From a virus (taxonomy: Duplodnaviria; Heunggongvirae; Uroviricota; Caudoviricetes), in IMG/VR virus record IMGVR_UViG_3300028379_000400, positions 1 through 64,000 of that record: a stretch of DNA of 64,000 bases, one strand, 5' to 3'. Below, piece after piece: positions 1 through 64,000 of the stretch. The number at the start of each line of letters is the position of its first letter. The stretch's first letter is position 1. Both the position numbers and the translations under genes were made by a program. Below the pieces are notes generated by a model. The model saw nothing but the letters and a program-made list of their open reading frames with translations. It was not told where the DNA came from and did not search any database.

Positions 1-477
1 TCATGTCGCGTCTTTCCTGAGATTATTGCGACTCCGCAGGGGCCGAGGCGCTTCCGGCCATGATCGTTTGCCGCCCACCTTGGCGCGCAGGTTCTTCGGC
101 TTGCGCGGCTTGGTCTCTTGCTTCCAAACCGGCTTGGGCTTGTCGTGCGGGAACCCGATGATCCCGTCGCGGATCAAGATCTCCCACGTCTCCTGCAGCC
201 CGCGGATGATGCAGGCCTGCAGCTCCTCGGTGGGGATTGTGCCCTTGACGAAGCCGACGTCGAGATAGTCGTGGCAGGCGTAGCAAGCGAAAACGCCCGA
301 ATGATCGCTGGCCTTGCGGCCCATGCCCTTATGGCGATCGCGGATGTGGGCGAACACCGTTGTCGCCGGATCGCCATTGCAGATGCCGCGCAGCCGCAAT
401 GTGCATGGCTGGCTGTTGGCATGCGACGTCACCTTGATCGACCGATAGGGCGGCTGGAAATCGGGTAGGGCGTTCAA
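1..477 (-). CDS. DUF1364/YbcO-like putative phage nuclease (zinc-binding)
   Basis: CxLRLRGICNGDPATTVFAHIR ... ACYACHD closely resembles E. coli DLP12 YbcO (CQVRIPGVCNGNPETSVLAHIR ... CSACHD); stop codon at 1-3. Confidence 0.6.
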   Translation of the reverse strand: MNALPDFQPPYRSIKVTSHANSQPCTLRLRGICNGDPATTVFAHIRDRHKGMGRKASDHSGVFACYACHDYLDVGFVKGTIPTEELQACIIRGLQETWEILIRDGIIGFPHDKPKPVWKQETKPRKPKNLRAKVGGKRSWPEAPRPLRSRNNLRKDAT

Positions 478-672
478 GCGATGCCCTCCGTGACGCGGAG
501 GATCTCGGCGGCCAGCAGCCGAGCGTGTCGAACGGACATCCCTACCAGCACTTCACTGCGGATATCGCCGTCTGCCAGGACGCGCTCGAACGACAGCGAA
601 ATGCCGGCTCCCGTCCCCTGCTTGACCGTAACCTTGGAGGTGCCGCCGGTGGGCGTGGCCATCGAGATCACC

Positions 673-1092
673 TCACCCATTGGCCAGCTCCAGCAGCACG
701 TCGCAGTGGCAGGCATCGGACGGTTTGCACCAACAAGCCAAGTTATGGCCCCGCAGCCGGTGCATGGCCTCAGCAGGATGCGTCCGGTGCATCTTTTCGT
801 TGAACCGCTTCGCCCACGCGTGGCCTGCCGGATGCATCTCCGGCGACAGCACACCGGAAACCATCGACTCATAGAGCCAGATCACCGTCTCGCGGCTCAT
901 CGAGGCGATCAGCGGCTTCGTGTCGCCGCCATCGTAGAACTGCCAGCCGCTTGGCTCGCCGATGACGAACGGGTTGCTCCACAGCGACGGCCTAGCGCAG
1001 TTGATGGCGCCGAGGCCATTGATCGCTCTGCTGTGCTCCTGCAGGTTAAAGCCGCGGCGCCGGGAGAGCTGGAGACGGACCGGCTGAATCAT
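673..1092 (-). CDS. DUF4326 domain protein
   Basis: C-terminal GHNLACWCKPSDACHCDVLLELAN motif typical of DUF4326. Confidence 0.5.
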   Translation of the reverse strand: MIQPVRLQLSRRRGFNLQEHSRAINGLGAINCARPSLWSNPFVIGEPSGWQFYDGGDTKPLIASMSRETVIWLYESMVSGVLSPEMHPAGHAWAKRFNEKMHRTHPAEAMHRLRGHNLACWCKPSDACHCDVLLELANG

Positions 1093-1838
1093 ACGGCGAC
1101 GTTCCGATCCTCAAGTGCCAGCCCTCGAGTCTCACCATCCTTGAAGCAGCAGGGATGCGCGCCCCAGATCCTGCCGTGCGGCGGGCCGCCCTCGAGGAAA
1201 TAGAGATGGCCGTCGAGCGTCCGCGCGAAGTCGGCGGTGAACTGGTTCTTCGACAGATCCATCTCGCTCTGCAGCGACGGCAGAAGGAGCGGCTTGGTCT
1301 GAGCGTTGATCAGCGCCTGTGTCATCGCTGCGACGCCGGCGAGGTCGATGTTGACATCCTTGTCGGCTGGCAGCGGCCGCTGGGGATAGTAGCTCGAGAT
1401 GCCGATCAGCACGTTGTCGCGAACGAACGCTCGATACTCGACGGGATAGCCGTCGACGGTCGCCAGATCGAGCCAGGGACGGATGTAGGCGGCAATGGTG
1501 GGGCGTGCGAAATCACCGATGATGTCGCCGGCGCGGAAATCATCGACGGAGAGATCCATCAACGATTCCGTCCATTGGTGATGGCCGTTGGAGAGGCGTT
1601 CCTTAACGAGCCCCATGGAACAGCAGGACCAACGGAGCATATGGTTGCTCCAGCAGGTCTCTTGCTGCTTCCGGACGGCCTGCCAGAAGCCGATAACGTC
1701 CGGTGTCGGGCTTTCGAAGTTCTCGACTTCGAGCGTCGAGACCCGCGCCACCTCGTCGGCCGGCACGAAAGGCACGCCGGCGCGCTGGCAGAGCTCGATC
1801 CAATCGCCGAGATCGACGGGATAAAATAGGTCGGTCAT
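1089..1838 (-). CDS. hypothetical protein, ATP-grasp-like signatures
   Basis: EYRAFVRDNVLIG and DGHLYFLEGGP resemble ATP-grasp E-x-R and D-x-x-Y-x-x-E-x-N segments; 4-nt overlap with neighbours. Confidence 0.4.
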   Translation of the reverse strand: MTDLFYPVDLGDWIELCQRAGVPFVPADEVARVSTLEVENFESPTPDVIGFWQAVRKQQETCWSNHMLRWSCCSMGLVKERLSNGHHQWTESLMDLSVDDFRAGDIIGDFARPTIAAYIRPWLDLATVDGYPVEYRAFVRDNVLIGISSYYPQRPLPADKDVNIDLAGVAAMTQALINAQTKPLLLPSLQSEMDLSKNQFTADFARTLDGHLYFLEGGPPHGRIWGAHPCCFKDGETRGLALEDRNVAV

Positions 1839-2242
1839 AGGCTGAACCTCTCGAAATGATGGTGATAGCTGGCGCGCGTGGTCGGGCGCCGCGTTTGCAG
1901 GTGATCCTGCAGCCCACCAAGCTCGCGCCGAGCCTCGTCAATGCAGCGCAGGAAGTATTGCTCCACCCATCCGTGGTCGAAGCACACGCGCTCGTGGCGT
2001 CCGACCAGTGTTTGGGCAACGCTGCGCGTGTCCGGTTTGCAAACGGTGGCCCGTACCGCGATGCCGCGTTCTTTCGCGCGCCGCTCGATGTCACCAGCCG
2101 CGCCCGCCGTGCTGCAGATGACGATGTCGCCCTCCTGCAGATTGTCGATGAGATGCTCGGTGCGGCCGGTGCTGCGGCTCGTCACCGTGAACATTTCGAA
2201 TGCAGCGCGCAGGGCAGCGCCGACGCCGTAATCTTCTCTCAT
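1835..2242 (-). CDS. hypothetical protein (135 aa)
   Basis: long ORF coupled by ATGA overlap in leftward operon. Confidence 0.4.
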   Translation of the reverse strand: MREDYGVGAALRAAFEMFTVTSRSTGRTEHLIDNLQEGDIVICSTAGAAGDIERRAKERGIAVRATVCKPDTRSVAQTLVGRHERVCFDHGWVEQYFLRCIDEARRELGGLQDHLQTRRPTTRASYHHHFERFSL

Positions 2243-2604
2243 GCCGCGGCCCTCGTCTCATGCCGGTAGCGCTGCGGCTTGGGCGCCTCGTACCAGAACG
2301 CCACGCGAGGCGGCTCTTCGAAGGCCACGATCGCTTCGGCGAAGTCGCCGGCGTATTTGCGCAGCGCCTTGCGAATGGTCTTGCCACTCTGCCGCGCGGT
2401 GTCGACGACCAACATGGCCCCGATGAAGGCAGGCAGCTCGGCGCCGTATGGGATGAACGGCACGCGCAGGATGTGCGACGCGTAGACGGCGGCTATGGCG
2501 CCGGAGCGTCCCGGGCCCGTCACGGCCCCGATGTGGCCCAGATCCGTCGACTCGAGCTTCGCCTTGAAGACTTGGCGGAATTCCTCTTCGGAAACGATCC
2601 TCAT
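2239..2604 (-). CDS. phosphoribosyltransferase-like (PRTase fold) protein
   Basis: internal Met with AGGAAGG RBS; LVVDTARQSGKTI resembles PRTase PRPP-binding loop. Confidence 0.45.
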   Translation of the reverse strand: MRIVSEEEFRQVFKAKLESTDLGHIGAVTGPGRSGAIAAVYASHILRVPFIPYGAELPAFIGAMLVVDTARQSGKTIRKALRKYAGDFAEAIVAFEEPPRVAFWYEAPKPQRYRHETRAAA

Positions 2605-2876
2605 AGGCCAGCCTTCCTTCGGTTGGCTGAAAGGATCTCGAATCCCTTTTCGACCTCCTCGGTTACGTGTTCGCCAAGGCCCTTGGCCAGTTCGATGGCA
2701 TTCGATTTCGTGAGTTCCGGGTCGCACGTGAAGAGCGTGGCGGCCGCGACCAGGGCATTGTACCCGTCATCCTCGCCGGCCTTCAGCAGTATCATCGCGA
2801 CGCGGTTGGCGAGCTTGCGCACACGTTTGTCGCTGGCCGCCCTGAACCGTTCGAGTTCTTTCGCGAGATCGGTCAT
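2601..2876 (-). CDS. hypothetical protein (92 aa)
   Basis: ORF from MTDLAKEL..., operon context. Confidence 0.4.
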   Translation of the reverse strand: MTDLAKELERFRAASDKRVRKLANRVAMILLKAGEDDGYNALVAAATLFTCDPELTKSNAIELAKGLGEHVTEEVEKGFEILSANRRKAGL

Positions 2877-3208
2877 GGCTTTGCCACCCCCAGCCCATGG
2901 AATGCGATTGCCCGCATATCCTCGAGATGCCTGTCCTTGGCTTTGCCCGTCGGCTCGCTGTCGACAAACCCTGTAGGGCGCAGCCCTGCGCCCCATGCAC
3001 AATCGAGTGCATTCTGCAGGAAGTCTGTGCCACCAAACGCGGCGCTCAGCGTCGGTTCAATAACGACGCCCTCGGCCTTTTTCTTGAAGTTGATGCCGGT
3101 CGCGACGGTCCCGTCGAATTCGATCAGAACATCGTGCCCGCGTTGGAGCACGTCGTAGCGAGCGACCAACGAAAAGCCGACGCCATTGCGCTTGCCCATG
3201 GATGTCAT
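2873..3208 (-). CDS. hypothetical protein (about 112 aa)
   Basis: ORF from MTSMGKRNG..., start overlaps upstream stop. Confidence 0.35.
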   Translation of the reverse strand: MTSMGKRNGVGFSLVARYDVLQRGHDVLIEFDGTVATGINFKKKAEGVVIEPTLSAAFGGTDFLQNALDCAWGAGLRPTGFVDSEPTGKAKDRHLEDMRAIAFHGLGVAKP

Positions 3209-3654
3209 ACGACCGGGTCCTTCCGGTAGGTGACGCTCTCCGGCACGAAGCCAAGGCTTTCGTAAAGCCGCGCAGCATCGGTGTTGGTCACCAGCACGCC
3301 GAGGTTGATCGGCAATTCGGCGCGCGCCGCCGCAGCGATGACGGCAGAGACGAGATGGCTGCCGATCGTCTGCCGGCGGCACTCCGGCACAACCCAAAGC
3401 ATGTTGAGCCAGAGGAAATTGGTGTCGTCCGGCCGATAGTAGGTGGCGATGCCGATGATCTTGCCCGCGGCGTCATAAGCAACAGCGGCTTGTTCGGTGC
3501 CCGTGGGCTCGGAGAACTCGGGAAGGAACGCGCCTTCTTCGATGCCGGCACGGATGGCGCGCCGGGCAAACTCCATGGAGTCAGCGTCCTTCTCCATGCA
3601 TGTGACGGTGTCGAGGCCAAAGTAAATCTTGGCGGAATGCGGCTTCATTTTCAT
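3205..3654 (-). CDS. GNAT family N-acetyltransferase
   Basis: RRQTIGSHLVSAVIAAA ... LVTNTDAARLYESLGF = GNAT acetyl-CoA binding motifs A/B. Confidence 0.75.
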   Translation of the reverse strand: MKMKPHSAKIYFGLDTVTCMEKDADSMEFARRAIRAGIEEGAFLPEFSEPTGTEQAAVAYDAAGKIIGIATYYRPDDTNFLWLNMLWVVPECRRQTIGSHLVSAVIAAAARAELPINLGVLVTNTDAARLYESLGFVPESVTYRKDPVV

Positions 3655-4550
3655 GCTGCGATCCTCGATTGACGGATCTTGGGGAATCCGTTGTGCTCGA
3701 TGCCGTCGAGAAGGCGGCCAGCCGTCTTCTTCCCGACGCGTTCGACGTTGTAGCCAGGGCCGTTCGCGTTGGCGTTGCCGTGATGGCTGCCATCGTGGTC
3801 GACAGTGCCGTCGCCCCAGACAACGGTCGGCGTGCTACGGCGCGCCGGCAGCCATTCGCCCCATTGTTTGAAGAGGAAGGGCGTGCCGTTGGCTGCGCAT
3901 TGATCGCGTAGGCTGGTGAACCAGTGCGGATGCGACGGACGAGCCTCGGCGCCGCTCTCACCGCCGGCAATGATCCAGTCGAGACGTACCTCGCCGATCT
4001 TTATCGGGCCTAACATCGGCTCGATGCTGAGTCCGACCCACGGAATGCCGTAGTTCCAGTTGGTCGCGAGGAGCTTCGGAACATCGCGGTCAAACTCCGC
4101 CTGATTGACGACGGTAGCCATCAGCCCGACGTGGCGCGGCCACAGGCCATGTGCCCAATGAACCGGCACCATCTTGGGGACGTTGCCGATGCGCTTGGTC
4201 AGAAGCTGGATCTCGAGGTCGGGCGCCTCCTCGATCTCGGCAAACATCTCGACGCGCCAGGCCTGCTCGACCTCATTGTCGAACGTGTCCGACATCGACT
4301 GCATGAAGACGCGGCGGCGCCGGCCATGCTCGGCGAAGAATTCGGGCGCCTGGCGTTGCAGCTTCCGGATGAGCGCGGCCGCCCCTTTGATCGGGCGCCG
4401 CGGCGCGCCGGTGCCCCACATCTTATTGCCGCGGAAGTTGTTCCAGGTCTCGGCATAGCAATGATCGCAGCCGGGCCCGACCTTGGTGCAGCCCCACCAG
4501 AAATTGACGGTGGCGTCGGTCCATTGGATGGCGGAGGTCTCAGCCATCAC
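3651..4550 (-). CDS. phage Gp37/Gp68 family protein
   Basis: N-terminus IQWTDATVNFWWGCTKVGPGCDHCYAE is the hallmark of PF07505. Confidence 0.8.
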   Translation of the reverse strand: MMAETSAIQWTDATVNFWWGCTKVGPGCDHCYAETWNNFRGNKMWGTGAPRRPIKGAAALIRKLQRQAPEFFAEHGRRRRVFMQSMSDTFDNEVEQAWRVEMFAEIEEAPDLEIQLLTKRIGNVPKMVPVHWAHGLWPRHVGLMATVVNQAEFDRDVPKLLATNWNYGIPWVGLSIEPMLGPIKIGEVRLDWIIAGGESGAEARPSHPHWFTSLRDQCAANGTPFLFKQWGEWLPARRSTPTVVWGDGTVDHDGSHHGNANANGPGYNVERVGKKTAGRLLDGIEHNGFPKIRQSRIAA

Positions 4551-4708
4551 GCACCTCCGATGAAAATGCCGGCAACGAAGAAGATGGCAGTAACTATCCA
4601 GGCGAAGACCGCGGCAGGACCGGCTTCGCCGCTGTCGTCGTCAAAGCTTTTCTCTGTGAGCCAAAAGCCGAGCGTCATGAACGTGATTGCGCCTGCGACC
4701 GCGAACAT
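4547..4708 (-). CDS. small membrane protein
   Basis: two hydrophobic helices (MFAVAGAITFMTLGFWL, AAVFAWIVTAIFFVAGIFIGGA). Confidence 0.35.
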   Translation of the reverse strand: MFAVAGAITFMTLGFWLTEKSFDDDSGEAGPAAVFAWIVTAIFFVAGIFIGGA

Positions 4709-4712
4709 CCAG

Positions 4713-4994
4713 CTATGCACTGGCGCCTCCCGTGGCCGGCTTCTTTGCGGTCGTCGACCGCATCGCCGTCTCAATGGCGTTCATGACTTCGGCGAGGGTC
4801 TTGCGCCGCGATTTCCGATCCGGAACGCTGGCGATCGACACGCCTAACCTGCTGGCGAGAGCGAGGAGGATGGCGCTGTTCTCCAGCGTCTGTCCCTTCG
4901 CGCTGACTCGCAGGCAGATATCGTCGATCGCCTTGTAGATTGCGACGTCGAGAAGCTGGGCCTGTTCCCAGCCAACGTCGTTGGTGCTCACCAT
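4713..4994 (-). CDS. hypothetical protein (93 aa)
   Basis: ORF in operon. Confidence 0.35.
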   Translation of the reverse strand: MVSTNDVGWEQAQLLDVAIYKAIDDICLRVSAKGQTLENSAILLALASRLGVSIASVPDRKSRRKTLAEVMNAIETAMRSTTAKKPATGGASA

Positions 4995-5581
4995 GGGCCG
5001 ATTTCCTTGTAAGCCGCATCCCGTGCGGCATTGAGTTCTGCCATCGCGGCCTGAGAACCGCCGGGCTTGTCGGGGTGACGCTCTTGAGCGAGACGGCGAT
5101 AGCTATCGTCGATCATCACCTTGGTCGGCGACGCGACCTGGTTGATCTCGAGGATGTATCGCCAGTGCTTCTTGTAGGCAGGTGGCGGCAGGGCAACGAA
5201 GCCTTTATAGGCTGCGCGCACGATCGCCAGCGACCCGTGACGAAGCTTGGTGCGGTCGGCCTCAAGGATGTGGTGGATGGCCTGCAGGTTGGCTTCGACC
5301 TTGGCGTATCGGTCGACCGCGATGCAGCGCTGCGCGCCGTCCCAAACGAACCAAAGTGCGACGCCCGGGTCGATCACTTTGGAGTCGAGGCCGCCAACGT
5401 TCGAGGAGAAGACGATCTCGGTTTCCTTGATCGGAAGGTTGCTGTCATGGCCGAACAACAGCAGCGACTTCTTCGCGTTGGCCAAGGCGGGGCGCAATTC
5501 GGTGCGGAACTGGCCGGTCTCGCGCGCGCCCTTGTGGCGCGGCAATTCCTCTGGCCACGCCAGCGGGTACGGTACGGTCAT
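4988..5581 (-). CDS. J-domain (DnaJ-like) protein
   Basis: C-terminal SYRRLAQERHPDKPGGSQAAMAELNAARDAAY with HPD tripeptide; AAGGAGAA RBS before MTVPYPL start. Confidence 0.65.
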   Translation of the reverse strand: MTVPYPLAWPEELPRHKGARETGQFRTELRPALANAKKSLLLFGHDSNLPIKETEIVFSSNVGGLDSKVIDPGVALWFVWDGAQRCIAVDRYAKVEANLQAIHHILEADRTKLRHGSLAIVRAAYKGFVALPPPAYKKHWRYILEINQVASPTKVMIDDSYRRLAQERHPDKPGGSQAAMAELNAARDAAYKEIGPW

Positions 5582-5600
5582 CGAATTCTCCTTGGGGGTA

Positions 5601-5623
5601 GGGCTCCCCAGCACGGGGAGCCC
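5601..5623. other. perfect 9-bp inverted repeat hairpin (GGGCTCCCC-AGCAC-GGGGAGCCC), intercistronic
   Basis: between SPFH stop (5635) and J-protein start (5581); no U-tract follows. Confidence 0.4.
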
Positions 5624-5634
5624 CTGTGCGCTTG

Positions 5635-6570
5635 TCAGCCGGCGGGCGAAGGCTGCGGCTTGACGTCGATGAAGGGCACGGCGCTGCCGGGGATCATCGT
5701 GGTGGGCAGGACGCCGTTCCAGCTTTCCGCCTTGGTCAGTTCGATCAGGCTTGGATTGTTGGCGAGCGCCGCTGCCTTCGCCTTGATCACTTCGGCTTCG
5801 GCATCGCCCTTGGCCTTGATCGCCGCTGCCTGCGCCTCGCCCTGAAGCTGTGTCGCCTTCGCTGCGTTGGTGGCAACGGCGAGCTGGCTGTCAGCCTGTG
5901 CCTGTGCCTGCGTCACGACGATCTTGGCCTTGATCACTTCCTGGTCGTAGATCTGGCCCTGTTCTTGGACCTTCACGGTCGCCTGCTGCTTGGCCGCGAT
6001 CGCCGCCTCGTAGTCGGCCGAGAACTTGATGTCCTTGACCTGGACGCTCTCGACCACAACCGGCTCCGACTTCAGTGCGTCCTGCAGGGCGGTAAGCACG
6101 TCAGCGCCGAGCTTCGCGCGGCTCTGAATGGCGGTCTGTGCGTCGACAGTGCCGAAGACATTCTTGAAGATGGCGGGGACCGACTGGTAGACCGTGCGAT
6201 ATACCATGGCGTCGAGCGTGCCGTACTCACCGTAGACCTGCGTCACCCGATCCGGCGCCACGTGGTAGCTCACCGAAAGCTGGATGTCGGCTGGCTGCTG
6301 GTCGCGGGAATACGCCTCGAACTTGGCGACGCCGTAGTCGGTATTGGGGAATTCGGCGAAGTGGCTCTGCGTCGAGATCATTACGACCGACTGTGCGAGC
6401 GGCATCTTCATGTGCGGGCCCGGGTCTGAGGTGCCCGTCACCTTACCGAAGGTGAGGACAACGGCCTGCTCTCCCTGGTCGACGGTGTAGAGAGGGCCGA
6501 ACATGAGGAACGCAAGAAAGAAAACCACGATCGCGCCGGCGATGACGCCGAGCTTTGTCAGAAAGTTCAT
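5635..6570 (-). CDS. SPFH/band-7 (prohibitin/HflK-like) membrane protein
   Basis: N-terminal TM helix then band-7 domain; coiled-coil Ala/Gln-rich C-terminus. Confidence 0.8.
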   Translation of the reverse strand: MNFLTKLGVIAGAIVVFFLAFLMFGPLYTVDQGEQAVVLTFGKVTGTSDPGPHMKMPLAQSVVMISTQSHFAEFPNTDYGVAKFEAYSRDQQPADIQLSVSYHVAPDRVTQVYGEYGTLDAMVYRTVYQSVPAIFKNVFGTVDAQTAIQSRAKLGADVLTALQDALKSEPVVVESVQVKDIKFSADYEAAIAAKQQATVKVQEQGQIYDQEVIKAKIVVTQAQAQADSQLAVATNAAKATQLQGEAQAAAIKAKGDAEAEVIKAKAAALANNPSLIELTKAESWNGVLPTTMIPGSAVPFIDVKPQPSPAG

Positions 6571-6677
6571 TTGCTGTTTTTGTCCTTGATTTTGACATTG
6601 TCGAAGATCCAACCGACCCCGAGGGCAAGCAGCCCGGCGAAGACGATGGCCCCGATGATTTCGAGAACTGCGCCCAT
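6567..6677 (-). CDS. 36-aa single-TM peptide (MGAVLEIIGAIVFAGLLALGVGWIFDNVKIKDKNSK)
   Basis: found by reading minus strand; TGATG-type overlap with SPFH start; not in ORF track (<60 aa). Confidence 0.35.
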   Translation of the reverse strand: MGAVLEIIGAIVFAGLLALGVGWIFDNVKIKDKNSK

Positions 6678-6680
6678 GGC

Positions 6681-6830
6681 TTAGGAGGGCATCAGGTGGA
6701 CGTAGACCGTGGCGGCCACGGCGATGATCGCGACGGCTGCGAGCACGGACCAGCCGGTCACAGCCCAGCTCGGTTCCTTGCGGTGCGGGTAGCCGGTAAA
6801 CCCACCGCGATCGCGGGTAGGTGGATGCAT
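6681..6830 (-). CDS. 49-aa membrane protein
   Basis: start MHPPTRDRGG... preceded by the conserved hairpin + GGAGTCCCAAATG leader. Confidence 0.4.
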   Translation of the reverse strand: MHPPTRDRGGFTGYPHRKEPSWAVTGWSVLAAVAIIAVAATVYVHLMPS

Positions 6831-6890
6831 TTGGGACTCCTCCCGGCCGAAGCCGGATATGGGCACAATGCCCTGGTGGCAGCCGGTCGC

Positions 6891-7682
6891 TTATGCGGCG
6901 GCTTTGGCCATGACTTGCCGGGCGGCGACGAGCGCGTCGTCCAGCGTGTTGAAGTGGTTGATGCGGTGGTCATGGGCGACGGTGAATTCGCCAATGCCGA
7001 TGGCATAGACAGGGACGCCTACCGCGAGTGCGGCCCCGACCTCTATCCACGCGCCCTTCAGGTTTTCTTCCGGTTCGCGGTAGACGATTACGATGCTGGC
7101 GCTTGTTGCCTCAGCAATGCAGCGCTGCCAGAGATCGTCGAGATTCTTGCTTTCCCCACTCCCGGCCTCGTCGATCCAGGTTGACGTGATCGGCAGGCCG
7201 GCGGCGCGCAGCGTCTTCCAGCGGTCGGCATGCGCTACTTTGCTGGCAATGTAGATGCCATTGCGCTCTGCGCGGGTGCGGGCATCCATGGCATCGGCAT
7301 ATGCTGCGCGCTTGACAACATGCTGGGTTGTGAGTGCGAGAGCATCGATCTCGTGGCTCTTGCGGAAGATCCTACCGCCTAACTCGCGCGTCCAGGCATT
7401 CCGATACATCTCAAAGGAGTCACGCCAAGAGGCTGCATCCCGTTGCGCGACGCCGAGGGCCTTTTGAAGCTCAGCAACCTTCCCGCCGCCATCGGGCGCG
7501 ATGACGTCCCAAAGCTTCGCGGTTCGTTCCTCGTTCGCATTGAGAAACCAGCGACACGGATCGCGGCTGAAGTCTGCCCAGCCGCCGCCGTCGCCGGACT
7601 CGAGGACGCCGGCGTCGATCAGCTCGGCATTGGTGACGTTGCGCAGCGCCTTGATGGCGTGTTCGAATTCCTCTCTGGTCAT
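6891..7682 (-). CDS. hypothetical protein; C-terminus nucleoside 2-deoxyribosyltransferase-like
   Basis: ASIVIVYREPEENLKGAWIEVGAALAVGVPVYAI resembles NDT-like Rossmann motif. Confidence 0.4.
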   Translation of the reverse strand: MTREEFEHAIKALRNVTNAELIDAGVLESGDGGGWADFSRDPCRWFLNANEERTAKLWDVIAPDGGGKVAELQKALGVAQRDAASWRDSFEMYRNAWTRELGGRIFRKSHEIDALALTTQHVVKRAAYADAMDARTRAERNGIYIASKVAHADRWKTLRAAGLPITSTWIDEAGSGESKNLDDLWQRCIAEATSASIVIVYREPEENLKGAWIEVGAALAVGVPVYAIGIGEFTVAHDHRINHFNTLDDALVAARQVMAKAAA

Positions 7683-8059
7683 GCCAGGCCTAAGCTCCGT
7701 TCAATTGCGGCGCGCTTGCAGCGCCTGAATAGGCGGTGTTGCGCCGCCCACGCGCCATCGGTGTTGAGCCGCTCGGCGCGCCGGCGCGCTCGGTTGCGTA
7801 GCGCCCGCATAGCCGGCGGCACGAGCCGCCAATGATCGGCGCAAACCCATTCCATCCTGCGGGAAAGAGGGTCGCCTTTGCGGTTGCCTCTCGTGTGGTC
7901 GCAGCCCGGAACGCAGCATTGGATGGCGAACACCCAACCGCAGCATTCGCAGTAAGCGACATCGCCGTCGTATCGGGTGGACGGCTGCGCGCAGAACCCG
8001 ACTGGACCGTTGATCCCGCCGTGCCCAGCCCCATAGGAGTCGAGGTAGCGCCGGGTCAT
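7679..8059 (-). CDS. Cys-rich hypothetical protein (126 aa)
   Basis: CECCGW ... CCVPGCDH cluster; operon-coupled. Confidence 0.4.
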   Translation of the reverse strand: MTRRYLDSYGAGHGGINGPVGFCAQPSTRYDGDVAYCECCGWVFAIQCCVPGCDHTRGNRKGDPLSRRMEWVCADHWRLVPPAMRALRNRARRRAERLNTDGAWAAQHRLFRRCKRAAIERSLGLA

Positions 8060-9171
8060 CGGGCCACCGTGATACGCTCGGCGGCGCGGGTCACGCCGGT
8101 ATAGAGCCAGCGCGCCGCGTCCTCCCTGAAGACGAAGCTCTCATCGAAGAGATAGACGTTGTCCCATTGGCTGCCCTGCGCCTTATGGGTCGTGACGCAA
8201 TAGCCGTAGGTGAACTCGTCGAAGACCCGGCGCTCGTTCCAATCCTTGAACTCGTCTTCCTTGCCATCAAAGAAGCGCTGGTGGGTTGTCACCTTGACGT
8301 CGAGATTGGTGCGGTTCCCGGCATCGTCAGGGTCAAGAAGCATCGTGATGCCGCCAGGCGTCCGCTTCGAAGCGCGCACCTCCTTCGTGAACCACATCTG
8401 GCCGTTCAAAAGGTGTTTCTGGTGGTTGTTCCGGAGGCAGATCACGCGCTCGCCGACGATCGGCAGCGTCGAGTCGATATCCTTGAGCTCACGCATGCGG
8501 CGGTTGTAATTTGTCCGCGTCGCGTTCTTCCCGACGATCAGTTGGTCGGCGCCGAGAATGTCGGCCGCCTCGACGTCGCGCCGGCTGATGACGCGGCTGT
8601 CCCCATAGGTCCCGTAGGCCAGGCCTTCGCCATTGCGGATATCCATCGACATCCGGATGATCGGGTTGTCAGCGGCCTGCCGGTGGATCTCCGTCAGCAT
8701 GATATCGGGCTCGGCGTTGGTGAAAAACCCCTCGCCGTCTTTGGCCCGCACCGGCGGTAGCTGGAACGGATCGCCGAGAACGAGGATTTTGGTGCCGAAC
8801 GACATCAGGTCGCGGCCCAACCGCTCGTCGACCATCGAGACTTCGTCGATCACCACCAGGTCGGCGTAGCGAACGGCGGAATCCTCATTGAGCTGGAACT
8901 TCGGCTCACCGGCCTCTTCCTTGACGATCGAGTAGATCAGGCTGTGGATGGTGGATGCACCAGTGCAGCCGCGCTTCCGCATAACCAGCGATGCCTTGCC
9001 AGTGAAGGCGCCGTAGCAGACTTTCTTGACGTCCTGCGCCAAGTGGACAGCCAGCGTCGACTTGCCGGTGCCTGCCCAGCCGAACAGCCGGAAAACCTGC
9101 GGCGCTGCCGGGTCGCGCAGCCAAGCCGAGACCGCCTTCAGCGCGGCATCCTGTTGCGGTGACCATTCCAT
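8056..9171 (-). CDS. PIF1/RecD-like SF1 helicase
   Basis: Walker A GWAGTGKST, Walker B LVVIDEVSMVD, ILVLGDPFQLPPV. Confidence 0.75.
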   Translation of the reverse strand: MEWSPQQDAALKAVSAWLRDPAAPQVFRLFGWAGTGKSTLAVHLAQDVKKVCYGAFTGKASLVMRKRGCTGASTIHSLIYSIVKEEAGEPKFQLNEDSAVRYADLVVIDEVSMVDERLGRDLMSFGTKILVLGDPFQLPPVRAKDGEGFFTNAEPDIMLTEIHRQAADNPIIRMSMDIRNGEGLAYGTYGDSRVISRRDVEAADILGADQLIVGKNATRTNYNRRMRELKDIDSTLPIVGERVICLRNNHQKHLLNGQMWFTKEVRASKRTPGGITMLLDPDDAGNRTNLDVKVTTHQRFFDGKEDEFKDWNERRVFDEFTYGYCVTTHKAQGSQWDNVYLFDESFVFREDAARWLYTGVTRAAERITVAR

Positions 9172-9521
9172 CAGGCTGCAAGCCTTCTGAAAATGGAGGT
9201 TGCGGCCGAGATGTAGCCCAGCATGAAATTCATGACGTGCTCGCGGCTGTGGTCGTTGGCGTTGAACACCGAGCCGCCGTCGGAAGTGACGAGGTTCACG
9301 TGTTGCCATTCGCCATGGCAGTCCGCGTAGAGCGCGTAGTGACGATAGCTCTTCGTGCGATGGAAGACGCGCTTTGGCTCCGCATAGGTGCGCACTCGCA
9401 CGATCCAGTCTTCACCGGTGATAGCGCGAAGCTCTTGCAGAAGCTCATTGGCGTCGCGGTCACCGTCGATCGTCCGCGCCTTGCGCACGACGTCGTCACT
9501 TAGAAAAGTCAGTCCCGCCAT
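9171..9521 (-). CDS. hypothetical protein (116 aa)
   Basis: ORF from MAGLTFLSDD..., ATGA-coupled. Confidence 0.4.
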   Translation of the reverse strand: MAGLTFLSDDVVRKARTIDGDRDANELLQELRAITGEDWIVRVRTYAEPKRVFHRTKSYRHYALYADCHGEWQHVNLVTSDGGSVFNANDHSREHVMNFMLGYISAATSIFRRLAA

Positions 9522-10192
9522 CACGCCGCCTCGCGCTGGAAAATGCCTGCACGCTGAAAATGAAAGTAGAGATCGCGAAGGATCAGCATGTCCTCCCACG
9601 CGTCATGGGCACCGGTGCGCGGCGGCCGGCCGAGAATGATCTCGGCGGACTCGTCGAGCGTCGGCCACTTGAATTCCGACGTCTCGAATCCGCTCGGTAG
9701 CTTGCAGGCTTGCTGGCACCACGGCTTCAGCAAATCGATGAACTGCGTACCCGGCCGCGCCGTCCACAACCGGTCGTAGGCCGTTGGCTTGCCCTGGCTC
9801 TCACCGAAGCGGGAGAAGAGGCTGCCGATGATCCGGGCGTCGAAATCGCCATAGGTGACGACCCGCATCCCCTGCACCGGCGCCGTCTTCAGCATATCCG
9901 CCAGCATGCCAAGCACGCGGGGCTCCGGTACGCCGATGCGTGCCGTCGCCTGCGCTGTGATGCCGTGCACCTTCAGCGCGTTTTCCTTGGTGGTGCGGCC
10001 GTCAGCCTTGATGATGTGCGTGAAGGCGTTGGTGATTATGCCGGCCTCGTTGCAAAGCATCGCGGCACACGCCATTGCCCACGGCTGGGCAGGGTCGAAC
10101 GCAGATCGTTTGTCGAGATACAACCCTGACGTCTCGAGATCGAGGAACAGGATTGACGGGATCGAGAAGTCGCGGGCCGGTGCGTCGGTCAT
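9521..10192 (-). CDS. DnaQ-like 3'-5' exonuclease (DEDDh)
   Basis: Exo I motif LFLDLETSGL; H-x4-D near C-terminus (GAHDAWED). Confidence 0.7.
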   Translation of the reverse strand: MTDAPARDFSIPSILFLDLETSGLYLDKRSAFDPAQPWAMACAAMLCNEAGIITNAFTHIIKADGRTTKENALKVHGITAQATARIGVPEPRVLGMLADMLKTAPVQGMRVVTYGDFDARIIGSLFSRFGESQGKPTAYDRLWTARPGTQFIDLLKPWCQQACKLPSGFETSEFKWPTLDESAEIILGRPPRTGAHDAWEDMLILRDLYFHFQRAGIFQREAA

Positions 10193-10893
10193 GCGTCCCT
10201 CAGCTCCCTGAAGGTCGGCCCGACAATAGAGATCAGTTCGATTGGGCCGCCGGCGAGTTCATCATCGAAAACGCCGACGACGAGCCGACCGGTCCACCAA
10301 GCGAAGGTATCGAGATCCGTGCGGCCGGAGAAGAGCAGCGGGCCGTTCTCGAACTGGTGGTGGCCATGAACGACGTGTTTCGAGCCGTAACCGCCTTTGT
10401 CGCCGTCAGGGTAGAGCATCCAAAGGAGGATCTCGTCGTCCTGATCGCCGAGCTTGACGCCATCCTTGACGCCGGCGTGCACGAAAATGCGGTGAGCGTC
10501 CTCATAGTATTTCGGCAGCTCGAATGCCCAGCGCAGATGCTCGATCGGGATAAGCGAAGGATTGGCAAAATCGCCAACCGGATTGCCGTAACTGATGAGC
10601 GTAGCGCCGCCGCCGTTCCGCACCCACCATTCGATGCGCCCTGGCGCCGCGCAGCAGATAAGCATGATCTGCTCGTGATTGCCCTGCAGGCAAACGAGGC
10701 GAAGATTCGGGGCCGGGTCCCCGGCCATGAGCTTTTCGATAATCTCGCGGCTGCGCTGGCCGCGGTCGATATAGTCGCCCATCGTAATAATGGTCGCCTG
10801 CTTTCCCGCCGCATGCGCCGCAATTTTCTCAAATGCCATTCCGAGCAGGTCGTACCGGCCATGAAGGTCGGCGATCGCGTAGGTCAGGCTCAT
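10189..10893 (-). CDS. lambda-type Ser/Thr protein phosphatase (metallophosphoesterase)
   Basis: DLHGRYD, GDYIDRG, GNHE motifs. Confidence 0.8.
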   Translation of the reverse strand: MSLTYAIADLHGRYDLLGMAFEKIAAHAAGKQATIITMGDYIDRGQRSREIIEKLMAGDPAPNLRLVCLQGNHEQIMLICCAAPGRIEWWVRNGGGATLISYGNPVGDFANPSLIPIEHLRWAFELPKYYEDAHRIFVHAGVKDGVKLGDQDDEILLWMLYPDGDKGGYGSKHVVHGHHQFENGPLLFSGRTDLDTFAWWTGRLVVGVFDDELAGGPIELISIVGPTFRELRDA

Positions 10894-11051
10894 TCCGTAT
10901 CTCCCTTGGGCGCGCGCTTCTTCGGCGGCCGCTTCTCGTGCCGGATCTTCTCGGCAGCCCAGAACGCCCTGACCTTGCCCTTCACGTCCTCTTCATCGGC
11001 GCCTGTGAAGTAGATGCCGAGGCGATCGCCGTTGTGCTCGATGAAGGCCAT
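10890..11051 (-). CDS. small hypothetical protein
   Basis: ORF from MAFIEHNGDR...; start uncertain (possible TTG further upstream). Confidence 0.25.
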   Translation of the reverse strand: MAFIEHNGDRLGIYFTGADEEDVKGKVRAFWAAEKIRHEKRPPKKRAPKGDTE

Positions 11052-11104
11052 CCATGCCTTCTCCGGCGCGGCGTTGCGGCTCTCGTAAGTGATAATGCGG
11101 CTGG

Positions 11105-11539
11105 TCAATCTGCGGCCTTGAGGTTGCGGCGCCAATCGAAGAAACCCTGCATGCCGCGCACCGGGATGAAGGGGACGAGACGGGGGTTGCGGATCACCAG
11201 GCCGTAGCGGCCGACGAACCAGGGGCTGCAGGATTCCTCGACGCAATCGACGATCTCGCCAACGCCAATGATGCCGCCCGAGTCAGCGCCGTCGTAAATC
11301 TTTTTGAACTCGGAGATTAGAGGCAGCTCAAGAAGCCATGGCTCGCCGCTCACCGGATGGACAGCATGCGCTAGATCATGCATCGCGTCGCCGTCGACGG
11401 TTTTGCCGGCGTGAATGGCAAACGGGCCACGAAGCTTCCACCGCTGGTTGCGGTTCTCGATATCCTTGAGACCGGCTGCGATCAGCCAGGCCCACGGATT
11501 CATTATGGATAGCGCGAGCTGCGGGATGTCGTCGTACAT
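11105..11539 (-). CDS. ASCH domain protein
   Basis: GLKDIENR = G-x-K-x-x-E-x-R ASCH signature; PUA-like size. Confidence 0.6.
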   Translation of the reverse strand: MYDDIPQLALSIMNPWAWLIAAGLKDIENRNQRWKLRGPFAIHAGKTVDGDAMHDLAHAVHPVSGEPWLLELPLISEFKKIYDGADSGGIIGVGEIVDCVEESCSPWFVGRYGLVIRNPRLVPFIPVRGMQGFFDWRRNLKAAD

Positions 11540-11549
11540 CGCTCTGACC

Positions 11550-11810
11550 TCAGTCGAACCGAACCGTCGCGCCCTTGAAAGATCCTGCGCAAACGACGCC
11601 GGCTACGGGCTGGCCATTCACGCCGGTGCCACTAAAGGTCGTGCTGAGGCTGTCGTCGCGGCCGCAGCTCATCGGGTCGGGATCGTCGAGGCGAATATTG
11701 GTGATCCCAAGGGCGCTCAGAGCGCGGATGGCGCGATCTGGCGGGACCGAACAAGCGGCGAGAGCGGCGACAACAGATAGGGCAGCGATCGCCCGAAGAG
11801 CTTTTTTCAT
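11550..11810 (-). CDS. small lipoprotein
   Basis: MKKALRAIAALSVVAALAAC lipobox; GAGGAA RBS. Confidence 0.5.
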   Translation of the reverse strand: MKKALRAIAALSVVAALAACSVPPDRAIRALSALGITNIRLDDPDPMSCGRDDSLSTTFSGTGVNGQPVAGVVCAGSFKGATVRFD

Positions 11811-11826
11811 GTGATTCCTCAGCGGC

Positions 11827-12783
11827 TCAGGCCGCAACGAGTTGATGTCGATATTGGCGAAAGCCAACGAAGTTCCCGTGCTGGCGCGGGTTCTTCCAAA
11901 AGCCGGCGCCGATAGGTTCGTCTGCCTGGCAGATGTGTTCGGCCGGCGAGGCGTGGATGGGCCGGCTGGAAAGCAGCTTGTCGTGGACGGCGATCGCGCG
12001 CTCGAGGGTCATGTCGAAGCCGTCGACGGTCTTGTAGGAGGTCGACGCGCAGCGAGCGACGGACAGCGCAGTCGCCATTGTCAGCGCATTGCGGAACGGC
12101 CCGGCGGACTCGACGATGAAGCGCGTGTCGTCGTGGGTGACGAAGGGCAGGTGCCACTGGCCGGGCTGCAGGTCGATGATCGGACCATCTTCAAGGCACT
12201 TGCGGATCTCGCGCGCCAGCATCGCGATATGCGGCTCGGCGTCGGCGTGATCGCGCAGCTCGAGGAAGTTCGACCATTCAGTGGCCGACACCAGAACCGT
12301 GATGTGGGAGAACGGCTCCAGCAGCCGGTTGACGATCTGCTTGTGATAACCAGCAGCGTCGAACGCCATAGCAAACTTGATCGCGCTTTCCATCGCGGCG
12401 CGCCATGCCGACTCTCGTGGGAACGGGTAATCGCCGTCGATGCCGGTCACCTCGTTGTCGCATTCGGTGCTAGCCTGCATGCCCTTCTGGTTTGCGCCCC
12501 AAAATAAGGGGATAGCCGGATCGGCGAGTATGTCGTCGATCAGCTTCGACGTCGGAACGGCGCGACTGGAGCCGGCATTGCGCGACAGGGCAGGGTCAGC
12601 CATCAGCGATGGCGTGCTCGGCTCCCAGTCGAAATCTTCGGCCTCCGACAGCGAAATGACGCGATGCGTGTGCTGCTCGGCGTGGATCCAGCGCGGATAG
12701 CGCAGCAGCAGCGTGCTGACGATCTTGTCCGGCGCCGCGGCGTTGCGCGACCGGAGGATGGTCTTGGCTGAGATTGTCGTCAC
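11827..12783 (-). CDS. flavin-dependent thymidylate synthase (ThyX) family protein, divergent
   Basis: HTHRVISLS aligns to the ThyX RHR-x7-S motif with first Arg replaced by Thr; SNFLELRDHADAEPH matches ThyX NFLNLRADSHAQ. Confidence 0.55.
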   Translation of the reverse strand: MTTISAKTILRSRNAAAPDKIVSTLLLRYPRWIHAEQHTHRVISLSEAEDFDWEPSTPSLMADPALSRNAGSSRAVPTSKLIDDILADPAIPLFWGANQKGMQASTECDNEVTGIDGDYPFPRESAWRAAMESAIKFAMAFDAAGYHKQIVNRLLEPFSHITVLVSATEWSNFLELRDHADAEPHIAMLAREIRKCLEDGPIIDLQPGQWHLPFVTHDDTRFIVESAGPFRNALTMATALSVARCASTSYKTVDGFDMTLERAIAVHDKLLSSRPIHASPAEHICQADEPIGAGFWKNPRQHGNFVGFRQYRHQLVAA

Positions 12784-13037
12784 GGCGCAATCCCAAGCTG
12801 CTGGCAGGCATTATCGACGATCGCCTGCACGGTCGTGTCGTCATCCCACACGTCATCGGGGAGCTCGACGCCCTCGAATTCCATCTCGACAGCCATCGCG
12901 ACTTCGATCGCGTCGAGACTGTCCATGTTCAACTCGGCCAGTGTCGACGTCGGCTGCACGTCGGTCTCGCGCCCGGCGTATTTGGTAACGACGTCGATTA
13001 CCTTTGCCTGTACGTATTCCTTGGTCGTCATGCTCAC
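12780..13037 (-). CDS. acyl carrier protein-like (PP-binding)
   Basis: LAELNMDSLDAIEVAMAVEMEF = ACP phosphopantetheine-attachment DSL motif. Confidence 0.7.
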   Translation of the reverse strand: MSMTTKEYVQAKVIDVVTKYAGRETDVQPTSTLAELNMDSLDAIEVAMAVEMEFEGVELPDDVWDDDTTVQAIVDNACQQLGIAP

Positions 13038-13309
13038 TGCACCTTTGGGAAAGTTGGGCCGAAATGGCCGACTAGATCGCGCACCCGGTCTTCCGAGCCA
13101 ACGAACGCCGGCGGCATGCCCCCACCGAACCAGATGCTGAGGTAGACCTTGCCGGACTTGGCGATCTCGGCCCTCTCGTCATCGGACAACTGCCAGCAAG
13201 TGACGCAGCACTCTCCGTTGTGAAAAGCGCGAATGGGAGTGACGTCGTCCTCGCCTTCTGGCGGGTTCATCGTCACATTTGTGCCAGCGAAATCGATGCC
13301 AGTGGCCAT
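13034..13309 (-). CDS. hypothetical protein (91 aa)
   Basis: operon-coupled ORF. Confidence 0.4.
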   Translation of the reverse strand: MATGIDFAGTNVTMNPPEGEDDVTPIRAFHNGECCVTCWQLSDDERAEIAKSGKVYLSIWFGGGMPPAFVGSEDRVRDLVGHFGPTFPKVQ

Positions 13310-13311
13310 GG

Positions 13312-14424
13312 CTAAATCCTCATCGGCATGAGCACGAAGAGCGTGCTCGGATCGTCTTCGGCGAACAGGCGAGTTGGTGAGCCGGGCTCCGATACCGAGA
13401 TCGACACCTGCTTACCGCTGACGATGCCGAGGATGTCGTTGGCGTAGCGGGCGTTGAACCCGATCTCGAATGGCTCCGCCTCCCAGATCGCGTCCATGTC
13501 CTCGACGGAGTCGCCGTGGTCTGGGTTGGTGACGCTGATCTCGAGCTTGCCGGTTTCGAGCTTAAACTTGACGGCCTTGCCGCCGCGGTCTGAAGAGATG
13601 ACGGAGACCCGGTCGATCGCCGCTCGTAGATCGGACACCTTGACCGAAGCCACGGTATTGCTGAGGGCAGGGGTGACGCGCTTGTAGTCGGGGAAGGTGC
13701 CTTCGATCAGCTTCGACAGCAGCGAAACGCCGCCGATGGCGATGCGGATCTTGGTATCGGACACCTCGACTTTGATGTCGCCGCCGGCATCGAGAAGCTT
13801 GGAGATTTCGCCCACGGCCTTCCGCGGCACGATGATACCCGGCATGCCGTTCGAGCCATCGGGCGCCGGGCATTCGCAGCGGGCCATGCGATGGCCGTCG
13901 GTGGCGACGCCGCGCAGGACAGGCATGCGCTTCTCGTCCTCATCGACGTGCAGAAAAATGCCATTGAGGTAGTAGCGGGTTTCCTCGGTGGAGATGGCGA
14001 ACGCCGTCTTGGCGATGATGCGCGCCAGGTCGGCGGCCGGCATCGTGAACTCGTGAGTGAAGGTGCCGACCTTGAGGTCCGGGAAAGATTCTGGGCTCAG
14101 GATGTTGAGGCTGAAGCGGGACCGGCCGCTCTTGATGACGATATCATTCTCGCCGAGGGTGAACGTCAGCGCGCCTTCGGCGGCCTTGCGAACGATTTCG
14201 TGCAGGGTGCCGGCCGGGACTGTCGTCTTTCCGGGCGCATCGATGATCGCCTGCGCCGACTCCGTGATCTCGATATCGAGATCGGTGGCGCGCAGGGTGA
14301 TCTGGCCGTCTGCCGCGGTTATCAGGACGTTGGCGAGGATCGGATAGGTGTTGCGGCGTTCGACGACGCGGCTGACGTGGGCGACAACTTTGAGCAGCGC
14401 GGCGCGTTCGATGGTGAACTTCAT
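13312..14424 (-). CDS. dnaN: DNA polymerase III beta sliding clamp
   Basis: N-terminus MKFTIERAALLKVV...RRNTYPILANVLI and full-length three-domain clamp pattern. Confidence 0.85.
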   Translation of the reverse strand: MKFTIERAALLKVVAHVSRVVERRNTYPILANVLITAADGQITLRATDLDIEITESAQAIIDAPGKTTVPAGTLHEIVRKAAEGALTFTLGENDIVIKSGRSRFSLNILSPESFPDLKVGTFTHEFTMPAADLARIIAKTAFAISTEETRYYLNGIFLHVDEDEKRMPVLRGVATDGHRMARCECPAPDGSNGMPGIIVPRKAVGEISKLLDAGGDIKVEVSDTKIRIAIGGVSLLSKLIEGTFPDYKRVTPALSNTVASVKVSDLRAAIDRVSVISSDRGGKAVKFKLETGKLEISVTNPDHGDSVEDMDAIWEAEPFEIGFNARYANDILGIVSGKQVSISVSEPGSPTRLFAEDDPSTLFVLMPMRI

Positions 14425-15362
14425 TAGAGAAGCAGTCCTTGGTTGGGGTCGACCACGACGCGGTCAATTGCTTCGCCGGCTGCGGTGACGCCGACGGGCG
14501 CCATGCCATTGGCGATCAATTGGCGGTTAAGCTCGGCTTCTTCTCGCTCGCGCCGATAGGCTTCCTCGCGGATCGCGATGTGATGCCTGGCGGTGTAGAG
14601 GACGTCCTCGTCGTCGAAGTCGCGTTTGCTGACGATCCACTGGAGCAAGCCGTCATCGACGTCTTCCCAGAGCGTCCCCTTGCCGCCGTTACGCGCCGAG
14701 CCGAGACGGCAGCGCACAGTCAGCGCCGGCAGCTTCGTCCATTCGATCATCTGCTGCAGCGGGCAACCGTCGTTCAGAAGGTCGCGGACGTGGTGAGCGG
14801 TGACATAGGAGTCCGGACCGGCGCGATGGGCAGGCAGACCCTTCGCCCGCTCCAGCCCGGCGGGCCGGCGCCAATAGCGCAGCCCCATGTTCGAATGCAG
14901 CGGCGCATCCTTCCATACGCGGAGAGCCGTCTTGTAGGTGCAGATGAACGGGATCGGCGTGACGCCCGCCGCGTACCAGTCGGAGCTGATCCACGCAGAC
15001 TCCATCTTGGCGCCATGGGCGCCGAACGCGATTACCTTCTCGTCCCCCTTCTGAGCGACGCTCGATTGGACAAGCGATCTCAGTAGCGGCTGCCAGTTCG
15101 GCAGGCCGACGACATCCTCGTCGAGGATATGGTGCACAGCAGCAGTGTTCGGCGGAATGGGGAAGCCGGGGCTGCAGAGTCGAGCCTTGCCTTCGCGGAC
15201 CTCCCAATTGCACGGTTCGCCGGCGAGGTCCTGTGACTTCGATACGACGTCCGTATAGGCGAGCTCGCACAGCCCGGCCTCTGGGCCGGGATCGTCCGTG
15301 GATTCAAAATCGAGAACTCGAATGACGCTCAAAGCTGACCGCCGGTATGGGCCTGGATCCAA
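14424..15362 (-). CDS. DnaQ-like 3'-5' exonuclease
   Basis: IRVLDFESTD (Exo I), HRAGPDSYVTAHH (Exo III H-x-A-x-x-D). Confidence 0.65.
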   Translation of the reverse strand: MDPGPYRRSALSVIRVLDFESTDDPGPEAGLCELAYTDVVSKSQDLAGEPCNWEVREGKARLCSPGFPIPPNTAAVHHILDEDVVGLPNWQPLLRSLVQSSVAQKGDEKVIAFGAHGAKMESAWISSDWYAAGVTPIPFICTYKTALRVWKDAPLHSNMGLRYWRRPAGLERAKGLPAHRAGPDSYVTAHHVRDLLNDGCPLQQMIEWTKLPALTVRCRLGSARNGGKGTLWEDVDDGLLQWIVSKRDFDDEDVLYTARHHIAIREEAYRREREEAELNRQLIANGMAPVGVTAAGEAIDRVVVDPNQGLLL

Positions 15363-16582
15363 GACTCGACGGCCTTCGCAACCTCGCCGGCCGGGACCTT
15401 CCCGTTTGCGCGGTGGAGATGGTTCTCCTTGATGTCGGCGCCGAGCTTCTTGTCGTCGGGATGGCGCACCTTCGTGCCCTTGCCAGCGCCGGCACCCCAG
15501 AACTGGTCGTGCGCCTTTTGCACGCTCTCGGCGCTGTTCACCCGCGCAAGGGCGCTATGATACCCGCGCCAAATCTCGGCGGAGACGCGAACCACTGGAG
15601 TGCTCGCATCCCCGCCGTCATCGCCGGAGCCATTGCCCCCCTTCGGCGACGGATCTTCTTGGGGCCGGCTGCCGCCAGAAGCGGTCGAGCCAGCCCCGCC
15701 AACGGACTGCGCTGCATCAGCAGCAAGCTTTTTGTCCGTCGGCTGCGCAGAGGCCGTAGACCCGGGCGACGTTGTTTTAGGCGTCGCGTCGGATTGTGCC
15801 CCTGATCCTACTTCGACAAATTCGCCGGTGGTCGCATCCATGCGCTCCATCGGGACTGCCGAGTTGTTTTCGAGTTGCTTGATATTGTCAGCGCTGAAGC
15901 CGGAAGTCGGCGGCGGTGCGAACCGCTCCGCAATCGGCACGGCCTGCCTGGCATGCTGCTCAAGCAGCATCTCGGTGACCTCATCGTCACCCAGGACGCC
16001 CATGATGGCGCTCGGCTTGTAGACGCGCGACCATTCCCGCGTGCCGCGGTAGACCAGCATCTTGCCGTAAGTTGCCGGCCGCCACGGCGAGTTGTTGCCG
16101 TCCGTCTTCCACTCGTCGACCGAGCCGTCCATGATCTGGAACCGCGGATGGCGATAGCCAGGCTCAAGCTGGTCAATCACCTCGTCTGGCAATTCGACGT
16201 CGGACAGATAGACATGGTATCCAACGGTGTTCGGCTCGCCGCTGAAATAGGCGTGCAGCTTGATGCCGAACAGCGACTCGAGCACGGCCGCGATGACCTT
16301 GCCTTCGAACATCAACTTGCCGCGGACGATCGACGACGATGCCATCAGGGCAAATGGCGAAATGTTCCAGCGGTCAGCCTGCTCGACTACGGCGAAGACG
16401 TTCGACAGGACGACCATTTCGTCGAAGTCGTTGAAGACCGCGCCCTTCCGCTCGCCACGCAGACTCTCCGGCACGATCGAAGATTGGGCGATGCGCTCGG
16501 ACAACTTCCACAGATAGTCGAGACGCTCCGGATTGATGGCGGCCGACGGGCGCCAGGATTCGATAGGTGCGATGTCGTTCAT
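15329..16582 (-). CDS. phage single-strand annealing protein, RecT-like (tentative)
   Basis: weak RecT-like pattern; acidic Gly/Ser-rich tail; sits between PD-(D/E)XK exonuclease and DnaQ-like nuclease; start MNDIAPIESW overlaps upstream stop. Confidence 0.45.
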   Translation of the reverse strand: MNDIAPIESWRPSAAINPERLDYLWKLSERIAQSSIVPESLRGERKGAVFNDFDEMVVLSNVFAVVEQADRWNISPFALMASSSIVRGKLMFEGKVIAAVLESLFGIKLHAYFSGEPNTVGYHVYLSDVELPDEVIDQLEPGYRHPRFQIMDGSVDEWKTDGNNSPWRPATYGKMLVYRGTREWSRVYKPSAIMGVLGDDEVTEMLLEQHARQAVPIAERFAPPPTSGFSADNIKQLENNSAVPMERMDATTGEFVEVGSGAQSDATPKTTSPGSTASAQPTDKKLAADAAQSVGGAGSTASGGSRPQEDPSPKGGNGSGDDGGDASTPVVRVSAEIWRGYHSALARVNSAESVQKAHDQFWGAGAGKGTKVRHPDDKKLGADIKENHLHRANGKVPAGEVAKAVESWIQAHTGGQL

Positions 16583-17559
16583 GCCGCCAATTCCTGAGTG
16601 ATGAGGTCGTACCGGCGCTTCGACTGCTTGCGCGCCCATTCGGTTCTGCGCACGAAAGCGCCGTCGCCGGCCGGCGCCTTCGGACCCGGCCATTCGTTAC
16701 GCTCGACGCAGCGCTTGATCAGACGCAGCGCCGCGTGGTTCTCGTCGTGGCCACCGACGATGATCTCGCCGGTGAACGGATCCTTCCCGCCAACGATATC
16801 GAGCGGATGGATCTCGTCGAAGCGGACGCAGTGCGGCGGCTTCTGCTCGACGTAGACGAGCGTGAAGTGCTGCATCTCGATATCGAGCGTCTTCTTCATG
16901 CCCTCGCGAACCATCGCGGCCTGCTGGTTGTAGCCGCGTTCGCCCAGCGCTCTCGAGATGCCGTCACTGCTGACATCGGCAACGCATTTGAGGTCGGCGC
17001 TGTCGCCGGAATCGTTGGGGATGTTGTCCGGTCGGCTCTTCAGCCAGATGCCGGTCTCTTCGTCCTTCCAGAACATCGAGACTTCGGTGTAGCCGTTGAG
17101 AATGCCGCCCCGGACAATCGGCTCTGCCGCAAGGCTCACGGACATGCCGCGGATCCACTCAATCTGCTCGCCCTTGATGATCGTCAGGCCTTCGAGCGCG
17201 CGATCGGCTTCCCACTGCAGGCAGGACTTGTTGCTGCCGTGCCATTCTCGACCGTCCGGCGCCTTGTCAGGGCGCATCGCGAAATATTTGCCGAAATCAC
17301 CTTCTCCGAGGAGCAAGTGGTGAGCAGCCCGACCAAGGATGATTGGCTCGGTTTGCTTGAATTCTTTCCGGTTCGGATTGAAGTGGCTGCCGTTCCAGTA
17401 GTGCTTCGGCGACTCGATGTAGACGGTCCGAAGATTGCTCGAGCTGACGGACAGGCCATCGCACGGCTGGCCGTGATAAACCTCCATCGGCATGCCGAGG
17501 TAGGCGCCAGGCTCGGTGATGATCTGGCCGGGGACGTATTGACGGAAAGGCGAGCTCAT
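16579..17559 (-). CDS. PD-(D/E)XK-family recombination exonuclease (RecE/YqaJ-like)
   Basis: FTLVYVEQKPP E-x-K motif; position between SbcC-like ATPase and SSAP. Confidence 0.5.
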   Translation of the reverse strand: MSSPFRQYVPGQIITEPGAYLGMPMEVYHGQPCDGLSVSSSNLRTVYIESPKHYWNGSHFNPNRKEFKQTEPIILGRAAHHLLLGEGDFGKYFAMRPDKAPDGREWHGSNKSCLQWEADRALEGLTIIKGEQIEWIRGMSVSLAAEPIVRGGILNGYTEVSMFWKDEETGIWLKSRPDNIPNDSGDSADLKCVADVSSDGISRALGERGYNQQAAMVREGMKKTLDIEMQHFTLVYVEQKPPHCVRFDEIHPLDIVGGKDPFTGEIIVGGHDENHAALRLIKRCVERNEWPGPKAPAGDGAFVRRTEWARKQSKRRYDLITQELAA

Positions 17560-18884
17560 TCCGCTGCCTCGAGTTTTGGCTCGGCGCCGCGAACGCGTCC
17601 ATCTTCGATAACGATGGCGGTGGGACGGCTGCTATCAACCGTTTCCACGAACAGTTGGAGCCCTTGCTCGACGGCATATTGCTCGAGCAGCGCCCACGAC
17701 TTCTTGTCCATGAGGCTGCCGTCCCGCACCAGCGCGACTTTGAGGCGCGGGCTGAGGGCTGCGGCCAGAGCGCATGACACCCTGATCTTCTGGGCCTGCG
17801 ATGCCTGATCGAGAGGCTGACCGCGGAACGTGACGATGCCATTCTCGTCGATCGAAAGGCCGGCTACAGGCATCTTCGCCTTCTTGACCGCCTCGGCACG
17901 GGCGGCGCGTCGATCGTCGAGAGCCTTGGTCAGCGCCTTGGACTCGACATCGAGACGCTCGGCGTGGACGATCAGCCCGTTGCGCTTCGTCAAATCGGCG
18001 ACGGCGCGATTGGTGCCGCGCGCGGCTTCGATCTTGGCGCGAACCGCGCCGGCATCCTGCAGAGGCGGCAGTTCGCCCGCCTCGATCAGCTTGCGATCAT
18101 TGTTGTCGGCGGAAGCGCGAAGCTCGGCGGCTTGGGTATCCAGGTCATCAGCCTGCTTGCGAAGCTCGGCGGCGCGAGACACCAGCCCATTGGCGGTCTC
18201 GCGGTGGCGCAGGCTCTCGGCGGCAAGCCGCTCGCGATTGGCCTTGCGGGTCTCGATATTGGTGTTGTGCTCGCCAACTCGCTGCAGCTCGGCAACGAGT
18301 TCCCCTTCGTCGATCGGTTGCCCGGGCGTGCCTTCCGGCACCATAATGCCGGCGACCTGAGCGGTAAGCTCCTTGAACTTCCGATTGACGTCTGTCCGCT
18401 TGGCGAAGTCATCGTCGTAGGCCAAGCGGTCGGCAGCGAAATCGAAGCCGGGGACGAATTTCTCCAGCACGCCGCGCAGCTCATCGGCGTCCATCCGCAG
18501 CATGGCGAGGGGATCGAAGCTGAAAGTGCCGAAGATGGCATCAAGGGTCTTCTGCGGCTTCGGGAACCGCGCGCCGCCAGGTCCCTCAAGGACGAGCGTC
18601 TCAATCAACTCGCCAGCGTCGTTGCGCTTGAACGTCTTCACGGCACGGACAGGAACCTCGCCGACGTCGTCCATGTGGATGACGATGGTGGCCTCTTCGG
18701 CGTCGTCGTTGATCGGCTTCCATGAGAGCGGCTTACGGCCGCCGGCCATCGTGGCTATGGCGTTGAGCAGACTGCTCTTGCCGTTCTCGTTGAAGCCGGT
18801 GACTTCGTTCATCCCCGGCCCGGGATCGATATCGACGTGCCGGACGCGCATGAAATTGTCGACAACAAGCTTGGTAATCGGCAT
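17556..18884 (-). CDS. SbcC/Rad50-like AAA ATPase with coiled coil
   Basis: Walker A GFNENGKSSL, long Ala/Arg coiled-coil, C-terminal D-loop region. Confidence 0.7.
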   Translation of the reverse strand: MPITKLVVDNFMRVRHVDIDPGPGMNEVTGFNENGKSSLLNAIATMAGGRKPLSWKPINDDAEEATIVIHMDDVGEVPVRAVKTFKRNDAGELIETLVLEGPGGARFPKPQKTLDAIFGTFSFDPLAMLRMDADELRGVLEKFVPGFDFAADRLAYDDDFAKRTDVNRKFKELTAQVAGIMVPEGTPGQPIDEGELVAELQRVGEHNTNIETRKANRERLAAESLRHRETANGLVSRAAELRKQADDLDTQAAELRASADNNDRKLIEAGELPPLQDAGAVRAKIEAARGTNRAVADLTKRNGLIVHAERLDVESKALTKALDDRRAARAEAVKKAKMPVAGLSIDENGIVTFRGQPLDQASQAQKIRVSCALAAALSPRLKVALVRDGSLMDKKSWALLEQYAVEQGLQLFVETVDSSRPTAIVIEDGRVRGAEPKLEAAE

Positions 18885-18892
18885 TGGAGTCC

Positions 18893-19192
18893 TCAGCGGG
18901 CGTGTTGAGTGCGGTGGAAACCGGGAGTGCCGGGCGCATAGGAGCCAAAGAGTTCTCTGGCGTGTGGCTTCAGTTGCGCATGCAGCTCGGCGCCTGCGGC
19001 CGTGACGCGATAAAGCGTGGAGAGGTGCTTGCGATCGTTCTCAAGAACGGTCGTTACTTCGCGCGTCTCCATGAGGCCGCGCTTCACCAGGTCGGCGAGC
19101 GCAAACTCGCCGCACGAAAAGTAGCCGCGCAGGTTCCATTGAGGAACGGCCCGACCCAATGCCTGGAACTGCCAGGCGCTGAGCAGCTTCAC
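18893..19192 (-). CDS. hypothetical protein (99 aa), possible winged-helix
   Basis: LADLVKRGLMETRE helix-turn-like segment. Confidence 0.35.
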   Translation of the reverse strand: MKLLSAWQFQALGRAVPQWNLRGYFSCGEFALADLVKRGLMETREVTTVLENDRKHLSTLYRVTAAGAELHAQLKPHARELFGSYAPGTPGFHRTQHAR

Positions 19193-19446
19193 GCCGCGAC
19201 CGCTGGTGCGGTTGGGACTTCCAGTTTTTCGAGGGCGGCCGCAACTCGGCGGAGCGCTCGCTCGGTATCGTGATGTCGGCTTGCCTTGGCGCGACGCTCG
19301 GCCTGCTTGCTGTCGGAGAGCCGCTTGCCGTTATGCGGCACCAATACCGCCCGGGCCTTGTCCGCGTGCCAGTCCGCGATCTGAGCGACGAGCTCAGAAT
19401 TCATGCCTTCTTGGAGCGCTCGTTCGACGGAGATTACGCAAATCAT
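19189..19446 (-). CDS. hypothetical protein (85 aa), first gene of leftward early operon
   Basis: ORF; followed upstream by 446-bp non-coding control region. Confidence 0.4.
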   Translation of the reverse strand: MICVISVERALQEGMNSELVAQIADWHADKARAVLVPHNGKRLSDSKQAERRAKASRHHDTERALRRVAAALEKLEVPTAPAVAA

Positions 19447-19521
19447 GGGATGGCCTCGCCGCTAAGAGAGACCGTGGTGTATAAGAAAATTACACAGTTG
19501 GCAATATAGATCGAAAAAAAA

Positions 19522-19541
19522 TGTGCAACGGTTGTGTGCAC
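19522..19541. promoter_or_regulatory. imperfect TGTGCA-type operator in PL-like control region
   Basis: TGTGCAACGGTTGTGTGCAC; related to the 19-bp palindromes at 48082, 51990, 58079. Confidence 0.35.
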
Positions 19542-19892
19542 CGCCTCGCGGATAGTTTATGCACTATGTCCAAATTGCGACGAACGCCGAGAACCAAGGC
19601 GCGCGATTCGACAGGCAACAGGCCCGAGTCACGCTCGTGTCACGCTGAAAGTTGCCAGGCGCGGGAGTTAACCATCCTGCGGCGCCGCACAAATAGGCAG
19701 GATCGGCGAGCAGCAATGCCGCCGCGGCGTATGTCCCAACCCGGCTCGGCCGTATAGGACGCCGTGATCTTCCCCACCTTCTTTGGCAGCAATCTGCCGG
19801 AGGGGGTAAGGGGGAGTTTGCGGCTTCGAGCCCACCCTCTCAACCGTATATTCGAAGAGATTGAGGTAGAGTCTGGGGTAGGGCGACGATGT

Positions 19893-20408
19893 CTAGTGAA
19901 GGGCGCAGGCGTCCAGGAACTGGCCTATTGCCACAGCGGAATTCTCCGGGGGCAGGCTGACGGACATCGACATCTTGTTGTTCGACGTCGAGACATTCAC
20001 CACGAGCTGGCGAGGGCTGTCGCGCAAGGCGGCGAGCACGTCCAACAGGTCCTGCGGGGCCGCTGCTACGGATGTCGCCTGCGAGTCGTTCTGAGTAACT
20101 TTGCCCGGCCACTTCGCTATGCCGGCGTTCCCGGGCGGGGCAAGCGTTATGGAAACCAGGTCGCCCCGACGGATCGAGAAGTTCTTAGTCGGCGCCCCGG
20201 CGATCGAAATTGTCGGCGCTATCCCGACCTCTCGTCCAGTGCAATCGAACATGACGGCGCCGTCCCCGGAGGCCGGCTGAGCAATTAGGTCGACGCTTCG
20301 TTTTGACGAGGAATCGTCAGAAACCAAGGCGCTCCAGGCGGCATTCGCCGGGCAGCAGACTGCCGTGGCGGCCAGAAAAACTCCGGCCGCCATTGATGCT
20401 TTCAACAT
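19893..20408 (-). CDS. exported protein (signal peptide), candidate superinfection-exclusion/lysogeny factor
   Basis: N-terminal MLKASMAAGVFLAATAVCCPANA signal; directly downstream of repressor gene. Confidence 0.45.
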   Translation of the reverse strand: MLKASMAAGVFLAATAVCCPANAAWSALVSDDSSSKRSVDLIAQPASGDGAVMFDCTGREVGIAPTISIAGAPTKNFSIRRGDLVSITLAPPGNAGIAKWPGKVTQNDSQATSVAAAPQDLLDVLAALRDSPRQLVVNVSTSNNKMSMSVSLPPENSAVAIGQFLDACALH

Positions 20409-20419
20409 GACGAGAGCTC

Positions 20420-21067
20420 CTATGCCCGCCGGTGCCGCGAGAACAGCCCGACCTTGCCGATGATGATATCGATGACGTCGATCTGCGTCGACTCGTCACC
20501 CTTCATCTCGATGTCGGTTTGCCACGCCGGATCCGTGCTATGCGGCCGGAGATTCCATTTCTTGCCATTCTTGACAAGAAGCTTGGCGGTATACTCCGCC
20601 ATGCCATGTTCGAGACGCCTGACGATAACCAGGTCCCCGTCCTCTGGGATTAGCCCAGTATCGCTGACGCTCACGCCCTGCAGGTATTCGCCCTCCATGG
20701 CGAACCTGTTAATCGATGTGCCCTCTACCTCCCACAGTCGCTGCGCCGCAGCCGGATAATCCGACCGCGGGCTGTACGGCATGTCAAAGGGAACGAAGGC
20801 CACTGTCCCCTCCTTCCACACGCCGGCCGCGACTCTACCAACCACCATAAGACCGCCCGCCCCCTCACCGACGCCGCTCTCAAGCCACATGAGCGGCTTT
20901 TTGGTTAGCTCCGAGATTTCCTCGAGCGTCTTCCGGTGTGGACGGACTAAGTCGCCTTCCCATTTAGCGACGGCGCTACGAGTTTTTCCGAGCGCGAGCG
21001 CGAACTCCTCCTGCGAGGAATAACCCGCGTCGCGTCGTGCCTTTATCATGCGCTGTCCGAATGTCAT
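20420..21067 (-). CDS. CI-like phage repressor (XRE HTH + S24 LexA-like peptidase domain)
   Basis: N-terminal HTH (SQEEFALALGKTRSAVAKWE), C-terminal S24-like fold with K residue region AKLLVKNGKKW. Confidence 0.7.
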   Translation of the reverse strand: MTFGQRMIKARRDAGYSSQEEFALALGKTRSAVAKWEGDLVRPHRKTLEEISELTKKPLMWLESGVGEGAGGLMVVGRVAAGVWKEGTVAFVPFDMPYSPRSDYPAAAQRLWEVEGTSINRFAMEGEYLQGVSVSDTGLIPEDGDLVIVRRLEHGMAEYTAKLLVKNGKKWNLRPHSTDPAWQTDIEMKGDESTQIDVIDIIIGKVGLFSRHRRA

Positions 21068-21114
21068 TTGTCCACTATAACGCATCGCGTTTTCACATGC
21101 ACCGACACTTTTGC

Positions 21115-21143
21115 TTGACGTCGATGTACCTTTAGATTATACA
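21115..21143 (+). promoter_or_regulatory. PR-like sigma70 promoter (TTGACG-17-TATACA)
   Basis: in divergent intergenic region between repressor and rightward operon. Confidence 0.4.
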
Positions 21144-21189
21144 CTATCGCCACGGCCGGTTAGGACCGAGTAAATCGTGCGGAGAGGCG

Positions 21190-21501
21190 ATGTCACTTCC
21201 ATCTTGGGTTCGGCGCGGAGTCGAATGCGTTTGCATCGACGATGCCTGGAACAACACCTTCGATATTCCCAGCGAAGGGCCGCATCCGAAGCGTGGTGAC
21301 CACTTCATCGTTGCCGACACGATCGAACTGCTTGGGGTTTGGTACATTACCGTCGCCGAACCTCATGTTGCTCCTGACTACTACGCCGTTTCTGGCTTTC
21401 GCGGCCTGACGGCAGCAGAGATCGCCGTATCGGCGCTGTGGAAACGCTGGCTCAAAGCCGCTGTCGGACAGTCGGCGGCCGAACTGGAGCCGGCGCTCTA
21501 G
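21190..21501 (+). CDS. hypothetical protein (103 aa), first rightward early gene
   Basis: GGAGAGG RBS; ORF. Confidence 0.45.
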   Translation: MSLPSWVRRGVECVCIDDAWNNTFDIPSEGPHPKRGDHFIVADTIELLGVWYITVAEPHVAPDYYAVSGFRGLTAAEIAVSALWKRWLKAAVGQSAAELEPAL

Positions 21502-21695
21502 TGTATTTCGGAGCCAAATTATTTGCCCGGCGCGACGTTGTCGCAGGGGCCTTTCTGAAATCGCTCGCCGACGAGGGCTGCAACCCTTGCCAATGAGCGA
21601 AATGAACTGCGGCGTGTGCCACTGCGCCGATCGCGAATGCCTCGAGTCCGCGCCTCGCGTCTACCAGGACAATGTTGCGCTGCTCGACCATATGA

Positions 21696-22181
21696 GTGTT
21701 CTCCAAGTTCGCGGCTTCAATGCGTATCCTTATCCATCAGAAGGATTTTGAGGTGTCCGAACTGAATTTGGAGGTCGGCAAATTATCTTCGCTGGCCGAG
21801 ATGCGGGCTCTAGTGCACGAGGTCGCGGACTTCGCTGCCCCATCTGACAATTGGAAAGATCGCGTGCAGGCGGCGGCCCGCGCTATCGGCCTCGAGTGGG
21901 AGAGGGCCAAGTCGTTTTACTACAAGACGGCACGCCGCGTTGATTCAGGGGAAATGGATAATGCCAGAGCGGCAGTTAAACGGCTTCGCATCGCCAACGA
22001 GCGACGCGAGGCAGCGCGGCACGTCGAATGGCTGCGCAGAACCGTCGAACATCTTCGCGAGGACGGCGGGCAATTCGACAGCGAAAGTCTTGATGTTCTT
22101 GAGCGTCTTGCTGGCGTCGTGGGCGCAGGAGGCGGCGCCGTGGTGGCCATGGCCGAAGGGGTAAACGGCGCCAGCGAATGA
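21696..22181 (+). CDS. hypothetical protein (161 aa)
   Basis: ORF; start ambiguous (MFSKF or MRILIHQ). Confidence 0.4.
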   Translation: MFSKFAASMRILIHQKDFEVSELNLEVGKLSSLAEMRALVHEVADFAAPSDNWKDRVQAAARAIGLEWERAKSFYYKTARRVDSGEMDNARAAVKRLRIANERREAARHVEWLRRTVEHLREDGGQFDSESLDVLERLAGVVGAGGGAVVAMAEGVNGASE

Positions 22182-22792
22182 CCGTCTACTTCATAAGGCG
22201 CGCTGGCGACGACCGAGGGTTGATCAAAATTGGTTTCGCCAACGATCTGGCGAGGCGATTGATGAACCTGAAGGTCGGCAATCCTGAAGGCTTCGAGGTG
22301 CTCTGTCAGATTCCTGGCGGTGCTGGCTTGGAGGCACATCTCCACGAGGAGCTGAAGGCCTATCGAGTATCTGGCGAATGGTTTGCCCCATCAGACGAGG
22401 TGTTCTGGGTCATCGAGAGGCTGAAGAGATTCGGCGTTCCTTCCGGCAAAGCAGACGCATCTCCGGCGACCCAGAGAAGCGTGGCGGAGGCCGATCGAGA
22501 GGATGTCGCGCAGGCTCGTGAACTCCTGATTAAGGCCGCAACAAATTGGCCTCCTACAGAGAATGCGAAGTCGATGCAGAGCACGCTCGCTGCACTGCTT
22601 GGCTGGTCCGAACGGCGGGTGCGGGCAATCTGGGAACGAGACGCGAGGCGCATCTCCTCCTGGGAGATGAAGGCTCTTTCAGAATTGGCGGATGAGGCAT
22701 GGCTTCTATCCCCGCATGGCAAGGTGATTGCTGACATGACGTCGAGAATTTCCGCCCTCGAATTGGCGCTGACCAAAGCAGGGATCAATTGA
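22178..22792 (+). CDS. T5orf172 (GIY-YIG-like) domain protein
   Basis: VYFIRRAGDDRGLIKIGFANDLARRLMNL ... LHEELKAYRVSGEWF matches T5orf172 pattern. Confidence 0.6.
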   Translation: MTVYFIRRAGDDRGLIKIGFANDLARRLMNLKVGNPEGFEVLCQIPGGAGLEAHLHEELKAYRVSGEWFAPSDEVFWVIERLKRFGVPSGKADASPATQRSVAEADREDVAQARELLIKAATNWPPTENAKSMQSTLAALLGWSERRVRAIWERDARRISSWEMKALSELADEAWLLSPHGKVIADMTSRISALELALTKAGIN

Positions 22793-23700
22793 TGCCGTTC
22801 ATTCCGCTCGAGATCAGCAATGGCCCGGCGCGTCCGTCTATCTTCGCATCGCTGAAGAAGATGGGCGCCAAGCCGGCGAAGACGACGCTTTACCTTGCCG
22901 CCGATGCATCAGCGAAGTTCGGCATCGTGGCCGGTGACCAGGTCGAGGTCATGCTGGGCACTGAAGAGCAGCACGGCATCCTCCGCATTCGGAAGGGCAA
23001 CGGTCCCGTCATCAAGCCAGCCGGCCCGAAGGGTGACCTCGCACTTTCTCTTGGGCACATCGACAGTTTCGTCGACCGGCAAGAGCGCAAGGCAGCGTGC
23101 ACCGTCGAGCTCGTCGATGATTGGGCAGAGATCGTGCTGCCGAAGTGGGCCGATGAGACCGCCCCGCGGCGAGTGATTGTCGCGCCGGCGCGGCCACTGC
23201 TTAAAGCCCCGGCGACAACTCACCGTCGTCGTCCGACGACTGGCCTTTGGGTGGGCAATGTGACCGCCGCAAGCCAAGGCGATCCGCCTCGCTCCCGATC
23301 AGCGTTGGTAATCGGTGCAGCGGAGAGAGCTGAGATGCGCGCGCAGCTCCGGACCGCCGAGTCAGAAATTCGCCGCGACAGCGAGGCGGAGGCGCGGCAG
23401 GAGTTGCGGGCTCGCCGAGAGGCAAGCGGCGCCAAAAGCGGACCGGGCACAAATCTGAGCAAGAGCCAGCGCGGCTTGTTGGCGGCCCTAGCGAAGGGCC
23501 ACGTGGTCGATAAGCCCGGCGTGCTTGCTGCCTCGAATTCAACCTCGCCTGACATTCGGATGGCGAGGGTGCTGATTGGCTATCTGCGTGCCAAATGCGA
23601 GGGAACTGGGCTGGTCATTAAGACTGTCCGCGGCGACGGCTACGTGCTCGACGAAGTCTCCTGCGAGATCGCCGGCAACATCCTGGCGGCATACGCATGA
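22789..23700 (+). CDS. hypothetical DNA-binding protein with OmpR-type winged helix C-terminus
   Basis: LVIKTVRGDGYVLDE resembles trans_reg_C wing. Confidence 0.4.
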   Translation: MMPFIPLEISNGPARPSIFASLKKMGAKPAKTTLYLAADASAKFGIVAGDQVEVMLGTEEQHGILRIRKGNGPVIKPAGPKGDLALSLGHIDSFVDRQERKAACTVELVDDWAEIVLPKWADETAPRRVIVAPARPLLKAPATTHRRRPTTGLWVGNVTAASQGDPPRSRSALVIGAAERAEMRAQLRTAESEIRRDSEAEARQELRARREASGAKSGPGTNLSKSQRGLLAALAKGHVVDKPGVLAASNSTSPDIRMARVLIGYLRAKCEGTGLVIKTVRGDGYVLDEVSCEIAGNILAAYA

Positions 23701-24242
23701 CCTGCATCGTTGGGCTTGTGCACGGCGGCAAGGTCCATATCGGCGGCGACAGCGCTGGTGTTGCTGGCCTGGATTTGACTGTCAGGAGCGATGCCAAGGT
23801 CTTCGAGAACGACGGGTTCGTCTTCGGCTTCACCACAAGCTTTCGCATGGGAAACCTGTTGCAGCATGCGTTGACGCCGCCGCGCCGTCATCCTGACGAT
23901 GATGTCCATAAATTCATGGTCACGGATTTCATTAATGCCGTTCGCGCATGCCTCAAGGACGGTGGCTTCTCGAAGAAAGAGAACAACGTCGAAGAGGGCG
24001 GGACGTTTCTCGTCGGATACGCTGGCCGGCTTTTCTACATCGACGAGGATTTTCAGGTGGGCGAGACCGCTTCCGGATATGCGGCCTGCGGCTGTGGCAA
24101 CAGCATCGCTCTTGGCGCGCTATATGCATCCGAAGGCATGTCGCCGAAGAAGCGAGTTCGCCAAGCTCTTAAGGCGGCGGAACAATTCAGCGCCGGTGTA
24201 CGCGGCCCATTCAATATCGTCAGCACCGAGGTCGCCCCGTGA
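23697..24242 (+). CDS. HslV/proteasome-like Ntn hydrolase
   Basis: MTCIVGLVHGGKVHIGGDSAGV - Thr2 nucleophile and Gly-rich HslV-like N-terminus. Confidence 0.55.
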   Translation: MTCIVGLVHGGKVHIGGDSAGVAGLDLTVRSDAKVFENDGFVFGFTTSFRMGNLLQHALTPPRRHPDDDVHKFMVTDFINAVRACLKDGGFSKKENNVEEGGTFLVGYAGRLFYIDEDFQVGETASGYAACGCGNSIALGALYASEGMSPKKRVRQALKAAEQFSAGVRGPFNIVSTEVAP

Positions 24243-24979
24243 CGATCTTGTTTGCTGGCATGGGGTCGCATCAAAGCGGTAAGTCTGTCACCGACAACTG
24301 GTTCACGCCGCCTGCGATCATCGAAGCGCTCGGCGGTGCAGGCAGCTTTGATCTCGATCCGTGCTCCGGCGCCGATCGTCCGTTCGCTACTGCGCTGCAC
24401 CACTTCAGCCCGGAGGATAACGGCCTCCGTCTCAATTGGTGGGGCAGGATATGGCTCAATCCGCCGTACTCCAATCCGCTGCTAGCCCGTTTCCTGGCCC
24501 GGATGGCCGCGCACGGACGCGGCACTGCCTTGATCTTCGCCAGAACTGAGACAGCCGCGTTCCGCCGCTTCGTCTGGAGCGTCGCCACCGGCGTCATGTT
24601 CTTGAATGGGCGGCTGAATTTCCATCATGCCGATGGTCGACGCGCTATCCGCAACGGCGGCGCGCCATCGGTGCTGATCGCTTATGGCGACGATGATCGC
24701 GACATCCTTGCGGCCGCGCCGATCGACGGCACTTTTATCCCGCTCCGTCTTCCCACAACGATGCTGGTGAGCTGGGTAAATGCCACCTGGGCACAAGCGC
24801 TCGAGTCCTTTTTCGCCGGCCAAGATGGTCCGGTGTCGCTCGGTGACCTCTATCGCGCCTTTGCCAACCATCCGAAGTCGCGCAGCAATCAGCACTGGAA
24901 AGACAAGCTGCGGCAAATGCTGCAGCGCGGCACTTACGAGAGGGTCGACAAGGGCTTGTGGCAGAGGAGAGCTGCATGA
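24239..24979 (+). CDS. phage Dam-family DNA N6-adenine methyltransferase
   Basis: WFTPP, LDPCSG, NPPYS motifs. Confidence 0.7.
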   Translation: MTILFAGMGSHQSGKSVTDNWFTPPAIIEALGGAGSFDLDPCSGADRPFATALHHFSPEDNGLRLNWWGRIWLNPPYSNPLLARFLARMAAHGRGTALIFARTETAAFRRFVWSVATGVMFLNGRLNFHHADGRRAIRNGGAPSVLIAYGDDDRDILAAAPIDGTFIPLRLPTTMLVSWVNATWAQALESFFAGQDGPVSLGDLYRAFANHPKSRSNQHWKDKLRQMLQRGTYERVDKGLWQRRAA

Positions 24980-25701
24980 ACGAAACACTATTCCCCATGC
25001 CGGCGATCCTCACGACACGCTTCGCATTCGTCGACAAGATGGCGGCGGAGTTCGCAGCCATCCGGCCGCCCGGCGGCTTCAACGTCGCCTTGATAGATGC
25101 CCCGTGGGAATTCCAGACCTTCAGCGACAAGGGGCAAGGTAAGGGCCCCGGCAGGCACTACAACACGATGTCGGTGGAGGAGATCTCTGCGATCCCCGTC
25201 GACATGTTGATGGCTGACAATTCGTCGGCGCTCGCCTGGTTCACATGGCCTTTGGCGATGCGCTGGCGAGAAGTCATTGAGGCGTGGGGTTTCGATTACG
25301 CCGGCCTCGGCTGGGAATGGCTGAAGTTCAACCCCAAGACCGGCAAATATGCATTTGGCGGCGGCTATGGGACGCGCAAGAACGTCGAGCCATGTCTGCT
25401 GCTGACGCGCGGTGATCCACAGCTACGCCAGCCGATCGAGAGCTCCATGCTCGGCGAGGCGGTAATCCCCGAGGGCGTGCACAGCGTCCGCGATTTCATT
25501 GAGGCCATGCCGTTGGACGCGATCCGCGCGCCTCGGCGGCAGCACTCCAGAAAACCCGATGAGCAATACGAGCGCATCGAGACACTGTTCGATGGACCAT
25601 ACGTCGAGCTCTTCAGTAGAGCCGACCGGCCCGGATGGACAGCATGGGGGGATCAAGTCGGTCTCCTCAACTCCGCAAAGTCGGAGTCGATCGCCGCCTA
25701 G
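24976..25701 (+). CDS. MT-A70 family N6-adenine methyltransferase
   Basis: IDAPWEF (DPPW) and HSRKPDE motifs. Confidence 0.7.
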   Translation: MNETLFPMPAILTTRFAFVDKMAAEFAAIRPPGGFNVALIDAPWEFQTFSDKGQGKGPGRHYNTMSVEEISAIPVDMLMADNSSALAWFTWPLAMRWREVIEAWGFDYAGLGWEWLKFNPKTGKYAFGGGYGTRKNVEPCLLLTRGDPQLRQPIESSMLGEAVIPEGVHSVRDFIEAMPLDAIRAPRRQHSRKPDEQYERIETLFDGPYVELFSRADRPGWTAWGDQVGLLNSAKSESIAA

Positions 25702-25740
25702 CGCGGCCCCCGCGGAAATGTCCGCAACTAAGGAATCCGT

Positions 25741-26013
25741 ATGACCACCAAGACCGAACTCATTGGGGCAGTCGCTGCTGCCACCGGCCAGACTTTGGCA
25801 ACCACCCGCGAGATCGTCGACGCGACGATCGATGTCATCGGCGTCAATCTTGTCTTCGGTAACGAGGTCAAGCTCGTTGGACTCGGCGTCTTCACCGTGA
25901 AGGACACGCCGGCCAAGGCAGGGCGCAATCCCGCGACAGGCGCAGCGATCACGATCGCCGCCGGCCGCCGCATCGGCTTCAAGCCGGGCAAGGATCTCAA
26001 GGCGCGCCTCTAA
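25741..26013 (+). CDS. HU/IHF family DNA-binding protein
   Basis: full-length 90-aa HU pattern incl. GFGxF-like arm and RNPxTG. Confidence 0.85.
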   Translation: MTTKTELIGAVAAATGQTLATTREIVDATIDVIGVNLVFGNEVKLVGLGVFTVKDTPAKAGRNPATGAAITIAAGRRIGFKPGKDLKARL

Positions 26014-26047
26014 GCAGCCTGCCACATCAACAGCATAGGAGACTTCC

Positions 26048-26827
26048 ATGGCGCGCAAGCCGTCCGGGAAGACTAAGCCCAAGCTCGCCCCTGTGGGCGG
26101 CTCGGCAAGCGTTGGCCACAACAGTGGCGCGACCGCAGAACAGATCACCGACGACCAGCTTCAGGCGTTGACGCGCCAGCATGCCGCCAAGCGTGCCCGT
26201 CTCGTCGCGGCCGAGAAGACCGCGCGTTCCGATCGCATGAACTTCGACAAGGTCATCAAGTCGGATCTCGGCGCCAATGGCCTGAAGGACATCAAGCTGC
26301 TCGAGCAGCTCTCGACGCCTGAAGGCGAGGCGGCACTGAAGGCTGAGCTGGAGCGCCAGATGCGCGCCGCCCGCTGGGCCGGTCTCGCGATCGGGACGCA
26401 GGCCAATATGTTCGGCCCCGATATCCGCTCCCTGCGTGAACGCGCCTTCGAAGAGGGCAAGCGCGCCGGCATGGAAAGCACCGGCCCGCTCAACCCGCCT
26501 GCCAACTACTCGCCGGGCAGCGAAGGATACGAGGGCTACATCGAAGGCTGGCACGTCGGTCAGGCGGCCATCAACAAGATCGGCAAGCCTGCGTCGGATG
26601 AAGGGCACGTGCTGCGCCCCGCTGAAAACGAAGAGCCAGGGCCGGACGCGTTCGACGACGCTGCCGATGGCGGCAATGGCCACGTCGAGGCCGGCCCCGA
26701 AGATGGGGACAATGGCGAGGAACCGGCGCCTCCCGGCGCCGAGCCGGCCGCTGAAGGTTCTCCGCCGGCTGATCCGTGGCCCGACGATGCCAAGCTGGGC
26801 AATCGCCAGCCGGCTGAGGTGCTCTAG
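26048..26827 (+). CDS. hypothetical protein with acidic low-complexity tail
   Basis: AGGAGA RBS; ORF. Confidence 0.45.
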   Translation: MARKPSGKTKPKLAPVGGSASVGHNSGATAEQITDDQLQALTRQHAAKRARLVAAEKTARSDRMNFDKVIKSDLGANGLKDIKLLEQLSTPEGEAALKAELERQMRAARWAGLAIGTQANMFGPDIRSLRERAFEEGKRAGMESTGPLNPPANYSPGSEGYEGYIEGWHVGQAAINKIGKPASDEGHVLRPAENEEPGPDAFDDAADGGNGHVEAGPEDGDNGEEPAPPGAEPAAEGSPPADPWPDDAKLGNRQPAEVL

Positions 26828-26829
26828 CC

Positions 26830-27855
26830 ATGTCAATCCTCCCGCGCACCGACGTCTACCTGGCAGTCACCGCGGAGCTGAAGGCCAACGGATACCGGTG
26901 GCGGGAGGAGTTTGGCGGCAAGCACGGCAAGCTGATCGTTGACGTCGGCGGCCACGAAAAGACGGTCGTGGTGTCGCTGACGCCAAGCGATCACCGCGCT
27001 GTTCGCAATGCGCTGGGCTGGCTGCGGCGCGACATGAAGAACTGGACAGCCGAACTGTCGGCCACGAAGGACAACGCTTTGTCTACCTCACGCAATGAAA
27101 TTGAAATCCATGTCGTTCGCGATGAGCCAAGGGTTCTTGACCTCGACCTCGGGCGCCGTCTCGCCTACGGTCGCCCGGAGCGCATACGCGATGTCATCAA
27201 GCGTCACGAAGACGAGTTCCTGGCGATGGGAGGTTTACCGCACACTGCGGTAAACCCCGGAAACGCTGGGGGTCGGCCGTCCAAGGCCTTCTATCTCAAT
27301 GAAGAGCAAGCACTGCTAGCGGCGGTGCTCAGTGAAACGCCGGCGGCATCGACCGTCCGCGCGACCTTGATCAGGTCCTTCGTGGCGTGGCGTCGCGCCA
27401 AGATGCTGCCAACCGAAGAGGCAGAACGAACCTTCGGCATCGCCAAGCAGGTGAACCACAAGATCACCGTTCTGGAGAAGCAGGTCGACGAGATCCTGCG
27501 CTTCATTACGTCGCCGTCCGGTCAGACGGTCCCCGCATTCAATCTCGCAGGAACGGTGACCGCCCTTGCCATCATAGAAATGGCTGGAGTTCCTCAGCGC
27601 GAGCGTGTGCGCGGCACTTCCTCTGTCGTGACCAGACAGATGAAGGATTTCTGCCTGAAACATTCCTACGGCGCCTTCCCGACGCCGACCCACATCGACC
27701 CCGACGGGCGGTGGCGCTTCCCACGTGAGGCGGCGGCGGAATGGCTGACCGGCCCGTCTCAGGGTTCGGAGGTCATCCGATCGCACGTCGCCCGACATCG
27801 CCGAGAGAGTGCGGCTGGGCAAATCGCCATGCAACTCGTGAGCAGTCGTCCATGA
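26830..27855 (+). CDS. hypothetical protein (341 aa), possible KilA-N/Bro-N-like middle domain
   Basis: EIEIHVVRDEPRVLDLDLGRRLAYGRPERIRDVIKRH weak resemblance. Confidence 0.4.
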   Translation: MSILPRTDVYLAVTAELKANGYRWREEFGGKHGKLIVDVGGHEKTVVVSLTPSDHRAVRNALGWLRRDMKNWTAELSATKDNALSTSRNEIEIHVVRDEPRVLDLDLGRRLAYGRPERIRDVIKRHEDEFLAMGGLPHTAVNPGNAGGRPSKAFYLNEEQALLAAVLSETPAASTVRATLIRSFVAWRRAKMLPTEEAERTFGIAKQVNHKITVLEKQVDEILRFITSPSGQTVPAFNLAGTVTALAIIEMAGVPQRERVRGTSSVVTRQMKDFCLKHSYGAFPTPTHIDPDGRWRFPREAAAEWLTGPSQGSEVIRSHVARHRRESAAGQIAMQLVSSRP

Positions 27856-28472
27856 TCCTTGCCGGCCTCGATATCGCGACCGTCACAGGCGTTGCCCTGA
27901 TGAAGGATGGGAAGATCACGACCCAGACCTTCCGAGCAGACGGCAAGAAGCGCTTCCTCGAGCGCGACGATGACAAGTCAATCGACGCAGTCCGCATGGG
28001 CATGGCGTTCCGCAGCTTCGAGGATTTCCTCACAGCCTTCCTTCTCAACAACTCGGTTGATGCCGTCGCGATCGAAGCGCCGCTCAACACCAATTTCCAG
28101 CGCAAGAAGCTGGTCACCAATGCCGATGCGATTTTCGCGGGGCAATCCAAGAACTGGGAAAATGTGGGCGGCGCCAGCTTGGCGACGTTCTTCAAAATCC
28201 ACGGGCTCGAGGCCGTTGCGCTGGCCGTGTGCACCCGCTGGAACATTCCGGCCGAGTTCGTCAATCAGGGGACTTGGCGCAAAGAGTTTCTCGGCAACGG
28301 CCGGCCAAAGGACCCCAAGAAGGAAGCGCGTCTCATGTGCATCCGGCTGGGGATTGAATGCACGAGCGACGATGCCGCCGAGTCCGCCGGTGTCGTGACC
28401 TGGCTCAACAACAAGCTCAATCCGTACGGCATCCGTCGGGCCAACGATCTGTTCAAGGCGGCGACCACATGA
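27852..28472 (+). CDS. RuvC-like Holliday junction resolvase
   Basis: MILAGLDIATVTG like RuvC N-terminus; ATGA coupling. Confidence 0.6.
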   Translation: MILAGLDIATVTGVALMKDGKITTQTFRADGKKRFLERDDDKSIDAVRMGMAFRSFEDFLTAFLLNNSVDAVAIEAPLNTNFQRKKLVTNADAIFAGQSKNWENVGGASLATFFKIHGLEAVALAVCTRWNIPAEFVNQGTWRKEFLGNGRPKDPKKEARLMCIRLGIECTSDDAAESAGVVTWLNNKLNPYGIRRANDLFKAATT

Positions 28473-29026
28473 CCCCGCACTGGACGGACAAATATACCCG
28501 ATCCCAGCTTGTTGCCGTCGTCCGTGTGATGGCGCGCGATGGAAAGTCGGCGAGCCAAATCGCCAAAGAAATAGGTCTCGGGGTCACCAAAAATATCATC
28601 ATCGGGCTCGTGAACACTTCGCGACCGCGGATCCAATTGCAGGGGCGCGGCGGCGCTGTCGACAAGGATGGCATGCCGCGTCCGAAGAAAGAGCCTTCAC
28701 CCGGGAAGACCGCGCCCAACAAGGTGCCTCGGGTTGCCGGCAAGCCGCTCAGCTTCATTATCCTGGACGAGGTCGCAACCTTCGACGCCGATCCCTCGCT
28801 GCACATCAGCGAGCTCGAACCCAAGGACGGGCGCTGCAGGTTTCCGCTGTGGCCGGATCGGATTGGAAACCTCGATCGGTCGCCGAAGCAATACGAGCTT
28901 CGATATTGCGGCAGGCCGACGATCGGCGACTCGAGCTGGTGCCCTGACTGTCGCAAGAAGGTCTACGCCGACCCGCTGCCACGCCCGGGGATGAATCTTT
29001 CTCAGTTCCGGTGGCGGCGTGGGTGA
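28469..29026 (+). CDS. gcrA: GcrA-like cell-cycle regulator homologue
   Basis: N-terminal WTDKYTRSQLVAVVRVMARDGKSASQIAKEIGLGVTKNIIIGLVN and C-terminal CRFPLWPD...YCGRPTIGDSSWCPDCRKKVY match GcrA termini. Confidence 0.7.
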   Translation: MTPHWTDKYTRSQLVAVVRVMARDGKSASQIAKEIGLGVTKNIIIGLVNTSRPRIQLQGRGGAVDKDGMPRPKKEPSPGKTAPNKVPRVAGKPLSFIILDEVATFDADPSLHISELEPKDGRCRFPLWPDRIGNLDRSPKQYELRYCGRPTIGDSSWCPDCRKKVYADPLPRPGMNLSQFRWRRG

Positions 29027-29441
29027 CGACAAGCATGCGCAAATTGCCAGCCTCACCACAGACCAAGTCATCGACGCCGTCCATTCGCTGCTGGACGAAG
29101 TCCGGCGTCTCACTATCGACCTCGGCTGGCCCGGCGTCTCTCTGGAGATGGCGCGCGAGAAGGCAAGAGCGTTCGCCGTCGCGCGCCGACACCTCGGATC
29201 AATGGTGGCCTGGCGCGAGGGGAAAAAGGGCGAAGCCCAGCTCGCAAGACTCGAGGCGCTGTTCGACCGTGTCGTCAAAAGCTCCGTCGTCGATGAGGCG
29301 AAGAACACGGTGACCTTCATCTTCTCTGCCGACGACGTGCCGCTGCTGCGGCGAGCCATGTTCGCCCTGATCGAATTCCAAATCATCAAGACCGCAGACG
29401 CCGAACGAGCCGGTCGCGGCAAATACAAGGGTAAGCGCTAA
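29019..29441 (+). CDS. hypothetical protein (140 aa)
   Basis: GTG start overlapping upstream stop. Confidence 0.4.
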   Translation: MGDDKHAQIASLTTDQVIDAVHSLLDEVRRLTIDLGWPGVSLEMAREKARAFAVARRHLGSMVAWREGKKGEAQLARLEALFDRVVKSSVVDEAKNTVTFIFSADDVPLLRRAMFALIEFQIIKTADAERAGRGKYKGKR

Positions 29442-31780
29442 TGACTGTCCATGCCCCGGAGACATTCCGCGAATTCGCAGCCGTTCGAGGTTTCGATCTC
29501 GACCACGAGCTGGTCGTCGATTGCTTCGCCGGCGGCGGCGGCGCCAGCGAGGGCATGGAAGACGCGATCCGGCGCCTGAAGGTGCTCGGCATCCTGCCGC
29601 TGAGCCGGCGCGCCAATGTCGACATCGCGATCAACCACGACGACAAGGCGATCGCCATGCACCTGGCGAACCACCCCAATACCATGCACGTCACCGCCGA
29701 TATCTGGACCGTCGACCCGCTGTCGGTCACAGGCGGGCTGCAGGTCGGCGCTGTGTGGGCATCGCCGGATTGTCGGCACCATTCCAAGGCCAAGGGCGGA
29801 CGGCCCGTGAGCGAGTCCGTGCGCGATCTGGCATGGGTCGTTGCCCATTGGTGCGAGCAGGTCCATCCGCGCGAAGTCTACCTCGAGAACGTCGAAGAGT
29901 TTCGGGACTGGGGCCCGCTGGTTTCCGATGGCGCCGGCGGCATGCGACCGAACAAGCTGCAGAAGGGCGCCACATTCAAGCGCTGGGTCCGCAAATTCAA
30001 GGCAATGGGCTATCGCGTCGAATGGCAGGAGCGGCGCGCGAACCTCTGGGGCGTGCCGACAATCCGGAAGCGCCTCTACATCATGATGCGCAATGACGGC
30101 GAACCGATCGTCTGGCCGCCTGAAACGCACGCCGACCCGAAGTCTGAGGAAGTAGCGCGCGGCGAAAAGCAGGCGTGGCCGATTGCCGCCGACATCATCG
30201 ATTGGGATCGGCCGTGCCCATCGATCTTCCTGACGAAAGCCGATGCTCGGGAGCTGCGGCGGTCTGCTGGCATCTCGATCATCCGTCCGCTGGCTGACAA
30301 TACCCACGCCCGGATCGCGAAGGGGATCAAGCGCTATGTCCTCGATCGCGCTTCGCCGTTTATCGTGACTTGCAATCACGCCGGCGAATTTCGCGGCCAG
30401 TCGATCGACGCCTCGTTCAACACCGTTGCGGCGGCGCGCGATGCCCACGGCGTCGTGATCCCGAGCTTGATTAGCGTCAACCATGGAGACAGCGGCGGCC
30501 GGCGCGAATATGGGGTCGATGAGAGCTTTGGCACCGTCGAGACGGCGCCGAGCAAAGGGCTAATCGAGGCCCACATCGCGCCGAGCATTGTCGGCGTCGG
30601 CGGCCGAATGGGGCAATCGGGGCCGCGCTCCGTCGAAGCTCCTTGGCACACCGCGACAACAAAACCCGACAGCGCGATCGTCGCGCCGTACCTCGTTCCT
30701 CGCTATGGCGAGCGTGACGGCCAGGAGCCACGCACGCTGCCGATCGACGGATCGACGCCGACAATTGTCCCTACTGGTAATGGCGCCGGGATTGCCGCAG
30801 CGGAGCTGGCCCCGTTCATTACACATGGCCAGCATGGCGGCCGCTCGCGCGGCGCCGACGAACCGCATCACACAGTCGAAGCGTCGACCAAAGACACCAA
30901 TCAGGTCGCCGCGGTCTACCTGGCGCAGCACAACGAGAATCGCATTGGCGTTCCGGCCGATGGCTCCATGCCGGCGGTAACGACGCGAGGGACGCAAACA
31001 CAGCAAGTCGCGGCCTTCTTGGCCCAGAACAACACGGACATGGTCGGCCACGATCTCCGGGAGTCGACTTCCACGATCGTCGGCAAGGGGTCGACGCAAT
31101 CTTTCGTCGCCGCTTCGGTCATCGAGATGCATGGCAAATCCGGCGCGCGGCCAGTTGATGCCCCGGCGTCATCGCCAACGACGAAGAGCACGCCTGGCTT
31201 CGCTGCTGCGCACATGATCTCGTTGAAGGGGAGCGATCGCCGAGCCTATGGCGCCGACCGGCCCGTTGAGGCAATCACTGCGGATGGTCAGCATGCGGGC
31301 GTCGTGACGCTGCCCCTGATGACCGCCTACTACGGCTCCGATGAAGTCGGTGGCGCCGAAGATGCTCCGGTTCGCAGCGTAACCTCAAAGGCTCGCTTCG
31401 GGCACATCGAAGCCACTGCGGCCGCGCCGCCGCTTACCGACAGCCAGTTGGCCCGCGCCCGCCAGGTCGCAGATTTCCTGCGCGCCTATGGGTGCTGGGA
31501 CGACCGCGAATTCGTGACCGTCGGCCAATGGGTAGTCATTGATATCGGCATGCGGATGTTGACGCCGCGCGAGCTCGCCAGGGCCCAAGGCTTCAGCGAC
31601 AGCTATGTGCTGGCCGCGCCGTACAACGGCAAGACGCTGACGGAGACCGATCAGCGGCACAAGATAGGCAACTCAGTGTGTCCCGCGATGGCGGCATCCC
31701 TGTTCATGGCCAACTACAGGCCGAAGCCCCGGGCCGCGAATTCGCCCGATCAGGGCTGGCTGCTGCAGAAGGCGGCCTGA
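29441..31780 (+). CDS. DNA (cytosine-5)-methyltransferase with expanded repeat-containing variable region
   Basis: motif I DCFAGGGGASEG, motif IV SPDCRHHSKA, motif VI LENV, motif X IGNSVCP; about 10 tandem 30-38 aa units between motifs VIII and IX. Confidence 0.8.
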   Translation: MTVHAPETFREFAAVRGFDLDHELVVDCFAGGGGASEGMEDAIRRLKVLGILPLSRRANVDIAINHDDKAIAMHLANHPNTMHVTADIWTVDPLSVTGGLQVGAVWASPDCRHHSKAKGGRPVSESVRDLAWVVAHWCEQVHPREVYLENVEEFRDWGPLVSDGAGGMRPNKLQKGATFKRWVRKFKAMGYRVEWQERRANLWGVPTIRKRLYIMMRNDGEPIVWPPETHADPKSEEVARGEKQAWPIAADIIDWDRPCPSIFLTKADARELRRSAGISIIRPLADNTHARIAKGIKRYVLDRASPFIVTCNHAGEFRGQSIDASFNTVAAARDAHGVVIPSLISVNHGDSGGRREYGVDESFGTVETAPSKGLIEAHIAPSIVGVGGRMGQSGPRSVEAPWHTATTKPDSAIVAPYLVPRYGERDGQEPRTLPIDGSTPTIVPTGNGAGIAAAELAPFITHGQHGGRSRGADEPHHTVEASTKDTNQVAAVYLAQHNENRIGVPADGSMPAVTTRGTQTQQVAAFLAQNNTDMVGHDLRESTSTIVGKGSTQSFVAASVIEMHGKSGARPVDAPASSPTTKSTPGFAAAHMISLKGSDRRAYGADRPVEAITADGQHAGVVTLPLMTAYYGSDEVGGAEDAPVRSVTSKARFGHIEATAAAPPLTDSQLARARQVADFLRAYGCWDDREFVTVGQWVVIDIGMRMLTPRELARAQGFSDSYVLAAPYNGKTLTETDQRHKIGNSVCPAMAASLFMANYRPKPRAANSPDQGWLLQKAA

Positions 31781-32124
31781 TGCACCAAGCGATATTCGCC
31801 GCACTGCGGCAACACCGCTTCTCGTTGCACGATGAGAAGGCGATGCAAGCCGAGATGTTTAGCGTCCTCGTCGCCGCCGGGTTTGAGGCGGAACGAGAGG
31901 TTGTGCTCAGCGACGCCGATCGCATCGACATTTTGGTCGGGACTGTCGGCATCGAATGCAAGATCAAAGGCCAGCGTCGCGCCATCTATCATCAGGTCGA
32001 GCGCTATGCCCGGCATGATCGCATCTCAGCGCTGATACTTGCCACCAACGTTGCTATGGGCATGCCGCCCCAGCTTAGCGGCAAGCCGGTTCTCGTTCTC
32101 AATCTCGCGAGGGCGTGGCTCTGA
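31780..32124 (+). CDS. PD-(D/E)XK nuclease-fold protein (VRR-NUC/Vsr-like?)
   Basis: DADRIDILVGTVGIECKIK = D-x(n)-E-x-K; immediately downstream of C5-MTase. Confidence 0.35.
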   Translation: MHQAIFAALRQHRFSLHDEKAMQAEMFSVLVAAGFEAEREVVLSDADRIDILVGTVGIECKIKGQRRAIYHQVERYARHDRISALILATNVAMGMPPQLSGKPVLVLNLARAWL

Positions 32125-33776
32125 CCAAGCAGCTCTACGGCAGACTCGAGGCGAAGGGTAATCGGTGGGTAATCACCGATCTGCCGCCGCATGTGGCCAT
32201 CCGCCTCAAGAATATGTTCGCTCGCATCGACAAGACGCAGACCAGCGTCTTCAGCATGCCGCGCACCGACCAGATGTCCGCCGATCTCGATTGGTTCATG
32301 TCGCGATATCCGATGGAGATGACTGAGCACGATCGCAAATTGCTCATAGGCGGCCGGCTGAAATTCGAGGCTGATCGTGACGCGGCAGAAGCGATCATGC
32401 TGCCCACTTTCCAGCCCGGCCTTCTTCATGGTTTCCGCCCTGGCTATGCGCCGCGGCATACGCAAAGCCAGGCGATCGAGCTGTGGCATCGCAAGAAGCG
32501 GCTGCTTGTCGGCGACGACGTCGGCCTAGGCAAGACGTGGATTGCCCTGGGAGGCCTCGTCGGATCGCCGTTCTTGCCGGCGGCCATCGTGGTTGAGGCG
32601 CATCTACCCAGTCAGTGGCGTGACGAATTCATCACGCCATACACCTACATGCAGTCGCACATCATCGCAGGTACGCGCCCCTATAACCTGCCACCGGCCA
32701 ACCTCTACATCTTCAAGTATTCGAACATCGCAGGATGGGTTGATCTCGCGGCGGAGGGCGCATTTCCGTCCGTTGTCTTCGACGAAATCCAACAGGGCAG
32801 GACCGGGGAAGCGTCGGAGAAGGGGCGCGCGATGCGCGTCTTTGCCAACAACGCCGAGATGAGCCTCGGCCTATCGGCCACGCCCATCTTCAACTATGGC
32901 TCAGAAATCTGGAACATCATGCAATACATCGACCCCGATCTATTGGGGCCGTGGGACGAATTCGTCCGTGAATGGTGCAGGATGGGGCCGGGCGGGAAGT
33001 GGCTCGTCACCAATCCTTCGGCTCTCGGTGCATACCTGCGCGAGTCGCAAGTGTTCATTCGTCGCCTGCGTGAAGGTCGACCGATCAACCGCATCGTCAT
33101 CGATGTCGACTTCGACCACGACGAGGCTGCCAAGTCAGAAGATTTGGCGAAGACGCTGGCCAGCCGCGTCCTGTCGGGCACGTTCGGCGAAAGTGGCGAC
33201 GCGGCGCGCAAACTCGACGCTCTCGCCCGACAGGTAACCGGCGTGGCGAAGGCTCGCAGCGTCGCCGCTTATGTTCGCATCCTCCTCAAATCCGGCGAGC
33301 CCGTCATTCTGGCCGGCTGGCACCGTGAAGTCTATTCGATCTGGCTTGAGGCGCTGAAGGATTTCAATCCCAAGCTCTACACCGGCTCTGAATCGCCGAA
33401 GCAGAAGGACGCCACGAAGCGCGCGTTCATCGAAGGCGAGACGGATCTCCTGATCATCTCGCTTCGATCTGGCGCCGGCCTAGATGGCCTGCAGAAGCGC
33501 TGCAAAACCGTGGTTATCGGTGAGCTCGACTGGTCTCCCCAGATTTACGAGCAGCTCTTCGGCCGCGTCGATCGTCCAGGCCAGAAGGCGAATGAAATCA
33601 CTGCCATTTTCTGCGTCGCCGACTCCGGTTCCGATCCCGTCGTGACCTCGGTCAACGCAGTGAAGAAGGACCAAGCGCGGGGCATCATCGATCCCGATGC
33701 CGACCTCGAGGTCACCTATTCCGACATCTCTCAGATCAAGCTGCTCGCACAGAGCTATTTGGAGCACGCCGCATGA
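32115..33776 (+). CDS. SNF2-family helicase
   Basis: DDVGLGKT, VFDEIQ, LSATP, SLRSGAGLDGLQ motifs. Confidence 0.8.
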   Translation: MALTKQLYGRLEAKGNRWVITDLPPHVAIRLKNMFARIDKTQTSVFSMPRTDQMSADLDWFMSRYPMEMTEHDRKLLIGGRLKFEADRDAAEAIMLPTFQPGLLHGFRPGYAPRHTQSQAIELWHRKKRLLVGDDVGLGKTWIALGGLVGSPFLPAAIVVEAHLPSQWRDEFITPYTYMQSHIIAGTRPYNLPPANLYIFKYSNIAGWVDLAAEGAFPSVVFDEIQQGRTGEASEKGRAMRVFANNAEMSLGLSATPIFNYGSEIWNIMQYIDPDLLGPWDEFVREWCRMGPGGKWLVTNPSALGAYLRESQVFIRRLREGRPINRIVIDVDFDHDEAAKSEDLAKTLASRVLSGTFGESGDAARKLDALARQVTGVAKARSVAAYVRILLKSGEPVILAGWHREVYSIWLEALKDFNPKLYTGSESPKQKDATKRAFIEGETDLLIISLRSGAGLDGLQKRCKTVVIGELDWSPQIYEQLFGRVDRPGQKANEITAIFCVADSGSDPVVTSVNAVKKDQARGIIDPDADLEVTYSDISQIKLLAQSYLEHAA

Positions 33777-34114
33777 CCGCACACACCAATCCCCTGCTCG
33801 ACGTCATTTTCGCTGCCGGCGGCTACGCCAAGTTCGCAAAGGCGATGGGCACAACCACAAACTCTGCTGTTCTCCAGGCGATCGCCGCCGGCAAGCGTAT
33901 CCCCAGTGAACGGCTTCGCGCTGCCATTGTGAAAGCGTCGAAGGGCAAGCTCACCGAGCAGGATGTCATCGCCCTCAGCGGCCGTGCCGAATACGAGCGC
34001 AAATACTCCGAAGTCGACTCGCATTGGGACCTGCCAGAGGACGAGCGCCGGCAGTGGATTGCCGAGAAGGCGGCGCAGGGTGCGGCCGCTACGCTTCGCG
34101 GCAAGCTCAAATGA
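33773..34114 (+). CDS. Cro/YdaS-like HTH protein
   Basis: GYAKFAKAMGTTTNSAVLQAIAAGKRIP helix-turn-helix. Confidence 0.4.
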   Translation: MTAHTNPLLDVIFAAGGYAKFAKAMGTTTNSAVLQAIAAGKRIPSERLRAAIVKASKGKLTEQDVIALSGRAEYERKYSEVDSHWDLPEDERRQWIAEKAAQGAAATLRGKLK

Positions 34115-35259
34115 GCCAATACCAGGACGATGCCCGCGAACTGGCCGACCGGATCAACGAGGACATCGAAGGCGTCATCTCGAAATACTGGCCGAGCTGG
34201 ATCCGCGGCATGCAGCGGGGCAAGCCCGTCGCCTACTTGACCCCGCGGGTCAAAGAGAAGGGCAAGAAGCCGACGTCCAGCTTCGTTGTCCATCTCGACG
34301 GCGCCGATCGGGGCAAATGGTATCGGTTCTCGCAGCGCGTGGGCGGCTATGGCCTTCAGCTACTGTTCTACGCCGAGACGACGCGCCTTGCCGATGGCAA
34401 GGAAGACTGGGCCAAAGCCTATCGGCTGGCGCGCGAGTATCTCGGCATTCGTCCGGCTCAGGAAACTTCGGAAGAGGACCGTGCCGAGCGAGAGCGCCGG
34501 CATGCTGAGGAAGACGTTGCGCGCGAACAACGTCGAGTCCAGCAAGCCGCTGAGGCGGCAGAGCATCGCGAGGAGCGTGTCGCCAGCGCGCAAGAGATAT
34601 GGGCGGTCAGCAAGCCGCTGAAGGGAAGCCACGGCGATGCGTATTTGCAGGCGCGCGGGCTGCCTCCGGTATCGGAATGGCCGTGGGATCCTGCTGAGAC
34701 GATCCGCTTTCATCCACGACTGACCTACGAGCTTGATCGAAGCGCAGGGGCGTTCCCGGCCATCGTGGCCCGCGTTCAGGACTGCTTCGGTGAGACGATA
34801 GCGGTTTGGCAGATCTATCTGCACCACAAGCTTGCCGAGAAAGCGCCAGTCGATAACCCCAAGGTCGGCCGCGGCCCTGCCGCTGGCGGTGCTGTGAGGA
34901 TTGGCGGCGATGGCCCTAAGATTGGCGGCGGCGAGGGGCTTGAGACTAGCCTCGCCGCATGGGTGCTGGAGGGCTACCGCTACCCGGTATGGTCGCTGCT
35001 CTCGACATCGGGCGTCGCTAGCTTTGAGCCGCCAGCGTTCGTTCAGCGCTTCAATGGCTTTCCAGATGGCGATCTTGGCATCCTAAACCGCGACCGCGAT
35101 CAGATTTTCGATCCGCCCGGCATCCGCGCGATGCGCACGCTGCAGGAACGACTGGTGCCGATGGGCATCCCTTCAATGATTTCCGAGATGTGCATTCACG
35201 GCGATGCGCTCAACCTGCTTTTGACCATGAGAGAACATGAAGAACGCATCGACCCTTGA
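34111..35259 (+). CDS. Toprim-domain protein, putative DNA primase
   Basis: GEGLETSLA (Toprim Glu) and FPDGDLGILNRD (DxD); directly upstream of DnaB. Confidence 0.5.
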   Translation: MSQYQDDARELADRINEDIEGVISKYWPSWIRGMQRGKPVAYLTPRVKEKGKKPTSSFVVHLDGADRGKWYRFSQRVGGYGLQLLFYAETTRLADGKEDWAKAYRLAREYLGIRPAQETSEEDRAERERRHAEEDVAREQRRVQQAAEAAEHREERVASAQEIWAVSKPLKGSHGDAYLQARGLPPVSEWPWDPAETIRFHPRLTYELDRSAGAFPAIVARVQDCFGETIAVWQIYLHHKLAEKAPVDNPKVGRGPAAGGAVRIGGDGPKIGGGEGLETSLAAWVLEGYRYPVWSLLSTSGVASFEPPAFVQRFNGFPDGDLGILNRDRDQIFDPPGIRAMRTLQERLVPMGIPSMISEMCIHGDALNLLLTMREHEERIDP

Positions 35260-36601
35260 GAATATCGCGGAAGAGCAGGTGGTGCTGGGCCGACTGCTGC
35301 ATAGCGAGAGCGCATTCTGGCATGTTGCCGAGCTGCTGAGGCCGGAGCATTTCGCCCGGAAGATTCACCAAGAAATCTATGCCGCTATCCGGGACCTGCT
35401 GAAGGACGGCAAGAAACTGTCGCTCGTCGCCCTCAAAAGCCGCCTCGGCGATGAGTATGACGACGGCAAGTCTACGATGACGCTGCTGACGGCGTTGCTG
35501 AGGGATGCTGCTGACGGCGATCTGGAGGGTGTCGAGACGCTCGTCGACCTTTGGAAGCGGCGCGCCCATCTCGCCGAACTGACGCGGGCGATGAAGGCCG
35601 CAGAAGATCCAAACGCTCACGTCGACGATCTGATCGCAGAGCATGAGTCCCAGCTCGAGGATATCCATCTCAACGGGCAAACCGTGCCGATGCGAACGAT
35701 CGGGCAAGCGGCGGCAGAAGTGATGAGCTTCTCTGTCAAAGCCAACAGCACCGGCGTGAGTTCTGGCTTCGATACCGGGCTCGGGACGCTGGATTTCCTC
35801 CTCGGCAAGATCAATCGAACCGACCTCGGTGTCATCGGCGCCGCACGTGGCGACGCCAAGACGATTCTTGCAGCCCAGCTTGCGCAGCACCAGCAGGCCT
35901 ACGGCCCGACTGCGCTATTCGAACTGGAAATGCAGGACCTCGCTCTCGCGACGCGAGCCTTGGCCGCGCGCTCCAGCAAATCCGTTTCGGCGATTGAGGC
36001 TGGCGAGTTCGATCCATTCGAGATGGAGGAACTACTGGCGGCAAAGGAAGCTCTGTCCGGGTCTCGTTTCTACATCGACGATCGGCCGAAATTATCGATC
36101 GAGCAAATATGGGATCGCTGCAAAGTCATGAAGCGCTCGAAAGGTTTGTCGGTCGCCTTCATCGATCACTTCCGCCTCATCAGAACGAATGTGCGATTCA
36201 AAGATAAATTTGAACGCATGGAACACGTGTCCGGCGAGCTCAAAGCAATGGCGAAGGACTTGGAAATCGCCGTTGTCGTTCTATCTCAGGTTACACGCAT
36301 GTCGCAGCGCCGCGAAAGTAACCCGGCGCCGCAGCTCAACGACCTGGATGGTGGCGGCGCGCTGGAACAAGACGCCGATTGGGCAATCACGCTGTTCAGA
36401 CGAGACCGCTGGCTGAAGGCCCAGCATCCATACTTCTCCGACCCGGAGAGCCAAGAGGCAAGGGACTTCGCAGAGAAGCTTCGTCCCCACCGCGACAAAA
36501 TCGAGATCACCTGCGTCAAGCGCCGCCGCGGCGTTGACGGAGAGATGCGCCAGTTCGATTTCGACGGCCGCGCCGGTCTCATTCGCGAAACTGAGAGGTA
36601 G
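35237..36601 (+). CDS. dnaB: replicative DNA helicase DnaB family
   Basis: DnaB N-terminal domain NIAEEQVVLGRLL..., RecA-like C-terminal domain. Confidence 0.8.
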   Translation: MKNASTLENIAEEQVVLGRLLHSESAFWHVAELLRPEHFARKIHQEIYAAIRDLLKDGKKLSLVALKSRLGDEYDDGKSTMTLLTALLRDAADGDLEGVETLVDLWKRRAHLAELTRAMKAAEDPNAHVDDLIAEHESQLEDIHLNGQTVPMRTIGQAAAEVMSFSVKANSTGVSSGFDTGLGTLDFLLGKINRTDLGVIGAARGDAKTILAAQLAQHQQAYGPTALFELEMQDLALATRALAARSSKSVSAIEAGEFDPFEMEELLAAKEALSGSRFYIDDRPKLSIEQIWDRCKVMKRSKGLSVAFIDHFRLIRTNVRFKDKFERMEHVSGELKAMAKDLEIAVVVLSQVTRMSQRRESNPAPQLNDLDGGGALEQDADWAITLFRRDRWLKAQHPYFSDPESQEARDFAEKLRPHRDKIEITCVKRRRGVDGEMRQFDFDGRAGLIRETER

Positions 36602-36603
36602 GC

Positions 36604-37764
36604 ATGAACGAGATCGTTTTGCCCCCGCCGATGATCCACGACGCCCGTACCTTCGTAGTCGCCGTGCTGTGGCTGCATGGTCGCGGCACAGGTGAGATCG
36701 CCAAGGTGGTTACGTGGACGCCGGGCCAGGTCCGTGGCTTCGTGCATAGGGCGTTCAAGACGCCTCGCGCGTCCCAGACGACTGCAGAGCGCCAGGCCGG
36801 CCTCGACGAGTTGAGAGCGGTCCGCATGGATGGCGGCAGGCTGAAGGACGAACACTTCATCGCAATCGAACTGGTCGGCAAGCCGCCGGGTGAGCCGACG
36901 CCGATCACGCGCCTGAAGCGCTCCTGGGCAGCAGGGATGACGATCGCCCATGGCATCGAGGACAGCAATCGGCAGGCAGTCGCGATCGCGGCGGTAAATG
37001 CTGACCATCGTGAGAAATTTCAAGCGATGCTTCGGCAGCAGCGGAAGCTGAAGGACAAGGAGCCGCTCGTCCTAACCAAAGAGGACAGGCGCGATCTCAG
37101 AGATATCGAGGCCGACGTTGGGCGCCGACTGCGCGATGAACTGCGCCGCAAGGCAATCGAGAGCAACGGCCTTGCGACACGGCGGGGCGCGCTGTTGTCC
37201 GCTCAACACGAAGCCCAAAGCTCGGCGCTCGACTTCCTGTTCCACAAGCGCTTGCTGCGCGATGGGAAACTGGTCGCCGGTGCGGATAGGAGCAAAACGT
37301 CAGAAGAGCAGCGTCGACTCGAGGCTGGCATGCGGTTGCGCGCCTATCTCGAGGGCAGCAGGCTCGGTGGACTCGGCGCTATCGACTACGAGCGCGCGAC
37401 CATGGGCAGCGGCGGCGGCCCGGCGATCGCGCTGTCAGCCTACAAGCTGCAATGCGCTCATAGCGTCGGCGCGATCCGAAAACTTATCGCCGATGCTGAG
37501 TATTCCATCCTCGAGGCCGTCGTCGATCAGGATGTCTTCCTCTGGGAGCGCGAACGGCCGAATTCGAAACAACGCGAGACCATCTACCGGGTCATCCGAT
37601 ACGGGCTCGATATCGTCGGCGTGTTCGAGGGCATCATGCTGCCCGCCGAATTCAAGCTGCGCTGGGATGAGGAGCTTCCGAAGATCCAATGGCCTGATCA
37701 CGGCGACCTGGCCCGCCGATCCGAAGAGATGGCCGAACTGGTCAAACACGCGAGGCGCGCATGA
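36604..37764 (+). CDS. hypothetical protein (386 aa)
   Basis: ORF in replication operon. Confidence 0.45.
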   Translation: MNEIVLPPPMIHDARTFVVAVLWLHGRGTGEIAKVVTWTPGQVRGFVHRAFKTPRASQTTAERQAGLDELRAVRMDGGRLKDEHFIAIELVGKPPGEPTPITRLKRSWAAGMTIAHGIEDSNRQAVAIAAVNADHREKFQAMLRQQRKLKDKEPLVLTKEDRRDLRDIEADVGRRLRDELRRKAIESNGLATRRGALLSAQHEAQSSALDFLFHKRLLRDGKLVAGADRSKTSEEQRRLEAGMRLRAYLEGSRLGGLGAIDYERATMGSGGGPAIALSAYKLQCAHSVGAIRKLIADAEYSILEAVVDQDVFLWERERPNSKQRETIYRVIRYGLDIVGVFEGIMLPAEFKLRWDEELPKIQWPDHGDLARRSEEMAELVKHARRA

Positions 37765-37982
37765 GCGACGATGAGATTATCAGCGCCACCGGCATTGATA
37801 TTTACATCTGCGACGAGGACCATGTGCACCTCGACCTTCTCGACGAAGACGAGCTCGAAATTGCCGGCGCCGCGATGACGCCCGACGTCGCGCTAGCTCT
37901 CTTTGAGAAAGCGGCCGCAGACATACGCCAGTTCATGGCACAACAGGTCGACACCATCGGCCCAACGATGGGAAACGCGTAG
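37761..37982 (+). CDS. acidic hypothetical protein (73 aa)
   Basis: ATGA coupling. Confidence 0.4.
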   Translation: MSDDEIISATGIDIYICDEDHVHLDLLDEDELEIAGAAMTPDVALALFEKAAADIRQFMAQQVDTIGPTMGNA

Positions 37983-38512
37983 TGACTCGAGAGCCTCTAC
38001 CGCACCGCCGCTATGGCGAGAGCTTTGATATCCAGCACCTCGGTATTCGCTACTCGATGCAGATCGGGTGCTATGAAGACGGCCGTGTCGGCGAAGTGTT
38101 TCTCGGCATGGAGAAGGCGGCCGGCACCGCTATGGACGTCAACGCGCGCGACATGGCGGTCGTGATGTCGATGGCAATCCAGCACGGCGTCCCGATCGAA
38201 CGGATGCTGAAGGCGGTGACCAAGGATTCCGAGGGGCGATCCGAGGGGCTAATGGGCCACGTCCTGGAGTTGATTGCAGCTTGGAAGCCAGTTAGAGGCG
38301 GCTGGGGCCAGACCGCTCTGGCGAAGGTAGCCGATGTGGAGCTGCTCACCTCCACGGCGCCGGCGCCCGGCGCGGCGCCAATCAACAAGGAGAACGCCAA
38401 GGTGTTTGGGTTTACGGGTGACGAATGCACCCAATGCCACAGCTTCCAGATGGTGCGGAATGGCACCTGCCTGAAGTGCGAGAACTGCGGCAGCACCACG
38501 GGCTGTTCGTGA
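37982..38512 (+). CDS. standalone class II ribonucleotide reductase C-terminal homologue (TSCPD-like + Cys4 zinc ribbon)
   Basis: EVFLGMEKAAGTAMDVNARDMAVVMSMAIQHGVPIERMLKAV resembles NrdJ C-terminal segment; ending CTQC...CLKCENCGSTTGC. Confidence 0.5.
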   Translation: MTREPLPHRRYGESFDIQHLGIRYSMQIGCYEDGRVGEVFLGMEKAAGTAMDVNARDMAVVMSMAIQHGVPIERMLKAVTKDSEGRSEGLMGHVLELIAAWKPVRGGWGQTALAKVADVELLTSTAPAPGAAPINKENAKVFGFTGDECTQCHSFQMVRNGTCLKCENCGSTTGCS

Positions 38513-39072
38513 TGCGCGATCTCTTCGGCGAGTCCGACCGCCACGAGGCAGGCGGCAAGGTCAAGACCCGCTTGCTGCCCGGCGTCAAGGGAGACGCCAA
38601 GTTTGCTGGGAAACGGGATGAATACCGACCCGTTTTAAGGCGATGGCGCGGCGAAAAATTCCCTGATGAATATGCAGTTTTCATCGGGATGAACCCGTCA
38701 ACGGCCGAGGCCGCCATCAACGATCCGACGATCACCCGGGAATGGTCATTCACGGAGCGAGAGGGGCTCGCCGGCTACGTCAAATGCAACGTCGCCGACT
38801 ATCGCGCCACCTATCCGTCCGATCTACTCGCGCCGGGCCTGGTATTGCGTTCCGAGGAGAACTTGAAGACAATCTTGGCGCTCGCCGAGGGTGCCAAACT
38901 AGTTGTCGCCTGCTGGGGTTCGGTCAACAAGGCGTTGCGGCCGCTGGCCGATGAAACCGCGGCCGCTCTCCGCGACGCCGGCGTTCAGCTCAAATGCTTC
39001 GGCCTGACAGCTAACGGCTCGCCCAAGCATCCCGTCAGGCTGGCCGGTGTGACGCCGCTCATTTCGTTCTAG
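38512..39072 (+). CDS. DUF1643 family protein
   Basis: FIGMNPSTAEAAINDPTI, CNVADYRATYPSDL, WGS...GSPKHP pattern. Confidence 0.55.
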   Translation: MRDLFGESDRHEAGGKVKTRLLPGVKGDAKFAGKRDEYRPVLRRWRGEKFPDEYAVFIGMNPSTAEAAINDPTITREWSFTEREGLAGYVKCNVADYRATYPSDLLAPGLVLRSEENLKTILALAEGAKLVVACWGSVNKALRPLADETAAALRDAGVQLKCFGLTANGSPKHPVRLAGVTPLISF

Positions 39073-39671
39073 TCCGCGCTCCGCTCCGGCCGCCTCGATG
39101 TCGTCACCGCCTCGGTGACCTCCTGCGCCAGATCGACGTTCTCGACCGACTTGGCGAACAGGGCGAGCACTATACGAACAGGGTGAGGGACGTCCTCGAC
39201 TCCGTCGATCCATTTCAGCACCCGATCTTGGCTAGTCCCGTAGAGATACGCGAAGAAGGTAGGCGTGATGCCGGCGGCGCTGAGCGCCATCGCGAACTCC
39301 GGACCGGTCATCTTCTGGTAGCGTTCCGGCGCGCGTTTGTTGGCGCCAGCCTTTATGCGGGGACCGTTGAGCGCCGAGATCATGGCCCGGCCGGCGTGGT
39401 ATTCCGCCAGCTCTTCGGTCTCGAATACCGACGGAGAACCGTCCCGCTTCGTCAGGGTTTGCGGCACCATACCTGGCGCCGAGAAGACGGCAACAAAACT
39501 GCCACGCCCATCAGGCATCGCTTTGGCGATGAAGACGTTCGACGGGAACCGCTCCGGCATAAAAACCTCGGTATAGGGACGAAAGCGGTTATCGTCGGCG
39601 AGCAGGGCCTCGGTCAAGCGGTAGCTCCTTTCAGTTGGAAATACGGGATTAGGCGTGGCCGCGCAGAACAC
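39069..39671 (-). CDS. hypothetical protein, possible HTH; convergent with rightward operon
   Basis: GTG start per track; alternative ATG at 39560 with GAGG RBS. Confidence 0.35.
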   Translation of the reverse strand: MFCAATPNPVFPTERSYRLTEALLADDNRFRPYTEVFMPERFPSNVFIAKAMPDGRGSFVAVFSAPGMVPQTLTKRDGSPSVFETEELAEYHAGRAMISALNGPRIKAGANKRAPERYQKMTGPEFAMALSAAGITPTFFAYLYGTSQDRVLKWIDGVEDVPHPVRIVLALFAKSVENVDLAQEVTEAVTTSRRPERSAD

Positions 39672-40119
39672 GGCGCGTCAGCGGCGATCGGCCGTGGCGG
39701 CCATGCAGGATCTTGGCGTCGGCACGCGCGGCGGCGAACAGATCGCGGCCTCGAGCCTTGTGCTTGGCGAGCGCTTCGCCGTGAAATGCCTCATCGGGCT
39801 CCATTTCGGCGATGATGACGCGAAGCATTCTGGCTTCCTGTGAGGTCAGTAGGCCGAACTCGGTGGTGATCTTGAGCTTAATGAAGGCAGTCTTCAGCTC
39901 GTCGAGGCCGAGGCCGCGCATGTAGCCGGCCGACGCGAAGTCGCGGAAGCCCTCCAGATATTCGGCGCGGAAGTAAACCTCCATCGCCGCGCCATGCGCC
40001 GGATCAGGGTGGCCCTGTTCCTTCAGCCTGTTGTGGATGGCGCCGAGGGCGAGTCCTTCGCGAATGTGCCAGTAAATCTCGGCGATCTTGTCGCGCAACC
40101 TCACAGCGTTTTCCTCCAC
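39649..40119 (-). CDS. hypothetical protein (156 aa)
   Basis: ORF. Confidence 0.4.
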   Translation of the reverse strand: MEENAVRLRDKIAEIYWHIREGLALGAIHNRLKEQGHPDPAHGAAMEVYFRAEYLEGFRDFASAGYMRGLGLDELKTAFIKLKITTEFGLLTSQEARMLRVIIAEMEPDEAFHGEALAKHKARGRDLFAAARADAKILHGRHGRSPLTRRVLRGHA

Positions 40120-40985
40120 GGGAATCCGTTCGGGATGCCAGCCTTCCGCAGCTCAGCCTTGCCGAGGCCGGTTGCTTTCCAGTGATCGGGGCCGACCTGA
40201 GTGATCCATCCGCGCTCCTCCAAGATTGTGCCAAGCGCGGCGAACCTCGGGTGGGCGGCCGGGAGGACTGAGCCGGTCGATTGCACGCCCCCGAGATCGA
40301 TGCCGGCGAGCAGCGACATCAAGTCATCGTGCTGCGCAGTCGCAGTGCTGTTGACGAGGGCAATGAAGTCCGCCATTTCGTCCCGCCGTTTGCCCGGCAT
40401 GGTCGACGCGATCTGGCTGCCGTCCGAAGCAAGCACGATGCCATCGGCGTCCATCGTCAAGGGCAGCATGTCATAGGTGACACGCGCCTCCGGTTGGGCG
40501 ATCGCCTCGTCTTCCAGTGCCGAAAGTGCATCGTTCGGGTCGGTCCAGGTAATTAGCTCCTGAATCCGGCAGGCGAGAAGCCATGCGCGCGCTGTTCGCT
40601 CAAGAACCTTATGCGCTTCCATCGCGCCGCCGATAAAGAAGGTGCCGGGCGGCACATTGTCTGGCGGAGGGCCGTCCTCGCTCACCACCGGGGCGTACAT
40701 CTTGAAATCGTCCGGCGCGATAAAGCCGGTCAACTCGGTGAGCAGCGCCTTGGCAAGATCGTTGGTCTGATTGACGATCTCGAGGTCGGTGCGGGGACGA
40801 TAGCTGTTCAGCGCGTTCTGAACGAGCGGCGCGAAGCTGTAGTGGCCGTCGCAGATCGGCTCGTTGGCCTCGGTGATCGGGCAGAGGGCGATGACGGCAT
40901 CGGTTTCGCTGTCAACGATGATATGCATGCCGGGGTGTTTCGCCATAGCGCGTTTGGTGGTGTCCACCAGGTAGCGGTAGTTCAT
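40101..40985 (-). CDS. hypothetical protein (294 aa)
   Basis: preceded by conserved hairpin + GGAGTCCGG leader. Confidence 0.45.
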   Translation of the reverse strand: MNYRYLVDTTKRAMAKHPGMHIIVDSETDAVIALCPITEANEPICDGHYSFAPLVQNALNSYRPRTDLEIVNQTNDLAKALLTELTGFIAPDDFKMYAPVVSEDGPPPDNVPPGTFFIGGAMEAHKVLERTARAWLLACRIQELITWTDPNDALSALEDEAIAQPEARVTYDMLPLTMDADGIVLASDGSQIASTMPGKRRDEMADFIALVNSTATAQHDDLMSLLAGIDLGGVQSTGSVLPAAHPRFAALGTILEERGWITQVGPDHWKATGLGKAELRKAGIPNGFPWRKTL

Positions 40986-40993
40986 CCGGACTC

Positions 40994-41419
40994 CTATTCT
41001 CGCCCACGTTCGGGCAGGTTGTGAATGACATGGGCGGCGCCGTATGCCGCCAGTCCAGCCATGCCTAAGAGCATTGCGTCGGTCATGTCTGGCACGTAGT
41101 CGCGGCGATATCCGTCGCTCCTGGGTGCATTGGCGCGATATCCCGCCATGGCCTTGGCCCTGGCTCTCGCCTGGGCGAATGTCGAGGCAGTGCCGCTGAT
41201 CCGGTCGCCACTGCGGTAGCCGCTACCGTTGAAAGCCCACCAGCGATAGCTGTGACGGGAAAGCCGATGGACACCACCCCACGCCGCCACGCGCTTGTCC
41301 GGCCGGTGCGATAGGCGCCAGCTATATCGTGCGGGCCTGTCCGGTTGACCAGCGACGAACTCGACAGCGGTGCCAACCGACAGGAATGGCGCGGTGAGCG
41401 CTCTTTTGCTCCTCGGCAT
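40994..41419 (-). CDS. basic hypothetical protein with C-terminal hydrophobic helix
   Basis: ORF from MPRSKRALTAP; 3' end overlaps a leader-motif hairpin. Confidence 0.3.
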   Translation of the reverse strand: MPRSKRALTAPFLSVGTAVEFVAGQPDRPARYSWRLSHRPDKRVAAWGGVHRLSRHSYRWWAFNGSGYRSGDRISGTASTFAQARARAKAMAGYRANAPRSDGYRRDYVPDMTDAMLLGMAGLAAYGAAHVIHNLPERGRE

Positions 41420-41736
41420 CAGCGCTTGCTCCGTTCCCGGACGATGTCGGCGACCATGCGAGCGTGCCGGCGAGCGCGAGCCCATGGCGAGGTGTAGATT
41501 TTGAACCAAATCCAGAACCCGACGCCGATCGCGATACCGAAGACCAAGCACCAGAAGAAGAAGGTGACGATCAGCATCAAGGGCCACGCTAGAACCCAGG
41601 CGTAGAGCCACGCGCTATCCCAGTGGAAGACGGCGCCGGTGCCCCCGAGGATGGCGTAGAAGAGCGAGCCAAGGCCAAGGTAGAAGGCCAGCCAGGTGAG
41701 GCCGACGCGGCGCACCACGATCTTGCCCTCAACCAT
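41419..41736 (-). CDS. polytopic small membrane protein
   Basis: three hydrophobic segments. Confidence 0.45.
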   Translation of the reverse strand: MVEGKIVVRRVGLTWLAFYLGLGSLFYAILGGTGAVFHWDSAWLYAWVLAWPLMLIVTFFFWCLVFGIAIGVGFWIWFKIYTSPWARARRHARMVADIVRERSKR

Positions 41737-42061
41737 GCTCGGACTCCTTCATGAGCTTCTCGACCAAGGCTTCGAGATCGGCGACCTTGAGGCTCAGCGC
41801 GAAGATGCGGTCGCGAGCAGCGCAGACGACGGCCTCGTGGGCGCTGTCGATGCGCATCAGCATGCGAACCTGGTTGCCGAGATCGAAATCGTTCTGCTCA
41901 TTGAAGATCGACGGCGCGCGAGCGGCAGTATCGCGGACATCGGTCATCCGCTTCTGGACCTCCGGCGCCGACATATCGGTCGGCCCGCAGGTTTCGGTGT
42001 AGACCATGCCCATACGGGCGAGCAGAGCTTTGTGGGCTGCCAGTTCGGCGGCGTTCATCAT
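41729..42061 (-). CDS. hypothetical protein (110 aa)
   Basis: preceded by leader motif GAGCAACTGTGCTC...GGAGTCCCTGATG. Confidence 0.45.
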   Translation of the reverse strand: MMNAAELAAHKALLARMGMVYTETCGPTDMSAPEVQKRMTDVRDTAARAPSIFNEQNDFDLGNQVRMLMRIDSAHEAVVCAARDRIFALSLKVADLEALVEKLMKESEHG

Positions 42062-42097
42062 CAGGGACTCCTTGTGGTGAGCACAGTTGCTCGGGGT

Positions 42098-42304
42098 TCA
42101 GTCGTTCGAGGGGACGCGACCAGCGTCGAGTTCAGCCGCTTGTCCAGCATCGCGGCAGTAGAGCCGGCCGTTCTGGATGAAGGCGTGGCAGCTCTTGGCG
42201 AAGTCGGCAGGCGTGAAGCGATCCGATGGCTTCAGCCGGCGCCAATGCCACCAATCGCCATCGACGTTCCAGCCGGCACGCGGCTCTGTGGGTCCGTCGG
42301 CCAT
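42098..42304 (-). CDS. small hypothetical protein
   Basis: MADGPTEP start coupled to upstream stop. Confidence 0.3.
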   Translation of the reverse strand: MADGPTEPRAGWNVDGDWWHWRRLKPSDRFTPADFAKSCHAFIQNGRLYCRDAGQAAELDAGRVPSND

Positions 42305-43278
42305 CAGGCACCGACCACGATGTTCTGGCCGTCGCAGCATTCGCGCCAGGTCGAATAGATCGGGGAGTCGACCGCGCCTTCGCTCTCGTCATCATCGCCG
42401 CCGCCAGCCCATGAGACAGCTTCCTTCCACGATCCGAAGGCCTTGGAGTCGTAGATGACATCGCCGTTGTCGCCGCCGCTCACCCAGCCAGCGGCGCGGG
42501 CGGCGGTTTCGTATTTGTTGACCGGCGCGACGTAGGCTTCGCCACGATACGCGGCGAGCGCTTTGGCGGCGATCTGTCCGGTCTCCCAATAGGCCATGGC
42601 GCCGCCGTTGCTCTCGGCATCCTCGGTGCCATTGTATTCCTCGATCTCTGGCTCTTCGGCCGGGCAGCGCGCGGCGATCTCGCCGAGGGCGCCGACCAGA
42701 ATGTGATCGCCGTCGCTGATGTTCGCGGAGAAGGCCGCAAGGATGGCGTCGAGGTCTTTGATGCCAGCCGTGTAGGCGCAATCAGCAGGAATCTCGTCGT
42801 CATCGGCGTAGATGTGCGTCTCGATTGCCTCGGTCAGCAGATCGCGGCTCGTCCGAAGGACAGCAACGACGCCGGGATGAAGCGGAGCAGGTTTCGGCAT
42901 GGTCTCGGGGTCGTAACTGACGCCGCAGGCTTTGAACGCCGTCTCGATAAGCCTTTGCGCCTCGCCCCACGGCTGGCGCTGCGTGGCTGGCCGCTCGATC
43001 TCACCGTTGGCGCAGCGCATGACTGCCCGGAGCGCATCGAGGCAAGCGCGAAGCGGGTCGGTTGTGGGGTAGGGGATCAGCGCGCCGATGTAAGCTGCGT
43101 CGCCTTCCCAGGCGCCGGTCAAGCGGGTCGGGCCGGAGGACTCGATATCCGATTTCTGTCCCTCCCAATCGTCATCTTCGAGGGCGAGCTTCAACGCCTC
43201 CTCGGCGGTCGCGGCCTCGTAGGTGCGGTGACGATAGACGGGCAGATCATAGGTAGCTTCGATGGTGAACTTGGGCAT
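42304..43278 (-). CDS. acidic hypothetical protein (324 aa)
   Basis: leader motif upstream; Asp/Glu-rich. Confidence 0.45.
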   Translation of the reverse strand: MPKFTIEATYDLPVYRHRTYEAATAEEALKLALEDDDWEGQKSDIESSGPTRLTGAWEGDAAYIGALIPYPTTDPLRACLDALRAVMRCANGEIERPATQRQPWGEAQRLIETAFKACGVSYDPETMPKPAPLHPGVVAVLRTSRDLLTEAIETHIYADDDEIPADCAYTAGIKDLDAILAAFSANISDGDHILVGALGEIAARCPAEEPEIEEYNGTEDAESNGGAMAYWETGQIAAKALAAYRGEAYVAPVNKYETAARAAGWVSGGDNGDVIYDSKAFGSWKEAVSWAGGGDDDESEGAVDSPIYSTWRECCDGQNIVVGA

Positions 43279-43316
43279 TGGGGACTCCGTTTGCTGCCAC
43301 TATCGGCAAGGGGTTG

Positions 43317-43586
43317 TCAGATGGTGCGGAAGACGTCGGCGAGCAGCTCGTCGATCTCGTCAGCGGTCAATGGATCGTGGAGACCAGAGTCGGTCGCCTG
43401 GTCGCTGCATTCGTCCATGAAGGCGAAGCCCTTGGCGACGATCACGTCACCACGCAGGATGCCCTGCCAGAGCCGCAGAGCGGCAATGGTGGTCGCTTCC
43501 TGCCGGTTGTTCATCGGCAAGGTTTTGCCCAAGGCGGCGCCGAAGAAGCGCGGCGTCAAGCGACCGATATTGGGAAGGCTCGGCAT
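43317..43586 (-). CDS. hypothetical protein (89 aa)
   Basis: GGAGGA RBS. Confidence 0.4.
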   Translation of the reverse strand: MPSLPNIGRLTPRFFGAALGKTLPMNNRQEATTIAALRLWQGILRGDVIVAKGFAFMDECSDQATDSGLHDPLTADEIDELLADVFRTI

Positions 43587-43790
43587 CTATTTGTCCTCCT
43601 TCGGCGATACCGCGCGCAGCAGATCGGCCATGTTCTTGGCGCCCAGCTTGCGCATGATCCGCGCGCGGTGAACCTCGACGGTGCGAGGGGATAGGCCCAG
43701 CAAGCGGGCGGTTTGCTTGTTGGCGTGCCCGGCAAGGATCAGCGCCAGCACCTCGCGCTCGCGCGGAGTCAATTCCTTCTGGCGTGTCAC
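43587..43790 (-). CDS. LuxR/GerE-type HTH regulator (standalone, 67 aa)
   Basis: [45 protein letters not shown]. Confidence 0.65.
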
Positions 43791-43793
43791 GGC

Positions 43794-44375
43794 TCACGCC
43801 AGCTTGTCGATTTGGGCGAGCAGCTTGTTCGCGGCGTCGATCTGCGGCGGCGCTTCGGCACCTGGCACCCGCATCAATTCCGCCCAAGCGGTCAGATCGC
43901 GAAGGGCAGTCTCAAGCTCTGCGGCAAGCCAGGTTGCGCCCTTATTGTGATCGACAACGGTGCCCGAATAGTCATCGCCATGGCAGTCGTTGTGCTCCAT
44001 TTCGTAGCGGGCAAGGTATTCGGCATGGGCGTGATCCCAAGCGCGTACGGTAGTGCCGAACGTGCCCTGATCGGCCTCGCGGTCGCTCCAGTTGATGACG
44101 AGCGAATGAAGCGAGGTCGGGAGGTCGATGAGCGCAGTCAGGCGGACGATGATAGCATCGGCGCAGTCGTAGACGCGCTTGTTGTCCTCATTGTCGATCC
44201 CGTCATCGCCCATGTTCCGGCCGGCGAAGGCAATCAGGAAGTTTGCCTGCCTAATAGACCTCGGGCTGGCTTTGCCGTGGGCATTGGCCTTCTCGACCAG
44301 GTATTGCAGCAGCTCGACGGTCGGCGATTCTTCGGCATATTCGGACGGCTTGGCGAATGGGAAACCGGTAAGCAT
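43794..44375 (-). CDS. hypothetical protein (193 aa)
   Basis: start MLTGFPF immediately after leader GGAGTCCCAAATG. Confidence 0.45.
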   Translation of the reverse strand: MLTGFPFAKPSEYAEESPTVELLQYLVEKANAHGKASPRSIRQANFLIAFAGRNMGDDGIDNEDNKRVYDCADAIIVRLTALIDLPTSLHSLVINWSDREADQGTFGTTVRAWDHAHAEYLARYEMEHNDCHGDDYSGTVVDHNKGATWLAAELETALRDLTAWAELMRVPGAEAPPQIDAANKLLAQIDKLA

Positions 44376-44418
44376 TTGGGACTCCTCTGTTGCCACAATC
44401 GGCAGGGGTAGGTGGTGT

Positions 44419-44607
44419 TTAGACGGGAAGCGGGTGTCGGCGCTCCCATTCGGCGAAGGCTTCGTCCAGCAAGCGCTTCTCGTTTCTGATGACGAAATCC
44501 GGCATGCCAGCCTCAGTTAGTTCGAGCAGCCGGACTAGGCGGTTCGAGCGGTTGACGATGCGAAGTCGAATGCCAGCGTCAGGCACCTCGGAAAGATCAT
44601 GCGCCAT
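44419..44607 (-). CDS. small hypothetical protein (62 aa)
   Basis: coupled ORF. Confidence 0.35.
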   Translation of the reverse strand: MAHDLSEVPDAGIRLRIVNRSNRLVRLLELTEAGMPDFVIRNEKRLLDEAFAEWERRHPLPV

Positions 44608-45058
44608 CGGCTCGATCCTCGCCGTTGACTAACGCCAATGCCCGCTGGTGCAATTCCGAACCTGCTGCCGCCCGGCGTTCGACAAGGGCGTGCGCAATCA
44701 GATGGTCAGCTAGATTGGTCTCGGAATCCTCGTCGGCAAAGATCACGAGCTGACCATCGCCGCATTCGTTGATGTTCCAGCCTTCGGCAAAGGCAGCGTC
44801 GGCATCGGCAACGGACCAGCCGGGGAAGACTTCGATGCTGGCAGAGACCTTATCGCCATCGGCGACAAGATAGGCCACGTCGACTGGCCCTAATTCGCGG
44901 TGGTCTGACAAGAGGTCATCGACCGAATCCCAGACGACGACACCTGACAGGTGGCCGCCAGATTTGACTTCGAGATATGTCGCAATGTCGGATTTCTCTG
45001 CCTCGGGGAAATTGTCAGTGTCCACGACGAAAGCGGCGACGCACAGTTTCCTGCCCAT
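44597..45058 (-). CDS. acidic hypothetical protein (153 aa)
   Basis: GGAGGG RBS. Confidence 0.4.
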   Translation of the reverse strand: MGRKLCVAAFVVDTDNFPEAEKSDIATYLEVKSGGHLSGVVVWDSVDDLLSDHRELGPVDVAYLVADGDKVSASIEVFPGWSVADADAAFAEGWNINECGDGQLVIFADEDSETNLADHLIAHALVERRAAAGSELHQRALALVNGEDRADGA

Positions 45059-45061
45059 CGA

Positions 45062-45619
45062 TCAGCCCTCCAACTTCATGGCGAGGCAGAGGCCGCCCCA
45101 ATCGTCGGCTCTCCCCTTCCAGATATTGTCGTAACCGTCGCCCGTATCATTTAGGCGGAACTCGCTGGCGGCTTCATCCCAAGCCCAGCCCGCACATTCG
45201 GCAATGGACTGCCAGTTGATTGCTTCGGCGATGGCGTCGCGGGCCTTCTCAACGGAATACCTCTCCCCGAACATGCTGTATGAGCCGGTGGCGGCCAGGT
45301 GAGCATTGGCTTCGGTGTTCTCAAGGTCGGCGATGTCCTTCAGCGCCGCCAGCATGGCAGGCGCGGCGCGGTACGCAGTGGTGTCTGCTGATATCGGCTC
45401 GCCCTCGTGGTCGGGCTCGCTTTCGTCCTCGCAATAGGCGCGGTCGACCTCGGCAGTGGTGAAGCCGACGACGCCGTCGCCATCTTCGTCCACGGGCCAG
45501 CTCGCTTTGTCGCTGTCAGCCTTGGCCCTCTCAAAGGCCTCGGCATAGCTGTCGGCCTCGACGACGATAGTGCCCTTGATCCACGCGATTTGGGCCAGCG
45601 TGACGCTGTAGGTCTTCAT
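45062..45619 (-). CDS. highly acidic hypothetical protein (185 aa), DNA-mimic candidate
   Basis: Asp/Glu-rich composition (DEDGDGVVGFTTAEVDRAYCEDESEPDHEGEP). Confidence 0.45.
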   Translation of the reverse strand: MKTYSVTLAQIAWIKGTIVVEADSYAEAFERAKADSDKASWPVDEDGDGVVGFTTAEVDRAYCEDESEPDHEGEPISADTTAYRAAPAMLAALKDIADLENTEANAHLAATGSYSMFGERYSVEKARDAIAEAINWQSIAECAGWAWDEAASEFRLNDTGDGYDNIWKGRADDWGGLCLAMKLEG

Positions 45620-45622
45620 CGC

Positions 45623-46309
45623 TCAACCCCCCAAGATTTCGGTGACGCGTTTGTCGATCTTGCCGATGGCCTCGTTGACCATCGCGTCGGCGGCCGAACC
45701 GTCAAGCGTCTTGCGCAACTCGGCGCGCCGCGCGGTAAGCGACGCGACCTCGACCTTGTCTGCCTCGTCGCCAGCCTCCATCCACGCCTTGAGGTGGTTG
45801 GCGACAACCTCAGAGACGGAGAGGCCAGGCATGCCTTCGCCGTTGGCGATACCCACGCTGGCCACCAAGGCGCGAATGTCGGCAAGCGGATCGTCATTGG
45901 CCAGCAGCTTGCGGAGCGTCGGCAGGTCGATTGTCGAGTTGTTGCCGTCGCTCGACGCCTCCACGCGACCCGTTGCCGGCGTGTAACCAGCGCTGCCAGG
46001 GCCATAGTCGCCGCCCGATCCCCACCCGAAGTGATATGCGATCTTGTGTTCCTCGCAAACAGCCTCGACCTCGCTGATGTTGCCATAGTTGACCTCTTCC
46101 GCGTTGAAGCTGATGCTGGATGCGACGGCCTCTCCGCCGACCGCCTCTGCGATTGCCGCCTTGATGCCGTCGGCGTCGCCAGCGTGGAAATCCGATCCGG
46201 CGTCCGGCTGCATCCAGCGCCCGGCCATCGCCTCGCAGAACTCTTCAAGAGCCTCCACGGTCTCGATATGGCCGGATAGTACGAAACTGACGTTGGTGCG
46301 GTCACCCAT
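45623..46309 (-). CDS. hypothetical protein (228 aa)
   Basis: divergent leader motif upstream. Confidence 0.45.
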   Translation of the reverse strand: MGDRTNVSFVLSGHIETVEALEEFCEAMAGRWMQPDAGSDFHAGDADGIKAAIAEAVGGEAVASSISFNAEEVNYGNISEVEAVCEEHKIAYHFGWGSGGDYGPGSAGYTPATGRVEASSDGNNSTIDLPTLRKLLANDDPLADIRALVASVGIANGEGMPGLSVSEVVANHLKAWMEAGDEADKVEVASLTARRAELRKTLDGSAADAMVNEAIGKIDKRVTEILGG

Positions 46310-46381
46310 TGGGGTTCTCCTGTATGGTGATTGGGGAAGGGCAGGGCGCTCAGCACCCCGCCAATAGCTCAGGACGGGCGA

Positions 46382-47644
46382 CTAGACCCGCATGGGCATA
46401 AGGACGGCCAGCCAGCCTTCGCGGCCTTCGCCGGTCACGACAGTCGGCGAACCAGCGTCATTGAACAGCATGGTCACTTCGTCGGAACGGGCCTCGGTAA
46501 CCAGGTCGGTGAGATAGCGGGCATTGAAGCCGATCTCGAACGACTCCGGCATTTGCTCGCCCGGGACGATTGCGAGGGGTACGGCCGACGATCCCATGTC
46601 GGGGTTGTTGCAGATCAGCGTGAGCTTGCCGCCCTCGAACGAAAGTTTGACCGCCTTGCCGCCGCGTTCCGATGCCACCAGCCCGGCCGCCTTGATCGCG
46701 GCGAGAGCGTCGGCGGCCTTGAACGTGACCGCCTTGTCATTGTTTTTCGGCGTGACACGCTCGTAATCGGGGAATGTTCCATCGATCATTTTGGACGTGA
46801 CTGTCACGCCATCCCAATGCAGCCGCATGAAGCGCTCGTGGACCTCGATTTCGACGGTCTCCGGCCGCGCCTTGCCCTTCATGAGCTTCACCAGAAGGGC
46901 GACCGTCTTTTTGGGGATGATGATGCCCGGCATGCCGATTGCGCCGTCTGGCGCCGTGATTTCGCTTCTCGCCATGCGATGGCCGTCAGTGGCCGTGCAG
47001 CGAAGCTCCGGCCGGTTGCGACCCGACGGCGTGACGACGTGCATATAGACGCCATTGAGATAGTACCGGGTCTCCTCATTTGAGACCGCGAACTCGACGG
47101 CGTCGAGCGAGTCAAAAAGCTCGATGCCAGAGAGGCTGAAGCGGTGCGTGAACTCGCCGGGCTTCAGTGCCGGGAACCCTTCTGACGGCAGAGCCGCCAT
47201 CTGGTAAGTGGCCGTGGCGAAATCGACATCGACCGCGCCGTCGAACGTGATGATGGTTTCCGTCGCGTCGGGGACGTTCTCGCCCTTCTCGATATCGAAT
47301 TTCCAACGCGTGACGCGTTCCACGGCCTTGGACGGTGGCATGGTGAAGGCGACGTATTCGGCCTTGGGCGCGCCCTTCAGCAATTGCTTCAGCATCAGCG
47401 CTGGCACGGTCACGTCGAACCGCTCATCGGCCGGCGCGGGCACGGCAACGTCGATCACGATATCGAGGTCGGTGCTCGTGACGAAAAGCATGTTGCCGTC
47501 GCCGCGAAGGCGGACGTTGGCAAGAATGGGGTAGGTGTTGCGACGCTCAACGATCTCCTCCGCGATCTCGACGGCGCGAGTCAGGGCGACGCGGTCGGCG
47601 ACGGCGGAAGCAAGGGCAGCGGAAGCAAGGGCAATGGCGGTCAT
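46382..47644 (-). CDS. dnaN: second DNA polymerase III beta sliding-clamp homologue
   Basis: RRNTYPILANVRL, three-domain clamp pattern, C-terminal LMPMR; leader motif upstream. Confidence 0.8.
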   Translation of the reverse strand: MTAIALASAALASAVADRVALTRAVEIAEEIVERRNTYPILANVRLRGDGNMLFVTSTDLDIVIDVAVPAPADERFDVTVPALMLKQLLKGAPKAEYVAFTMPPSKAVERVTRWKFDIEKGENVPDATETIITFDGAVDVDFATATYQMAALPSEGFPALKPGEFTHRFSLSGIELFDSLDAVEFAVSNEETRYYLNGVYMHVVTPSGRNRPELRCTATDGHRMARSEITAPDGAIGMPGIIIPKKTVALLVKLMKGKARPETVEIEVHERFMRLHWDGVTVTSKMIDGTFPDYERVTPKNNDKAVTFKAADALAAIKAAGLVASERGGKAVKLSFEGGKLTLICNNPDMGSSAVPLAIVPGEQMPESFEIGFNARYLTDLVTEARSDEVTMLFNDAGSPTVVTGEGREGWLAVLMPMRV

Positions 47645-47700
47645 ATGGGACTCCTTTGGCGCTCACAATCGAGCAGGGGAAACAGGGAGACGGCAGGCGA

Positions 47701-47868
47701 TCAGGCGGCGGTACTAACCGCGCCGACGACAGATGACGTAAGCAACGGCACAAGCGCGCCGGGGAAGCGGATGGTGGTGACGCCGCCAAGCATGAAGCCG
47801 GACAGAAAGGCGGCAACGCACGCCACAAGTGCGCACGTCACGGCGGTATCGGGGATGAAGCGGTGCAT
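47701..47868 (-). CDS. 55-aa membrane peptide
   Basis: found by reading minus strand (MHRFIPDTAVTCALVACVAAFLSGFMLGG...); preceded by leader motif; not in track. Confidence 0.3.
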   Translation of the reverse strand: MHRFIPDTAVTCALVACVAAFLSGFMLGGVTTIRFPGALVPLLTSSVVGAVSTAA

Positions 47869-48081
47869 CTACAGGTACTCCATGAGCGCTCACAATCGAG
47901 CAAGGGTTTGGCACTTTGGCAGTTCCCGCCTCCGGCGATTTGGCCGGTCAATCTTTTCCACTATCTCCCGCACCTGGCGGGCAACCCGTTCAATCCAGAG
48001 TCAGGGGGAAGCTACTTCATTCTGACCTCCCTAATGCGTCAGCAGTTTCGGCAGATCGGCAGCGCCTTGAACCGGCGCCGA

Positions 48082-48100
48082 TGTGTAATTTAATTGCACA
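48082..48100. promoter_or_regulatory. 19-bp palindromic operator TGTGTAATTTAATTGCACA
   Basis: near-perfect inverted repeat at head of leftward operon. Confidence 0.5.
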
Positions 48101-48114
48101 ATCGGCGATTCGTG

Positions 48115-48501
48115 TCAAGCGCGCAGCGCCGTTTCGATCAGGTCGAAATTCCCGTCGTCACGCAGATCGGCGTCCGCACGACCAGCGCGCCGCTGCGCCT
48201 TGTCGGCAAGCTCTTCGCGGATAGATCGCAGATCGGTCACGCTATCAGCGCCCGCCAGCGCCGCGTCGATGGCAACCTTGTTGACCGCGAACAGCAGCGC
48301 CAGCGAGCGCGGCAAGCCCATGTCGGTCTCGCCTTGATCGAAGCGCGGCCACGTTCTTTGATCCTGCCAGACCAGCGCGCCGGGCGGCGTGAATTGATAG
48401 GCGAAGCGACGGCCGCCGAAGACGGAGTCGGTGACGATCACGCGCCACGCGCGGCCGTTGATCGTCATGGGCTCGCTGGCCCAATGAACCGGGCCGGTCA
48501 C
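48115..48501 (-). CDS. hypothetical protein (128 aa)
   Basis: ORF. Confidence 0.4.
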   Translation of the reverse strand: MTGPVHWASEPMTINGRAWRVIVTDSVFGGRRFAYQFTPPGALVWQDQRTWPRFDQGETDMGLPRSLALLFAVNKVAIDAALAGADSVTDLRSIREELADKAQRRAGRADADLRDDGNFDLIETALRA

Positions 48502-48874
48502 GACGGTGCACCTTCGGGCCAGATGCGCTCATAGAGCGCGCCAAGCATCCCCCGCGCGCTCGCCTCGGGGAGCGTGGCCAATACCGCCGACGGCTTCAGT
48601 TCGCGAAGATTGACCGGCTTACGCAGCTCGCCCATGAAGGCGACCGGGTCGGCGATATCGTGGCACGCGTTGAGACAAGCGACGATGCGTTCCGCCCATT
48701 GAGCCGGCGATGGCTCTGAGGCGTCGGGGTCGGTCAAATTCACCATGTAGCCGGTGAGGGTGACGACGGCCAATTCCTGCCCGCCCGGTAGTCGGATGGC
48801 AGGCGTTCCGTCGGGCACTCGGGATTGGTCGCGAACGATATCAGCGACGGCTTGATAGACCTTGGGGTAGTTCA
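48498..48874 (-). CDS. hypothetical protein (125 aa)
   Basis: start MNYPKV placed after GGAGTCCCCG leader (track start is an upstream TTG). Confidence 0.4.
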
Positions 48875-48917
48875 TCGGGGACTCCATGAATGCCCACAAT
48901 CGGGCGAGGGCAGGCGG

Positions 48918-50483
48918 TTACCAGCGGCGCGTCTTGCCGATGGTGAGGATGACGGTGTTGACGTTGGTGCCGACTTCGGAGAAGGAACCGGCCGGAAGGT
49001 CGCGGAAGTCGCCGCCGCGTTCCTCAACGAGTTTGCGGAAGGCGATTGCCTTGCGCGTCTCGCGGAACTCGGTGCCAGCCGACATGATCGCTACAAGAAT
49101 GCCGTCGGGCTTAAGGAATTTGAGGGCGTGCATGACGTGGTCAATGTCGCGTTCGCGGTCAAATGGCGGGTTCATCACAACCCGGTCGTAATGGCCGGTT
49201 GTCGCAGGATCGAGGCGCAAGAAATCCATATTGTAGACGCGCCGGTAGATGCCTTCGATTTCGAGGGCGCCAGCAAGGTGTGGCTGAATCTCGACGCAGT
49301 CGACCGCGTTGTCCCAGCGGTAGTGTCGCAGATATTCCTCAAGGTGCTCGGCGCGCCTTGAATAGTTCGCCGTTACGGCTTCTGCATCGCGGAGGCAGTG
49401 GCGTGCTAGGTTGCCGGTCCCAGCGCTCGGCTCGAGGATCGTCAATTGAGGCTCATCGATTTTCTGCATAAGCGGTAGATGGTGGAATAGCTCAGAGACC
49501 GCCCGCTCTGGCGTTGGGAAGAATCCGTAGCGCTTCGCCGGGGTGGTTTTGATATCGGCAAATGGGTCCGCCTCTTGCTCCCGCCCGTCGCCGATGACCT
49601 CGCCGTACCATTCCGCCAAAAGCTTATTGACCTTCTCCACCAGGTCGCGGCGCTGAAACCACAAATGGGCATTGCCATTCATGAATCCCTTGATCCGAAA
49701 GTATTCGGTTTCGACCTCGCTTTGCCGCGGGCCGCGGGTATGACGACGGTCGTTCTCAAGCTCACCAAGAGCGGACCGGAACGATGCTTCTGGCTTGCCG
49801 TCGAGGACAGCGAAGACGCGCTCGATATCCACCAGTTGATCGCGGATTGAGCCGTATTTCAAACCGCCGCCGAATGGTCCGACATCGAAGGCGTAGGTTA
49901 GGATGATGCGCGAACCAACCTTAAAGCCGTCGTGCGACCGGAAGCGCCGATCCAGCTTGGAAAAGACGTTGGAGATGCCGCGCCGGAAGATATTGCCGCT
50001 ATCGGCCACGAAGGCCTCAATGGTGGCCTGCACGTTCTCGACGGTGAATGGTGGAAGGCCCTTGGCGATTTCGTCGCCGTTAATCAATTCGCCGTCGCGG
50101 CTGACGCGGTCAGGCACATAGGCCATTTGTTGACGCAACTTATCCTTGGCTTCCTTGTCCATCAGGCGCTCCAGGTCGGTGCGTTCAATGGTGTAGGCCC
50201 ATGCGTTGACGTCCAGCAGCTTGCGAGCGGTCCGCAAGTAGCGGTCGCGATCCGGCAGTGTGACCGCCGAATGAAACGCGCTGATTTCCTCGACATGCTC
50301 GTAGTTGTAGTTGTTGAGCCCTTCGGCGCTGCCCGGCCGCACGTTGCGGGCCATGTCGTCGGCCTCGCCGATGGCGGCGGCGGCCTCTGCGATACGGTCG
50401 TAGGCAGTGCTGTACAGGACAAGCGCCTGGTCGCGGGCGGCGGCGATTTGTTCGATGGTGGCGCGGGGGACGATGGCGTTCAT
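48918..50483 (-). CDS. DUF4942-type orphan DNA methyltransferase (N6-adenine class)
   Basis: FFPTPERAVSELF, ILEPSAGTGNLA (motif I), VMNPPFDRE (motif IV NPPF); leader motif upstream. Confidence 0.7.
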   Translation of the reverse strand: MNAIVPRATIEQIAAARDQALVLYSTAYDRIAEAAAAIGEADDMARNVRPGSAEGLNNYNYEHVEEISAFHSAVTLPDRDRYLRTARKLLDVNAWAYTIERTDLERLMDKEAKDKLRQQMAYVPDRVSRDGELINGDEIAKGLPPFTVENVQATIEAFVADSGNIFRRGISNVFSKLDRRFRSHDGFKVGSRIILTYAFDVGPFGGGLKYGSIRDQLVDIERVFAVLDGKPEASFRSALGELENDRRHTRGPRQSEVETEYFRIKGFMNGNAHLWFQRRDLVEKVNKLLAEWYGEVIGDGREQEADPFADIKTTPAKRYGFFPTPERAVSELFHHLPLMQKIDEPQLTILEPSAGTGNLARHCLRDAEAVTANYSRRAEHLEEYLRHYRWDNAVDCVEIQPHLAGALEIEGIYRRVYNMDFLRLDPATTGHYDRVVMNPPFDRERDIDHVMHALKFLKPDGILVAIMSAGTEFRETRKAIAFRKLVEERGGDFRDLPAGSFSEVGTNVNTVILTIGKTRRW

Positions 50484-50528
50484 AGCAGGGACTCCGAGAG
50501 CGCCCATGATCGGGCAAAGGGCAAGCGG

Positions 50529-50783
50529 TTAGGCTATGGCTTCAAGGTAGGTTTCAGGGTGGCAATCCGGCCCGTCTTGTGCGGACCAATCCCAAATCTG
50601 GATGGCGTTCTGCCATTCGTCCAGTTCTGGAAAGTGCTTGTCGAGCGTCACCCAATAGGAACCCTCTTCATCGATTTCGCGAAGCGTTCCCGTCAGGCCG
50701 ATATCGAAAAAGCCGGTCGGGAAATTGTCCACGGCTTTGACGAGTTGGACGCGGGTCTTGGGTTGCAGCATTGGCCTAACCAT
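50529..50783 (-). CDS. hypothetical protein
   Basis: coupled ORF, start uncertain. Confidence 0.3.
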   Translation of the reverse strand: MVRPMLQPKTRVQLVKAVDNFPTGFFDIGLTGTLREIDEEGSYWVTLDKHFPELDEWQNAIQIWDWSAQDGPDCHPETYLEAIA

Positions 50784-51117
50784 CCGCGTTCGCGATGGTG
50801 GCGCGCACCGCTGCCAGACGGGCAGCGGCGGCGGCATAGCTGATGGCCATGCGCGGCCCGTCCTTTCGCAGGCGGTCCACGTAGCCCATCAGGTCGCCTT
50901 CAATTGCCTTGAGCGCCGACAGCGCCGCCGAAGACCCTGCAACTTGAACGCCGTCGTCGGTGCGATAGACGGAGACTGAAACCGTATCATCGTCGTTCTG
51001 CCGGACGGATATTAATCCGCCCTTGCCGTTCGGCGCCGTGAACTCGGCGATGCGCTCGTGCTGCTTGTCGGCGTAGGTATCGGCGACGCAATGAGGGTTG
51101 ATCGACGGACGGCGCAT
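50776..51117 (-). CDS. hypothetical protein (113 aa)
   Basis: TGATG coupling at 51117. Confidence 0.35.
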   Translation of the reverse strand: MRRPSINPHCVADTYADKQHERIAEFTAPNGKGGLISVRQNDDDTVSVSVYRTDDGVQVAGSSAALSALKAIEGDLMGYVDRLRKDGPRMAISYAAAAARLAAVRATIANADG

Positions 51118-51320
51118 CACGACTCCAGCCATTCGTGCTTGCGGGCGATAGCCTGGCGGCGCGCCATACGGCGGGCGCGGCCTTCGGGGCGCTTGCTGAA
51201 CGGCTCGCCGTGGCGCGGCCCATGCTGGCGCAGGTTCACTTTGACGCCAAGCCCGGCAAGGTGGTGCTCAAGGCTGACGGCCATTGTGCGCAGCAGTTTG
51301 CCTTCAATCGGGTGGTTCAT
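51117..51320 (-). CDS. small basic protein (67 aa)
   Basis: leader motif upstream. Confidence 0.35.
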   Translation of the reverse strand: MNHPIEGKLLRTMAVSLEHHLAGLGVKVNLRQHGPRHGEPFSKRPEGRARRMARRQAIARKHEWLES

Positions 51321-51400
51321 CTTGGGACTCCTCTAGTGCTCACAATCGAGCGGGGCGGCTTGTTGCCGTATCGGCGGCGCATTGCGCCGCCTAGGCTGCA

Positions 51401-51688
51401 TCAAGCGACGTTGACGGCCAGATATCTGGAATAGCCAGACGTTGCCGCCTTGAAGCCAGCGGGCGAGCGCTGGCCCGGCGCAAGATCAACAACACATGCC
51501 AGCGGCTTGCCGGTTGCCTTGGCCTCGGCTGCATAGGCGTCACGGGCGGCGATGGCCTCGGCAGTGTTGCGGACTTCCATGTCGCGCGGGGCGAACTCGT
51601 CAGGCTTGCCGGTAAGATCGAAGACGACAGAAAAGCGCCCGCCGCCGCTGGCCTTGGCAGGGTATGAATGAAGGCGGATTTTGACCAT
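51401..51688 (-). CDS. hypothetical protein (95 aa)
   Basis: start MVKIRLHSYP after leader motif. Confidence 0.4.
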   Translation of the reverse strand: MVKIRLHSYPAKASGGGRFSVVFDLTGKPDEFAPRDMEVRNTAEAIAARDAYAAEAKATGKPLACVVDLAPGQRSPAGFKAATSGYSRYLAVNVA

Positions 51689-51731
51689 TTGGGACTCCTC
51701 ATTGCTCACAATCGAGCGGTTGCAGGCGGGA

Positions 51732-51914
51732 TCAGTAGCCGCCCGCCATAGAGCGCAGCAGCGGACCGGCCTTCGCGCGGTATTGCGCCTTGGCTTCGAG
51801 CGCAGCGGTCTCGCGAATCTTGCGGGACAGTTCTGCGCGTTCGAACTTGTCGGTGGTGCCGCCTAGCTGTGTGCGAAGGGCTTTCAGGACGGCGGCGGTT
51901 GGCAGCTTTGCCAT
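51732..51914 (-). CDS. small hypothetical protein (60 aa)
   Basis: start MAKLPTAAV after leader motif. Confidence 0.35.
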   Translation of the reverse strand: MAKLPTAAVLKALRTQLGGTTDKFERAELSRKIRETAALEAKAQYRAKAGPLLRSMAGGY

Positions 51915-51989
51915 ATCAGGGACTCCGTTAGCGCTCACTGTCGAGCATGGGGAGAGTAGAAACCTGTTCGCGTCGGCGGTCAAGAAAAA

Positions 51990-52008
51990 TGTGCAATAAA
52001 CTTGCACA
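51990..52008. promoter_or_regulatory. 19-bp palindromic operator TGTGCAATAAACTTGCACA
   Basis: perfect 7-bp arms; abuts stop of upstream operon. Confidence 0.5.
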
Positions 52009-52374
52009 CTATTGCTGTTTCTCGAATAGGTGTGCGGCGCCTGAATTGACGATCAACGCGGCGCCGCGCTCATCAGCAATGGCGTCGTTTATCCAGATAT
52101 CGCGATAGTCGGTCGCCGGCTCATAAACTCCGTCTATCGTCCAATAGCCGAGGTTAAGAATATCCTCGGTGCCGGTCTGCGCCGGAAGGCCATGGGACGC
52201 GAGGAACGAATTGAACTCGGCAATGTCGATCCGGGCGATTTTTAGGTAGCCCTGATTCGGGTCGGGATCGGCTTCATCGAAATCGATGCCGGGGGCATAG
52301 TTCAGCACTTCGCCAGTGGCCAGATCGCAGGTCATCTCTCCCCAATTGCCTGTCACGAGAATTGTATCGGCCAT
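52009..52374 (-). CDS. hypothetical protein (121 aa)
   Basis: variant leader GCGCGATCATGCGC...GGAGTTAC. Confidence 0.4.
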   Translation of the reverse strand: MADTILVTGNWGEMTCDLATGEVLNYAPGIDFDEADPDPNQGYLKIARIDIAEFNSFLASHGLPAQTGTEDILNLGYWTIDGVYEPATDYRDIWINDAIADERGAALIVNSGAAHLFEKQQ

Positions 52375-52465
52375 CGAAGTAACTCCGGTTGTGGCGCATG
52401 ATCGCGCGGGCGGTGACTGTCACCAGTGGAGCGGGCGCGCGGCGCGCTCGCTCGGCTGATATCAG

Positions 52466-53302
52466 CTAAAGGCTGGCGATGAACGCCAAGGCCTTGACGG
52501 CTAGCGCGTCACCTTTTGCCGCTTGTGCCTCGACATGGATTCTGGCGTCGTCATCGCTGGCAAAAATCGGCTCGCCGTCGCCTTCGGGGCAAAACTCGTG
52601 CATGTCGTCAACGCGCTCGATACCGCCAGCCATGAACCAGCCCTGCACGCCTGCCGCATGCATGTCATCAGCCGTCCAACCACTTTCGCGGGCGGCTTTG
52701 CGCTCGGCCTGGCATGCATGCTCTGCCGTGCTGGCGTAGCGGTAACCGTCGGATGCGGTGGCGTCGGTTTTGCGCCATTCGCTTTGCTCGGTTTCCCAAT
52801 ACCAGCCCGCCGCCTTGGCCGCCGCGACATAGATCGGATTTTCGGGCGCGGGATCTTGCTCGTCGTCGCCTTCGTCGTCTTCGGCTACCTCTTCCGCATT
52901 CATCGCCAGCGCGCTCCGGAACATGGCCTTGGGATCGCCGCCTTGCCGCCGGATCAAATGGGCCATGTTGCAAAGTAGGTCGCCGATAGCGTCTTCGTCA
53001 TCGGTCCGGCAAACCCCTTGAAAGGCGCTTACGGCGGCTTGCGCAAATTCGGCCCGGTCGGCATTGGTGGGCGTCATCATGCCCAGCGAATGCAGCGCGT
53101 GCGGCACGGTTTCCATGTCGGGGACAACGGCAGCATCGGTCACCATAAAATCGGTGTCATTGGACAGGGCATAAAGGCCGTCGGCAACAACCTGCCACGC
53201 CGCCCGGCTAGCGATTGGGCAGGCGTTGTCAAGGTTGCGCTCGACAAACGCAGCCACATCAAACGCGGCGCTGCTATCGATCAAGGCGAAGGTCTTTTTC
53301 AT
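52466..53302 (-). CDS. acidic hypothetical protein (278 aa)
   Basis: leader motif; DDEGDDEQDPAPENP stretch. Confidence 0.45.
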   Translation of the reverse strand: MKKTFALIDSSAAFDVAAFVERNLDNACPIASRAAWQVVADGLYALSNDTDFMVTDAAVVPDMETVPHALHSLGMMTPTNADRAEFAQAAVSAFQGVCRTDDEDAIGDLLCNMAHLIRRQGGDPKAMFRSALAMNAEEVAEDDEGDDEQDPAPENPIYVAAAKAAGWYWETEQSEWRKTDATASDGYRYASTAEHACQAERKAARESGWTADDMHAAGVQGWFMAGGIERVDDMHEFCPEGDGEPIFASDDDARIHVEAQAAKGDALAVKALAFIASL

Positions 53303-53433
53303 GGTCGGACTCCATCATGCGCACCATTGCGCGGGGGATTGGCCTTTGCGGCCAGCTAGGCCGGGCAGGGACGCCCGGCTTGGCTTGCGGCAAGGGTAGG
53401 GACGGGCGCGCGGTCGCGCCCGCCACGGGGCAG

Positions 53434-54852
53434 CTAGAGCCGCCCGATATAGACCGGGTCACCAAAGGGAACGGCGGCGGCGAGGCTGGCGAATTTTCGG
53501 CTATCGCCATGCGTTGCCCAAAGGACCGGGCAGGCAGGCTCCTCCCCAAAGTCACTAACCTCTAGGTCGGTTAGGTAGACAACGGCGCTGGCGTCCGGGG
53601 CGTTGGCCTCGATCCACTCAAAGGTATTGCGGAAGGCGGTGCCGCCGCCGCCCGCTAGCGTCAATTCTACGGTATCGCCAACCGTGAACTCGGCGACGCT
53701 GCAAACCCGCGTGTCTGCCATTAGGACGGTAAGCCGGGCAAACTTGCCGGACTCCATCGCGCCGACAATTTCGGCGGCGGCGTTGTTGACCATGTCGGCG
53801 GTTATCGAACCGGACGTGTCGACGGCAAAGACGACATGCGACAAGCCGTCGACAACAGCGCCGGGCAAATACACGCCAGCGTGCACAAAGCGGCGATTGG
53901 GGCGGGCAAACGAATAGTCGAATGACACGCGGGAATCGATCCAGTTCGCCAGCAAGTCGCGCCAATCGGCAACGGGCGTTGCAAGGTCCGTCACAAGCTC
54001 TTGCAGATAGCCCGGAACGCTTCCGGCTTGCGCCTTGGCGACGTTGACGGCTTGGCGGGTCCAAACCTGCCATTGGTCGGCGCTCGCCTCGCTTTCCACC
54101 TGCCCGCCTTCCGGTGCGATAACCCCGCCCATGCCGTGCGCGTCGCGGCTATCGTTCCCCGGCGCTGGCGCGCCTTCCGGCTGGCCTTCCGCGCCGCCGC
54201 CTTGTGACTGCCCGTCCGGCTGGCCAGCGCCTTCAGCGCCCGCGCTATCGCCGCCGCCTTCCGCGTCACCCTCGCCCGCTTCGCTATCTGCGCCAGCGTC
54301 TCCCGGTTCGGACGCGTCGCCCTCGCCAGCGTCGGCGGTCTCGCCGTCGCCCGCCTCGCTTTCGCCTTGTCCGGATTCGCCCTGGCTGGCGTCCGCCTCG
54401 CCGTCGCCCTCTTCGGGTTGCTCTTGCGGTTTGGTCTCGGCGGCAGTCAACAGGGCGTAAACCTCTTCCGCGCCCATGCCACGAAATGCCGGGTCCAAGA
54501 GCATACCGCGCGGCATGGTGAACCCGGCCGCGATCAGGTCGGGATTGATGCAATAATCAGCCGCCCGGTTGAAGCGCTCAAGGTCACGGTTGCCAATGCG
54601 GGCATGGTGACGATAGGCGCAATGCGAGACCTCGTGCGCGACTAGGAAAATGCATTCCGCCTCGCTTAGGCTTTCGATAAAGGCGGGCGCGTAGAAAAGG
54701 GACGCGCCGTCGGTCGCCATTGTGGCCGTCTTGTCCGGCCGTGCCGCCACGGCAAGGTGTAGGGCGAGGCAACCATAAAACGGTTGCGACGTGACTAGCC
54801 GGGTCCGCGCCAAGGTCACGCGGTCGGCGGCGTTGAGGCCTTGCCAGTTCAC
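53434..54852 (-). CDS. VWA-domain protein with N-terminal HExxH metallopeptidase-like domain (DUF2201-type)
   Basis: HEVSHCAYRHH; MIDAS VVFAVDTSGSI; acidic Gly/Glu/Asp linker; GTG start overlapping MoxR stop. Confidence 0.7.
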   Translation of the reverse strand: MNWQGLNAADRVTLARTRLVTSQPFYGCLALHLAVAARPDKTATMATDGASLFYAPAFIESLSEAECIFLVAHEVSHCAYRHHARIGNRDLERFNRAADYCINPDLIAAGFTMPRGMLLDPAFRGMGAEEVYALLTAAETKPQEQPEEGDGEADASQGESGQGESEAGDGETADAGEGDASEPGDAGADSEAGEGDAEGGGDSAGAEGAGQPDGQSQGGGAEGQPEGAPAPGNDSRDAHGMGGVIAPEGGQVESEASADQWQVWTRQAVNVAKAQAGSVPGYLQELVTDLATPVADWRDLLANWIDSRVSFDYSFARPNRRFVHAGVYLPGAVVDGLSHVVFAVDTSGSITADMVNNAAAEIVGAMESGKFARLTVLMADTRVCSVAEFTVGDTVELTLAGGGGTAFRNTFEWIEANAPDASAVVYLTDLEVSDFGEEPACPVLWATHGDSRKFASLAAAVPFGDPVYIGRL

Positions 54853-55853
54853 AGCGTCACCGCCTGATTACGGTGCGCCCAGTCCACATAAGCGCCGGTC
54901 TCGCAAAGCGCCTTGTCCCGCTTCACCGCGTCAACGGCGGTTACAATCTCGAACTCTTTCGGCAGGCGGCGGGCATAGGCCAGCACGTTGTCAAACGTCG
55001 TCACGCTGGCTTTGCGGGCGAGGGCGGTTGATACCGCGTAAAGCGCCGACGGGTTTGACGGTACGGGCGCGCCGTGCGGGTCCGCTATGATTGCCTCTAG
55101 CCGGGGAAGCTCTTCCGCGATTTCCGCAAAGGCTTCAAATTCGGCGGCGACGGTATCGCCGACTAGGCCAGCTATCAGGGCATGCCGGACGGCAAGCGGC
55201 TGGCCAACAAACTTGGCGGCGCGTTCCCATGCCCGTGGCGACGGGAAGGCTAGTTCATCGGCTGGCGCTGGCGTGGCGCGGTCCATCGTTTCGACGTGTA
55301 GCAGCGCCGGGCGGAATTTGAGAAACCCGGCTATCAGCGGATGAACGCCAGCCGTTGCCGCCCATGCCTGCCATGCCTCGGGATCAACCGCGACGTTCAG
55401 GTGTAGGAATCGATTGGCCAGCGCGCCCGAAATCTTGTTTGTGCCGGTCCGGTCGGTTTTGCCGTTGCCCGCCGCAATGACGCGCACGCTATCGGGGAGG
55501 GCATGCTCGCCAATGCGCCGATCTAGGACGATTTGCAGCGCCGCCGCCATGACGGCCGGACTCGCCCGGTCCATTTCGTCAAAAAACAGGATTGTTTCGC
55601 GCGACGGGTCGGACGGCCAAATTGCCGGTTTCAGCCAAACCGTTTCCCCGTTCACGGCGGCGGGCAAGCCGCGCAAGTCGACGGGGTCAAACATGCTCAA
55701 CCGGATATCGGCCAGCGTCGCGCCACGCCGCTTGGCAAGGGCCTTGATAACGTCCGATTTGCCTACGCCCGGCGCGCCCCAAACAAAGGGCGGGACGTTG
55801 GCGTCTAGGGCGGCGTTGACAGCCTCAACAGCGGCGGAAAGCTTCAGTTTCAT
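54849..55853 (-). CDS. MoxR-like AAA+ ATPase
   Basis: Walker A VWGAPGVGKS, Walker B ILFFDEMDRA; leader motif upstream. Confidence 0.75.
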   Translation of the reverse strand: MKLKLSAAVEAVNAALDANVPPFVWGAPGVGKSDVIKALAKRRGATLADIRLSMFDPVDLRGLPAAVNGETVWLKPAIWPSDPSRETILFFDEMDRASPAVMAAALQIVLDRRIGEHALPDSVRVIAAGNGKTDRTGTNKISGALANRFLHLNVAVDPEAWQAWAATAGVHPLIAGFLKFRPALLHVETMDRATPAPADELAFPSPRAWERAAKFVGQPLAVRHALIAGLVGDTVAAEFEAFAEIAEELPRLEAIIADPHGAPVPSNPSALYAVSTALARKASVTTFDNVLAYARRLPKEFEIVTAVDAVKRDKALCETGAYVDWAHRNQAVTL

Positions 55854-55919
55854 AGTGGGACTCCACATTGCGCACTAGCGCGCGTCACGCCGCCGGGCGA
55901 ACCGGCGGCGACACTCGTG

Positions 55920-56828
55920 CTAGGCCATATAGGCGGAAACGTCGTCAACGATTGCCGCCGCCGCCTTGGCGATTTCAGCGCGGGCGCTGGCATCATCCCG
56001 CAAGGCTTCCGCGTCATACCGGCAAAGCGCCGTCATGCGGTCCGCCACGCTGGCCAGCAACGGGTCATTGGTAATGTTGAGGGACGGCAACAGCGCGGCG
56101 AGCTCACGGACATTCTCAACAAGCGAGTCCCGGAAGATTGCCGCCAGCTTGTCGCCCTTGTCATTTTCGCGGGTCTCGGCGAGCTTGGTAGCCATGTGGC
56201 CCACCTTGTCGCAAACCCGCTTGAAAACGTCGCCCATGGCGTCGCCAATCGCCTTGTCAGTGCGCGCCTTGATATCGGCGCGGATTGCTTCCGCCGCCGC
56301 CTCGCCGACATCAACGCGGAAGTCGTCGGCGTCCGGCATAGGCATAATCGAGTAACCGAAAGAGAACCGGGCGGCGATTTCCGACGGGTCGGGATAATCC
56401 TCCGCCTTGAACATGCCATTAAGCCGCGCCTTGGCAGCATCAACATATGCGCTGTAGCCAGCCGAGAAACTGGCCACGGCGGCGTCAAACTTCGCCTTGT
56501 GCTTTTGCATCGCTGCGGCATAGGCCAGGTATCCCTTGGCGCTAAGAATGCGCGACCCGTTGTCAAACCATGGCGCGGTCCGGGCGTAATGGTCGTCACG
56601 CGCTTCGCCCGCCACCTTGTTGATTTCGGCCAGCGCGTCGCGGCTCAAAAGCGCCTTGTTGTACCGGCCAGCGTCGGCGCTCGCCCCATGGTCGCGGTTG
56701 ACTTCATCGGTCACCTGCCGGTCAAGCTTCCGGCCGGACCATGCCGTGATGTTGACGGCGGCAATCATCGCCTTTTCGGAAATGGCAGAACGCGCGGTGG
56801 GCGTGGCGTTGGCAATGTGCATGTTCAT
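55920..56828 (-). CDS. hypothetical protein (about 302 aa)
   Basis: start MNMHIANATP after leader GGAGTCCGACTATG. Confidence 0.45.
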   Translation of the reverse strand: MNMHIANATPTARSAISEKAMIAAVNITAWSGRKLDRQVTDEVNRDHGASADAGRYNKALLSRDALAEINKVAGEARDDHYARTAPWFDNGSRILSAKGYLAYAAAMQKHKAKFDAAVASFSAGYSAYVDAAKARLNGMFKAEDYPDPSEIAARFSFGYSIMPMPDADDFRVDVGEAAAEAIRADIKARTDKAIGDAMGDVFKRVCDKVGHMATKLAETRENDKGDKLAAIFRDSLVENVRELAALLPSLNITNDPLLASVADRMTALCRYDAEALRDDASARAEIAKAAAAIVDDVSAYMA

Positions 56829-56914
56829 AGTCGGACTCCGGTTTGATCGCCCATGATCGGGCAGGTTGGCTAGTCGCCAGTGTTGCCCGCGACGCGCGCG
56901 GGCAAGGCTTCCGA

Positions 56915-57220
56915 CTAGAACGCGACAGGCACGACGGCGGGCAGGGAGGGCGCGCAATAGGCGTCAACGGCTGGCAACGGCTGGCCGGTCTCGCTTGTGG
57001 CCACGGTCGGGAACGGCGCTTCCCAAATCGCATGCATTGCCGCGCGGCAAGCGTCGGCGGGCATAGGGTCGGACATGCGCAAGGCATGCCCGCCCTTGGC
57101 GTTGAGTATCAGGGTAAGGCGCAACAGCGTCGGCGCGGCGGAAACGCCCGCCAGCGCGCCGCCAAGTGTCACGGCGAGGCCGATAGCGGCAACGGCAAGG
57201 GTTGAAGTTGTCCGGGTCAT
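56915..57220 (-). CDS. small exported/membrane protein
   Basis: MTRTTSTLAVAAIGLAVTLGGALAGVSA signal-like N-terminus. Confidence 0.35.
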   Translation of the reverse strand: MTRTTSTLAVAAIGLAVTLGGALAGVSAAPTLLRLTLILNAKGGHALRMSDPMPADACRAAMHAIWEAPFPTVATSETGQPLPAVDAYCAPSLPAVVPVAF

Positions 57221-57224
57221 TTGC

Positions 57225-57373
57225 TGACTCCGAAAATGGCGCACGTGGCCAACGTGACGACGGCCAGTCCGCCAAAGAACGTGGAAGCGACAAGCCAGTC
57301 GGACATGGCCAGATAGGCGTTGATTGCGTTTTCGAGCGCCACCAAGGGGCGCAGAATCTTGTTCATGGCGCGC
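57225..57373 (-). CDS. 49-aa membrane peptide
   Basis: MNKILRPLVALENAINAYLAMSDWLVASTFFGGLAVVTLATCAIFGVSK; read manually, not in track. Confidence 0.25.
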
Positions 57374-57374
57374 C

Positions 57375-57572
57375 TCAGCAATTTTCAAGTTGTTCGGCGA
57401 AGGCGAGCGCTTCGGCCGCTTGCTTGGCGAATTGCGCGGACATGCCCGCGTCGCACAGTTCGGCGGACCATTCGTTCCACTTGGCGGCGCTGCTACGGCA
57501 AATGTTGGCGAGCGTCCAACGGGTTTCCTCCGGGATTAGCTCTAGGGCAGCGGCGGGCAGTTCTTTCTGCAT
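57375..57572 (-). CDS. small hypothetical protein (65 aa)
   Basis: start MQKELPAAAL after leader motif. Confidence 0.35.
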   Translation of the reverse strand: MQKELPAAALELIPEETRWTLANICRSSAAKWNEWSAELCDAGMSAQFAKQAAEALAFAEQLENC

Positions 57573-57658
57573 TTGGGACTCCTCAATGCGCACAATCGCG
57601 CGGGGTTAGGCGTCTAGAGCCTAGTAGGACGCGCCACGCGGGCGCGCCCGGCTAGAGG

Positions 57659-57829
57659 CTAGGCGAAGTAACGGGCTATCGCCGCCAGCGCGTCCGCCTC
57701 ACAATCGAACAAGCCCCATGACTTGAGCCGTTGCGTTCCATGGCTGACATGCCAGCGACGCGCGAGGCGATCAAACCCGGTCACGAGACTGCCGGGCGCA
57801 TAGAGCTTGAGGTTGAGCAGGGTTTCCAT
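57659..57829 (-). CDS. small hypothetical protein (57 aa)
   Basis: METLLNL start with GAGGG RBS. Confidence 0.25.
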   Translation of the reverse strand: METLLNLKLYAPGSLVTGFDRLARRWHVSHGTQRLKSWGLFDCEADALAAIARYFA

Positions 57830-57839
57830 TGACGCGCCC

Positions 57840-58013
57840 TCAATAGCCAAGCCACGCCAGCACGGCGCTGGCGCGGTACGTGGCACGGTCGCCGCACTCG
57901 GCAAGAAACAGGGCGATTGATTCGGCGTCGTCAACGCCATGGCGTGCAAGCTCTTGCAGGGCGCGGGCTTTGGTGATCGTCACGCCACTTGCGGACTCGG
58001 AATAGGTGCACAT
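57840..58013 (-). CDS. small hypothetical protein (57 aa)
   Basis: MCTYSESASGV... preceded by leader GGAGTCCCGTGAATG; read manually. Confidence 0.25.
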   Translation of the reverse strand: MCTYSESASGVTITKARALQELARHGVDDAESIALFLAECGDRATYRASAVLAWLGY

Positions 58014-58078
58014 TCACGGGACTCCAATCGGTCGCGCACAATCGCGCATTGCGCACATGCTCATAGTTCGCCGCATTT

Positions 58079-58097
58079 GGCAAGCGCTTGTGCAAAG
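58079..58097. promoter_or_regulatory. 19-bp palindromic operator TGTGCAAAGATATTGCACA
   Basis: perfect 7-bp arms at head of leftward operon. Confidence 0.5.
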
Positions 58098-58099
58098 AT

Positions 58100-58620
58100 A
58101 TTGCACATTCCACGGACGCCAAAGGGAACGCGCGCGCATGTGAGGGCAGCACACTGGCCAGCCCTGCCACGTGGCTAGGTCGGACGCCATGCCTACGCCA
58201 CGCCAGCGCTGGCCAGCGTCATGCCGCACCGATAGCTGGCAACACGTCGCGCCTCGCTTCGCATGTCATGCCAGCGTGTCCAATTGATACCTGGCTACGG
58301 TTCACGCTCGCCGCTTGCCTCGCCGAGTCGCGCCGCTTGCCGCCTCGCCCATGACTGGCCAGCGCTGGCCGCGCCTCGCCCCTCCGGCCTCGCCGATCAT
58401 GCCGCGCGCCCGTCACTGACAGGATGTCACGATTTGACCCGGCGAGGCATGGCCACGCGTTCGGAGTGCCGTGCCCGCCTCGCCGTCGTCAACCCAAGCC
58501 GCGCGCAGCGTCCGAGACCCCTAGGGGGGTCTAAATCTCTAGGCGCCGGCGGAAGGCCCTGACCGCGGGGGCCCCAAGCCCGAAAAAAATTTGGTATGCA
58601 CAGTTTTTGATCCAGCCAAA
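58100..58620. repeat. GC-rich non-coding region with short direct repeats (GCCTCGCC, TCATGCC) and GCCAGCGCTGGC palindromes
   Basis: no credible ORF; multiple repeat copies seen by eye. Confidence 0.4.
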
Positions 58621-58659
58621 AAAATCCCAGTCGACCGCCGGCGCGTGGCGATCGCTGGG
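58617..58659 (-). terminator. Rho-independent terminator of XRE gene
   Basis: minus-sense CCCAGCGATCGCC...GGCGGTCGACTGGG hairpin followed by TTTTTTT. Confidence 0.4.
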
Positions 58660-58698
58660 CTGCAGCTCAGCGGTGTTTTGGCTTGCTCGAGGCCGCTC

Positions 58699-58890
58699 TT
58701 ACGGCGTCAAGGCGCCGGCGAGATCCTTCATCCGGAGAGCCAGGCGCAAATAGGCGGCAAGCGGCCCGGGAATGCGATCGTCCACGATCCAGCGGCTCAT
58801 TGTGGTGCGGTGCGTGGCCGTCCGTCGAGACAATTCGTTCTGGGACCAGCCGAGATCTTGAAGCGCCTGTTTGAGCTCTCGCGAGTTCAT
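58699..58890 (-). CDS. XRE-family HTH regulator (63 aa)
   Basis: LKQALQDLGWSQNELSRRTATHRTTMSRW; GGGAAGG RBS; promoter region carries TGTGCAAT repeats. Confidence 0.6.
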   Translation of the reverse strand: MNSRELKQALQDLGWSQNELSRRTATHRTTMSRWIVDDRIPGPLAAYLRLALRMKDLAGALTP

Positions 58891-59004
58891 GTCGACCTTC
58901 CCGTGAATGTGTCTGGTCCTCCTAGCGGTCAGTATCCCGATATGCGGGAAATAGACCCTTCCGACGGCCGGGTGAAGACCGATGTGCAATTTCGGCGACG
59001 AAAA

Positions 59005-59046
59005 TGTGCAATAAAAGTTGACACTGCTGAAATCCTGTCGTATGAA
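59005..59046 (+). promoter_or_regulatory. sigma70-like promoter TTGACA-17-TATGAA overlapping degenerate TGTGCAAT operator
   Basis: -35 at 59018-59023, -10 at 59041-59046; TGTGCAAT at 58983 and 59005. Confidence 0.5.
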
Positions 59047-59149
59047 CGGGGCCTGCAGTGACGGCCTGGCAGGCGCACCGAGCACAAACGGGAAAGCCTG
59101 CTGAAGTTCTCGAGCTCTCTCACTCAAAAGCTCGATGGTGGAGGGCTAA

Positions 59150-59600
59150 GTCGCCCCCTTCGAAGATGGGCGTAATTCGGTTCGAGTAGATAGCGGATAG
59201 CACCCGGGGGCAGTACCCGGCGCTTCCACCATGGTCGCATCTGTCGCCGGCGTCGAGCTGGCTTCGCCGCCCTTCACTGGGGCGGTCATTGCGAGGGCAG
59301 TGAAGCCTCGCCGGGATGCGCCTTTGATGGGAGCGAAACAGGATCGACTACCGCGGGAAGCAAGAAACGCGCTTCGGCATGGCACCGCCGAGATCGGGCC
59401 GACGAGTAACTGCGAACGATAATGTCCGCACTGGTGAGATGGCCCTCGCGGCCTAATCACCTGGGGCCCGCCGGCGCCTCGCAACAGAAGCCGGCAGCGC
59501 GGGGATTGCCCAAGTCGAGTTCCGCGTAAAGGCACAGTTGGGTTGCGACCGCGGTAAGCGCGGCGAGCTGGTGGAAGGCCGGCAATGATTTTCTGGTTGT
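59150..59600 (+). ncRNA. ssrA: circularly permuted (two-piece) tmRNA gene, ends approximate
   Basis: acceptor 3' strand CGCTTCC-A-CCA at 59221-59231; downstream 5' strand GGGAGCG (59329-59335) pairs 7/7 incl. G3-U; followed by AAACAGGATCGACTACCGCGGG; tag ORF GCG AAC GAT AAT...TAA at 59412-59456 = ANDNVRTGEMALAA. Confidence 0.55.
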
Positions 59601-59940
59601 CGAGCGGGCTGGCCTCCGTCTCTGCGAACCTGGGGCTAACGCGTCCAAGGGCGTGACGGGCGGAGAGAGTGCCGCAACAGAATTCGCCCTGACGGGCACA
59701 ACGGTTTGGGTGCGAGCTCGAGCGGTGAAGTGAAGGGGTCCTCGCGTGGGGCACGGTCCATGGATGCGTGCGGCGACGAGTAGCCGGTCTTCCGCGCTCC
59801 GAGGTCGGAGCAAATGACAGCTCCACCCAATTCAATCCGCCGCGGCGCTTACGAGCGTCCGGCAAACCAATAGGCGAGGGCAGGAGGCCACTCCTCCCGC
59901 GACACCCGGCAGGTGCTTCTGCCGACCGTCGCGGTTGTCT

Positions 59941-59966
59941 CGCCTGCTGGGGAGGCGGTTTTTGGG
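59941..59966 (+). terminator. possible Rho-independent terminator
   Basis: CGCCT-GCTGGGG-AGGCG followed by GTTTTTGGG. Confidence 0.3.
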
Positions 59967-60043
59967 AGCCGCGGCTTGGTGCTCGTCCGCCAACGCCGCC
60001 GGCGGGGACCGCCTCCCTCATCCACCAATCGAACGGAGGCAAC

Positions 60044-60601
60044 TTGGAAGACGCTATCGAATTCGAGCCTTTCCAGAAGATCGCTCGCCTGAAACGCGCG
60101 TGCATCATTACCGAGAAGATCGACGGCACCAATGCCTGCGTCTTCATTGGCGACGATGGCGAGTTCCGCGTTGGCAGTCGGACTCGCTGGATCACGCCTG
60201 AAGACGACAACCACGGGTTTGCTCGCTGGGCTTTCGCTCACCGCGACGAGCTGATGGAGCTTGGCCCTGGCCGTCACTTTGGCGAATGGTGGGGCCTCGG
60301 CATCCAGCGCAGCTATGGTCTGAAGGAAAAGCGCTTCTCCTTGTTCAACGTCGGGCGCTGGAATGCCGAGACTCCGCCGCCGGCGTGCTGCGGCACTGTC
60401 CCGGTTCTTTTCGAAGGCCCGTTCGATACCGGTGCCGTCGACGGCGTGCTCGCGTTCCTTCGTCGGAACGGCTCCAGCGCGGCGCCTGGCTTCTCCAAGC
60501 CCGAAGGCATCATCGTCTATCTGCCGGCCGCTCGGGACTATTTCAAAGTCACCCTCGAGGGCGACGAGGCGCCGAAGAGCCTTTCGGCCAAGGCAGCATA
60601 A
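60044..60601 (+). CDS. Rnl2-like RNA ligase / nucleotidyltransferase
   Basis: motif I EKIDGTN, motif III FGEWWG, motif IV EGIIVY, motif V FKVT; TTG start with ACGGAGG RBS. Confidence 0.55.
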   Translation: MEDAIEFEPFQKIARLKRACIITEKIDGTNACVFIGDDGEFRVGSRTRWITPEDDNHGFARWAFAHRDELMELGPGRHFGEWWGLGIQRSYGLKEKRFSLFNVGRWNAETPPPACCGTVPVLFEGPFDTGAVDGVLAFLRRNGSSAAPGFSKPEGIIVYLPAARDYFKVTLEGDEAPKSLSAKAA

Positions 60602-61042
60602 CGAGTTTCATCGGCCGGCCAGAAACGTCTCGAGTCCTGGCGTCTCGGCCGTGAAGTGAGGCGGCATGCATTCTAGGGTCCGCACCTGCAGGGACGGATC
60701 GGCCTTCAGGTAACTGCTGGCTGGTGTGCCGCCTCCATAGTTTCCCGCCGCTCCGCCACATGGCTAGCGGCGGGGAGTCGACGGCGGCGTTGAAGGCAGG
60801 CCTGCAGGCCAAGAGAAACGCAGCGAACATAGATGGAGCGATCTGGCCGCAAGCCTTCGGACCGCAGAGGTCAATGGGGCGGTTCATCGTTCACGACAGA
60901 AACCTCCCGGGCCGGCAGGAAACGCGGGGCAGGAAGGTGAGGCGGATCCGCTGCCGCGGGCGAGCCGAGCCCTTGAACATAATCCACCAGATCTTGCCCG
61001 GGTCGCGCCGGGCCCGTCGAAAACTAGCAAAGGGAAAACAAG

Positions 61043-61498
61043 GTGAACACGAATCTCGTCGCCGCAATTGATGATCTTGTCGAGAAAAAGACGTTCTCGC
61101 TAGACGCACTAAAAGCGATCCAGGATCTGCGCGCTAAGGCCGAGAAGTCCTTAGAAACCGAAGCCCAGAACGCAGCCAAGATAACATCTCAGGCGGACAA
61201 TCTTTCGAAGCTCAGTGCTGAAATTAACGCATGGCAGTCGAAGGACGCCGCGTTGAAGGCCCGCGAGGATGCGGTCGCTAAACGCGAAGCGGCGATCACC
61301 AGGCTCGAGCTCGAGACGGCGGTCGCCAACGCCGGCATGAATGTTATGCGCGAAACGGTTTCGATGTTCCTCCGCAACAGGGTCGTGCGCGAGGACATCG
61401 TATCCAGCACTCCGGTAGGGGTTCCGGGCGGAGGGGGCGGTCCTGGCTACATCCAGAACGCTCCAAAGACCGAGAACATCACGCGCGAAGAGCAGTAG
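61043..61498 (+). CDS. coiled-coil hypothetical protein (151 aa)
   Basis: GTG start; heptad-rich; Gly-rich tail. Confidence 0.4.
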   Translation: MNTNLVAAIDDLVEKKTFSLDALKAIQDLRAKAEKSLETEAQNAAKITSQADNLSKLSAEINAWQSKDAALKAREDAVAKREAAITRLELETAVANAGMNVMRETVSMFLRNRVVREDIVSSTPVGVPGGGGGPGYIQNAPKTENITREEQ

Positions 61499-61500
61499 CC

Positions 61501-61770
61501 ATGAAGCTCCGCGACGTCAAACCTGGCATGACGGTCTACCCCGACGCCGATTTCACCTGCGTCGATGCCGATACGCCGTCGGTCGTCAAGCGCGAGTCCT
61601 TCATCAAGCGGCTGTGGCAATGGCTGCGCACCGGCGACATGCCGCATGGGTTGTACATCGACTGCGATTGCGGTGAGCACGGCCTCGACGGCCAGGAGCG
61701 CGAGGACGGCACGCTGTCCGGCATCGCAGCGCTGCCGTGGGTCGGCATCAATGGGCGCCAGAATCCATGA
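61501..61770 (+). CDS. hypothetical protein (89 aa)
   Basis: ORF. Confidence 0.4.
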   Translation: MKLRDVKPGMTVYPDADFTCVDADTPSVVKRESFIKRLWQWLRTGDMPHGLYIDCDCGEHGLDGQEREDGTLSGIAALPWVGINGRQNP

Positions 61771-62066
61771 ATTTGCTCACAGAGGCCGTGGCCCGCACCA
61801 AATGGTGCCCGTTGGGTGCCGAGCGATCAGCCGGCAGACTAAATCCGGCTGCGAACCGAGCTCGCGACGGGGGCGAGCGAGTCTTGCTAACGAATTGCGT
61901 CGCCAGCGATTGCATGATGTGGCGGGCTGTCCCAGATGATTGCCCGGATTGCAAGGGCACGGGCAGGCACGTCAGTCAGGGATATCCGCTAGTCTGCAGC
62001 ACATGCCAAGGCAGCGGCAGGGCGGCATCCTACACGGGCTACTGCGGCCTGGCTGGTCGGCCATGA
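61767..62066 (+). CDS. small protein with two DnaJ-type CxxCxGxG zinc-finger motifs
   Basis: CPDCKGTG and CSTCQGSG; ATGA coupling. Confidence 0.4.
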   Translation: MNLLTEAVARTKWCPLGAERSAGRLNPAANRARDGGERVLLTNCVASDCMMWRAVPDDCPDCKGTGRHVSQGYPLVCSTCQGSGRAASYTGYCGLAGRP

Positions 62067-62275
62067 CTTACGCTGAACGCCGCGCTGCAGCGATCGCCCT
62101 CGCCGCTGCATACAATGGCTGGGCCCGCCCGCCGACTCCAGAAGGCAAGCCTCCGGCCCGCCGGATGGTCATCTATGGCCGGCGCCGCTGGGCCTTCGTT
62201 CCAAACACAGCGGCGCTCGACGCCGAGCAGGCCGCGCGCGAGCGCCGCCAAGACCGCATCGCTTTCAAGAAATAG
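62063..62275 (+). CDS. small hypothetical protein (70 aa)
   Basis: ATGA coupling. Confidence 0.3.
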   Translation: MTYAERRAAAIALAAAYNGWARPPTPEGKPPARRMVIYGRRRWAFVPNTAALDAEQAARERRQDRIAFKK

Positions 62276-62285
62276 GAGGTTTGAC

Positions 62286-63899
62286 TTGCAGGCTTCGACC
62301 GCGACTAGCGCTCAACGTCACGACGAATACTACTTCGACCATTTCGCGGACAACTGCCGCGCATATTTCGCCAAGGTGATTGCCGAATACGGGCCACACC
62401 TCTTCACCGTCGACGTCGGCGATCACGACCTCTACGCCTCCTATCTCGACAGCCTGCCGTCGCAGGATCGTCAGCACCACACCTGCCATTGCTGCAAGCA
62501 GTTTATCGAGCGCTACGGCAATCTTGCAGCGATCGCGCCAGACGGCCGGCTGATCCCTGCGATCTGGGATGTGGTCGGCGCGGATGATCTTTATGCCGAC
62601 GCAGTTTCGGCGATGTACCGCGCTGTCGCGGCGGGCAAGGTCACCGGCGTCTTTCTGGCGAGCAGCCCGGTTTGGGGAACACCGGTCACCGGCACATGGA
62701 CGCACTTCTCGATCGACGTCCCTGTCGAGCTCCGCTATCGCCGCGGCACGCTGACGGCCGGCCAGGCGATGGCGGCGAAGCGTGAAGATTACGGCACGCT
62801 GCAGCGCGGACTCGCCGAATACAACCGAAACGCCGTGGCGCAGGCGCTGACGCTCCTCGAGTCCGAAGCGCTCTATCGCAGCGAGAAGGTCGTCGGGCCC
62901 GCGCGCTTCCTCCTCGAGCTGCACGATGCCCGCGCCAAGGCGCACGGCCGTCAGCGCGAGAACGTCACGTGGCTTGCCGTGGCAAAGGCGCCGGCTGGCT
63001 TCTGCACGCCGCGCAGCTCAATGGTCGGTACGCTGCTGGACGACATCGTGGCGGGCAAAAGCTTCGCCGACGTCAAGCGCAGCTTCGCCGACAAGATGCA
63101 GCCCGAGCGCTACCAGCGTCCGACGGCGGCGCCCAGCTCCGGTAACATCGCGCAAGCCGAGAAGCTCGTCGAGCAGATGGGGATCAAGGCGTCGCTGCGC
63201 AGGCGCTACGCGCGGCTCGAGGACCTCAGGACGATCTGGACGCCGCAGCCGTTGCCGTTCGCACCTGCGCCCTCCGGCGGCGTCTTCACGCATCTGCAGC
63301 CGAGCGGCCGCGCGCCGACGGCGCCTCCAATGCGGACGGCCGCAATCCCGATCACGTGGTCGAAGTTCGCACGCACGGTGATCCCCAATGCCCTGAAGAT
63401 CGAGGTCTATGCGGCTCACCAGGCCCTGCAGCTCGTCGGGCTGGTCACGGCGACCGATCCCGCCGCGCCGCCGATCTTGCAGTGGGATCGAGACGAAGAC
63501 CGAAACCCCGTCTCCTGGTACGTCTACAACCACGGGTCATCACCCGAGGAATGGTCGTTGCGTTCCGGGTCGTGGGTGCCGGTGACCGCGATCACATTGC
63601 AGCCGTCGATGTGGGCTGGCGAAGAAGCTTTCCCCCATCACGGCAAGAGCGCCATTCTGGTGCTCGAAGGCGCCAAGGATAAGCGCAGCCCCAACCTTGC
63701 GCTATTCCCCGAGATCCTTCGTACCGAACTACATGCCATCCGCTCCACGATCGAGGCGTTCTCGAAGGCCGGCGAGATCGAAGGAGCCGCTGAGGCATCG
63801 GCCAATGGGCTGCGCGTCGGTGGCGATGGAGCTTCGCCTGCCATCCGCGTCACTACGTCGATTGGAGCGGCTACTTACTCGATCGACCGGTGGGAGTAG
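62286..63899 (+). CDS. large hypothetical protein (537 aa)
   Basis: TTG start after AGGAGG RBS; HTCHCCKQF Cys cluster; no recognisable family. Confidence 0.45.
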   Translation: MQASTATSAQRHDEYYFDHFADNCRAYFAKVIAEYGPHLFTVDVGDHDLYASYLDSLPSQDRQHHTCHCCKQFIERYGNLAAIAPDGRLIPAIWDVVGADDLYADAVSAMYRAVAAGKVTGVFLASSPVWGTPVTGTWTHFSIDVPVELRYRRGTLTAGQAMAAKREDYGTLQRGLAEYNRNAVAQALTLLESEALYRSEKVVGPARFLLELHDARAKAHGRQRENVTWLAVAKAPAGFCTPRSSMVGTLLDDIVAGKSFADVKRSFADKMQPERYQRPTAAPSSGNIAQAEKLVEQMGIKASLRRRYARLEDLRTIWTPQPLPFAPAPSGGVFTHLQPSGRAPTAPPMRTAAIPITWSKFARTVIPNALKIEVYAAHQALQLVGLVTATDPAAPPILQWDRDEDRNPVSWYVYNHGSSPEEWSLRSGSWVPVTAITLQPSMWAGEEAFPHHGKSAILVLEGAKDKRSPNLALFPEILRTELHAIRSTIEAFSKAGEIEGAAEASANGLRVGGDGASPAIRVTTSIGAATYSIDRWE

Positions 63900-63901
63900 C
63901 C

Positions 63902-64000
63902 AATGGACGCCGCTCCCGCCAACGACAATCCAAAAGACTCGAGGCAATTCGAGTTCTTCGGTGCCGACTTCGGCACCGGCCAATACTCGGCTATCGCCGA
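63902..64000 (+). CDS. partial ORF (5' end only)
   Basis: MDAAPANDNPKDSRQFEFFGADFGTGQYSAIA... runs off window. Confidence 0.25.

Follow-up and report, generated by a model that had tools for sequence, protein, structure and literature searches.

The window analysed here, a 64,000-nt stretch of a virus record assigned to the Caudoviricetes, contains a C5-cytosine DNA methyltransferase (MTase) gene on the plus strand (29441..31780, 779 aa). Its ATG shares one nucleotide with the stop codon of the upstream gene (TAATG), and its own stop codon shares one with the downstream ATG (TGATG). The Pfam profile PF00145 matched the protein in two parts (E = 6.9e-19), i.e. N-terminal residues 25-224 and the C-terminal end. 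Regular expression searches and alignment to the verified enzyme M.HhaI placed the MTase motifs in canonical order: I (FAGGGG, aa 29-34), IV (SPDC, aa 108-111), VI (ENV, aa 149-151), VIII (TIRKR, aa 207-211), IX (RMLTPRELARAQGF, aa 705-718), and X (GNSV, aa 743-746). By this motif set, the product is a C5-cytosine methyltransferase (Pfam PF00145 / TIGR00675 dcm) with predicted catalytic activity. The N-terminal catalytic part (aa 1-301, 29441..30343, plus strand) carries motifs I, IV with the catalytic Cys111, VI, and VIII, and includes, at aa ~226-301, a helical framework specific to the family. The C-terminal catalytic part (aa 659-779, 31415..31777, plus strand) comprises a conserved helix (PPLT..Q..A..VA.FLR) and motifs IX and X. 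Both parts were modeled with pLDDT values above 90. Foldseek matched the catalytic core to DNMT1, MET1, HhaI, and HaeIII, with E-values down to 6e-15. Scanning reference genomes for exact matches to the window gave no hit, and the closest relatives were found in Devosia. Phrog_116 matched the protein at E = 4e-80, and phrog_23072 spanned aa 313-570.

The MTase is an orphan located in the replication module of a mobile element, which also bears Dam-like, MT-A70, and DUF4942-type MTase genes. The original prediction had taken the 114-aa ORF downstream of it for a PD-(D/E)XK protein, possibly a Vsr-like nuclease. This suggestion was not supported: Pfam gave no Vsr match even at E ≤ 10 and only a PDDEXK_4 hit below the cut-off (E = 0.032), searches of NCBIfam and PDB sequences returned no match, and the ORF was absent beside the MTase in 10 of 10 relatives examined.

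Motifs VIII and IX are separated by an array of tandem units. To count and place them, we iterated a generic unit HMM over 120 homologs, and exactly 10 units of 32-43 aa each were located at aa 302-658 (nt 30344-31414). The original prediction of about 10 repeats was thus borne out, as were the five units it had quoted as examples; of the extent it had given (30340-31390), the location held and the end had to be moved to 31414. Non-overlapping sub-segments of the insert aligned to each other with a Smith-Waterman z-score of 6.9, which none of 500 shuffles equaled, and BLOSUM autocorrelation peaked at lags of 35-37, 75-76, and 113. BLASTP of the MTase against itself returned the identity match only and did not pick up the internal repeats. 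A repeat search at the DNA level yielded only two-copy matches of 13-18 nt, i.e. at chance level, so that the repeat is visible in the protein only and recent duplication or slippage can be dismissed as its origin. Across the family, the unit consensus reads aPfl..GG..G..deP..TvT, matching the hydrophobic core, Gly, and P-x-x-T-x-T pattern noted at the outset. All units share a scaffold in which a short strand of hydrophobic residues is joined by a loop rich in Gly and by D/E-P-x-x-T-h-T.

No two of the ten units in the window protein are of the same type (clustering gave nine groups at first, and sub-splitting then parted R from E). In order along the plus strand, the units are (i) unit 1, type B (aa 302-336, 30344..30448; HMM match aa 304-336), which leads the array in 98 of the 120 homologs; (ii) unit 2, type Q (aa 337-376, 30449..30568; match aa 339-371), with the signature SVNHGDSGGRREY, present in 18 homologs; (iii) unit 3, type L (aa 377-411, 30569..30673; match aa 379-410), with GVGGRMGQS..R...TTKPD, in 32; (iv) unit 4, type D (aa 412-454, 30674..30802; match aa 414-448), with LVPRYGERxGQEPR...PT.VP.GNG, in 79; (v) unit 5, type A (aa 455-487, 30803..30901; match aa 457-485), with APF..GQHGG.SR...P.HTV.AS.KD, in 110; (vi) unit 6, type R (aa 488-520, 30902..31000; match aa 490-519), with LAQHNxNRIG...PaPTVTTRGTQ, in 14; (vii) unit 7, type E (aa 521-553, 31001..31099; match aa 523-553), with LAQNNTxxxGH...STIVGKGxTQ, in 63; (viii) unit 8, type T (aa 554-585, 31100..31195; match aa 556-584), with AAS.vEM.GrS.AR, in 12; (ix) unit 9, type C (aa 586-621, 31196..31303; match aa 588-618), with AAHM.SLKGSDRR, in 86; and (x) unit 10, type I (aa 622-658, 31304..31414; match aa 624-654), with TAYYGS...RT.T.K.RFG, the last unit of the array. 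Types I, J, P, and U occupied the final position without exception among the 120 homologs. Unit 1, fixed in first place, is probably framework, and unit 10, fixed in last place, probably serves as framework or joins the array to motif IX. Setting aside these two positionally fixed units, about eight variable cassettes remain (Q, L, D, A, R, E, T, and C).

AlphaFold2 gave pLDDT values below 50 over the entire array, both for the window protein (86-sequence alignment) and for a 3-unit relative (50 sequences). The models therefore do not provide the fold of the units or their autonomy as domains, and Foldseek was informative for the catalytic core only. The unit profile found no match at E ≤ 10 among all PDB sequences.

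To describe the repertoire of cassettes, units of the 120 homologs were typed by Louvain communities, as single-linkage clustering had merged all units into one component. About 20 types were resolved. The same type never occurred twice in one protein (0 cases in 120 proteins vs. 191 ± 10 expected from type frequencies), where sub-splitting had been limited to the two clusters with within-protein duplicates and was made by similarity alone. A limit of one copy per type and protein would follow if duplicates brought no gain. Paralogous units were 29% identical, and units of the same type in different proteins 48-65%; the units are, judged by these sequences, anciently diverged types and no recent duplicates. 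Shared cassettes and the catalytic core were equally conserved over 600 protein pairs (59.3% vs. 59.7% identity), which rules out the low-complexity linker that the original prediction had named as its refuting alternative. Within each unit, type-specific conserved positions gather in two segments. The residues R/K/Q/N/H/D/E/S/T/Y make up 64% of these positions, compared with a background of 43-46%, and the scaffold positions are P/T/G. The two polar segments may thus be DNA-reading loops.

Cassette content turned over rapidly between relatives. The 120 proteins displayed 101 different architectures, and only 13% of protein pairs with 90-100% identical cores shared the same one. Between relatives that are 97-99% identical, whole cassettes changed at unit boundaries, with Q and H exchanged in one pair (P0003/P0004). 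In another near-identical pair (P0079/P0108), L and H were exchanged and T was precisely deleted, again at clean unit boundaries. Forty of 215 type pairs were found in both orders, which indicates that cassette order is not structurally fixed; it is nevertheless biased (e.g. A before D, 61:15), pointing to some structural constraint.

The unit was present in 3,144 protein clusters (50% identity), exclusively C5-MTases and always at the motif VIII-IX position. These MTases occur in several phyla. Most hosts are Proteobacteria, with Firmicutes and others represented as well, and many of the MTases belong to phages, among them many cultured ones such as phages of E. coli, Klebsiella, Burkholderia, and Rhizobium. 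Proteins carried 3 to 13 units (median 7-8, maximum 12-13), a 3-unit member having the architecture B-M-U. The description of the array as unusually large therefore applies in comparison with the Bacillus-phage enzymes discussed below, whereas within its own family the window protein belongs to the upper tail.

Multispecific methylation was recognized 40 years ago in a small number of Bacillus phages. Like the window MTase, the Bacillus-phage enzymes M.SPRI, M.Rho11sI, M.H2I, and M.Phi3TI (also M.BssHII) combine one core with short tandem modules between motifs VIII and IX, and both groups of phage-borne orphan C5-MTases presumably confer protection from several restriction systems. The signature T-[IL]-[TS]...G was found three times in SPR and four times in rho11s and H2, at a spacing of 30-48 aa, and once in the monospecific M.HhaI. 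A signature of this kind (T-[ILV]-[TS]...G) recurs in the window units, where ..deP..TvT.. is followed by Gly in many types; this likeness is one of pattern. The unit HMM produced neither significant hits in the SPR, rho11s, and H2 proteins, whose top domains scored -0.8 to -5.2 bits (i-E 0.3-3), nor a significant alignment to M.HhaI. Hence, of the SPR-like target recognition domains (TRDs) that had been proposed, the signature was recovered, but homology to the modules of these enzymes or to the M.HhaI TRD was not. In the absence of significant similarity to SPR/rho11s/H2, M.HhaI, or PDB sequences, the identification of the units as TRDs draws on position, pattern, and analogy. The two groups differ further in (i) the number of modules (10 units, 3-13 in the family, vs. 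3-4 signature motifs); (ii) the repertoire (~20 cassette types in more than 100 architectures in the window family); (iii) the catalytic-core lineage, with SPDC at motif IV and a large extra helical framework in the window MTase vs. PCQ in the Bacillus-phage enzymes; and (iv) the hosts, which are mainly Proteobacteria, together with Firmicutes and others, vs. Bacillus. The best reading is, by analogy, that the window MTase works like the SPR/rho11s enzymes rather than being a member of their family. M.HhaI (PDB 1MHT/10MH) shares the catalytic fold and motif order, and its TRD, with a hydrophobic strand, a loop rich in Gly, and T250-L251 ahead of a run of Gly, resembles the layout of one window unit, although it is a single TRD of ~80 aa instead of ten units of ~35 aa. 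With a length of ~33 aa, the units equal or fall below the smallest TRDs reported to have been delimited by experiment. For the Bacillus-phage enzymes, the specificity of each module has been proven; for the family of the window protein, we infer it. TET-associated GpC C5-MTases of phages (PMC8256090) were set aside as a different group, being short and dinucleotide-specific.

Overall, we consider it rather probable that the window protein is an orphan mobile-element C5-MTase of the multispecific type, with its eight internal cassettes serving as alternative mini-TRDs. A role in target recognition is supported by the location of the array between motifs VIII and IX, where the TRDs of M.HhaI and the Bacillus-phage enzymes reside. 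That the cassette types are distinct, conserved, non-redundant, and exchanged favors multispecificity. Further points in favor of the overall reading are the polar type-specific residues, the recurrent signature, the confinement of the unit to C5-MTases, and the context (orphan status, replication module, and further MTase genes on the element).

Experimental data exist for homologs. In tblastn searches, MTases of Pyei1, ARM81mr, phi2LM21, RcapNL, and others displayed 33-38% identity over 94-97% of the window MTase. Full-length homology links it to JCM7686_0772 and JCM7686_2655 (Paracoccus aminophilus prophage), Pyei1_p05 (Paracoccus phage), ARM81mr_p29 (Aeromonas phage), and phi2LM21_p23 (Sinorhizobium). 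Pyei1_p05 contains 8 units from the shared alphabet and shares 36% identity with the window MTase over 95% of the latter's length; JCM7686_0772 and JCM7686_2655 in turn share ~69% identity with Pyei1_p05. These ~700-aa m5C MTases of phages, described as having relaxed specificity, draw their 5-9 units from the same cassette alphabet and, like the window MTase, are encoded in replication or early modules, but differ from it in their cassette sets. When expressed in E. coli, JCM7686_0772 and JCM7686_2655 were active, giving partial protection from 16 restriction endonucleases and none from 12 others (PMC3925955). Partly protected sites included AGCT, GGCC, CCGG, CCNGG, CCWGG, CCSGG, GCGC, GCN7GC, CAGCTG, ACGT, CTCGAG, and others, and fully cut sites were CGCG, ACGCGT, CCGCTC, CCATGG, CCWWGG, and GGNNCC (PMC3925955). 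The authors interpreted the partial protection as 'relaxed specificity' and not as multispecificity (PMC3925955), the later reading being 'at least one C in the CC motif'. The 6-unit enzyme phi2LM21_p23 was inactive on expression in E. coli (PMC5537653). In the publications consulted on these enzymes, among them PMC3925955 and PMC5537653, no mention of repeats or a cassette architecture was found; the paper on the ARM81 MTase (J Gen Virol 2016) or that on TRD size (EMBO J 1996) may note one.

The mixture of protected and unprotected sites points to a mosaic of specific motifs rather than to plain methylation of GpC or CpC, and the pattern is consistent with several discrete specificities in the JCM7686 homologs. 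Alternatively, the ten units could fold as one repeat-built DNA-binding domain of a single enzyme with a very short or degenerate motif, the cassette content tuning affinity, processivity, or flank preference. Such an enzyme would fit the partial protection seen at every protected site, the biased cassette order, and the fixed first and last units. However, a simple GpC/CpC rule is disfavored by the complete cutting of CGCG, CCGCTC, CCATGG, CCWWGG, and GGNNCC (PMC3925955). Nor does a single domain predict the restriction to one copy per type, family members with 3 to 13 units, both orders in 40 type pairs, or the clean exchange of individual cassettes in nearly identical backgrounds. We therefore regard this explanation as unlikely.

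Still less likely, in our view, is that just one or two cassettes act as TRDs and the others are inactive relics or spare parts for recombination. According to work of the Trautner group, the Bacillus-phage enzymes reportedly contain inactive 'pseudo-domains' (pseudo-TRDs), and the existence of the B-M-U member indicates that a complete protein can do with very few units. Relics should decay, however, whereas each type matches the catalytic core in conservation among proteins of ~60% identity and retains type-specific invariant polar residues. That the cassettes are protein-binding linear motifs or flexible arms (for host factors, restriction-enzyme decoys, or replisome parts), with target recognition located elsewhere, would agree with the unstructured AlphaFold2 models, the richness in G, P, and polar residues, and the position of the gene in a replication module, but is very improbable, given that no other candidate TRD lies between motifs VIII and IX, that the unit is exclusive to C5-MTases at this position, and that P-x-x-T-h-T...G, a typical signature of recognition loops in C5-MTases, is present in its scaffold.

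In the multispecific reading, a single core (motifs I-VIII and IX-X) is split at the TRD position by ten ~35-residue modules. The B and I modules would form a positionally fixed framework, and Q, L, D, A, R, E, T, and C would each pair the common core with a different short DNA motif. 5mC would then be placed at many unrelated sites, pre-empting many cytosine-sensitive restriction systems on entry into a new host. Lineages could gain, lose, or swap whole cassettes by recombination at unit boundaries and thereby alter their spectrum of protection. Most likely, one enzyme shields the DNA from many restriction systems via the ten cassettes. The multispecific phage C5-MTase with tandem TRDs that was originally envisaged thus gains from the position, the non-redundant and exchanged types, and the assays of homologs; for the window protein itself, both its activity and the correspondence of one cassette to one specificity are inferred. 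A broader proposal, which we advance tentatively, is a combinatorial code in which at least about 20 autonomous mini-TRD cassettes of ~33 residues, each with a distinct motif, would serve one core. The window protein would then read about eight unrelated motifs, and cassette exchange would act as an arms-race mechanism of phages.

Should this code hold, the cassettes would be the smallest known sequence-reading modules of a DNA methyltransferase, the window protein would exceed any characterised DNA MTase in motif number, and cassette exchange would represent a fast, previously undescribed arms-race mechanism of phages and mobile elements in several phyla. If a cassette equals a specificity, a lookup table from ~33-aa modules to DNA motifs could be established across thousands of clusters. 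It could aid (i) the prediction of phage resistance to restriction systems, and with it phage therapy and host-range prediction; (ii) the interpretation of 5mC methylomes, which PacBio largely misses; and (iii) the engineering of programmable cytosine methyltransferases. It would also account for the puzzling 'relaxed specificity' reported for JCM7686_0772-like enzymes, and multispecific methylation would be a widespread anti-restriction strategy, reaching beyond Bacillus phages and taken much further.

A comparable principle is found in Type I HsdS subunits, in which specificity is likewise diversified by recombining recognition modules on a constant catalytic machine. These are different proteins with a different fold and chemistry (m6A), and they use two TRDs jointly, whereas the window family would use many alternatively.

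The C5-cytosine methyltransferase gene (29441..31780, + strand) encodes a 779-aa protein that matched TIGR00675 and, in two separated pieces, PF00145 (E = 6.9e-19; N-terminal piece aa 25-224). Among phage families, phrog_116 was matched with E = 4e-80 and phrog_23072 over aa 313-570. Regular expressions and alignment to M.HhaI (reference sequence 327/327 identical to PDB 10mh/1mht) located motif I (FAGGGG, aa 29-34), motif IV (SPDC, aa 108-111), motif VI (ENV, aa 149-151), motif VIII (aa 207-211), motif IX (aa 705-718), and motif X (aa 743-746); about 490 residues therefore lie between motifs VIII and IX. A 348-aa antisense ORF inside the gene (29438-30484, - strand) is most likely spurious, like many open frames in DNA of 62-64% GC.

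The internal repetition of the insert is statistically real. Smith-Waterman comparisons between non-overlapping parts reached z = 6.9 (0 of 500 shuffles scored as high), and ungapped BLOSUM autocorrelation peaked at lags 35-37, 75-76, and 113. A generic HMM of the unit, refined iteratively on 120 homologs, detected exactly ten units at aa 304-654, with full unit spans covering aa 302-658 (nt 30344-31414, + strand). The original prediction of about ten tandem repeats in the variable region was thus borne out, and its repeat description and example units were correct. A repeat search of the array DNA found no repetition at the DNA level.

All units had a common scaffold, aPfl..GG..G..deP..TvT, whereas type-specific invariant residues fell into two stretches, columns 6-16 and 22-32 of the profile, e.g. 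RYGERxGQ in type D, MTMRNsgkP in type H, SLKGSDRR in type C, and STIVGKGxTQ in type E. Scaffold positions were almost exclusively P, T, or G; of the type-specific positions, 64% were R/K/Q/N/H/D/E/S/T/Y, compared with a background of 43-46%. This is how a common frame carrying two variable, putative DNA-reading loops would be expected to look. AlphaFold2 modeled the catalytic parts with pLDDT > 90 but the whole array with pLDDT < 50 (aa 311-660, nt ~30371-31420), as it did the units of a three-unit relative, P0078 (aa 293-400), and Foldseek on the model supported the catalytic fold only. Shallow or gappy alignments could explain the low array pLDDT, as could folding that requires DNA or cassettes whose docking is mutually exclusive. 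The low-pLDDT region was nonetheless as conserved as the catalytic core.

The 120 best homologs contained 3-12 units each, and protein length correlated with unit number (r = 0.85). Clustering of their 937 units by similarity gave about 20 types. The array in the window reads B-Q-L-D-A-R-E-T-C-I, i.e. its ten units are ten different types. Mean identity between its different units was 29%, while units of the same type in other proteins were 48-65% identical. Across 600 protein pairs drawn at random, cassettes common to both members were conserved to the same degree as the catalytic core (59.3% and 59.7%, respectively). None of the 120 proteins had two units of one type, whereas draws by type frequency would give 191 ± 10 duplicates; under a coarse first-pass clustering, the figures were 64 observed and 271 expected.

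Arrays also turned over rapidly. The 120 proteins displayed 101 distinct architectures, and only 13% of pairs with 90-100% identical catalytic cores had the same one. In alignments of near-identical pairs, whole units were replaced or deleted with breakpoints at unit boundaries, the remainder being 97-99% identical. The homologs P0003 and P0004 differ by a Q-H exchange; between P0079 and P0108, L and H are exchanged, T is lost precisely (32 aa), and the O allele is divergent. Positions were fixed for the first unit (B or S) and for the final one (I/J/P/U). Internal types were present in some proteins and absent from others, and both orders were seen for 40 of the 215 type pairs that co-occurred.

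Published assays bear on function. Two homologs from P. aminophilus prophages, ~69% identical to Pyei1_p05 (PMC6536676), were expressed in E. coli and reported to have 'relaxed substrate specificity' (Dziewit et al. 2014, PMC3925955). They protected partially against 16 enzymes, at the sites AGCT, GGCC, CCGG, CCNGG, CCWGG, CCSGG, GCGC, GCGCGC, GCN7GC, GCCN5GGC, CAGN3CTG, CAGCTG, RGGNCCY, ACGT, and CTCGAG, whereas 12 other enzymes cleaved completely, including those for CGCG, ACGCGT, TCGCGA, CCGCTC, CCATGG, CCWWGG, and GGNNCC (PMC3925955). Generic GpC or CpC methylation appears disfavored, because several fully cut sites would then be blocked; the mosaic would fit several discrete motifs, each overlapping a subset of restriction sites. 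Proteins of ~700 aa of this family are widespread, and one of them, phi2LM21_p23, was inactive in E. coli (Decewicz et al. 2017, PMC5537653).

As originally predicted, the enzyme is probably a multispecific methyltransferase, the reading best supported by the distinct types, their non-redundancy, the swaps, and the protection mosaic of the homologs. The main rival, a single composite domain of relaxed specificity, is unlikely: it fits poorly with strictly one copy per type, functional unit counts of 3-13, type pairs in both orders, and clean single-cassette swaps. A linker or simple structural repeat is excluded by conservation, non-redundancy, combinatorial diversity, clean exchange, and positional pattern. 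With the natural pairs that differ by cassette swaps, the hypothesis of multispecificity is immediately testable.

Multispecific phage C5-methyltransferases are an already known kind of system. At pattern level only, the unit layout resembles the TRD of M.HhaI, with its hydrophobic strand, Gly-rich loop, T250-L251, and Gly run. It likewise resembles the recurring T-[IL]-[TS]...G signature, of which SPR has three copies and rho11s and H2 have four, spaced by 30-48 aa, and monospecific M.HhaI has one. The unit profile gave no significant alignment to SPR, rho11s, H2, or M.HhaI, and nothing at E <= 10 among PDB sequences. Membership in the Bacillus-phage TRD family therefore fails the homology test; the units may be said to work like those TRDs, not to belong to them. 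Compared with the known enzymes, this family has no detectable module homology, far more modules, and a rapidly changing alphabet of ~20 types. Accessible literature, which did not extend to the ARM81 primary paper and classic TRD-mapping work, contained no mention of a repeat or cassette architecture, and as far as could be checked it is previously undescribed.

The family is very large. A word-index search that reached its ceiling of 8,000 candidates gave at least 7,994 significant homologs, the closest among them from Devosia. Searched against 1.84 billion representative proteins, the unit profile matched 3,144 (E <= 1e-3), of which 1,962 also passed E <= 1e-10; the maximum was 13 units per protein. 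All nine matches inspected were C5-methyltransferases, short ones being N-terminally truncated fragments, and some matches carried inteins. Intein domains (Hint, LAGLIDADG, or Intein_splicing) were seen in family members P0116, P0241, and P0185; that of P0116 sits, by sequence, in the catalytic Pro-Cys motif IV. Taxa represented among the genome loci include Alpha-, Beta-, and Gammaproteobacteria, Firmicutes, Planctomycetota, and Desulfovibrionaceae (4-11 units per locus, median 7; one locus gave none). Cultured-phage homologs (Paracoccus Pyei1, Mesorhizobium P1, Sinorhizobium phi2LM21, Burkholderia BgManors32, Aeromonas ARM81mr, and Escherichia phage Eeyore) had 5-9 units from the same alphabet. 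Ten units, first thought unusually large, thus lie toward the high end of an architecture that is common and are not an outlier.

The window is of metagenomic origin and had no exact match in a scan of reference genomes. Overlaps of 1 nt couple the gene translationally to both neighbors, and it lies in a replication module (GcrA-like protein, RuvC-like resolvase, SNF2-type helicase, primase, DnaB); no restriction enzyme partner was evident. The downstream 114-aa ORF (31780-32124, + strand; start overlapping the stop as TGATG) matched phrog_5928, of unknown function (E = 4e-32). Its suggested PD-(D/E)XK nature retains a D...ECK pattern and a sub-threshold PDDEXK_4 match (E = 0.032), with no match in PDB or NCBIfam. 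A Vsr-like nuclease is not upheld, as Pfam gave no Vsr match and the ORF was absent beside the methyltransferase in 10 of 10 relatives.

Two genes upstream of the methyltransferase lies the GcrA-like gene (28358-29026, + strand; called gene 28469-29026, 5029-5586 in locus L001; PF07750, E = 4e-8). The order GcrA-like gene, small ORF, C5-methyltransferase recurs in the closest relative (L013, 2869-3618). Caulobacter GcrA is a methylation-sensitive cell-cycle regulator, and GcrA beside several methyltransferases may link the element's gene expression to DNA methylation state. A PAPS-reductase-family gene directly precedes the C5-methyltransferase homolog in a Rhizobium leguminosarum prophage (L002, 3848-4939) and in Escherichia phage Eeyore (L011, 1-526), a hint that some lineages have a second recurring partner in DNA modification.

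Four methyltransferase-type genes, the C5 gene included, lie within the 64-kb window: (i) a Dam-like gene (PF05869, 24239-24979, +) and (ii) an MT-A70 gene (PF05063, 24976-25701, +), both ~4 kb upstream of (iii) the C5 gene; and (iv) a DUF4942-type protein (48918-50507, -) with matches to phage 'DNA methyltransferase' PHROGs in its C-terminal half. N6_N4 or MT-A70 methyltransferases are also stacked beside the C5 gene in relatives (loci L013, L014, and L003). The same window holds two DNA polymerase III beta (sliding clamp) genes (13312-14424 and 46382-47644, both -), the second more divergent and with an N-terminal extension. Finally, the paired genes for a DUF2201 metallopeptidase/VWA-like protein (53434-54852, -) and an ATPase (phrog_1297; 54849-55868, -) look like a MoxR/VWA-type two-gene module.

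Follow-up and report, generated by a model that had tools for sequence, protein, structure and literature searches.

The minus-strand block at 39069–58013 is, on a reading to which we give about even credence, an accessory block of an uncultivated phage, probably expressed early, that carries mixed cargo and in which a shared leader would define a post-transcriptional regulon. This leader, a hairpin followed by an extended Shine-Dalgarno (SD) sequence, is the strongest result of the analysis.

Extent and origin of the block

The block lies in a window of 64,000 nucleotides (64 kb), the whole stretch of DNA that was analysed, and is tightly packed and leftward in one orientation throughout. It holds about 35 genes (33 firm and two doubtful), our gene calls agreeing with an independent call on the identical Logan contig (L001); the leftward packing described in the original prediction thus stands, while its count of about 40 was too high. 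Most genes are small, as had been proposed, and without known function, the median protein length being 126 aa in the block and 222–232 aa in the other two blocks of the window. Acidic proteins are enriched, with a pI below 4.5 in 9/30 block proteins versus 2/46 proteins encoded outside it in those two blocks (Fisher p=0.005), and the GC content of the block is uniform with the remaining window. Signs of a phage in the window are a Dda-like helicase, a clamp, genes similar to RecT and exonuclease VIII, DnaB, a DNA methyltransferase and a CI-like repressor. Within the phage collection, the clamp is closest to those of Rhizobium phages (~36% identity), and host DnaN genes of Rhodobacterales match at 37–39%; the source is probably a large, uncultivated phage that infects alphaproteobacteria, with Rhodobacterales the probable hosts.

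A hairpin leader shared by 17 cistrons

In order, the leader comprises a C-rich tract, a hairpin of 5 bp with C-R-A-N-N-N-U-G at its top, a spacer of 5–9 nt, the extended SD GGAGUCCC, 2–5 nt and the AUG, which places the hairpin ~16–23 nt from the start codon. This combination of hairpin and GGAGTCCC heads 17 of the 18 cistrons preceded by a real intergenic gap. It had been claimed for every independently translated cistron, which holds with one exception, gene 45623–46309, which has just the SD GGAGAACCCC. Searching the 64 kb with covariance model R1 gave the block leaders 31–48 bits and nothing above 15.1 bits outside the block:

58012–58062, minus, leader 1, GCGC-GATTGT-GCGC hairpin and GGAGTCCC, 34.2 bits (alignment A3)
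57570–57616, minus, leader 2, 47.1 bits
56826–56877, minus, leader 3, 31.2 bits
55851–55898, minus, leader 4, 33.2 bits
53300–53347, minus, leader 5, 36.4 bits
52373–52422, minus, leader 6, 33.2 bits
51913–51961, minus, leader 7, 45.4 bits
51685–51732, minus, leader 8, 46.1 bits
51318–51366, minus, leader 9, 42.2 bits
50482–50530, minus, leader 10, 41.9 bits
48872–48920, minus, leader 11, 46.9 bits
47868–47916, minus, leader 12, 40.9 bits
47641–47689, minus, leader 13, 47.9 bits
44373–44419, minus, leader 14, 42.0 bits
43276–43323, minus, leader 15, 42.5 bits
42058–42107, minus, leader 16, 38.1 bits
40981–41030, minus, leader 17, 36.3 bits

Stem pairing is kept in 85/85 cells of these 17 leaders, with one pair varying (CG in six, GC in six, UA in five) and the closing pair being G-U in 15 and A-U in two, and the stem is present in 14/17 minimum free energy predictions made in native context. 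Similar hairpin-plus-SD leaders lie upstream of cistrons in the related contigs L003 and L006, and a joint alignment of the window with two further phage contigs shows 97.9% pairing, with compensatory changes at four of the five pairs and a covariation score of 0.785 versus at most 0.13 with the partners slid. Because the 5-bp stem covaries both in the window and across the three phage contigs, the leader is an RNA structure. Searches of IMG/VR and JGI metagenome contigs turned up no cluster of the exact leader, which leaves two diverged contigs as the evidence that it is conserved; among known elements, the SAS/ESAS motif of cluster K mycobacteriophages comes closest.

Most likely, a putative trans-acting RNA-binding factor would recognise the hairpin top beside the ribosome-binding site and set the translation or mRNA stability of all 17 cistrons jointly, which would make the block a post-transcriptional regulon. 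It is possible, though we lean against it, that the hairpin instead acts passively in cis, without a trans factor (as a 5′ stabiliser, a processing mark or an insulator keeping the SD unpaired), and that the block is an ordinary early polycistronic region of hypothetical genes. With its 5 bp the hairpin is weak and might merely keep the SD accessible or protect the 5′ end, at its distance from the SD and start codon it need not block 30S binding, and the variable GC-rich hairpins that follow the upstream stop in many intergenic gaps would fit processing that yields stable monocistronic RNAs. Yet the loop and closing-pair letters (A22, U26, G27 and C20-G27) are kept across the three phages, with the lower stem free to vary, a pattern that points to specific recognition; the TCCC 3′ of GGAG is conserved and has no evident pairing role with the 16S 3′ end; and, by the R1 search of the 64 kb, other operons of the same phage manage without the leader.

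Operator-like palindromes and transcription

Three operator-like palindromes of the form TGTGCAA-N5-TTGCACA lie in or head the block, in line with the description of its cistrons as headed by operators, and a regulatory gene lies just upstream:

58089–58107, unstranded, exact palindrome TGTGCAAAGATATTGCACA at the block head, with the first leader hairpin 26 nt downstream
51990–52008, unstranded, exact palindrome TGTGCAATAAACTTGCACA inside the block, followed by a T-run and also listed as terminator-like
48082–48100, unstranded, third palindrome with one mismatch, within the gap of 246 nt ahead of gene 47701–47868
58699–58890, minus, Cro-like HTH gene of 63 aa, immediately upstream of the block, with an ATG at 58890 from the sequence

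The window holds six palindromes with up to three mismatches, where 1.7 are expected, a number reached in none of 100 shuffles. Related sites at 19478–19540 head the first leftward replication/recombination operon, and a palindrome-like site (59005–59023) lies upstream of the Cro-like HTH gene, whose product is a candidate regulator of the palindromic sites; the longer ORF at 58699–59127 matches Pfam HTH_3 at E=6.9e-4, under the curated cutoff. T-runs follow the sites at 51990 and 19522, either of which could be a terminator instead, and owing to its T-run the former may be both operator and terminator. No sigma-70-type promoter was found at the block head. The block is read as early because of the operator-like sites, and the upstream HTH gene together with palindromes shared with the recombination operon would fit co-regulated early expression. 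We infer that leftward transcription divides the block into about three units with a palindrome ahead of each; within them, nearly every cistron uncoupled from the preceding gene bears the common leader.

Gene cargo

Apart from the acidic proteins, the block encodes:

57840–58013, minus, first gene of the block, 57 aa
57659–57829, minus, 56-aa gene, 10 nt past the preceding stop and probably coupled
57217–57366, minus, 49-aa peptide (L001 gene call) with a C-terminal hydrophobic stretch, a putative transmembrane (TM) segment
56915–57220, minus, 101-aa protein whose N-terminal segment resembles a signal or TM sequence
55920–56828, minus, 302-aa protein upstream of MoxR
54849–55853, minus, MoxR-type AAA ATPase, 334 aa
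53434–54852, minus, DUF2201_N metallopeptidase (HEVSH) with VWA-like DUF2201
51732–51914, minus, 60-aa basic protein
51401–51688, minus, 95-aa protein
51117–51320, minus, very basic 67-aa protein, pI 11.65
50776–51117, minus, 113-aa protein, start overlapping the upstream stop
48918–50483, minus, DUF4942 and gamma-class N6-adenine methyltransferase, 521 aa
48498–48875, minus, 125-aa protein
48115–48501, minus, 128-aa protein, start overlapping the upstream stop
47701–47868, minus, 55-aa single-TM peptide
46382–47644, minus, second beta sliding clamp, 420 aa
44419–44607, minus, 62-aa protein
43587–43790, minus, LuxR/GerE HTH protein, 67 aa
43317–43586, minus, 89-aa protein
41729–42061, minus, 110-aa protein
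41419–41736, minus, 105-aa protein with three predicted TM segments
40101–40985, minus, 294-aa protein, pI 4.8
39649–40119, minus, 156-aa protein
39069–39671, minus, block-terminal gene, 200 aa

The domain assignments of the original prediction were recovered in Pfam, and some of the cargo also matched NCBIfam. The second clamp has all three DnaN domains, is 38% identical to the clamp at 13312–14424 and carries an insertion of ~31 aa in domain I. The MoxR-type ATPase matches AAA_3 (28.4 bits), AAA_5 (28.1 bits) and AAA (28.5 bits), each above its own cutoff, and its stop is overlapped by the start of the VWA/HExxH partner, which matches DUF2201_N (3.5e-50) and DUF2201 (1e-23), owes its low pI to an acidic linker and has homologues in 679 phage records. 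Both the beta-clamp and the MoxR/VWA pair are widespread in phages with no anti-defence association, and a role in DNA metabolism rather than host takeover would also fit them. The LuxR HTH was likewise found (GerE, 1.9e-20), as were the tiny membrane peptides, with four small membrane or secreted products (57217–57366, 56915–57220, 47701–47868 and 41419–41736). The 302-aa protein matched no family and no PDB entry, and the very basic 67-aa protein may be a candidate RNA binder. By eye, the C-terminal half of the terminal 200-aa protein is HTH-like, without a family match.

The DUF4942 methyltransferase scores 148.9 bits (cutoff 25; 1.8e-43), has a C-terminal methyltransferase domain and contains the motifs ILEPSAGTGNL and VVMNPPF in its translation. 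It is an orphan, as proposed: no nuclease partner was detected by Pfam or PADLOC, and its own PADLOC matches are to methyltransferase models only. Plasmid records with homologues number at least 5000 and include 4556 conjugative ones, and the closest full-length homologues among the matches listed are on alphaproteobacterial plasmids (34–41% identity). On Phaeobacter plasmid pP54_d, a full-length homologue lies among ssb, ParB and a zincin-like metallopeptidase, read as ArdC-type, near a relaxase, in line with the claimed link to plasmid leading regions; PMC11541004 likewise places relatives of this methyltransferase among leading-region genes. The orphan methyltransferase is the one credible anti-defence function in the block.

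Acidic proteins and the anti-defence reading

The acidic products of the block are:

57375–57572, minus, acidic gene, 65 aa, pI 4.43
52466–53302, minus, four-module protein, 278 aa, pI 4.30 (A 1–67, B 76–150, C 154–199, D 205–278)
52009–52374, minus, 121 aa, pI 4.05
50529–50771, minus, 80-aa protein (L001 gene call), acidic by sequence, 14 D+E vs 5 K+R
45623–46309, minus, 228 aa, pI 4.43, post-gap and without hairpin
45062–45619, minus, 185 aa, pI 4.16, paralogue of the N-terminus of 42304–43278
44597–45058, minus, 153 aa, pI 4.21, C-terminus similar to module D
43794–44375, minus, 193 aa, pI 4.76
42304–43278, minus, 324 aa, pI 4.27

Four of these (pI 4.16–4.30) had been singled out as extremely acidic and likened to DNA mimics such as Ocr. 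The low pI and the enrichment stand, whereas Ocr-like acidity does not: in the acidic proteins of the block, D+E make up 17–21% and the net charge per residue is −0.09 to −0.13, about half the charge density of Ocr (29% D+E and −0.24 per residue; sequence checked against PDB 1S7Z). The acidic proteins gave no match to any Pfam, PHROG, NCBIfam or PADLOC family and none, by sequence, to a known anti-defence family, and four that were searched against PDB sequences gave none there. Structure prediction yielded one confident module, a 65-residue three-helix bundle that matches no known anti-defence fold and has no significant fold match in PDB or BFVD; the 185-aa protein gave no usable model (pLDDT 49.7). 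The DNA-mimic claim, for which composition is the sole basis, is not supported. Modular and paralogous make-up is seen in the 185-aa and 324-aa proteins (hhalign 96.7%) and in the modules of the 278-aa protein, which are found elsewhere as stand-alone proteins of 70–100 aa, module B having a family of 477 proteins.

That the block is a dedicated anti-defence island, in which acidic DNA mimics block restriction or DNA-sensing defences and are delivered with the orphan methyltransferase, seems unlikely. Speaking for it are the methyltransferase with its leading-region relatives, the shared operator-like sites, the single orientation with uniform initiation signals, and a cargo that differs between relatives as arms-race loci would; the enrichment in acidic proteins and, where a model was obtained, their predicted folding as small non-enzymatic modules are also consistent with it. 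An anti-defence island, although plausible, is backed by nothing beyond the orphan DNA methyltransferase.

Related phages and conserved anchors

All three related contigs keep a clamp homologue as the conserved anchor of the block. Of the block genes, L003 has the clamp, the 185-aa protein and the 200-aa terminal gene and no others, this last one also ending the L003 block (52% identity). In L006, the shared parts are the clamp, the methyltransferase domain, module B and the conserved C-terminus of the terminal gene. The conserved clamp would suit an accessory module for replication and DNA metabolism, in which the second clamp, methyltransferase and MoxR/VWA pair remodel the replisome or add to it and the acidic proteins act as clamp or polymerase adaptors, or as ssDNA- or DNA-mimic regulators of host replication proteins. 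The operator-like sites shared with the recombination/replication operon point the same way, as do the position of module B a few genes from the clamp in L006 and a database protein (P0081) joining a clamp N-terminal domain to module B, although this fusion is a single case and possibly an assembly or gene-calling artefact. With a full replication/recombination set, including its own clamp, already in the other blocks of the window and most of the cargo not conserved, we regard such a module as rather improbable. Capture of a leading-region segment from a conjugative plasmid or ICE, suggested by the plasmid homologues and the pP54_d neighbourhood, is highly improbable, since the methyltransferase alone is common to both regions, no ssb, relaxase or known anti-restriction gene was seen in the block, its GC content is that of the rest of the window, and the leader and palindromes tie it to phage-specific regulation and related phage contigs.

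In favour of the proposed accessory, leader-defined regulon, comparison with the relatives shows that cargo turns over quickly and anchors remain. Within it, the orphan N6-adenine methyltransferase would modify phage DNA, shielding it against restriction, alongside a second clamp, the MoxR and VWA/metallopeptidase pair, a LuxR-type regulator, small membrane peptides and modular acidic proteins, the last of which may target the host.

Source phage and organisation of the block

The GC content is 59-66% across the whole 64-kb window, and no close relative of the window was found among 50,697 phage records (megablast of the block gave no match). The main features are as follows.

1 to ~20.4 kb, minus strand: first leftward block, including a Dda-like helicase, a sliding clamp, and RecT-like and exonuclease VIII-like proteins
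20420-21085: CI-like repressor (HTH_3 and Peptidase_S24)
~21.7-39.1 kb, plus strand: rightward block, including a 779-aa DNA methyltransferase, a helicase and DnaB
58699-58890: Cro-like HTH gene (63 aa), preceding the second leftward block
58013-39069, minus strand: second leftward block, here called the block
52466-53302, minus strand: 278-aa protein with modules A (residues 1-67), B (76-150), C (154-199) and D (205-278)
48918-50483, minus strand: DUF4942 methyltransferase
46382-47644, minus strand: second sliding clamp
45062-45619, minus strand: 185-aa acidic protein
44597-45058, minus strand: 153-aa acidic protein
42304-43278, minus strand: 324-aa acidic protein
42098-42304: doubtful gene
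40994-41416: doubtful gene
39069-39671, minus strand: terminal 200-aa gene

The rightward operon opens with a T5orf172/MUG113 domain protein (22178-22792, plus strand), and an ENA contig reaching past the left end of the window adds YbcO and a PyocinActivator-type gene. The second clamp is ~36% identical to clamps of Rhizobium phages and 37-39% identical to host DnaN of Rhodobacterales. A scan of genome contigs with the clamp gave host dnaN genes only. In the clusters of two block proteins, the largest contig listed measures 195,839 bp. We conclude that the source is a large uncultivated alphaproteobacterial phage or prophage.

All credible genes between 58013 and 39069 lie on the minus strand, in line with the single orientation first described. 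The many small leftward genes were also found, at a count of ~35 (33 firm, 2 doubtful) instead of about 40, and the list agrees with genes called independently on a Logan contig of identical sequence, compared after gene starts placed inside the leader hairpin had been moved. Set against the other two blocks, proteins of this block are about half as long and more often very acidic (pI below 4.5 in 9 of 30 versus 2 of 46; Fisher p=0.005), which supports the acidity claimed for them, and four small membrane or secreted peptides correspond to the tiny membrane peptides predicted. The domain calls were likewise all right, i.e., a DUF4942 methyltransferase, three DnaN domains, GerE/LuxR, a MoxR-type AAA, and DUF2201_N (HEVSH) with the VWA-like DUF2201. 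In sum, the observations behind the original prediction of an anti-defence or host-takeover island were mostly confirmed, and its interpretation was borne out only in part.

The second clamp matches PF00712, PF02767 and PF02768, all above cutoffs, as well as TIGR00663 (187.2 against a cutoff of 137.65), and is 38% identical to the first clamp (13312-14424, minus strand), with an insert of ~31 residues in domain I around residues 106-136. The MoxR ATPase scores 28.4 for AAA_3 (cutoff 27) and 28.1 for AAA_5 (cutoff 22), and the gene for the DUF2201_N and VWA-like DUF2201 protein follows directly, its start overlapping the ATPase stop. Homologues of this DUF2201 protein occur in 679 phage records, many of them jumbo phages, without an assigned role, and a scan of viral contigs with the VWA protein gave a single distant locus. 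In Pseudomonas phage PA5oct, the DUF2201/VWA homologue EST35_0340 is located ~3 kb downstream of an ATPase annotated with the note ESI-MS/MS, and because of this neighbourhood the MoxR/VWA pair may be a widespread phage module unrelated to defence. A prophage defence-island reading of the block was dropped, as PADLOC, run on ten block proteins, gave no defence system.

A shared RNA hairpin and extended SD before the block cistrons

Seventeen cistrons of the block are preceded by a leader consisting of a C-rich tract, a hairpin (consensus GCNC-GATTGT-GNGC), 5-9 nt, GGAGTCCC, 2-5 nt and the ATG. All 17 sites lie on the minus strand inside the block and carry GGAGTCCC or a one-base variant of it 2-5 nt before the ATG, with variable bases in front of the motif. 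A covariance model built from these sites recovers exactly the same 17 at 31-48 bits, and no further match in the 64 kb exceeds 15.1 bits. The leader had been ascribed to every independently translated cistron; 18 cistrons come after a genuine intergenic gap, and 17 of them have it, the exception being 45623-46309, which has no hairpin. The remaining block genes abut or overlap the gene upstream. In the first leftward block, a single leader-like site (6828-6859, minus strand) combines the same extended SD, GGAGTCCCAAATG, with a different hairpin, CCGG-CTTCGG-CCGG, and scores 10.8 bits with the model.

The stem of 5 bp, closed by a 4-nt loop, is paired in 85 of 85 cells with compensatory changes present. 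One stem pair is C-G in six sites, G-C in six and U-A in five; at the closing position, 15 sites have G-U and two have A-U. Read from the opposite strand, the G-U pairs would turn into C-A mismatches, so that the structure is strand-specific, which indicates RNA. Minimum-free-energy folds in native context contain the stem in 14 of the 17 cases. Two other metagenomic phage contigs with related blocks, L003 and L006, show the same arrangement before their own cistrons with their own SD flank (GGAGA in L003). When 19 sites of the three contigs are aligned together, pairing reaches 97.9%, four of the five pairs show compensatory changes, and the covariation score is 0.785; sliding the 3' partners leaves no more than 0.13. 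At the hairpin top, the C-G pair, the R-U pair and the first loop A are conserved in sequence and the lower stem varies, a pattern that suggests specific recognition.

No Rfam family corresponds to the leader, the only Rfam hits in the window being tmRNA models, and when IMG/VR (8 loci) and JGI metagenomes (39 loci) were scanned for the exact leader pattern, no locus had more than one model match, which is chance level, and no relatives came up. A reading of the leader as a sigma-70 promoter was rejected, as it has neither a conserved -35 nor a promoter-like match. The extended SD GGAGTCC also includes GAGTC, a GANTC site, and GANTC is the target of CcrM-type methyltransferases in alphaproteobacteria. 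The window holds 148 GANTC sites versus 220 expected, and the leaders contribute about a third of the 52 in the block. GANTC was not adopted as the cause of SD conservation, given that the depletion is mild, the sites are evenly spread, and the L003 leaders lack GANTC.

Short stems with conserved apical nucleotides near a translation start are also found in the coat-protein operators of MS2 and PP7 and in lambda N boxB, all of which bind protein. There, one or two sites occur per genome, whereas 17 are gathered here in one block. Judged by this comparison, the size and conservation pattern of the leader appear typical of a protein-binding RNA hairpin, which we treat as a lead. That the leader instead acts passively, with no trans factor, is one of the main alternatives but rather doubtful; the conserved hairpin top would speak against it.

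In arrangement, the closest known likeness is to the start-associated sequences (SAS) and accompanying extended repeats (ESAS) of cluster K mycobacteriophages, described in 2011 (PMC3203893) and of still unknown function (PMC12699233). The SAS consensus is 5'-GGGATAGGAGCCC with up to two mismatches, and ESAS are 17-bp imperfect inverted repeats with a 4-13 bp spacer, for which the authors found little support for RNA pairing (PMC3203893). Both systems have an asymmetric motif composed of the SD core and bases unable to pair with 16S rRNA (GGGATAGGAGCCC in SAS, GGAGTCCC in the leader), placed a few nucleotides before mostly ATG starts, in one orientation and at non-structural genes only, often with an inverted repeat upstream and with unrelated gene families downstream. 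The leader thus shares the motif position of SAS, but it has neither the SAS consensus nor the ESAS repeat, and sequence and host phylum differ. Furthermore, the leader stem has 5 bp, is 100% paired and displays clear compensatory changes and G-U pairs, and the leader is confined to one 17-kb block with three apparent transcription units, whereas SAS/ESAS extend over half a genome. The leader is therefore not a member of the SAS/ESAS family, but resembles it in arrangement.

Palindromes and possible transcription control

There are two exact copies of the palindrome TGTGCAA-N5-TTGCACA, one at 51990-52008 and one at 58089-58107, the latter 26 nt upstream of where the first hairpin lies; a copy with one mismatch is at 48082-48100. 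Weaker palindromes head the first leftward operon (19478-19540) and precede the 63-aa Cro-like HTH gene (59005-59023). The six sites in the window compare with 1.7 expected, and no shuffle reached that number. From these sites we infer about three operator-headed transcription units that would be co-regulated with the recombination/replication operon, and given such co-regulation the block would be early. T-runs follow the 51990 and 19522 sites, which could be terminators instead. No sigma-70-type promoter was detected at the head of the block.

The stretch 19478-19540 contains two related palindromes, one of them followed by eight T and looking like an intrinsic terminator, and the motif TTGCACATTTT is found at 19522, 51990 and 59005. 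Between the Cro-like gene and the block, ~400 nt of non-coding sequence (58130-58540, minus strand) carry several GGCGAGGC and CTGGCCAG repeats as well as a perfect palindrome, GACCCCCCTAGGGGTC. This stretch could be origin iterons, a binding array or a non-coding RNA.

Acidic proteins and comparison with Ocr and ArdA

The acidic proteins had been likened in composition to DNA mimics such as Ocr and ArdA. They are acidic, but contain 17-21% D+E at -0.09 to -0.13 per residue, compared with 29% and -0.24 for Ocr (sequence verified against PDB 1S7Z). Neither their sequence nor their charge density, about half that of Ocr, places them in the Ocr/ArdA families. BLASTP of Ocr (PDB 1S7Z) against the block gave nothing below E=0.36. 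The acidic proteins have no match in Pfam (E<=0.01), NCBIfam or PADLOC and match only two families of unknown function in PHROGs, and a PDB sequence search with four block proteins, three of them acidic, found nothing. The T7 early region with Ocr (gene 0.3) and the ArdA mimics resemble the block in that early phage genes encode small acidic proteins, earliness being inferred for the block. They differ in that the block proteins are mosaics of small modules for which no sequence similarity and, in the one usable model, no fold similarity was found. The T7 early operon is also punctuated by intergenic RNA structures, namely RNase III sites; a 5-bp stem is too short for RNase III.

The 278-aa protein is a chain of four modules, each of which stands alone elsewhere as a protein of 70-100 aa. 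The modules became visible only by exhaustive HMMER search, as word-indexed searches returned two relatives of the 185-aa protein and nothing except itself for the 278-aa protein, and tblastn of the latter against phage and plasmid collections found nothing. When the 278-aa protein was aligned globally with single-module hits in MAFFT, the result was misaligned and was discarded. Module B belongs to a family of 477 proteins, unnamed or hypothetical and none with a Pfam domain, in which R, D, H and E residues are invariant. Using the 477-member family alignment, AlphaFold2 predicted a three-helix bundle for module B (pLDDT 93-98), and module C was modelled as a helix and a beta-hairpin; only B and C are confident in the model of the 278-aa protein, and a structure search with this model against PDB and BFVD gave no significant match. 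The model of the 185-aa protein, built from 4 sequences, was unusable (pLDDT 49.7). By hhalign (96.7%), this protein is paralogous to the first 120 residues of the 324-aa protein, and there are weak matches between module D and the 153-aa protein and between module C and the 185-aa protein. Based on the module chain, the paralogy and these cross-matches, the acidic proteins are a shuffled set of small non-enzymatic modules. This picture shows neither the ordinary enzymes or structural proteins that would have spoken against the original prediction nor any positive support for mimicry. A dedicated anti-defence island built on DNA mimics, an idea resting on composition and genomic context, is unlikely.

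One database hit of 245 aa, P0081, has an N-terminal part that reads like the DnaN N-terminal domain, fused to module B. Taken with the clamp as a conserved anchor, the fusion is a hint that module B and the sliding clamp are functionally linked, but it may be an assembly or gene-calling artefact.

Related contigs and cargo turnover

A homologue of the 185-aa protein, 61% identical, led to contig L003, and a module B homologue led to L006. What L003 has in common with the block is limited to the clamp (49%), the terminal 200-aa gene (52%), which is the last block gene in both, and the 185-aa protein (61%). Common to the block and L006 are the clamp, a methyltransferase domain directly after the clamp, module B and the C-terminus of the terminal gene. 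With so few common genes, the block presents itself as a conserved frame with quickly changing cargo. A replication-accessory role of the block, which the clamp shared by all three contigs would fit, is another main alternative but improbable.

In the element represented by L006, L007 and L008, the module B gene is directly upstream of a DUF932 (PF06067) gene. Its small-gene block also contains DUF5983, a clamp homologue, a methyltransferase-domain gene and a HerA-like ATPase, and similar hairpins precede several cistrons, the clamp included.

The orphan methyltransferase and plasmid leading regions

The DUF4942 domain scores 148.9 bits against a Pfam cutoff of 25, and the translation contains methyltransferase motif I (ILEPSAGTGNL) and motif IV (VVMNPPF), with which weak matches to methyltransferase models agree. 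No cognate nuclease was found, as the flanking genes have no Pfam or PHROG match and none of the 10 PADLOC-scanned block proteins matches a nuclease model. The protein is accordingly predicted to be an orphan N6-adenine DNA methyltransferase and would be the sole credible anti-defence function in the block.

At least 5000 plasmid records, of which 4556 are conjugative, carry homologues of this methyltransferase. On Phaeobacter plasmid pP54_d, a full-length homologue has ssb, ParB and a zincin-like metallopeptidase as neighbours and lies close to the relaxase. The block and the anti-defence islands of plasmid leading regions (Samuel et al. 2024, PMC11541004) are alike in that their genes all point one way, many of these are small and uncharacterised, an orphan methyltransferase is included, and expression has signals of its own; the DUF4942 family is common to the block and plasmids. 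Yet the block is part of a phage, not a conjugative element, and is not adjacent to an oriT, the window genes being those of phage replication, recombination and a repressor. No oriT/relaxase context, SSB, or known anti-restriction, anti-CRISPR or SOS-inhibitor gene was seen in the block, no relaxase or transfer family was matched among the scanned block and context proteins, and the methyltransferase is the only recognised class of leading-region genes found. The expression signals differ as well: Frpo are single-strand DNA promoters with -35 and -10 elements (PMC11541004), while the block hairpins are short RNA-type stems of 14 nt beside the SD, without such elements. Capture of the block from a plasmid, to which the shared methyltransferase family could point, is very improbable in this phage setting.

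Neighbouring tmRNA and candidate RNA-repair genes

Just upstream of the Cro-like gene heading the block, with phage-type genes on both sides, lies a full-length tmRNA gene (59120-59498, plus strand) of the alphaproteobacterial permuted two-piece type (Rfam RF01849, 110 bits, E=4e-29; also RF04321), which ARAGORN did not call. Blastn of this gene against the phage collection gave no match, and the tmRNA is either phage-borne or the mark of a prophage attachment site. The ORF lying over it (59146-60210, minus strand) is probably spurious. Next to the tmRNA is a candidate RNA-repair module (59768-63899, plus strand) that includes:

59768-60601, plus strand: RNA ligase family protein (PF09414, 5.7e-13)
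62115-63899, plus strand: 594-aa phrog_1735 protein

In Rhizobium phage RHph_X66, a 50%-identical homologue of the 594-aa protein directly follows RtcB, with RNA ligase 2 ~6 kb upstream. RNA-repair modules can counter tRNA-cleaving defences, and for this reason the module may be the better anti-defence candidate in the window.

Biological meaning of the proposed leader regulon

The reading favoured here, to which we give roughly even credence, is a repressor-controlled, probably early accessory block with mixed cargo, whose cistrons form a post-transcriptional regulon through the shared RNA hairpin and extended SD. These two elements would join the cistrons in one regulon. It could further be speculated, tentatively, that the 17 leaders are cis sites of a phage-encoded RNA-binding switch that turns the accessory block on or off through translation or mRNA stability. 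Such a regulon structure would be conserved across several alphaproteobacterial phage lineages, would be a functional equivalent of SAS/ESAS, and would control new modular families of acidic proteins acting in host takeover or anti-defence.

For the start-associated motifs of cluster K mycobacteriophages, known since 2011 and still without a mechanism, the block offers a proteobacterial counterpart. In this counterpart the upstream repeat is clearly an RNA hairpin, with compensatory changes and G-U pairs, and its top is conserved, making the idea of a trans factor testable. In addition, the block flags several unannotated small-protein families, module B among them, as candidates for host takeover or anti-defence, and these candidates share a natural co-regulation signal that may be used to find more. 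The significance lies more in the proposed leader regulon and in the module families that lack annotation than in the anti-defence claim. Even if the anti-defence idea is wrong, the block would still be a clear case of block-specific translational punctuation in a phage genome.

Follow-up and report, generated by a model that had tools for sequence, protein, structure and literature searches.

The window analysed here is a 64,000-nt stretch of a Caudoviricetes genome (IMG/VR record IMGVR_UViG_3300028379_000400, positions 1–64,000), and its source is an alphaproteobacterial, lambda-like prophage. Seventeen copies of a cassette of about 40 bases lie on the minus strand between 40983 and 58055, in front of nearly all early genes of this prophage that are translated independently (Table 1). 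In consensus form the cassette consists of a C-rich tract, a 4-bp G+C stem with a 6-nt loop [R-A-N-N-R-U], 5–9 nt, the Shine-Dalgarno (SD) sequence GGAGU(CC), 2–5 nt and ATG. A preliminary description of the window had listed such elements, and reading the minus strand shows them at the listed sites except 46310, where a C-rich tract and an SD stand without a hairpin. The distant copy placed ahead of the SPFH operon is real but altered, with a 5-nt loop and an inserted second hairpin. One plus-strand copy (25704–25743) and two loop variants, GAUAGU and GCUAGU, had been missed, and the SD GGAGUCC(C) ascribed to all copies is replaced by GGAGUUA at 52375 and GGAGUAC at 47869. The reassignment of start codons with the help of the element agrees with the DUF3150 gene as called independently (302 aa); the start given as 48874 should read 48875.

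Table 1. Cassette copies, related sites and the candidate reader gene in the window. Hairpins are given as 5′ arm-loop-3′ arm, preceded by the C-rich tract where noted.
Feature	Position	Strand	Hairpin	Hairpin to SD	SD	ATG	Remarks
Copy 1	58011..58055	-	GCGC-GAUUGU-GCGC	8 nt	GGAGUCCC	58013	39 bits; first gene after operator/promoter gap at ~58110
Copy 2	57570..57609	-	CCCC GCGC-GAUUGU-GCGC	5 nt	GGAGUCCC	57572	49 bits
Copy 3	56826..56870	-	GCCC-GAUCAU-GGGC	9 nt	GGAGUCCG	56828	DUF3150 gene
Copy 4	55851..55891	-	GCGC-GCUAGU-GCGC	5 nt	GGAGUCCC	55853	AAA/MoxR-like ATPase
Copy 5	53300..53340	-	CCCC GCGC-AAUGGU-GCGC	5 nt	GGAGUCCG	53302	
Copy 6	52372..52415	-	GCGC-GAUCAU-GCGC	7 nt	GGAGUUAC (variant)	52374	
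Copy 7	51912..51954	-	GCUC-GACAGU-GAGC	6 nt	GGAGUCCC	51914	Starts ~8 nt past -10 of CTTGAC-N18-TCTACT promoter
Copy 8	51686..51725	-	GCUC-GAUUGU-GAGC	5 nt	GGAGUCCC	51688	
Copy 9	51318..51359	-	CCCC GCUC-GAUUGU-GAGC	6 nt	GGAGUCCC	51320	67-aa Arg-rich micro-protein gene
Copy 10	50481..50523	-	GCCC-GAUCAU-GGGC	6 nt	GGAGUCCC	50483	DUF4942 methyltransferase
Copy 11	48873..48913	-	GCCC-GAUUGU-GGGC	6 nt	GGAGUCCC	48875	
Copy 12	47866..47909	-	GCUC-GAUUGU-GAGC	6 nt	GGAGUACC (variant)	47868	
Copy 13	47642..47682	-	CCCCU GCUC-GAUUGU-GAGC	6 nt	GGAGUCCC	47644	DnaN-like clamp; 50.6 bits
Copy 14	44373..44412	-	CCCC UGCC-GAUUGU-GGCA	5 nt	GGAGUCCC	44375	
Copy 15	43276..43316	-	CCCCU UGCC-GAUAGU-GGCA	6 nt	GGAGUCCC	43278	
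Copy 16	42059..42100	-	CCCC GAGC-AACUGU-GCUC	7 nt	GGAGUCCC	42061	
Copy 17	40983..41023	-	GCCC-GAACGU-GGGC	7 nt	GGAGUCCG	40985	Hairpin within 3′ end of upstream ORF, whose stop TAG overlaps SD
Degenerate site	46307..46350	-	C-rich tract, no hairpin		GGAGAAC	46309	Absent from strict scan
Altered distant copy	6827..6880	-	GGGC-AUUGU-GCCC	Inserted CCGGC-UUCG-GCCGG hairpin	GGAGUCCCAAAUG		14 bits
Additional copy	25704..25743	+	CCCC GCGG-AAAUGU-CCGC	AACUAA	GGAAUCC, then GU	25741	20.5 bits, E about 1.5e-4
Candidate trans factor (lead only)	51117..51320	-					67-aa protein ending EPFSKRPEGRARRMARRQAIARKHEWLES

The window contains 20 GGAGTCC heptamers (8.5 ± 2.8 expected), 17 of them on the minus strand between 40.9 and 58.1 kb. 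A strict scan requiring 4 Watson-Crick pairs, a 6-nt loop, 4–12 nt and GGAGT returned 17 true copies, confined to 41015–58047 of the minus strand, whereas the count in dinucleotide shuffles averaged 2 and never exceeded 6. When sites were chosen blind to pairing, every GGAGTCC preceding an ATG after an intergenic gap (15/15) had a perfect 4-bp stem in the same register. Among the block's gaps of ≥36 nt, 16 of 17 contain the element, and the one remaining copy, at 41015, overlaps the 3′ end of the ORF upstream. As had been proposed, it precedes non-overlapping cistrons and is absent from all overlapping gene junctions, yet three translationally coupled genes use GGAGUC as their SD without the cassette. 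Copies always face in the direction of the gene, including those on the opposite strand. The 3′ end of the hairpin lies 5–9 nt from the SD, which lies 5–9 nt from the ATG. Because the hairpin-to-ATG distance is held at 15–20 nt, and given the orientation of the copies, the gap occupancy and the absence from overlapping junctions, the element is tied to translation starts. Rfam holds no family that matches it. GGAGTCC also contains GAGTC, a GANTC (CcrM-type) site; the window has 148 GANTC sites, about 2.2-fold fewer than the 325 expected, and 18 of the 48 in the block fall at SD positions.

All 85 stem cells of the 17 copies are paired, and in 16 of them both sides differ from the commonest pair. 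The covariation score was 0.544 versus 0.123 in shuffles, a value reached by none of 500, and slid registers paired only 19–65% of cells; the proposed co-variation of the stem thus exceeds shuffled and slid controls by a wide margin. RNAalifold recovered the same hairpin de novo and no other structure, leaving the SD and start codon unpaired. There are five stem types: GCGC/GCGC (five to six copies), GCUC/GAGC (five), GCCC/GGGC (four), UGCC/GGCA (two) and GAGC/GCUC (one, at 42092). Since a change in one arm is matched in the other, which binding by a dimeric DNA protein would not require, these results confirm the core claim: a co-varying hairpin with paired arms is linked to a conserved SD, and the element is not a protein half-site on duplex DNA. 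The hairpin structure is under selection. With 4–5 bp it is marginally stable (about -4 to -6 kcal/mol), and its mean probability of formation in a 110-nt context is only 0.45. The spacer between hairpin and SD is A/C-rich and G-poor and hence unstructured. Predicted SD accessibility was 0.38 with the stem intact versus 0.42 with the stem broken, so the hairpin alone does not alter it, which argues against a purely thermodynamic role. A G·U pair closes the loop in 15 of the 17 window copies and favours sense RNA; in relatives, a frequent outer C··A would be U·G on the antisense strand. The strand evidence from wobbles is ambiguous, as both may merely reflect flank or loop composition.

The regions upstream of the copies showed no -35/-10 and no conserved base more than 5 nt away, just 4–5 C-rich bases, and no promoter-like, U-tract or boxA-like sequence was seen at the copies. 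Sigma-70-like promoters with TGTGCAA-N5-TTGCACA operators are located elsewhere, which places the copies inside operons. On these grounds we read the element as neither promoter nor terminator, and the suggestion of an unconventional promoter finds no support. The first hairpin begins within a few nt after a predicted transcription start both in lineage L151 and in the window, where it is the copy at 51946. A strong G+C hairpin without a U-tract lies upstream of the element in 8 of 17 gaps.

Searches of other genomes identified eleven related prophage lineages from Hyphomicrobiales, each with its own version of the element before non-overlapping genes. They have in common a backbone (DUF3150, AAA, DUF2201, DUF4942 methylase and DnaN) conserved at 35–60% amino-acid identity, and the genes in between are ORFans particular to each lineage, every one of them with a cassette of its own. 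L149, L151, L153, L154, L155, L156, L158, L159, L133-135 and L140 carry 5–11 copies each, compared with 0.4 or fewer in shuffles in those lineages where shuffling was carried out. Because relatives entered alignment A2 on the basis of ≥3 pairs, the paired percentage among them is circular. Loop and flanks are uniform in each genome and differ between genomes, and stems vary freely, the pattern predicted by co-evolution with a reader particular to each lineage. The orthologous position ahead of dnaN retains a hairpin in 9 lineages, built from 8 different stems. The SD, described earlier as fixed, is so only in this genome: relatives retain the hairpin in other SD contexts, the UCCC extension is specific to this window, and GANTC is absent from the cassette in most relatives. 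As judged from sequence comparison, this is a family-wide element with concerted evolution.

The preliminary description offered four mechanisms without choosing among them. Our data favour a translation-linked RNA recognition element, and do not separate a purely cis role, a trans-factor operator and a processing site. From position only, we infer that the element acts as RNA; action on translation and reading of the loop by a trans factor are likewise inferred. The cassette has the appearance of an RNA element that controls translation and has not been described before. Tentatively, and with somewhat less than even confidence, we read it as a sense-strand mRNA leader whose recognition hairpin is read by a lineage-specific factor. 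It would serve cistrons that need their own translation start within polycistronic early transcripts. It comprises a short C-rich tract, a hairpin with free stem and genome-fixed loop, and an unpaired A/C-rich spacer with a strong SD. The base of the hairpin, 15–20 nt ahead of the ATG, lies at the 5′ edge of the mRNA segment covered by the 30S subunit. A phage-lineage-specific factor would bind this operator-like hairpin beside the SD, and translation of all cassette-bearing early genes would be co-regulated, a scheme akin to a T4 RegA-type global translational regulator working through a boxB- or MS2-operator-like hairpin. A small RNA-binding protein would be the obvious choice, and one candidate is an Arg-rich micro-protein encoded in these operons. 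It is a member of a small, conserved family of 39–67 aa with a C-terminal motif, GRxRRxxRRxxIAxK plus an aromatic residue, which may resemble the arginine-rich motifs of lambdoid N. The family has no annotation and is encoded in cassette-bearing operons of at least six of these prophages; no member was found within ±10 kb in five cassette-bearing lineages (L151, L154, L156, L133-135 and L140).

We consider rather unlikely a purely cis-acting translation/stability module that needs no phage factor and whose hairpin either docks onto the 30S platform or serves to mark a standby site. At a primary or processed 5′ end, the hairpin would shield the mRNA from 5′-end-dependent decay and the strong SD would give ribosome protection, as in the "5′ hairpin plus RBS" stabilisers of ompA or aprE. 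The constant distance to the ATG, at the edge of the ribosome footprint, would fit such a module, as would first copies close to predicted transcription starts in two genomes, the unstructured spacer and the unpaired SD and start codon. However, SD accessibility is unchanged when the stem is broken in silico, the hairpin is weak, and a host ribosome or RNase as reader predicts one loop across related hosts, whereas loops and flanks are lineage-specific. Internal copies would also need upstream cleavage to become 5′-terminal, yet only the C-rich bases are conserved there. It is less probable still that a phage or host endoribonuclease reads the hairpin and/or the extended SD (GGAGUCCC here), cutting polycistronic early RNA into units or shutting off early genes as does T4 RegB, which acts at GGAG in early translation-initiation regions (PMC3014915). 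The UCCC extension cannot pair with 16S rRNA, like the long RegB consensus (PMC3014915), the element is confined to one early block, and the G+C hairpins upstream of it could be 3′ stabilisers of the preceding unit. Against this, relatives retain the hairpin without the extension, RegB sites require no hairpin and structure inhibits RegB (PMC3014915). The block genes scanned, a set leaving out five small ORFs (44419-44607, 43317-43586, 42098-42307, 41729-42061 and 41419-41736), yielded no RegB-, RelE-, barnase-like or other nuclease domain.

That the repeat of ~35–40 nt is mainly an evolutionary linker, a portable regulatory cassette whose short homology for recombination would allow ORFan swapping between backbone genes as proposed for the PeSL motifs of T4-type phages (PMC2839356, PMC4122927), appears very unlikely. 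The alternation of a conserved backbone with cassette-bearing ORFans agrees with it, but homology does not need complementary arms, yet pairing is perfect; stem variation between copies lowers homology, and the fixed start-codon distance and SD content argue for a role in expression. Gene shuffling is more probably a side effect. A signal at the DNA level is highly improbable, whether an epigenetic mark (GANTC, CcrM-type) or an unconventional promoter, either an ssDNA hairpin of the kind read by the N4 virion RNA polymerase or a promoter combined with an operator, as in the reinterpreted Cluster K ESAS (PMC11373665). GANTC is placed at SD positions despite its depletion, and ESAS, the nearest analogue, is now thought to contain SigA promoters (PMC11373665). 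Nevertheless, most relatives have a cassette without GANTC, promoter hexamers and more distant conserved bases are missing, and promoters with operators exist elsewhere. Hairpin-SD spacing varies by 4 nt, and complementary arm changes are unexpected for a duplex-DNA binding site. A 4-bp stem is also too short for extrusion from duplex DNA.

The closest analogue is the set of start-associated sequences (SAS) of Cluster K mycobacteriophages, whose function was unexplained as of 2025 (PMC3203893; PMC11373665; PMC12699233). Like the cassette, SAS are conserved, repeated elements that include the SD and lie shortly ahead of the start codon. Each kind occurs in 11–19 copies confined to non-structural (early) genes of temperate siphophages, and in each, conservation extends past the 16S-pairing part (GGAG-CCC in SAS, GGAG-UCCC in the window). 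An inverted repeat lies immediately upstream of about half of the SAS. The two are unrelated in sequence, and the window shows no enrichment of the SAS consensus (23 matches vs 20 expected). ESAS have 17-bp arms that are imperfect and non-compensatory, in contrast to the perfectly compensatory 3–5-bp arms here; the current interpretation of ESAS is a SigA promoter with an operator at the DNA level, whereas promoter hexamers are absent here, and the hosts are Actinobacteria rather than Hyphomicrobiales. PeSL are also repeated intergenic regulatory cassettes flanking variable ORFans in hyperplastic early regions (PMC2839356, PMC4122927), but they consist of an early sigma-70 promoter and a terminator-like stem-loop; the repeat here has neither and includes the SD. 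T4 RegA and RegB provide a precedent for one phage factor acting on ribosome-binding regions of many early mRNAs, RegB at an extended, intergenic GGAG motif of early genes, although their sites are unstructured and A/U-rich (PMC3014915). No RegA or RegB homologue was found among the scanned block genes.

In the MS2/PP7 coat protein operators and phage Mu Com-mom, a small phage protein binds a small hairpin at or near the SD and represses or activates translation; these are single sites per genome, whereas the element here is multi-copy and its hairpin excludes the SD and AUG. Lambdoid nut sites contain boxB hairpins, to which the arginine-rich motif of N binds; these likewise have a small G+C stem (~5 bp) and a conserved 5–6-nt loop in early phage transcripts, and an Arg-rich micro-protein with RRxxRR...IAxK is encoded here. 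In both systems the loop differs between phage lineages, for boxB along with the reading peptide; here, micro-protein sequence does not obviously track loop type, and the micro-protein is without a NusA- or RNA polymerase-binding part. Nut sites occur once per early operon, with boxA and no fixed relation to a start codon, whereas the element here is present in 17–20 copies, each at a fixed distance from its ATG.

The minus strand of the early block (~40.9-58.1 kb of the window) shows the repeat at every position listed in the preliminary description. From 5′ to 3′, this cassette consists of 4-5 C-rich bases, a 4-bp G+C stem, a 6-nt loop, the closing arm, an A/C-rich spacer of 5-9 nt, a Shine-Dalgarno (SD) sequence and the ATG. 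The loop consensus is R-A-N-N-R-U, with GAUUGU in 9 copies and GAUCAU, GAUAGU, GACAGU, GAACGU, AAUGGU, AACUGU or GCUAGU in the others. The SD is GGAGUCC(C) except for two variants, GGAGUUA and GGAGUAC; a GGAGUCC(C) 2-5 nt from the ATG is found in 15-17 copies and in the early block only, and the ATG lies 15-20 nt (mean 17) downstream of the hairpin base. The window contains 20 GGAGTCC sites where 8.5 would be expected, 17 of them on the minus strand of the block. Strict scanning for the combination of stem, loop, spacer and GGAGT returned 17 true copies in the block and essentially none elsewhere, whereas dinucleotide shuffles yielded about 2. A covariance model trained on the 17 copies scored them at 36-51 bits and detected two further copies in the window: a good one missed in the preliminary description, and the distant copy placed there at 6831-6880, which stands as a match to the model but with a modified hairpin. 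At 46310, also listed originally, the C-tract and SD are present but the hairpin is absent. The proposal that the cassette marks intergenic gaps and not coupled genes held: 16 of the 17 block gaps of at least 36 nt contain it, and it was never found at overlapping or nearly abutting genes of the block. The copy at 41015 lies within the 3′ end of the upstream ORF.

Pairing was evaluated on 15 sites defined without reference to it, namely GGAGTCC preceding an ATG that follows a gap; four Watson-Crick pairs, always in one register, are present at each of them. In the full set of 17 copies, pairing holds in 85 of 85 stem cells, 16 of which depart from the most frequent pair in both bases (stem types GCGC, GCUC/GAGC, GCCC/GGGC, UGCC/GGCA and GAGC/GCUC). 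The covariation score was 0.544 versus 0.123 in shuffled controls, with 0 of 500 shuffles reaching the observed value, and sliding the partner by 1-3 columns lowered pairing to 19-65%. RNAalifold recovered the same 5-pair hairpin unaided, with no second helix in the alignment and with the SD and start codon unpaired. The hairpin is structurally defined by covariation. Since both arms change together, something that a dimeric protein bound to duplex DNA would not impose, intramolecular pairing is under selection, and the original argument from the co-varying stem against a protein half-site was right. Loop positions 6 and 1 are G·U in 15 copies and A-U in 2, making a fifth pair uncertain, and the G·U wobble was ambiguous as a strand indicator in the wider survey. 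No consistent complementarity was seen by eye between the C-tract and the SD or between the loop and the 16S 3′ tail. Rfam returned only a tmRNA at the gathering threshold over the whole window, and nothing under permissive settings (E up to 5) over 40.9-58.2 kb.

Three routes led to related loci: the DnaN-like protein in IMG/VR, DUF3150 homologues and the family of an Arg-rich micro-protein encoded in the block. Their backbone proteins share 35-60% amino-acid identity, and the genes between them are unrelated ORFans. A lambda-type terminase adjoins two loci, one of which also has a portal gene, and we therefore regard the related loci as true prophages. Each lineage carries its own version of the cassette architecture before non-overlapping genes and in gene orientation, with loop and flanks that are uniform within a genome and different between genomes.

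Versions of the cassette in related prophage loci. Copy counts were mostly read from leader listings; those for L151 and L154 are regular-expression counts.
Locus	Hairpin	Flank	Copies
L159	GCCC-GAUUGU-GGGC	GGAGAUUGAA	11
L151	variable stems, loop RAYYGU	cuGAAAC-GGAA	9 (+ strand), 3 (- strand)
L156 (Aurantimonas)	CCCC-GCC-AAUCGU/AAUUGU		
L154 (Pseudorhizobium banfieldiae), L133-135, L140	CCC-GCC/CGC/UGC-AAnCAU	AACCAC-GGAGA	9 in L154
L149	(U)GGG/GGC-AAUnAU	CCACAACCG-AGGAA	7
L158	GGC/GGGC-AAUUGU		
L153 (Mesorhizobium)	GGGC, 4-5-nt loop, GCCC	UAACC-AGGAG	10
L155 (Alsobacter)	CCGGA-ACG-UCCGG	CAACCUGGAGCA	

Hexaloop lineages have 5-9 copies versus at most 0.4 in shuffles, and conserved post-hairpin motifs occur 10 versus 1.7 and 7 versus 0.3 times, all on the sense strand. 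At the orthologous site upstream of dnaN the hairpin is kept in nine lineages with eight different stems. From this site, and from the presence of a version in each lineage, the hairpin emerges as the constant feature. The SD, described earlier as fixed, is not so beyond the window: the UCCC extension is peculiar to it, and SD contexts differ among relatives. The observation is thus confirmed and widened from one genome to a prophage family, with well over 100 copies in at least 12 prophage lineages of Hyphomicrobiales (Mesorhizobium, Pseudorhizobium, Aurantimonas, Alsobacter and metagenomic relatives). Near-identity DNA searches of phage and plasmid records returned nothing, and searches with the DUF3150 protein gave only cyanophages (30% identity) and betaproteobacterial or Rhodovastum plasmids (33%). 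A plasmid-borne DUF3150-AAA-VWA locus is without the cassette, so that the element goes with the prophage family rather than with the DUF3150 module. In exact-pattern scans of public genome and viral collections (CGATTGTGNGC-N5-9-GGAGTCC), apparent true copies were seen only in L095, from a Hyphomonadaceae MAG, and L098, the remainder being single chance matches. In one low-GC relative (L158), a second, different leader repeat (AAUAUGGCUCU...) precedes 5 consecutive genes that lie downstream of where the GGC-AAUUGU-GCC cassette is in use.

Nearly all of the window is a phage-type mobile element. Its genes include DnaB, a primase, an SNF2 helicase, two DnaN, three DNA methyltransferases, DUF5131 and a RecD-like helicase, together with one Cro/CI-type and one LuxR-type HTH protein. 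The early block backbone comprises DUF3150, a MoxR-like AAA protein, DUF2201 (VWA/metallopeptidase), a DUF4942 methylase and a DnaN-like clamp; the DUF2201 protein has a long acidic, low-complexity insert rich in Gly, Glu, Asp and Ala between its two domains. In three AT-rich gaps, sigma-70-like hexamers (CTTGAC-N17/18) are overlapped by TGTGCAA-N5-TTGCACA palindromes. These hexamers are likely to be regulated promoters, and the palindromes, which split the block into at least three operons, are likely operators of the Cro/CI-type protein. Most cassettes would accordingly lie inside operons. The likeness of the operator (TGTGCAA) to the loop (UUGUG) was taken as coincidence because no similar operator was seen in L151. 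A scan with promoter and terminator consensus sequences over 19.5 kb (40000-59500) gave nothing meaningful at the copies; a single promoter-like match overlapping copy 17 was taken as chance, and no terminator-like match fell at a copy. In two genomes, the start of the first hairpin falls on the 5′ end predicted for the primary transcript. In 8 gaps a strong G+C hairpin of 7-9 bp stands between the upstream stop codon and the cassette; some of these hairpins have UUCG or GCAAA loops and none has a U-tract, and they may act as 3′ stabilisers of the upstream unit or as its Rho-related end points.

Coordinates of features in the window and, where a locus is named, in related prophages.
Feature	Position	Strand	Remarks
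Additional cassette	25704-25743	+	20.5 bits; CCCC-GCGG-AAAUGU-CCGC-AACUAA-GGAAUCC-GU-ATG
Distant cassette	6827-6880		14 bits; 5-nt loop, UUCG hairpin inserted
Cassettes preceded by a strong G+C hairpin in the gap	57601, 56862, 55883, 53332, 52407, 51717, 51351, 47674		gap hairpin upstream of each copy
AT-rich gaps with hexamers	~58110, 52005, 48100		
TGTGCAA-N5-TTGCACA palindromes	51990-52008; 58089-58107; ~48094-48125		
TGTGCAA half-sites	58983, 59005, 19522		
Cro/CI-type HTH protein	58699-58890	-	
GAGTC in SD position, coupled genes	57231, 51126, 41747		
DNA polymerase III beta clamp	13312-14424	-	canonical, 370 aa
DNA polymerase III beta clamp	46382-47644	-	divergent, 420 aa; N-terminal extension; conserved prophage backbone
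DUF2201 protein	53434-54852	-	metallopeptidase-like + VWA
Acidic insert of DUF2201 protein	~54100-54460		
Arg-rich micro-protein	51117-51320	-	67 aa
Micro-protein relatives	L149 9844; L153 9805; L155 9491; L158 3353; L159 6728		
Second leader repeat of L158	6300-8670	+	
tmRNA gene, two-piece, alphaproteobacterial	59120-59498	+	Rfam RF01849, 110 bits; missed by ARAGORN
RNA-ligase-like gene	59768-60601		
phrog_1735 gene	62115-63899		

The closest described system is found in Cluster K mycobacteriophages, whose start-codon-tied repeats (SAS) have been known in temperate phages since 2011 and are still unexplained; SAS is an SD-containing 13-bp repeat, matching its consensus with 2 or fewer mismatches and placed 3-9 nt before the start codon, present in 11-19 copies before early genes, conserved past its rRNA-pairing part and accompanied by an upstream inverted repeat in about half of cases (PMC3203893, PMC11373665, PMC12699233). 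The related ESAS, two imperfect 17-bp inverted repeats plus a spacer with SigA-like -35/-10 elements, is now read as promoter plus operator (PMC11373665). Like SAS, the cassette is multi-copy, contains an SD, stands before the start codon of non-structural genes only, and is conserved beyond rRNA pairing. The UCCC of its SD presumably cannot extend pairing with the anti-SD at the 16S 3′ end. The cassette is nevertheless not a member of SAS/ESAS, since the consensus is not enriched (23 matches to GGGATAGGAGCCC in the window at up to 3 mismatches versus 20 +/- 5 expected, none systematically at gene starts), and since its arms are short (4-5 bp) and compensatory around loops of 4-6 nt, with no conserved -35/-10 hexamers, whereas ESAS arms are long and non-compensatory. 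Among start-associated repeats it constitutes a new variant with a defined structure, and an independent and structurally cleaner case than SAS in that the hairpin is backed by covariation and occupies a fixed place beside the ribosome-binding site. A limited literature search found no description of it.

Lambdoid boxB elements are short G+C stems of early RNA that carry a conserved loop of 5-6 nt. The cassette hairpin agrees with them in size and covariation; its loop is neither purine-rich nor GNRA-like. Lambdoid nut sites place a boxA (CGCUCUUA-like) a few nt 5′ of boxB and occur once per early operon, whereas upstream of the cassette hairpin nothing is conserved beyond the 4-5 C-rich bases, and the cassette is repeated in 17-20 copies spread over at least three operons. 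Intrinsic terminators combine a stable G+C hairpin with a U-tract; the 4-5-bp stem of the cassette is instead followed by the A/C-rich spacer and SD.

The cassette most likely acts in the sense mRNA at translation initiation, because pairing is selected, because the element is tied to the orientation and position of start codons and recurs inside operons, and because promoter and terminator features are lacking while the first hairpin coincides with a predicted transcript 5′ end in two genomes. With 15-20 nt between hairpin and start codon, a bound 30S subunit would leave the hairpin immediately beyond its mRNA exit side. Its geometry also suits a module acting only in cis, as a ribosome standby site or 5′ stabiliser, but such a module does not account for lineage specificity. 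A purely thermodynamic role is not supported by folding predictions: stability is weak (-4 to -6 kcal/mol), the mean probability of formation in context is 0.45, and breaking the stem in silico leaves predicted SD accessibility no lower (0.38 intact, 0.42 broken), so that an insulator as sole role was rejected. We favour a recognition hairpin, operator-like and placed beside the SD, because stems vary freely while loops and flanks are fixed within each lineage, as expected if a reader co-evolves with the phage; a single such factor would co-regulate every cassette-bearing early cistron. Should this be so, the cassette would represent a new phage route to post-transcriptional co-regulation of an early gene set. 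The loop and flank particular to each lineage provide natural specificity-swap experiments.

Other readings fit parts of the data. Processing or inactivation by a nuclease of the RegB kind (PMC3014915) would suit the over-long SD and also the strong G+C hairpins, lacking a U-tract, that stand upstream of the cassette in 8 gaps. The T4 RegB target, however, is an unstructured GGAG(R)AYARAA in early translation-initiation regions, whereas the 3′ context here is UCCC and not A-rich; the SD extension is absent as a conserved feature in relatives, and no RegB-type or other nuclease-like domain was found among the scanned block genes, a set that leaves five small ORFs outside. The ORFan-rich, mosaic setting would be expected of a recombination linker like the PeSLs of T4-type phages (PMC2839356, PMC4122927), but these comprise an early sigma-70 promoter and a terminator-like stem-loop, neither of which was found at cassettes, and a linker leaves the compensatory arms and the fixed ATG distance unexplained. 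Least likely are readings at the DNA level, as a promoter, a single-strand hairpin promoter or a methylation mark. N4-type hairpin promoters have a 5-7-bp stem and a 3-nt loop in template-strand ssDNA and serve a giant virion RNA polymerase; the cassette has a 4-bp stem and a 6-nt loop, the 64-kb window encodes no such polymerase, and the relatives, with GpA terminase and portal, are prophages of the lambda-like type. A sigma-54 reading (-24/-12) of TGGCAC in relatives was dismissed by eye for want of TTGC at -12. Methylation draws on the CcrM-type site GANTC, which is depleted ~2.2-fold in the window (148 versus 325 expected), yet 18 of its 48 block sites lie in SD positions as GAGTC, 15 of them in cassettes and the others at coupled genes. 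As an explanation of the UCC extension this is not general, since GANTC is absent from the cassettes of most relatives. The four mechanisms listed at the outset (RNA processing or stabilisation, a standby or translational-control hairpin, an endoribonuclease target, an unconventional promoter) can be narrowed, the data favouring a translation-linked RNA recognition element.

One candidate for the trans factor, a lead and not evidence, is the 67-aa micro-protein, whose gene stands behind a cassette and whose C-terminus reads EPFSKRPEGRARRMARRQAIARKHEWLES. Five related loci encode, in the same operons, micro-proteins of 39-67 aa that share this motif (...EPF(S/A)KRxEGRARRxxRRxxIARKxxW), those of L149 and L153 being 39 aa long. 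They form a small family in a 1.8-billion-protein library, without Pfam or PHROG matches, and a Pfam scan of the small ORFs likewise returned nothing. Lambdoid N proteins bind boxB hairpins via arginine-rich helices, which the motif recalls, and the family may bind RNA. N carries its arginine-rich motif at the N-terminus, together with NusA- and RNAP-binding regions; here the motif is C-terminal in a protein of 39-67 aa. Searches within +/-10 kb did not reveal the family in five further cassette-bearing lineages; our screen for Arg-rich ORFs was restricted to called genes, a six-frame version being swamped by spurious GC-rich ORFs. It is conceivable, though improbable, that the cassettes are multi-copy operators of a new phage post-transcriptional regulon, in which the micro-protein (GRxRRxxRRxxIAxK plus an aromatic residue) binds the boxB-like hairpin beside each independently initiated cistron and switches translation of the full early gene set on or off, loop and peptide co-evolving in each lineage. 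An N-peptide/boxB-type recognition pair would then have been reused for genome-wide translational control. Alternatively, within such a regulon, the micro-protein might be tethered to RNA polymerase and renew antitermination at each gene.

For annotation, the cassette settles where start codons lie and identifies small ORFan genes as real, and it may serve as a compact, portable translation-initiation part for alphaproteobacteria. Beyond the block, the tmRNA gene of the window is flanked by phage-like genes, one RNA-ligase-like and the other assigned to phrog_1735.
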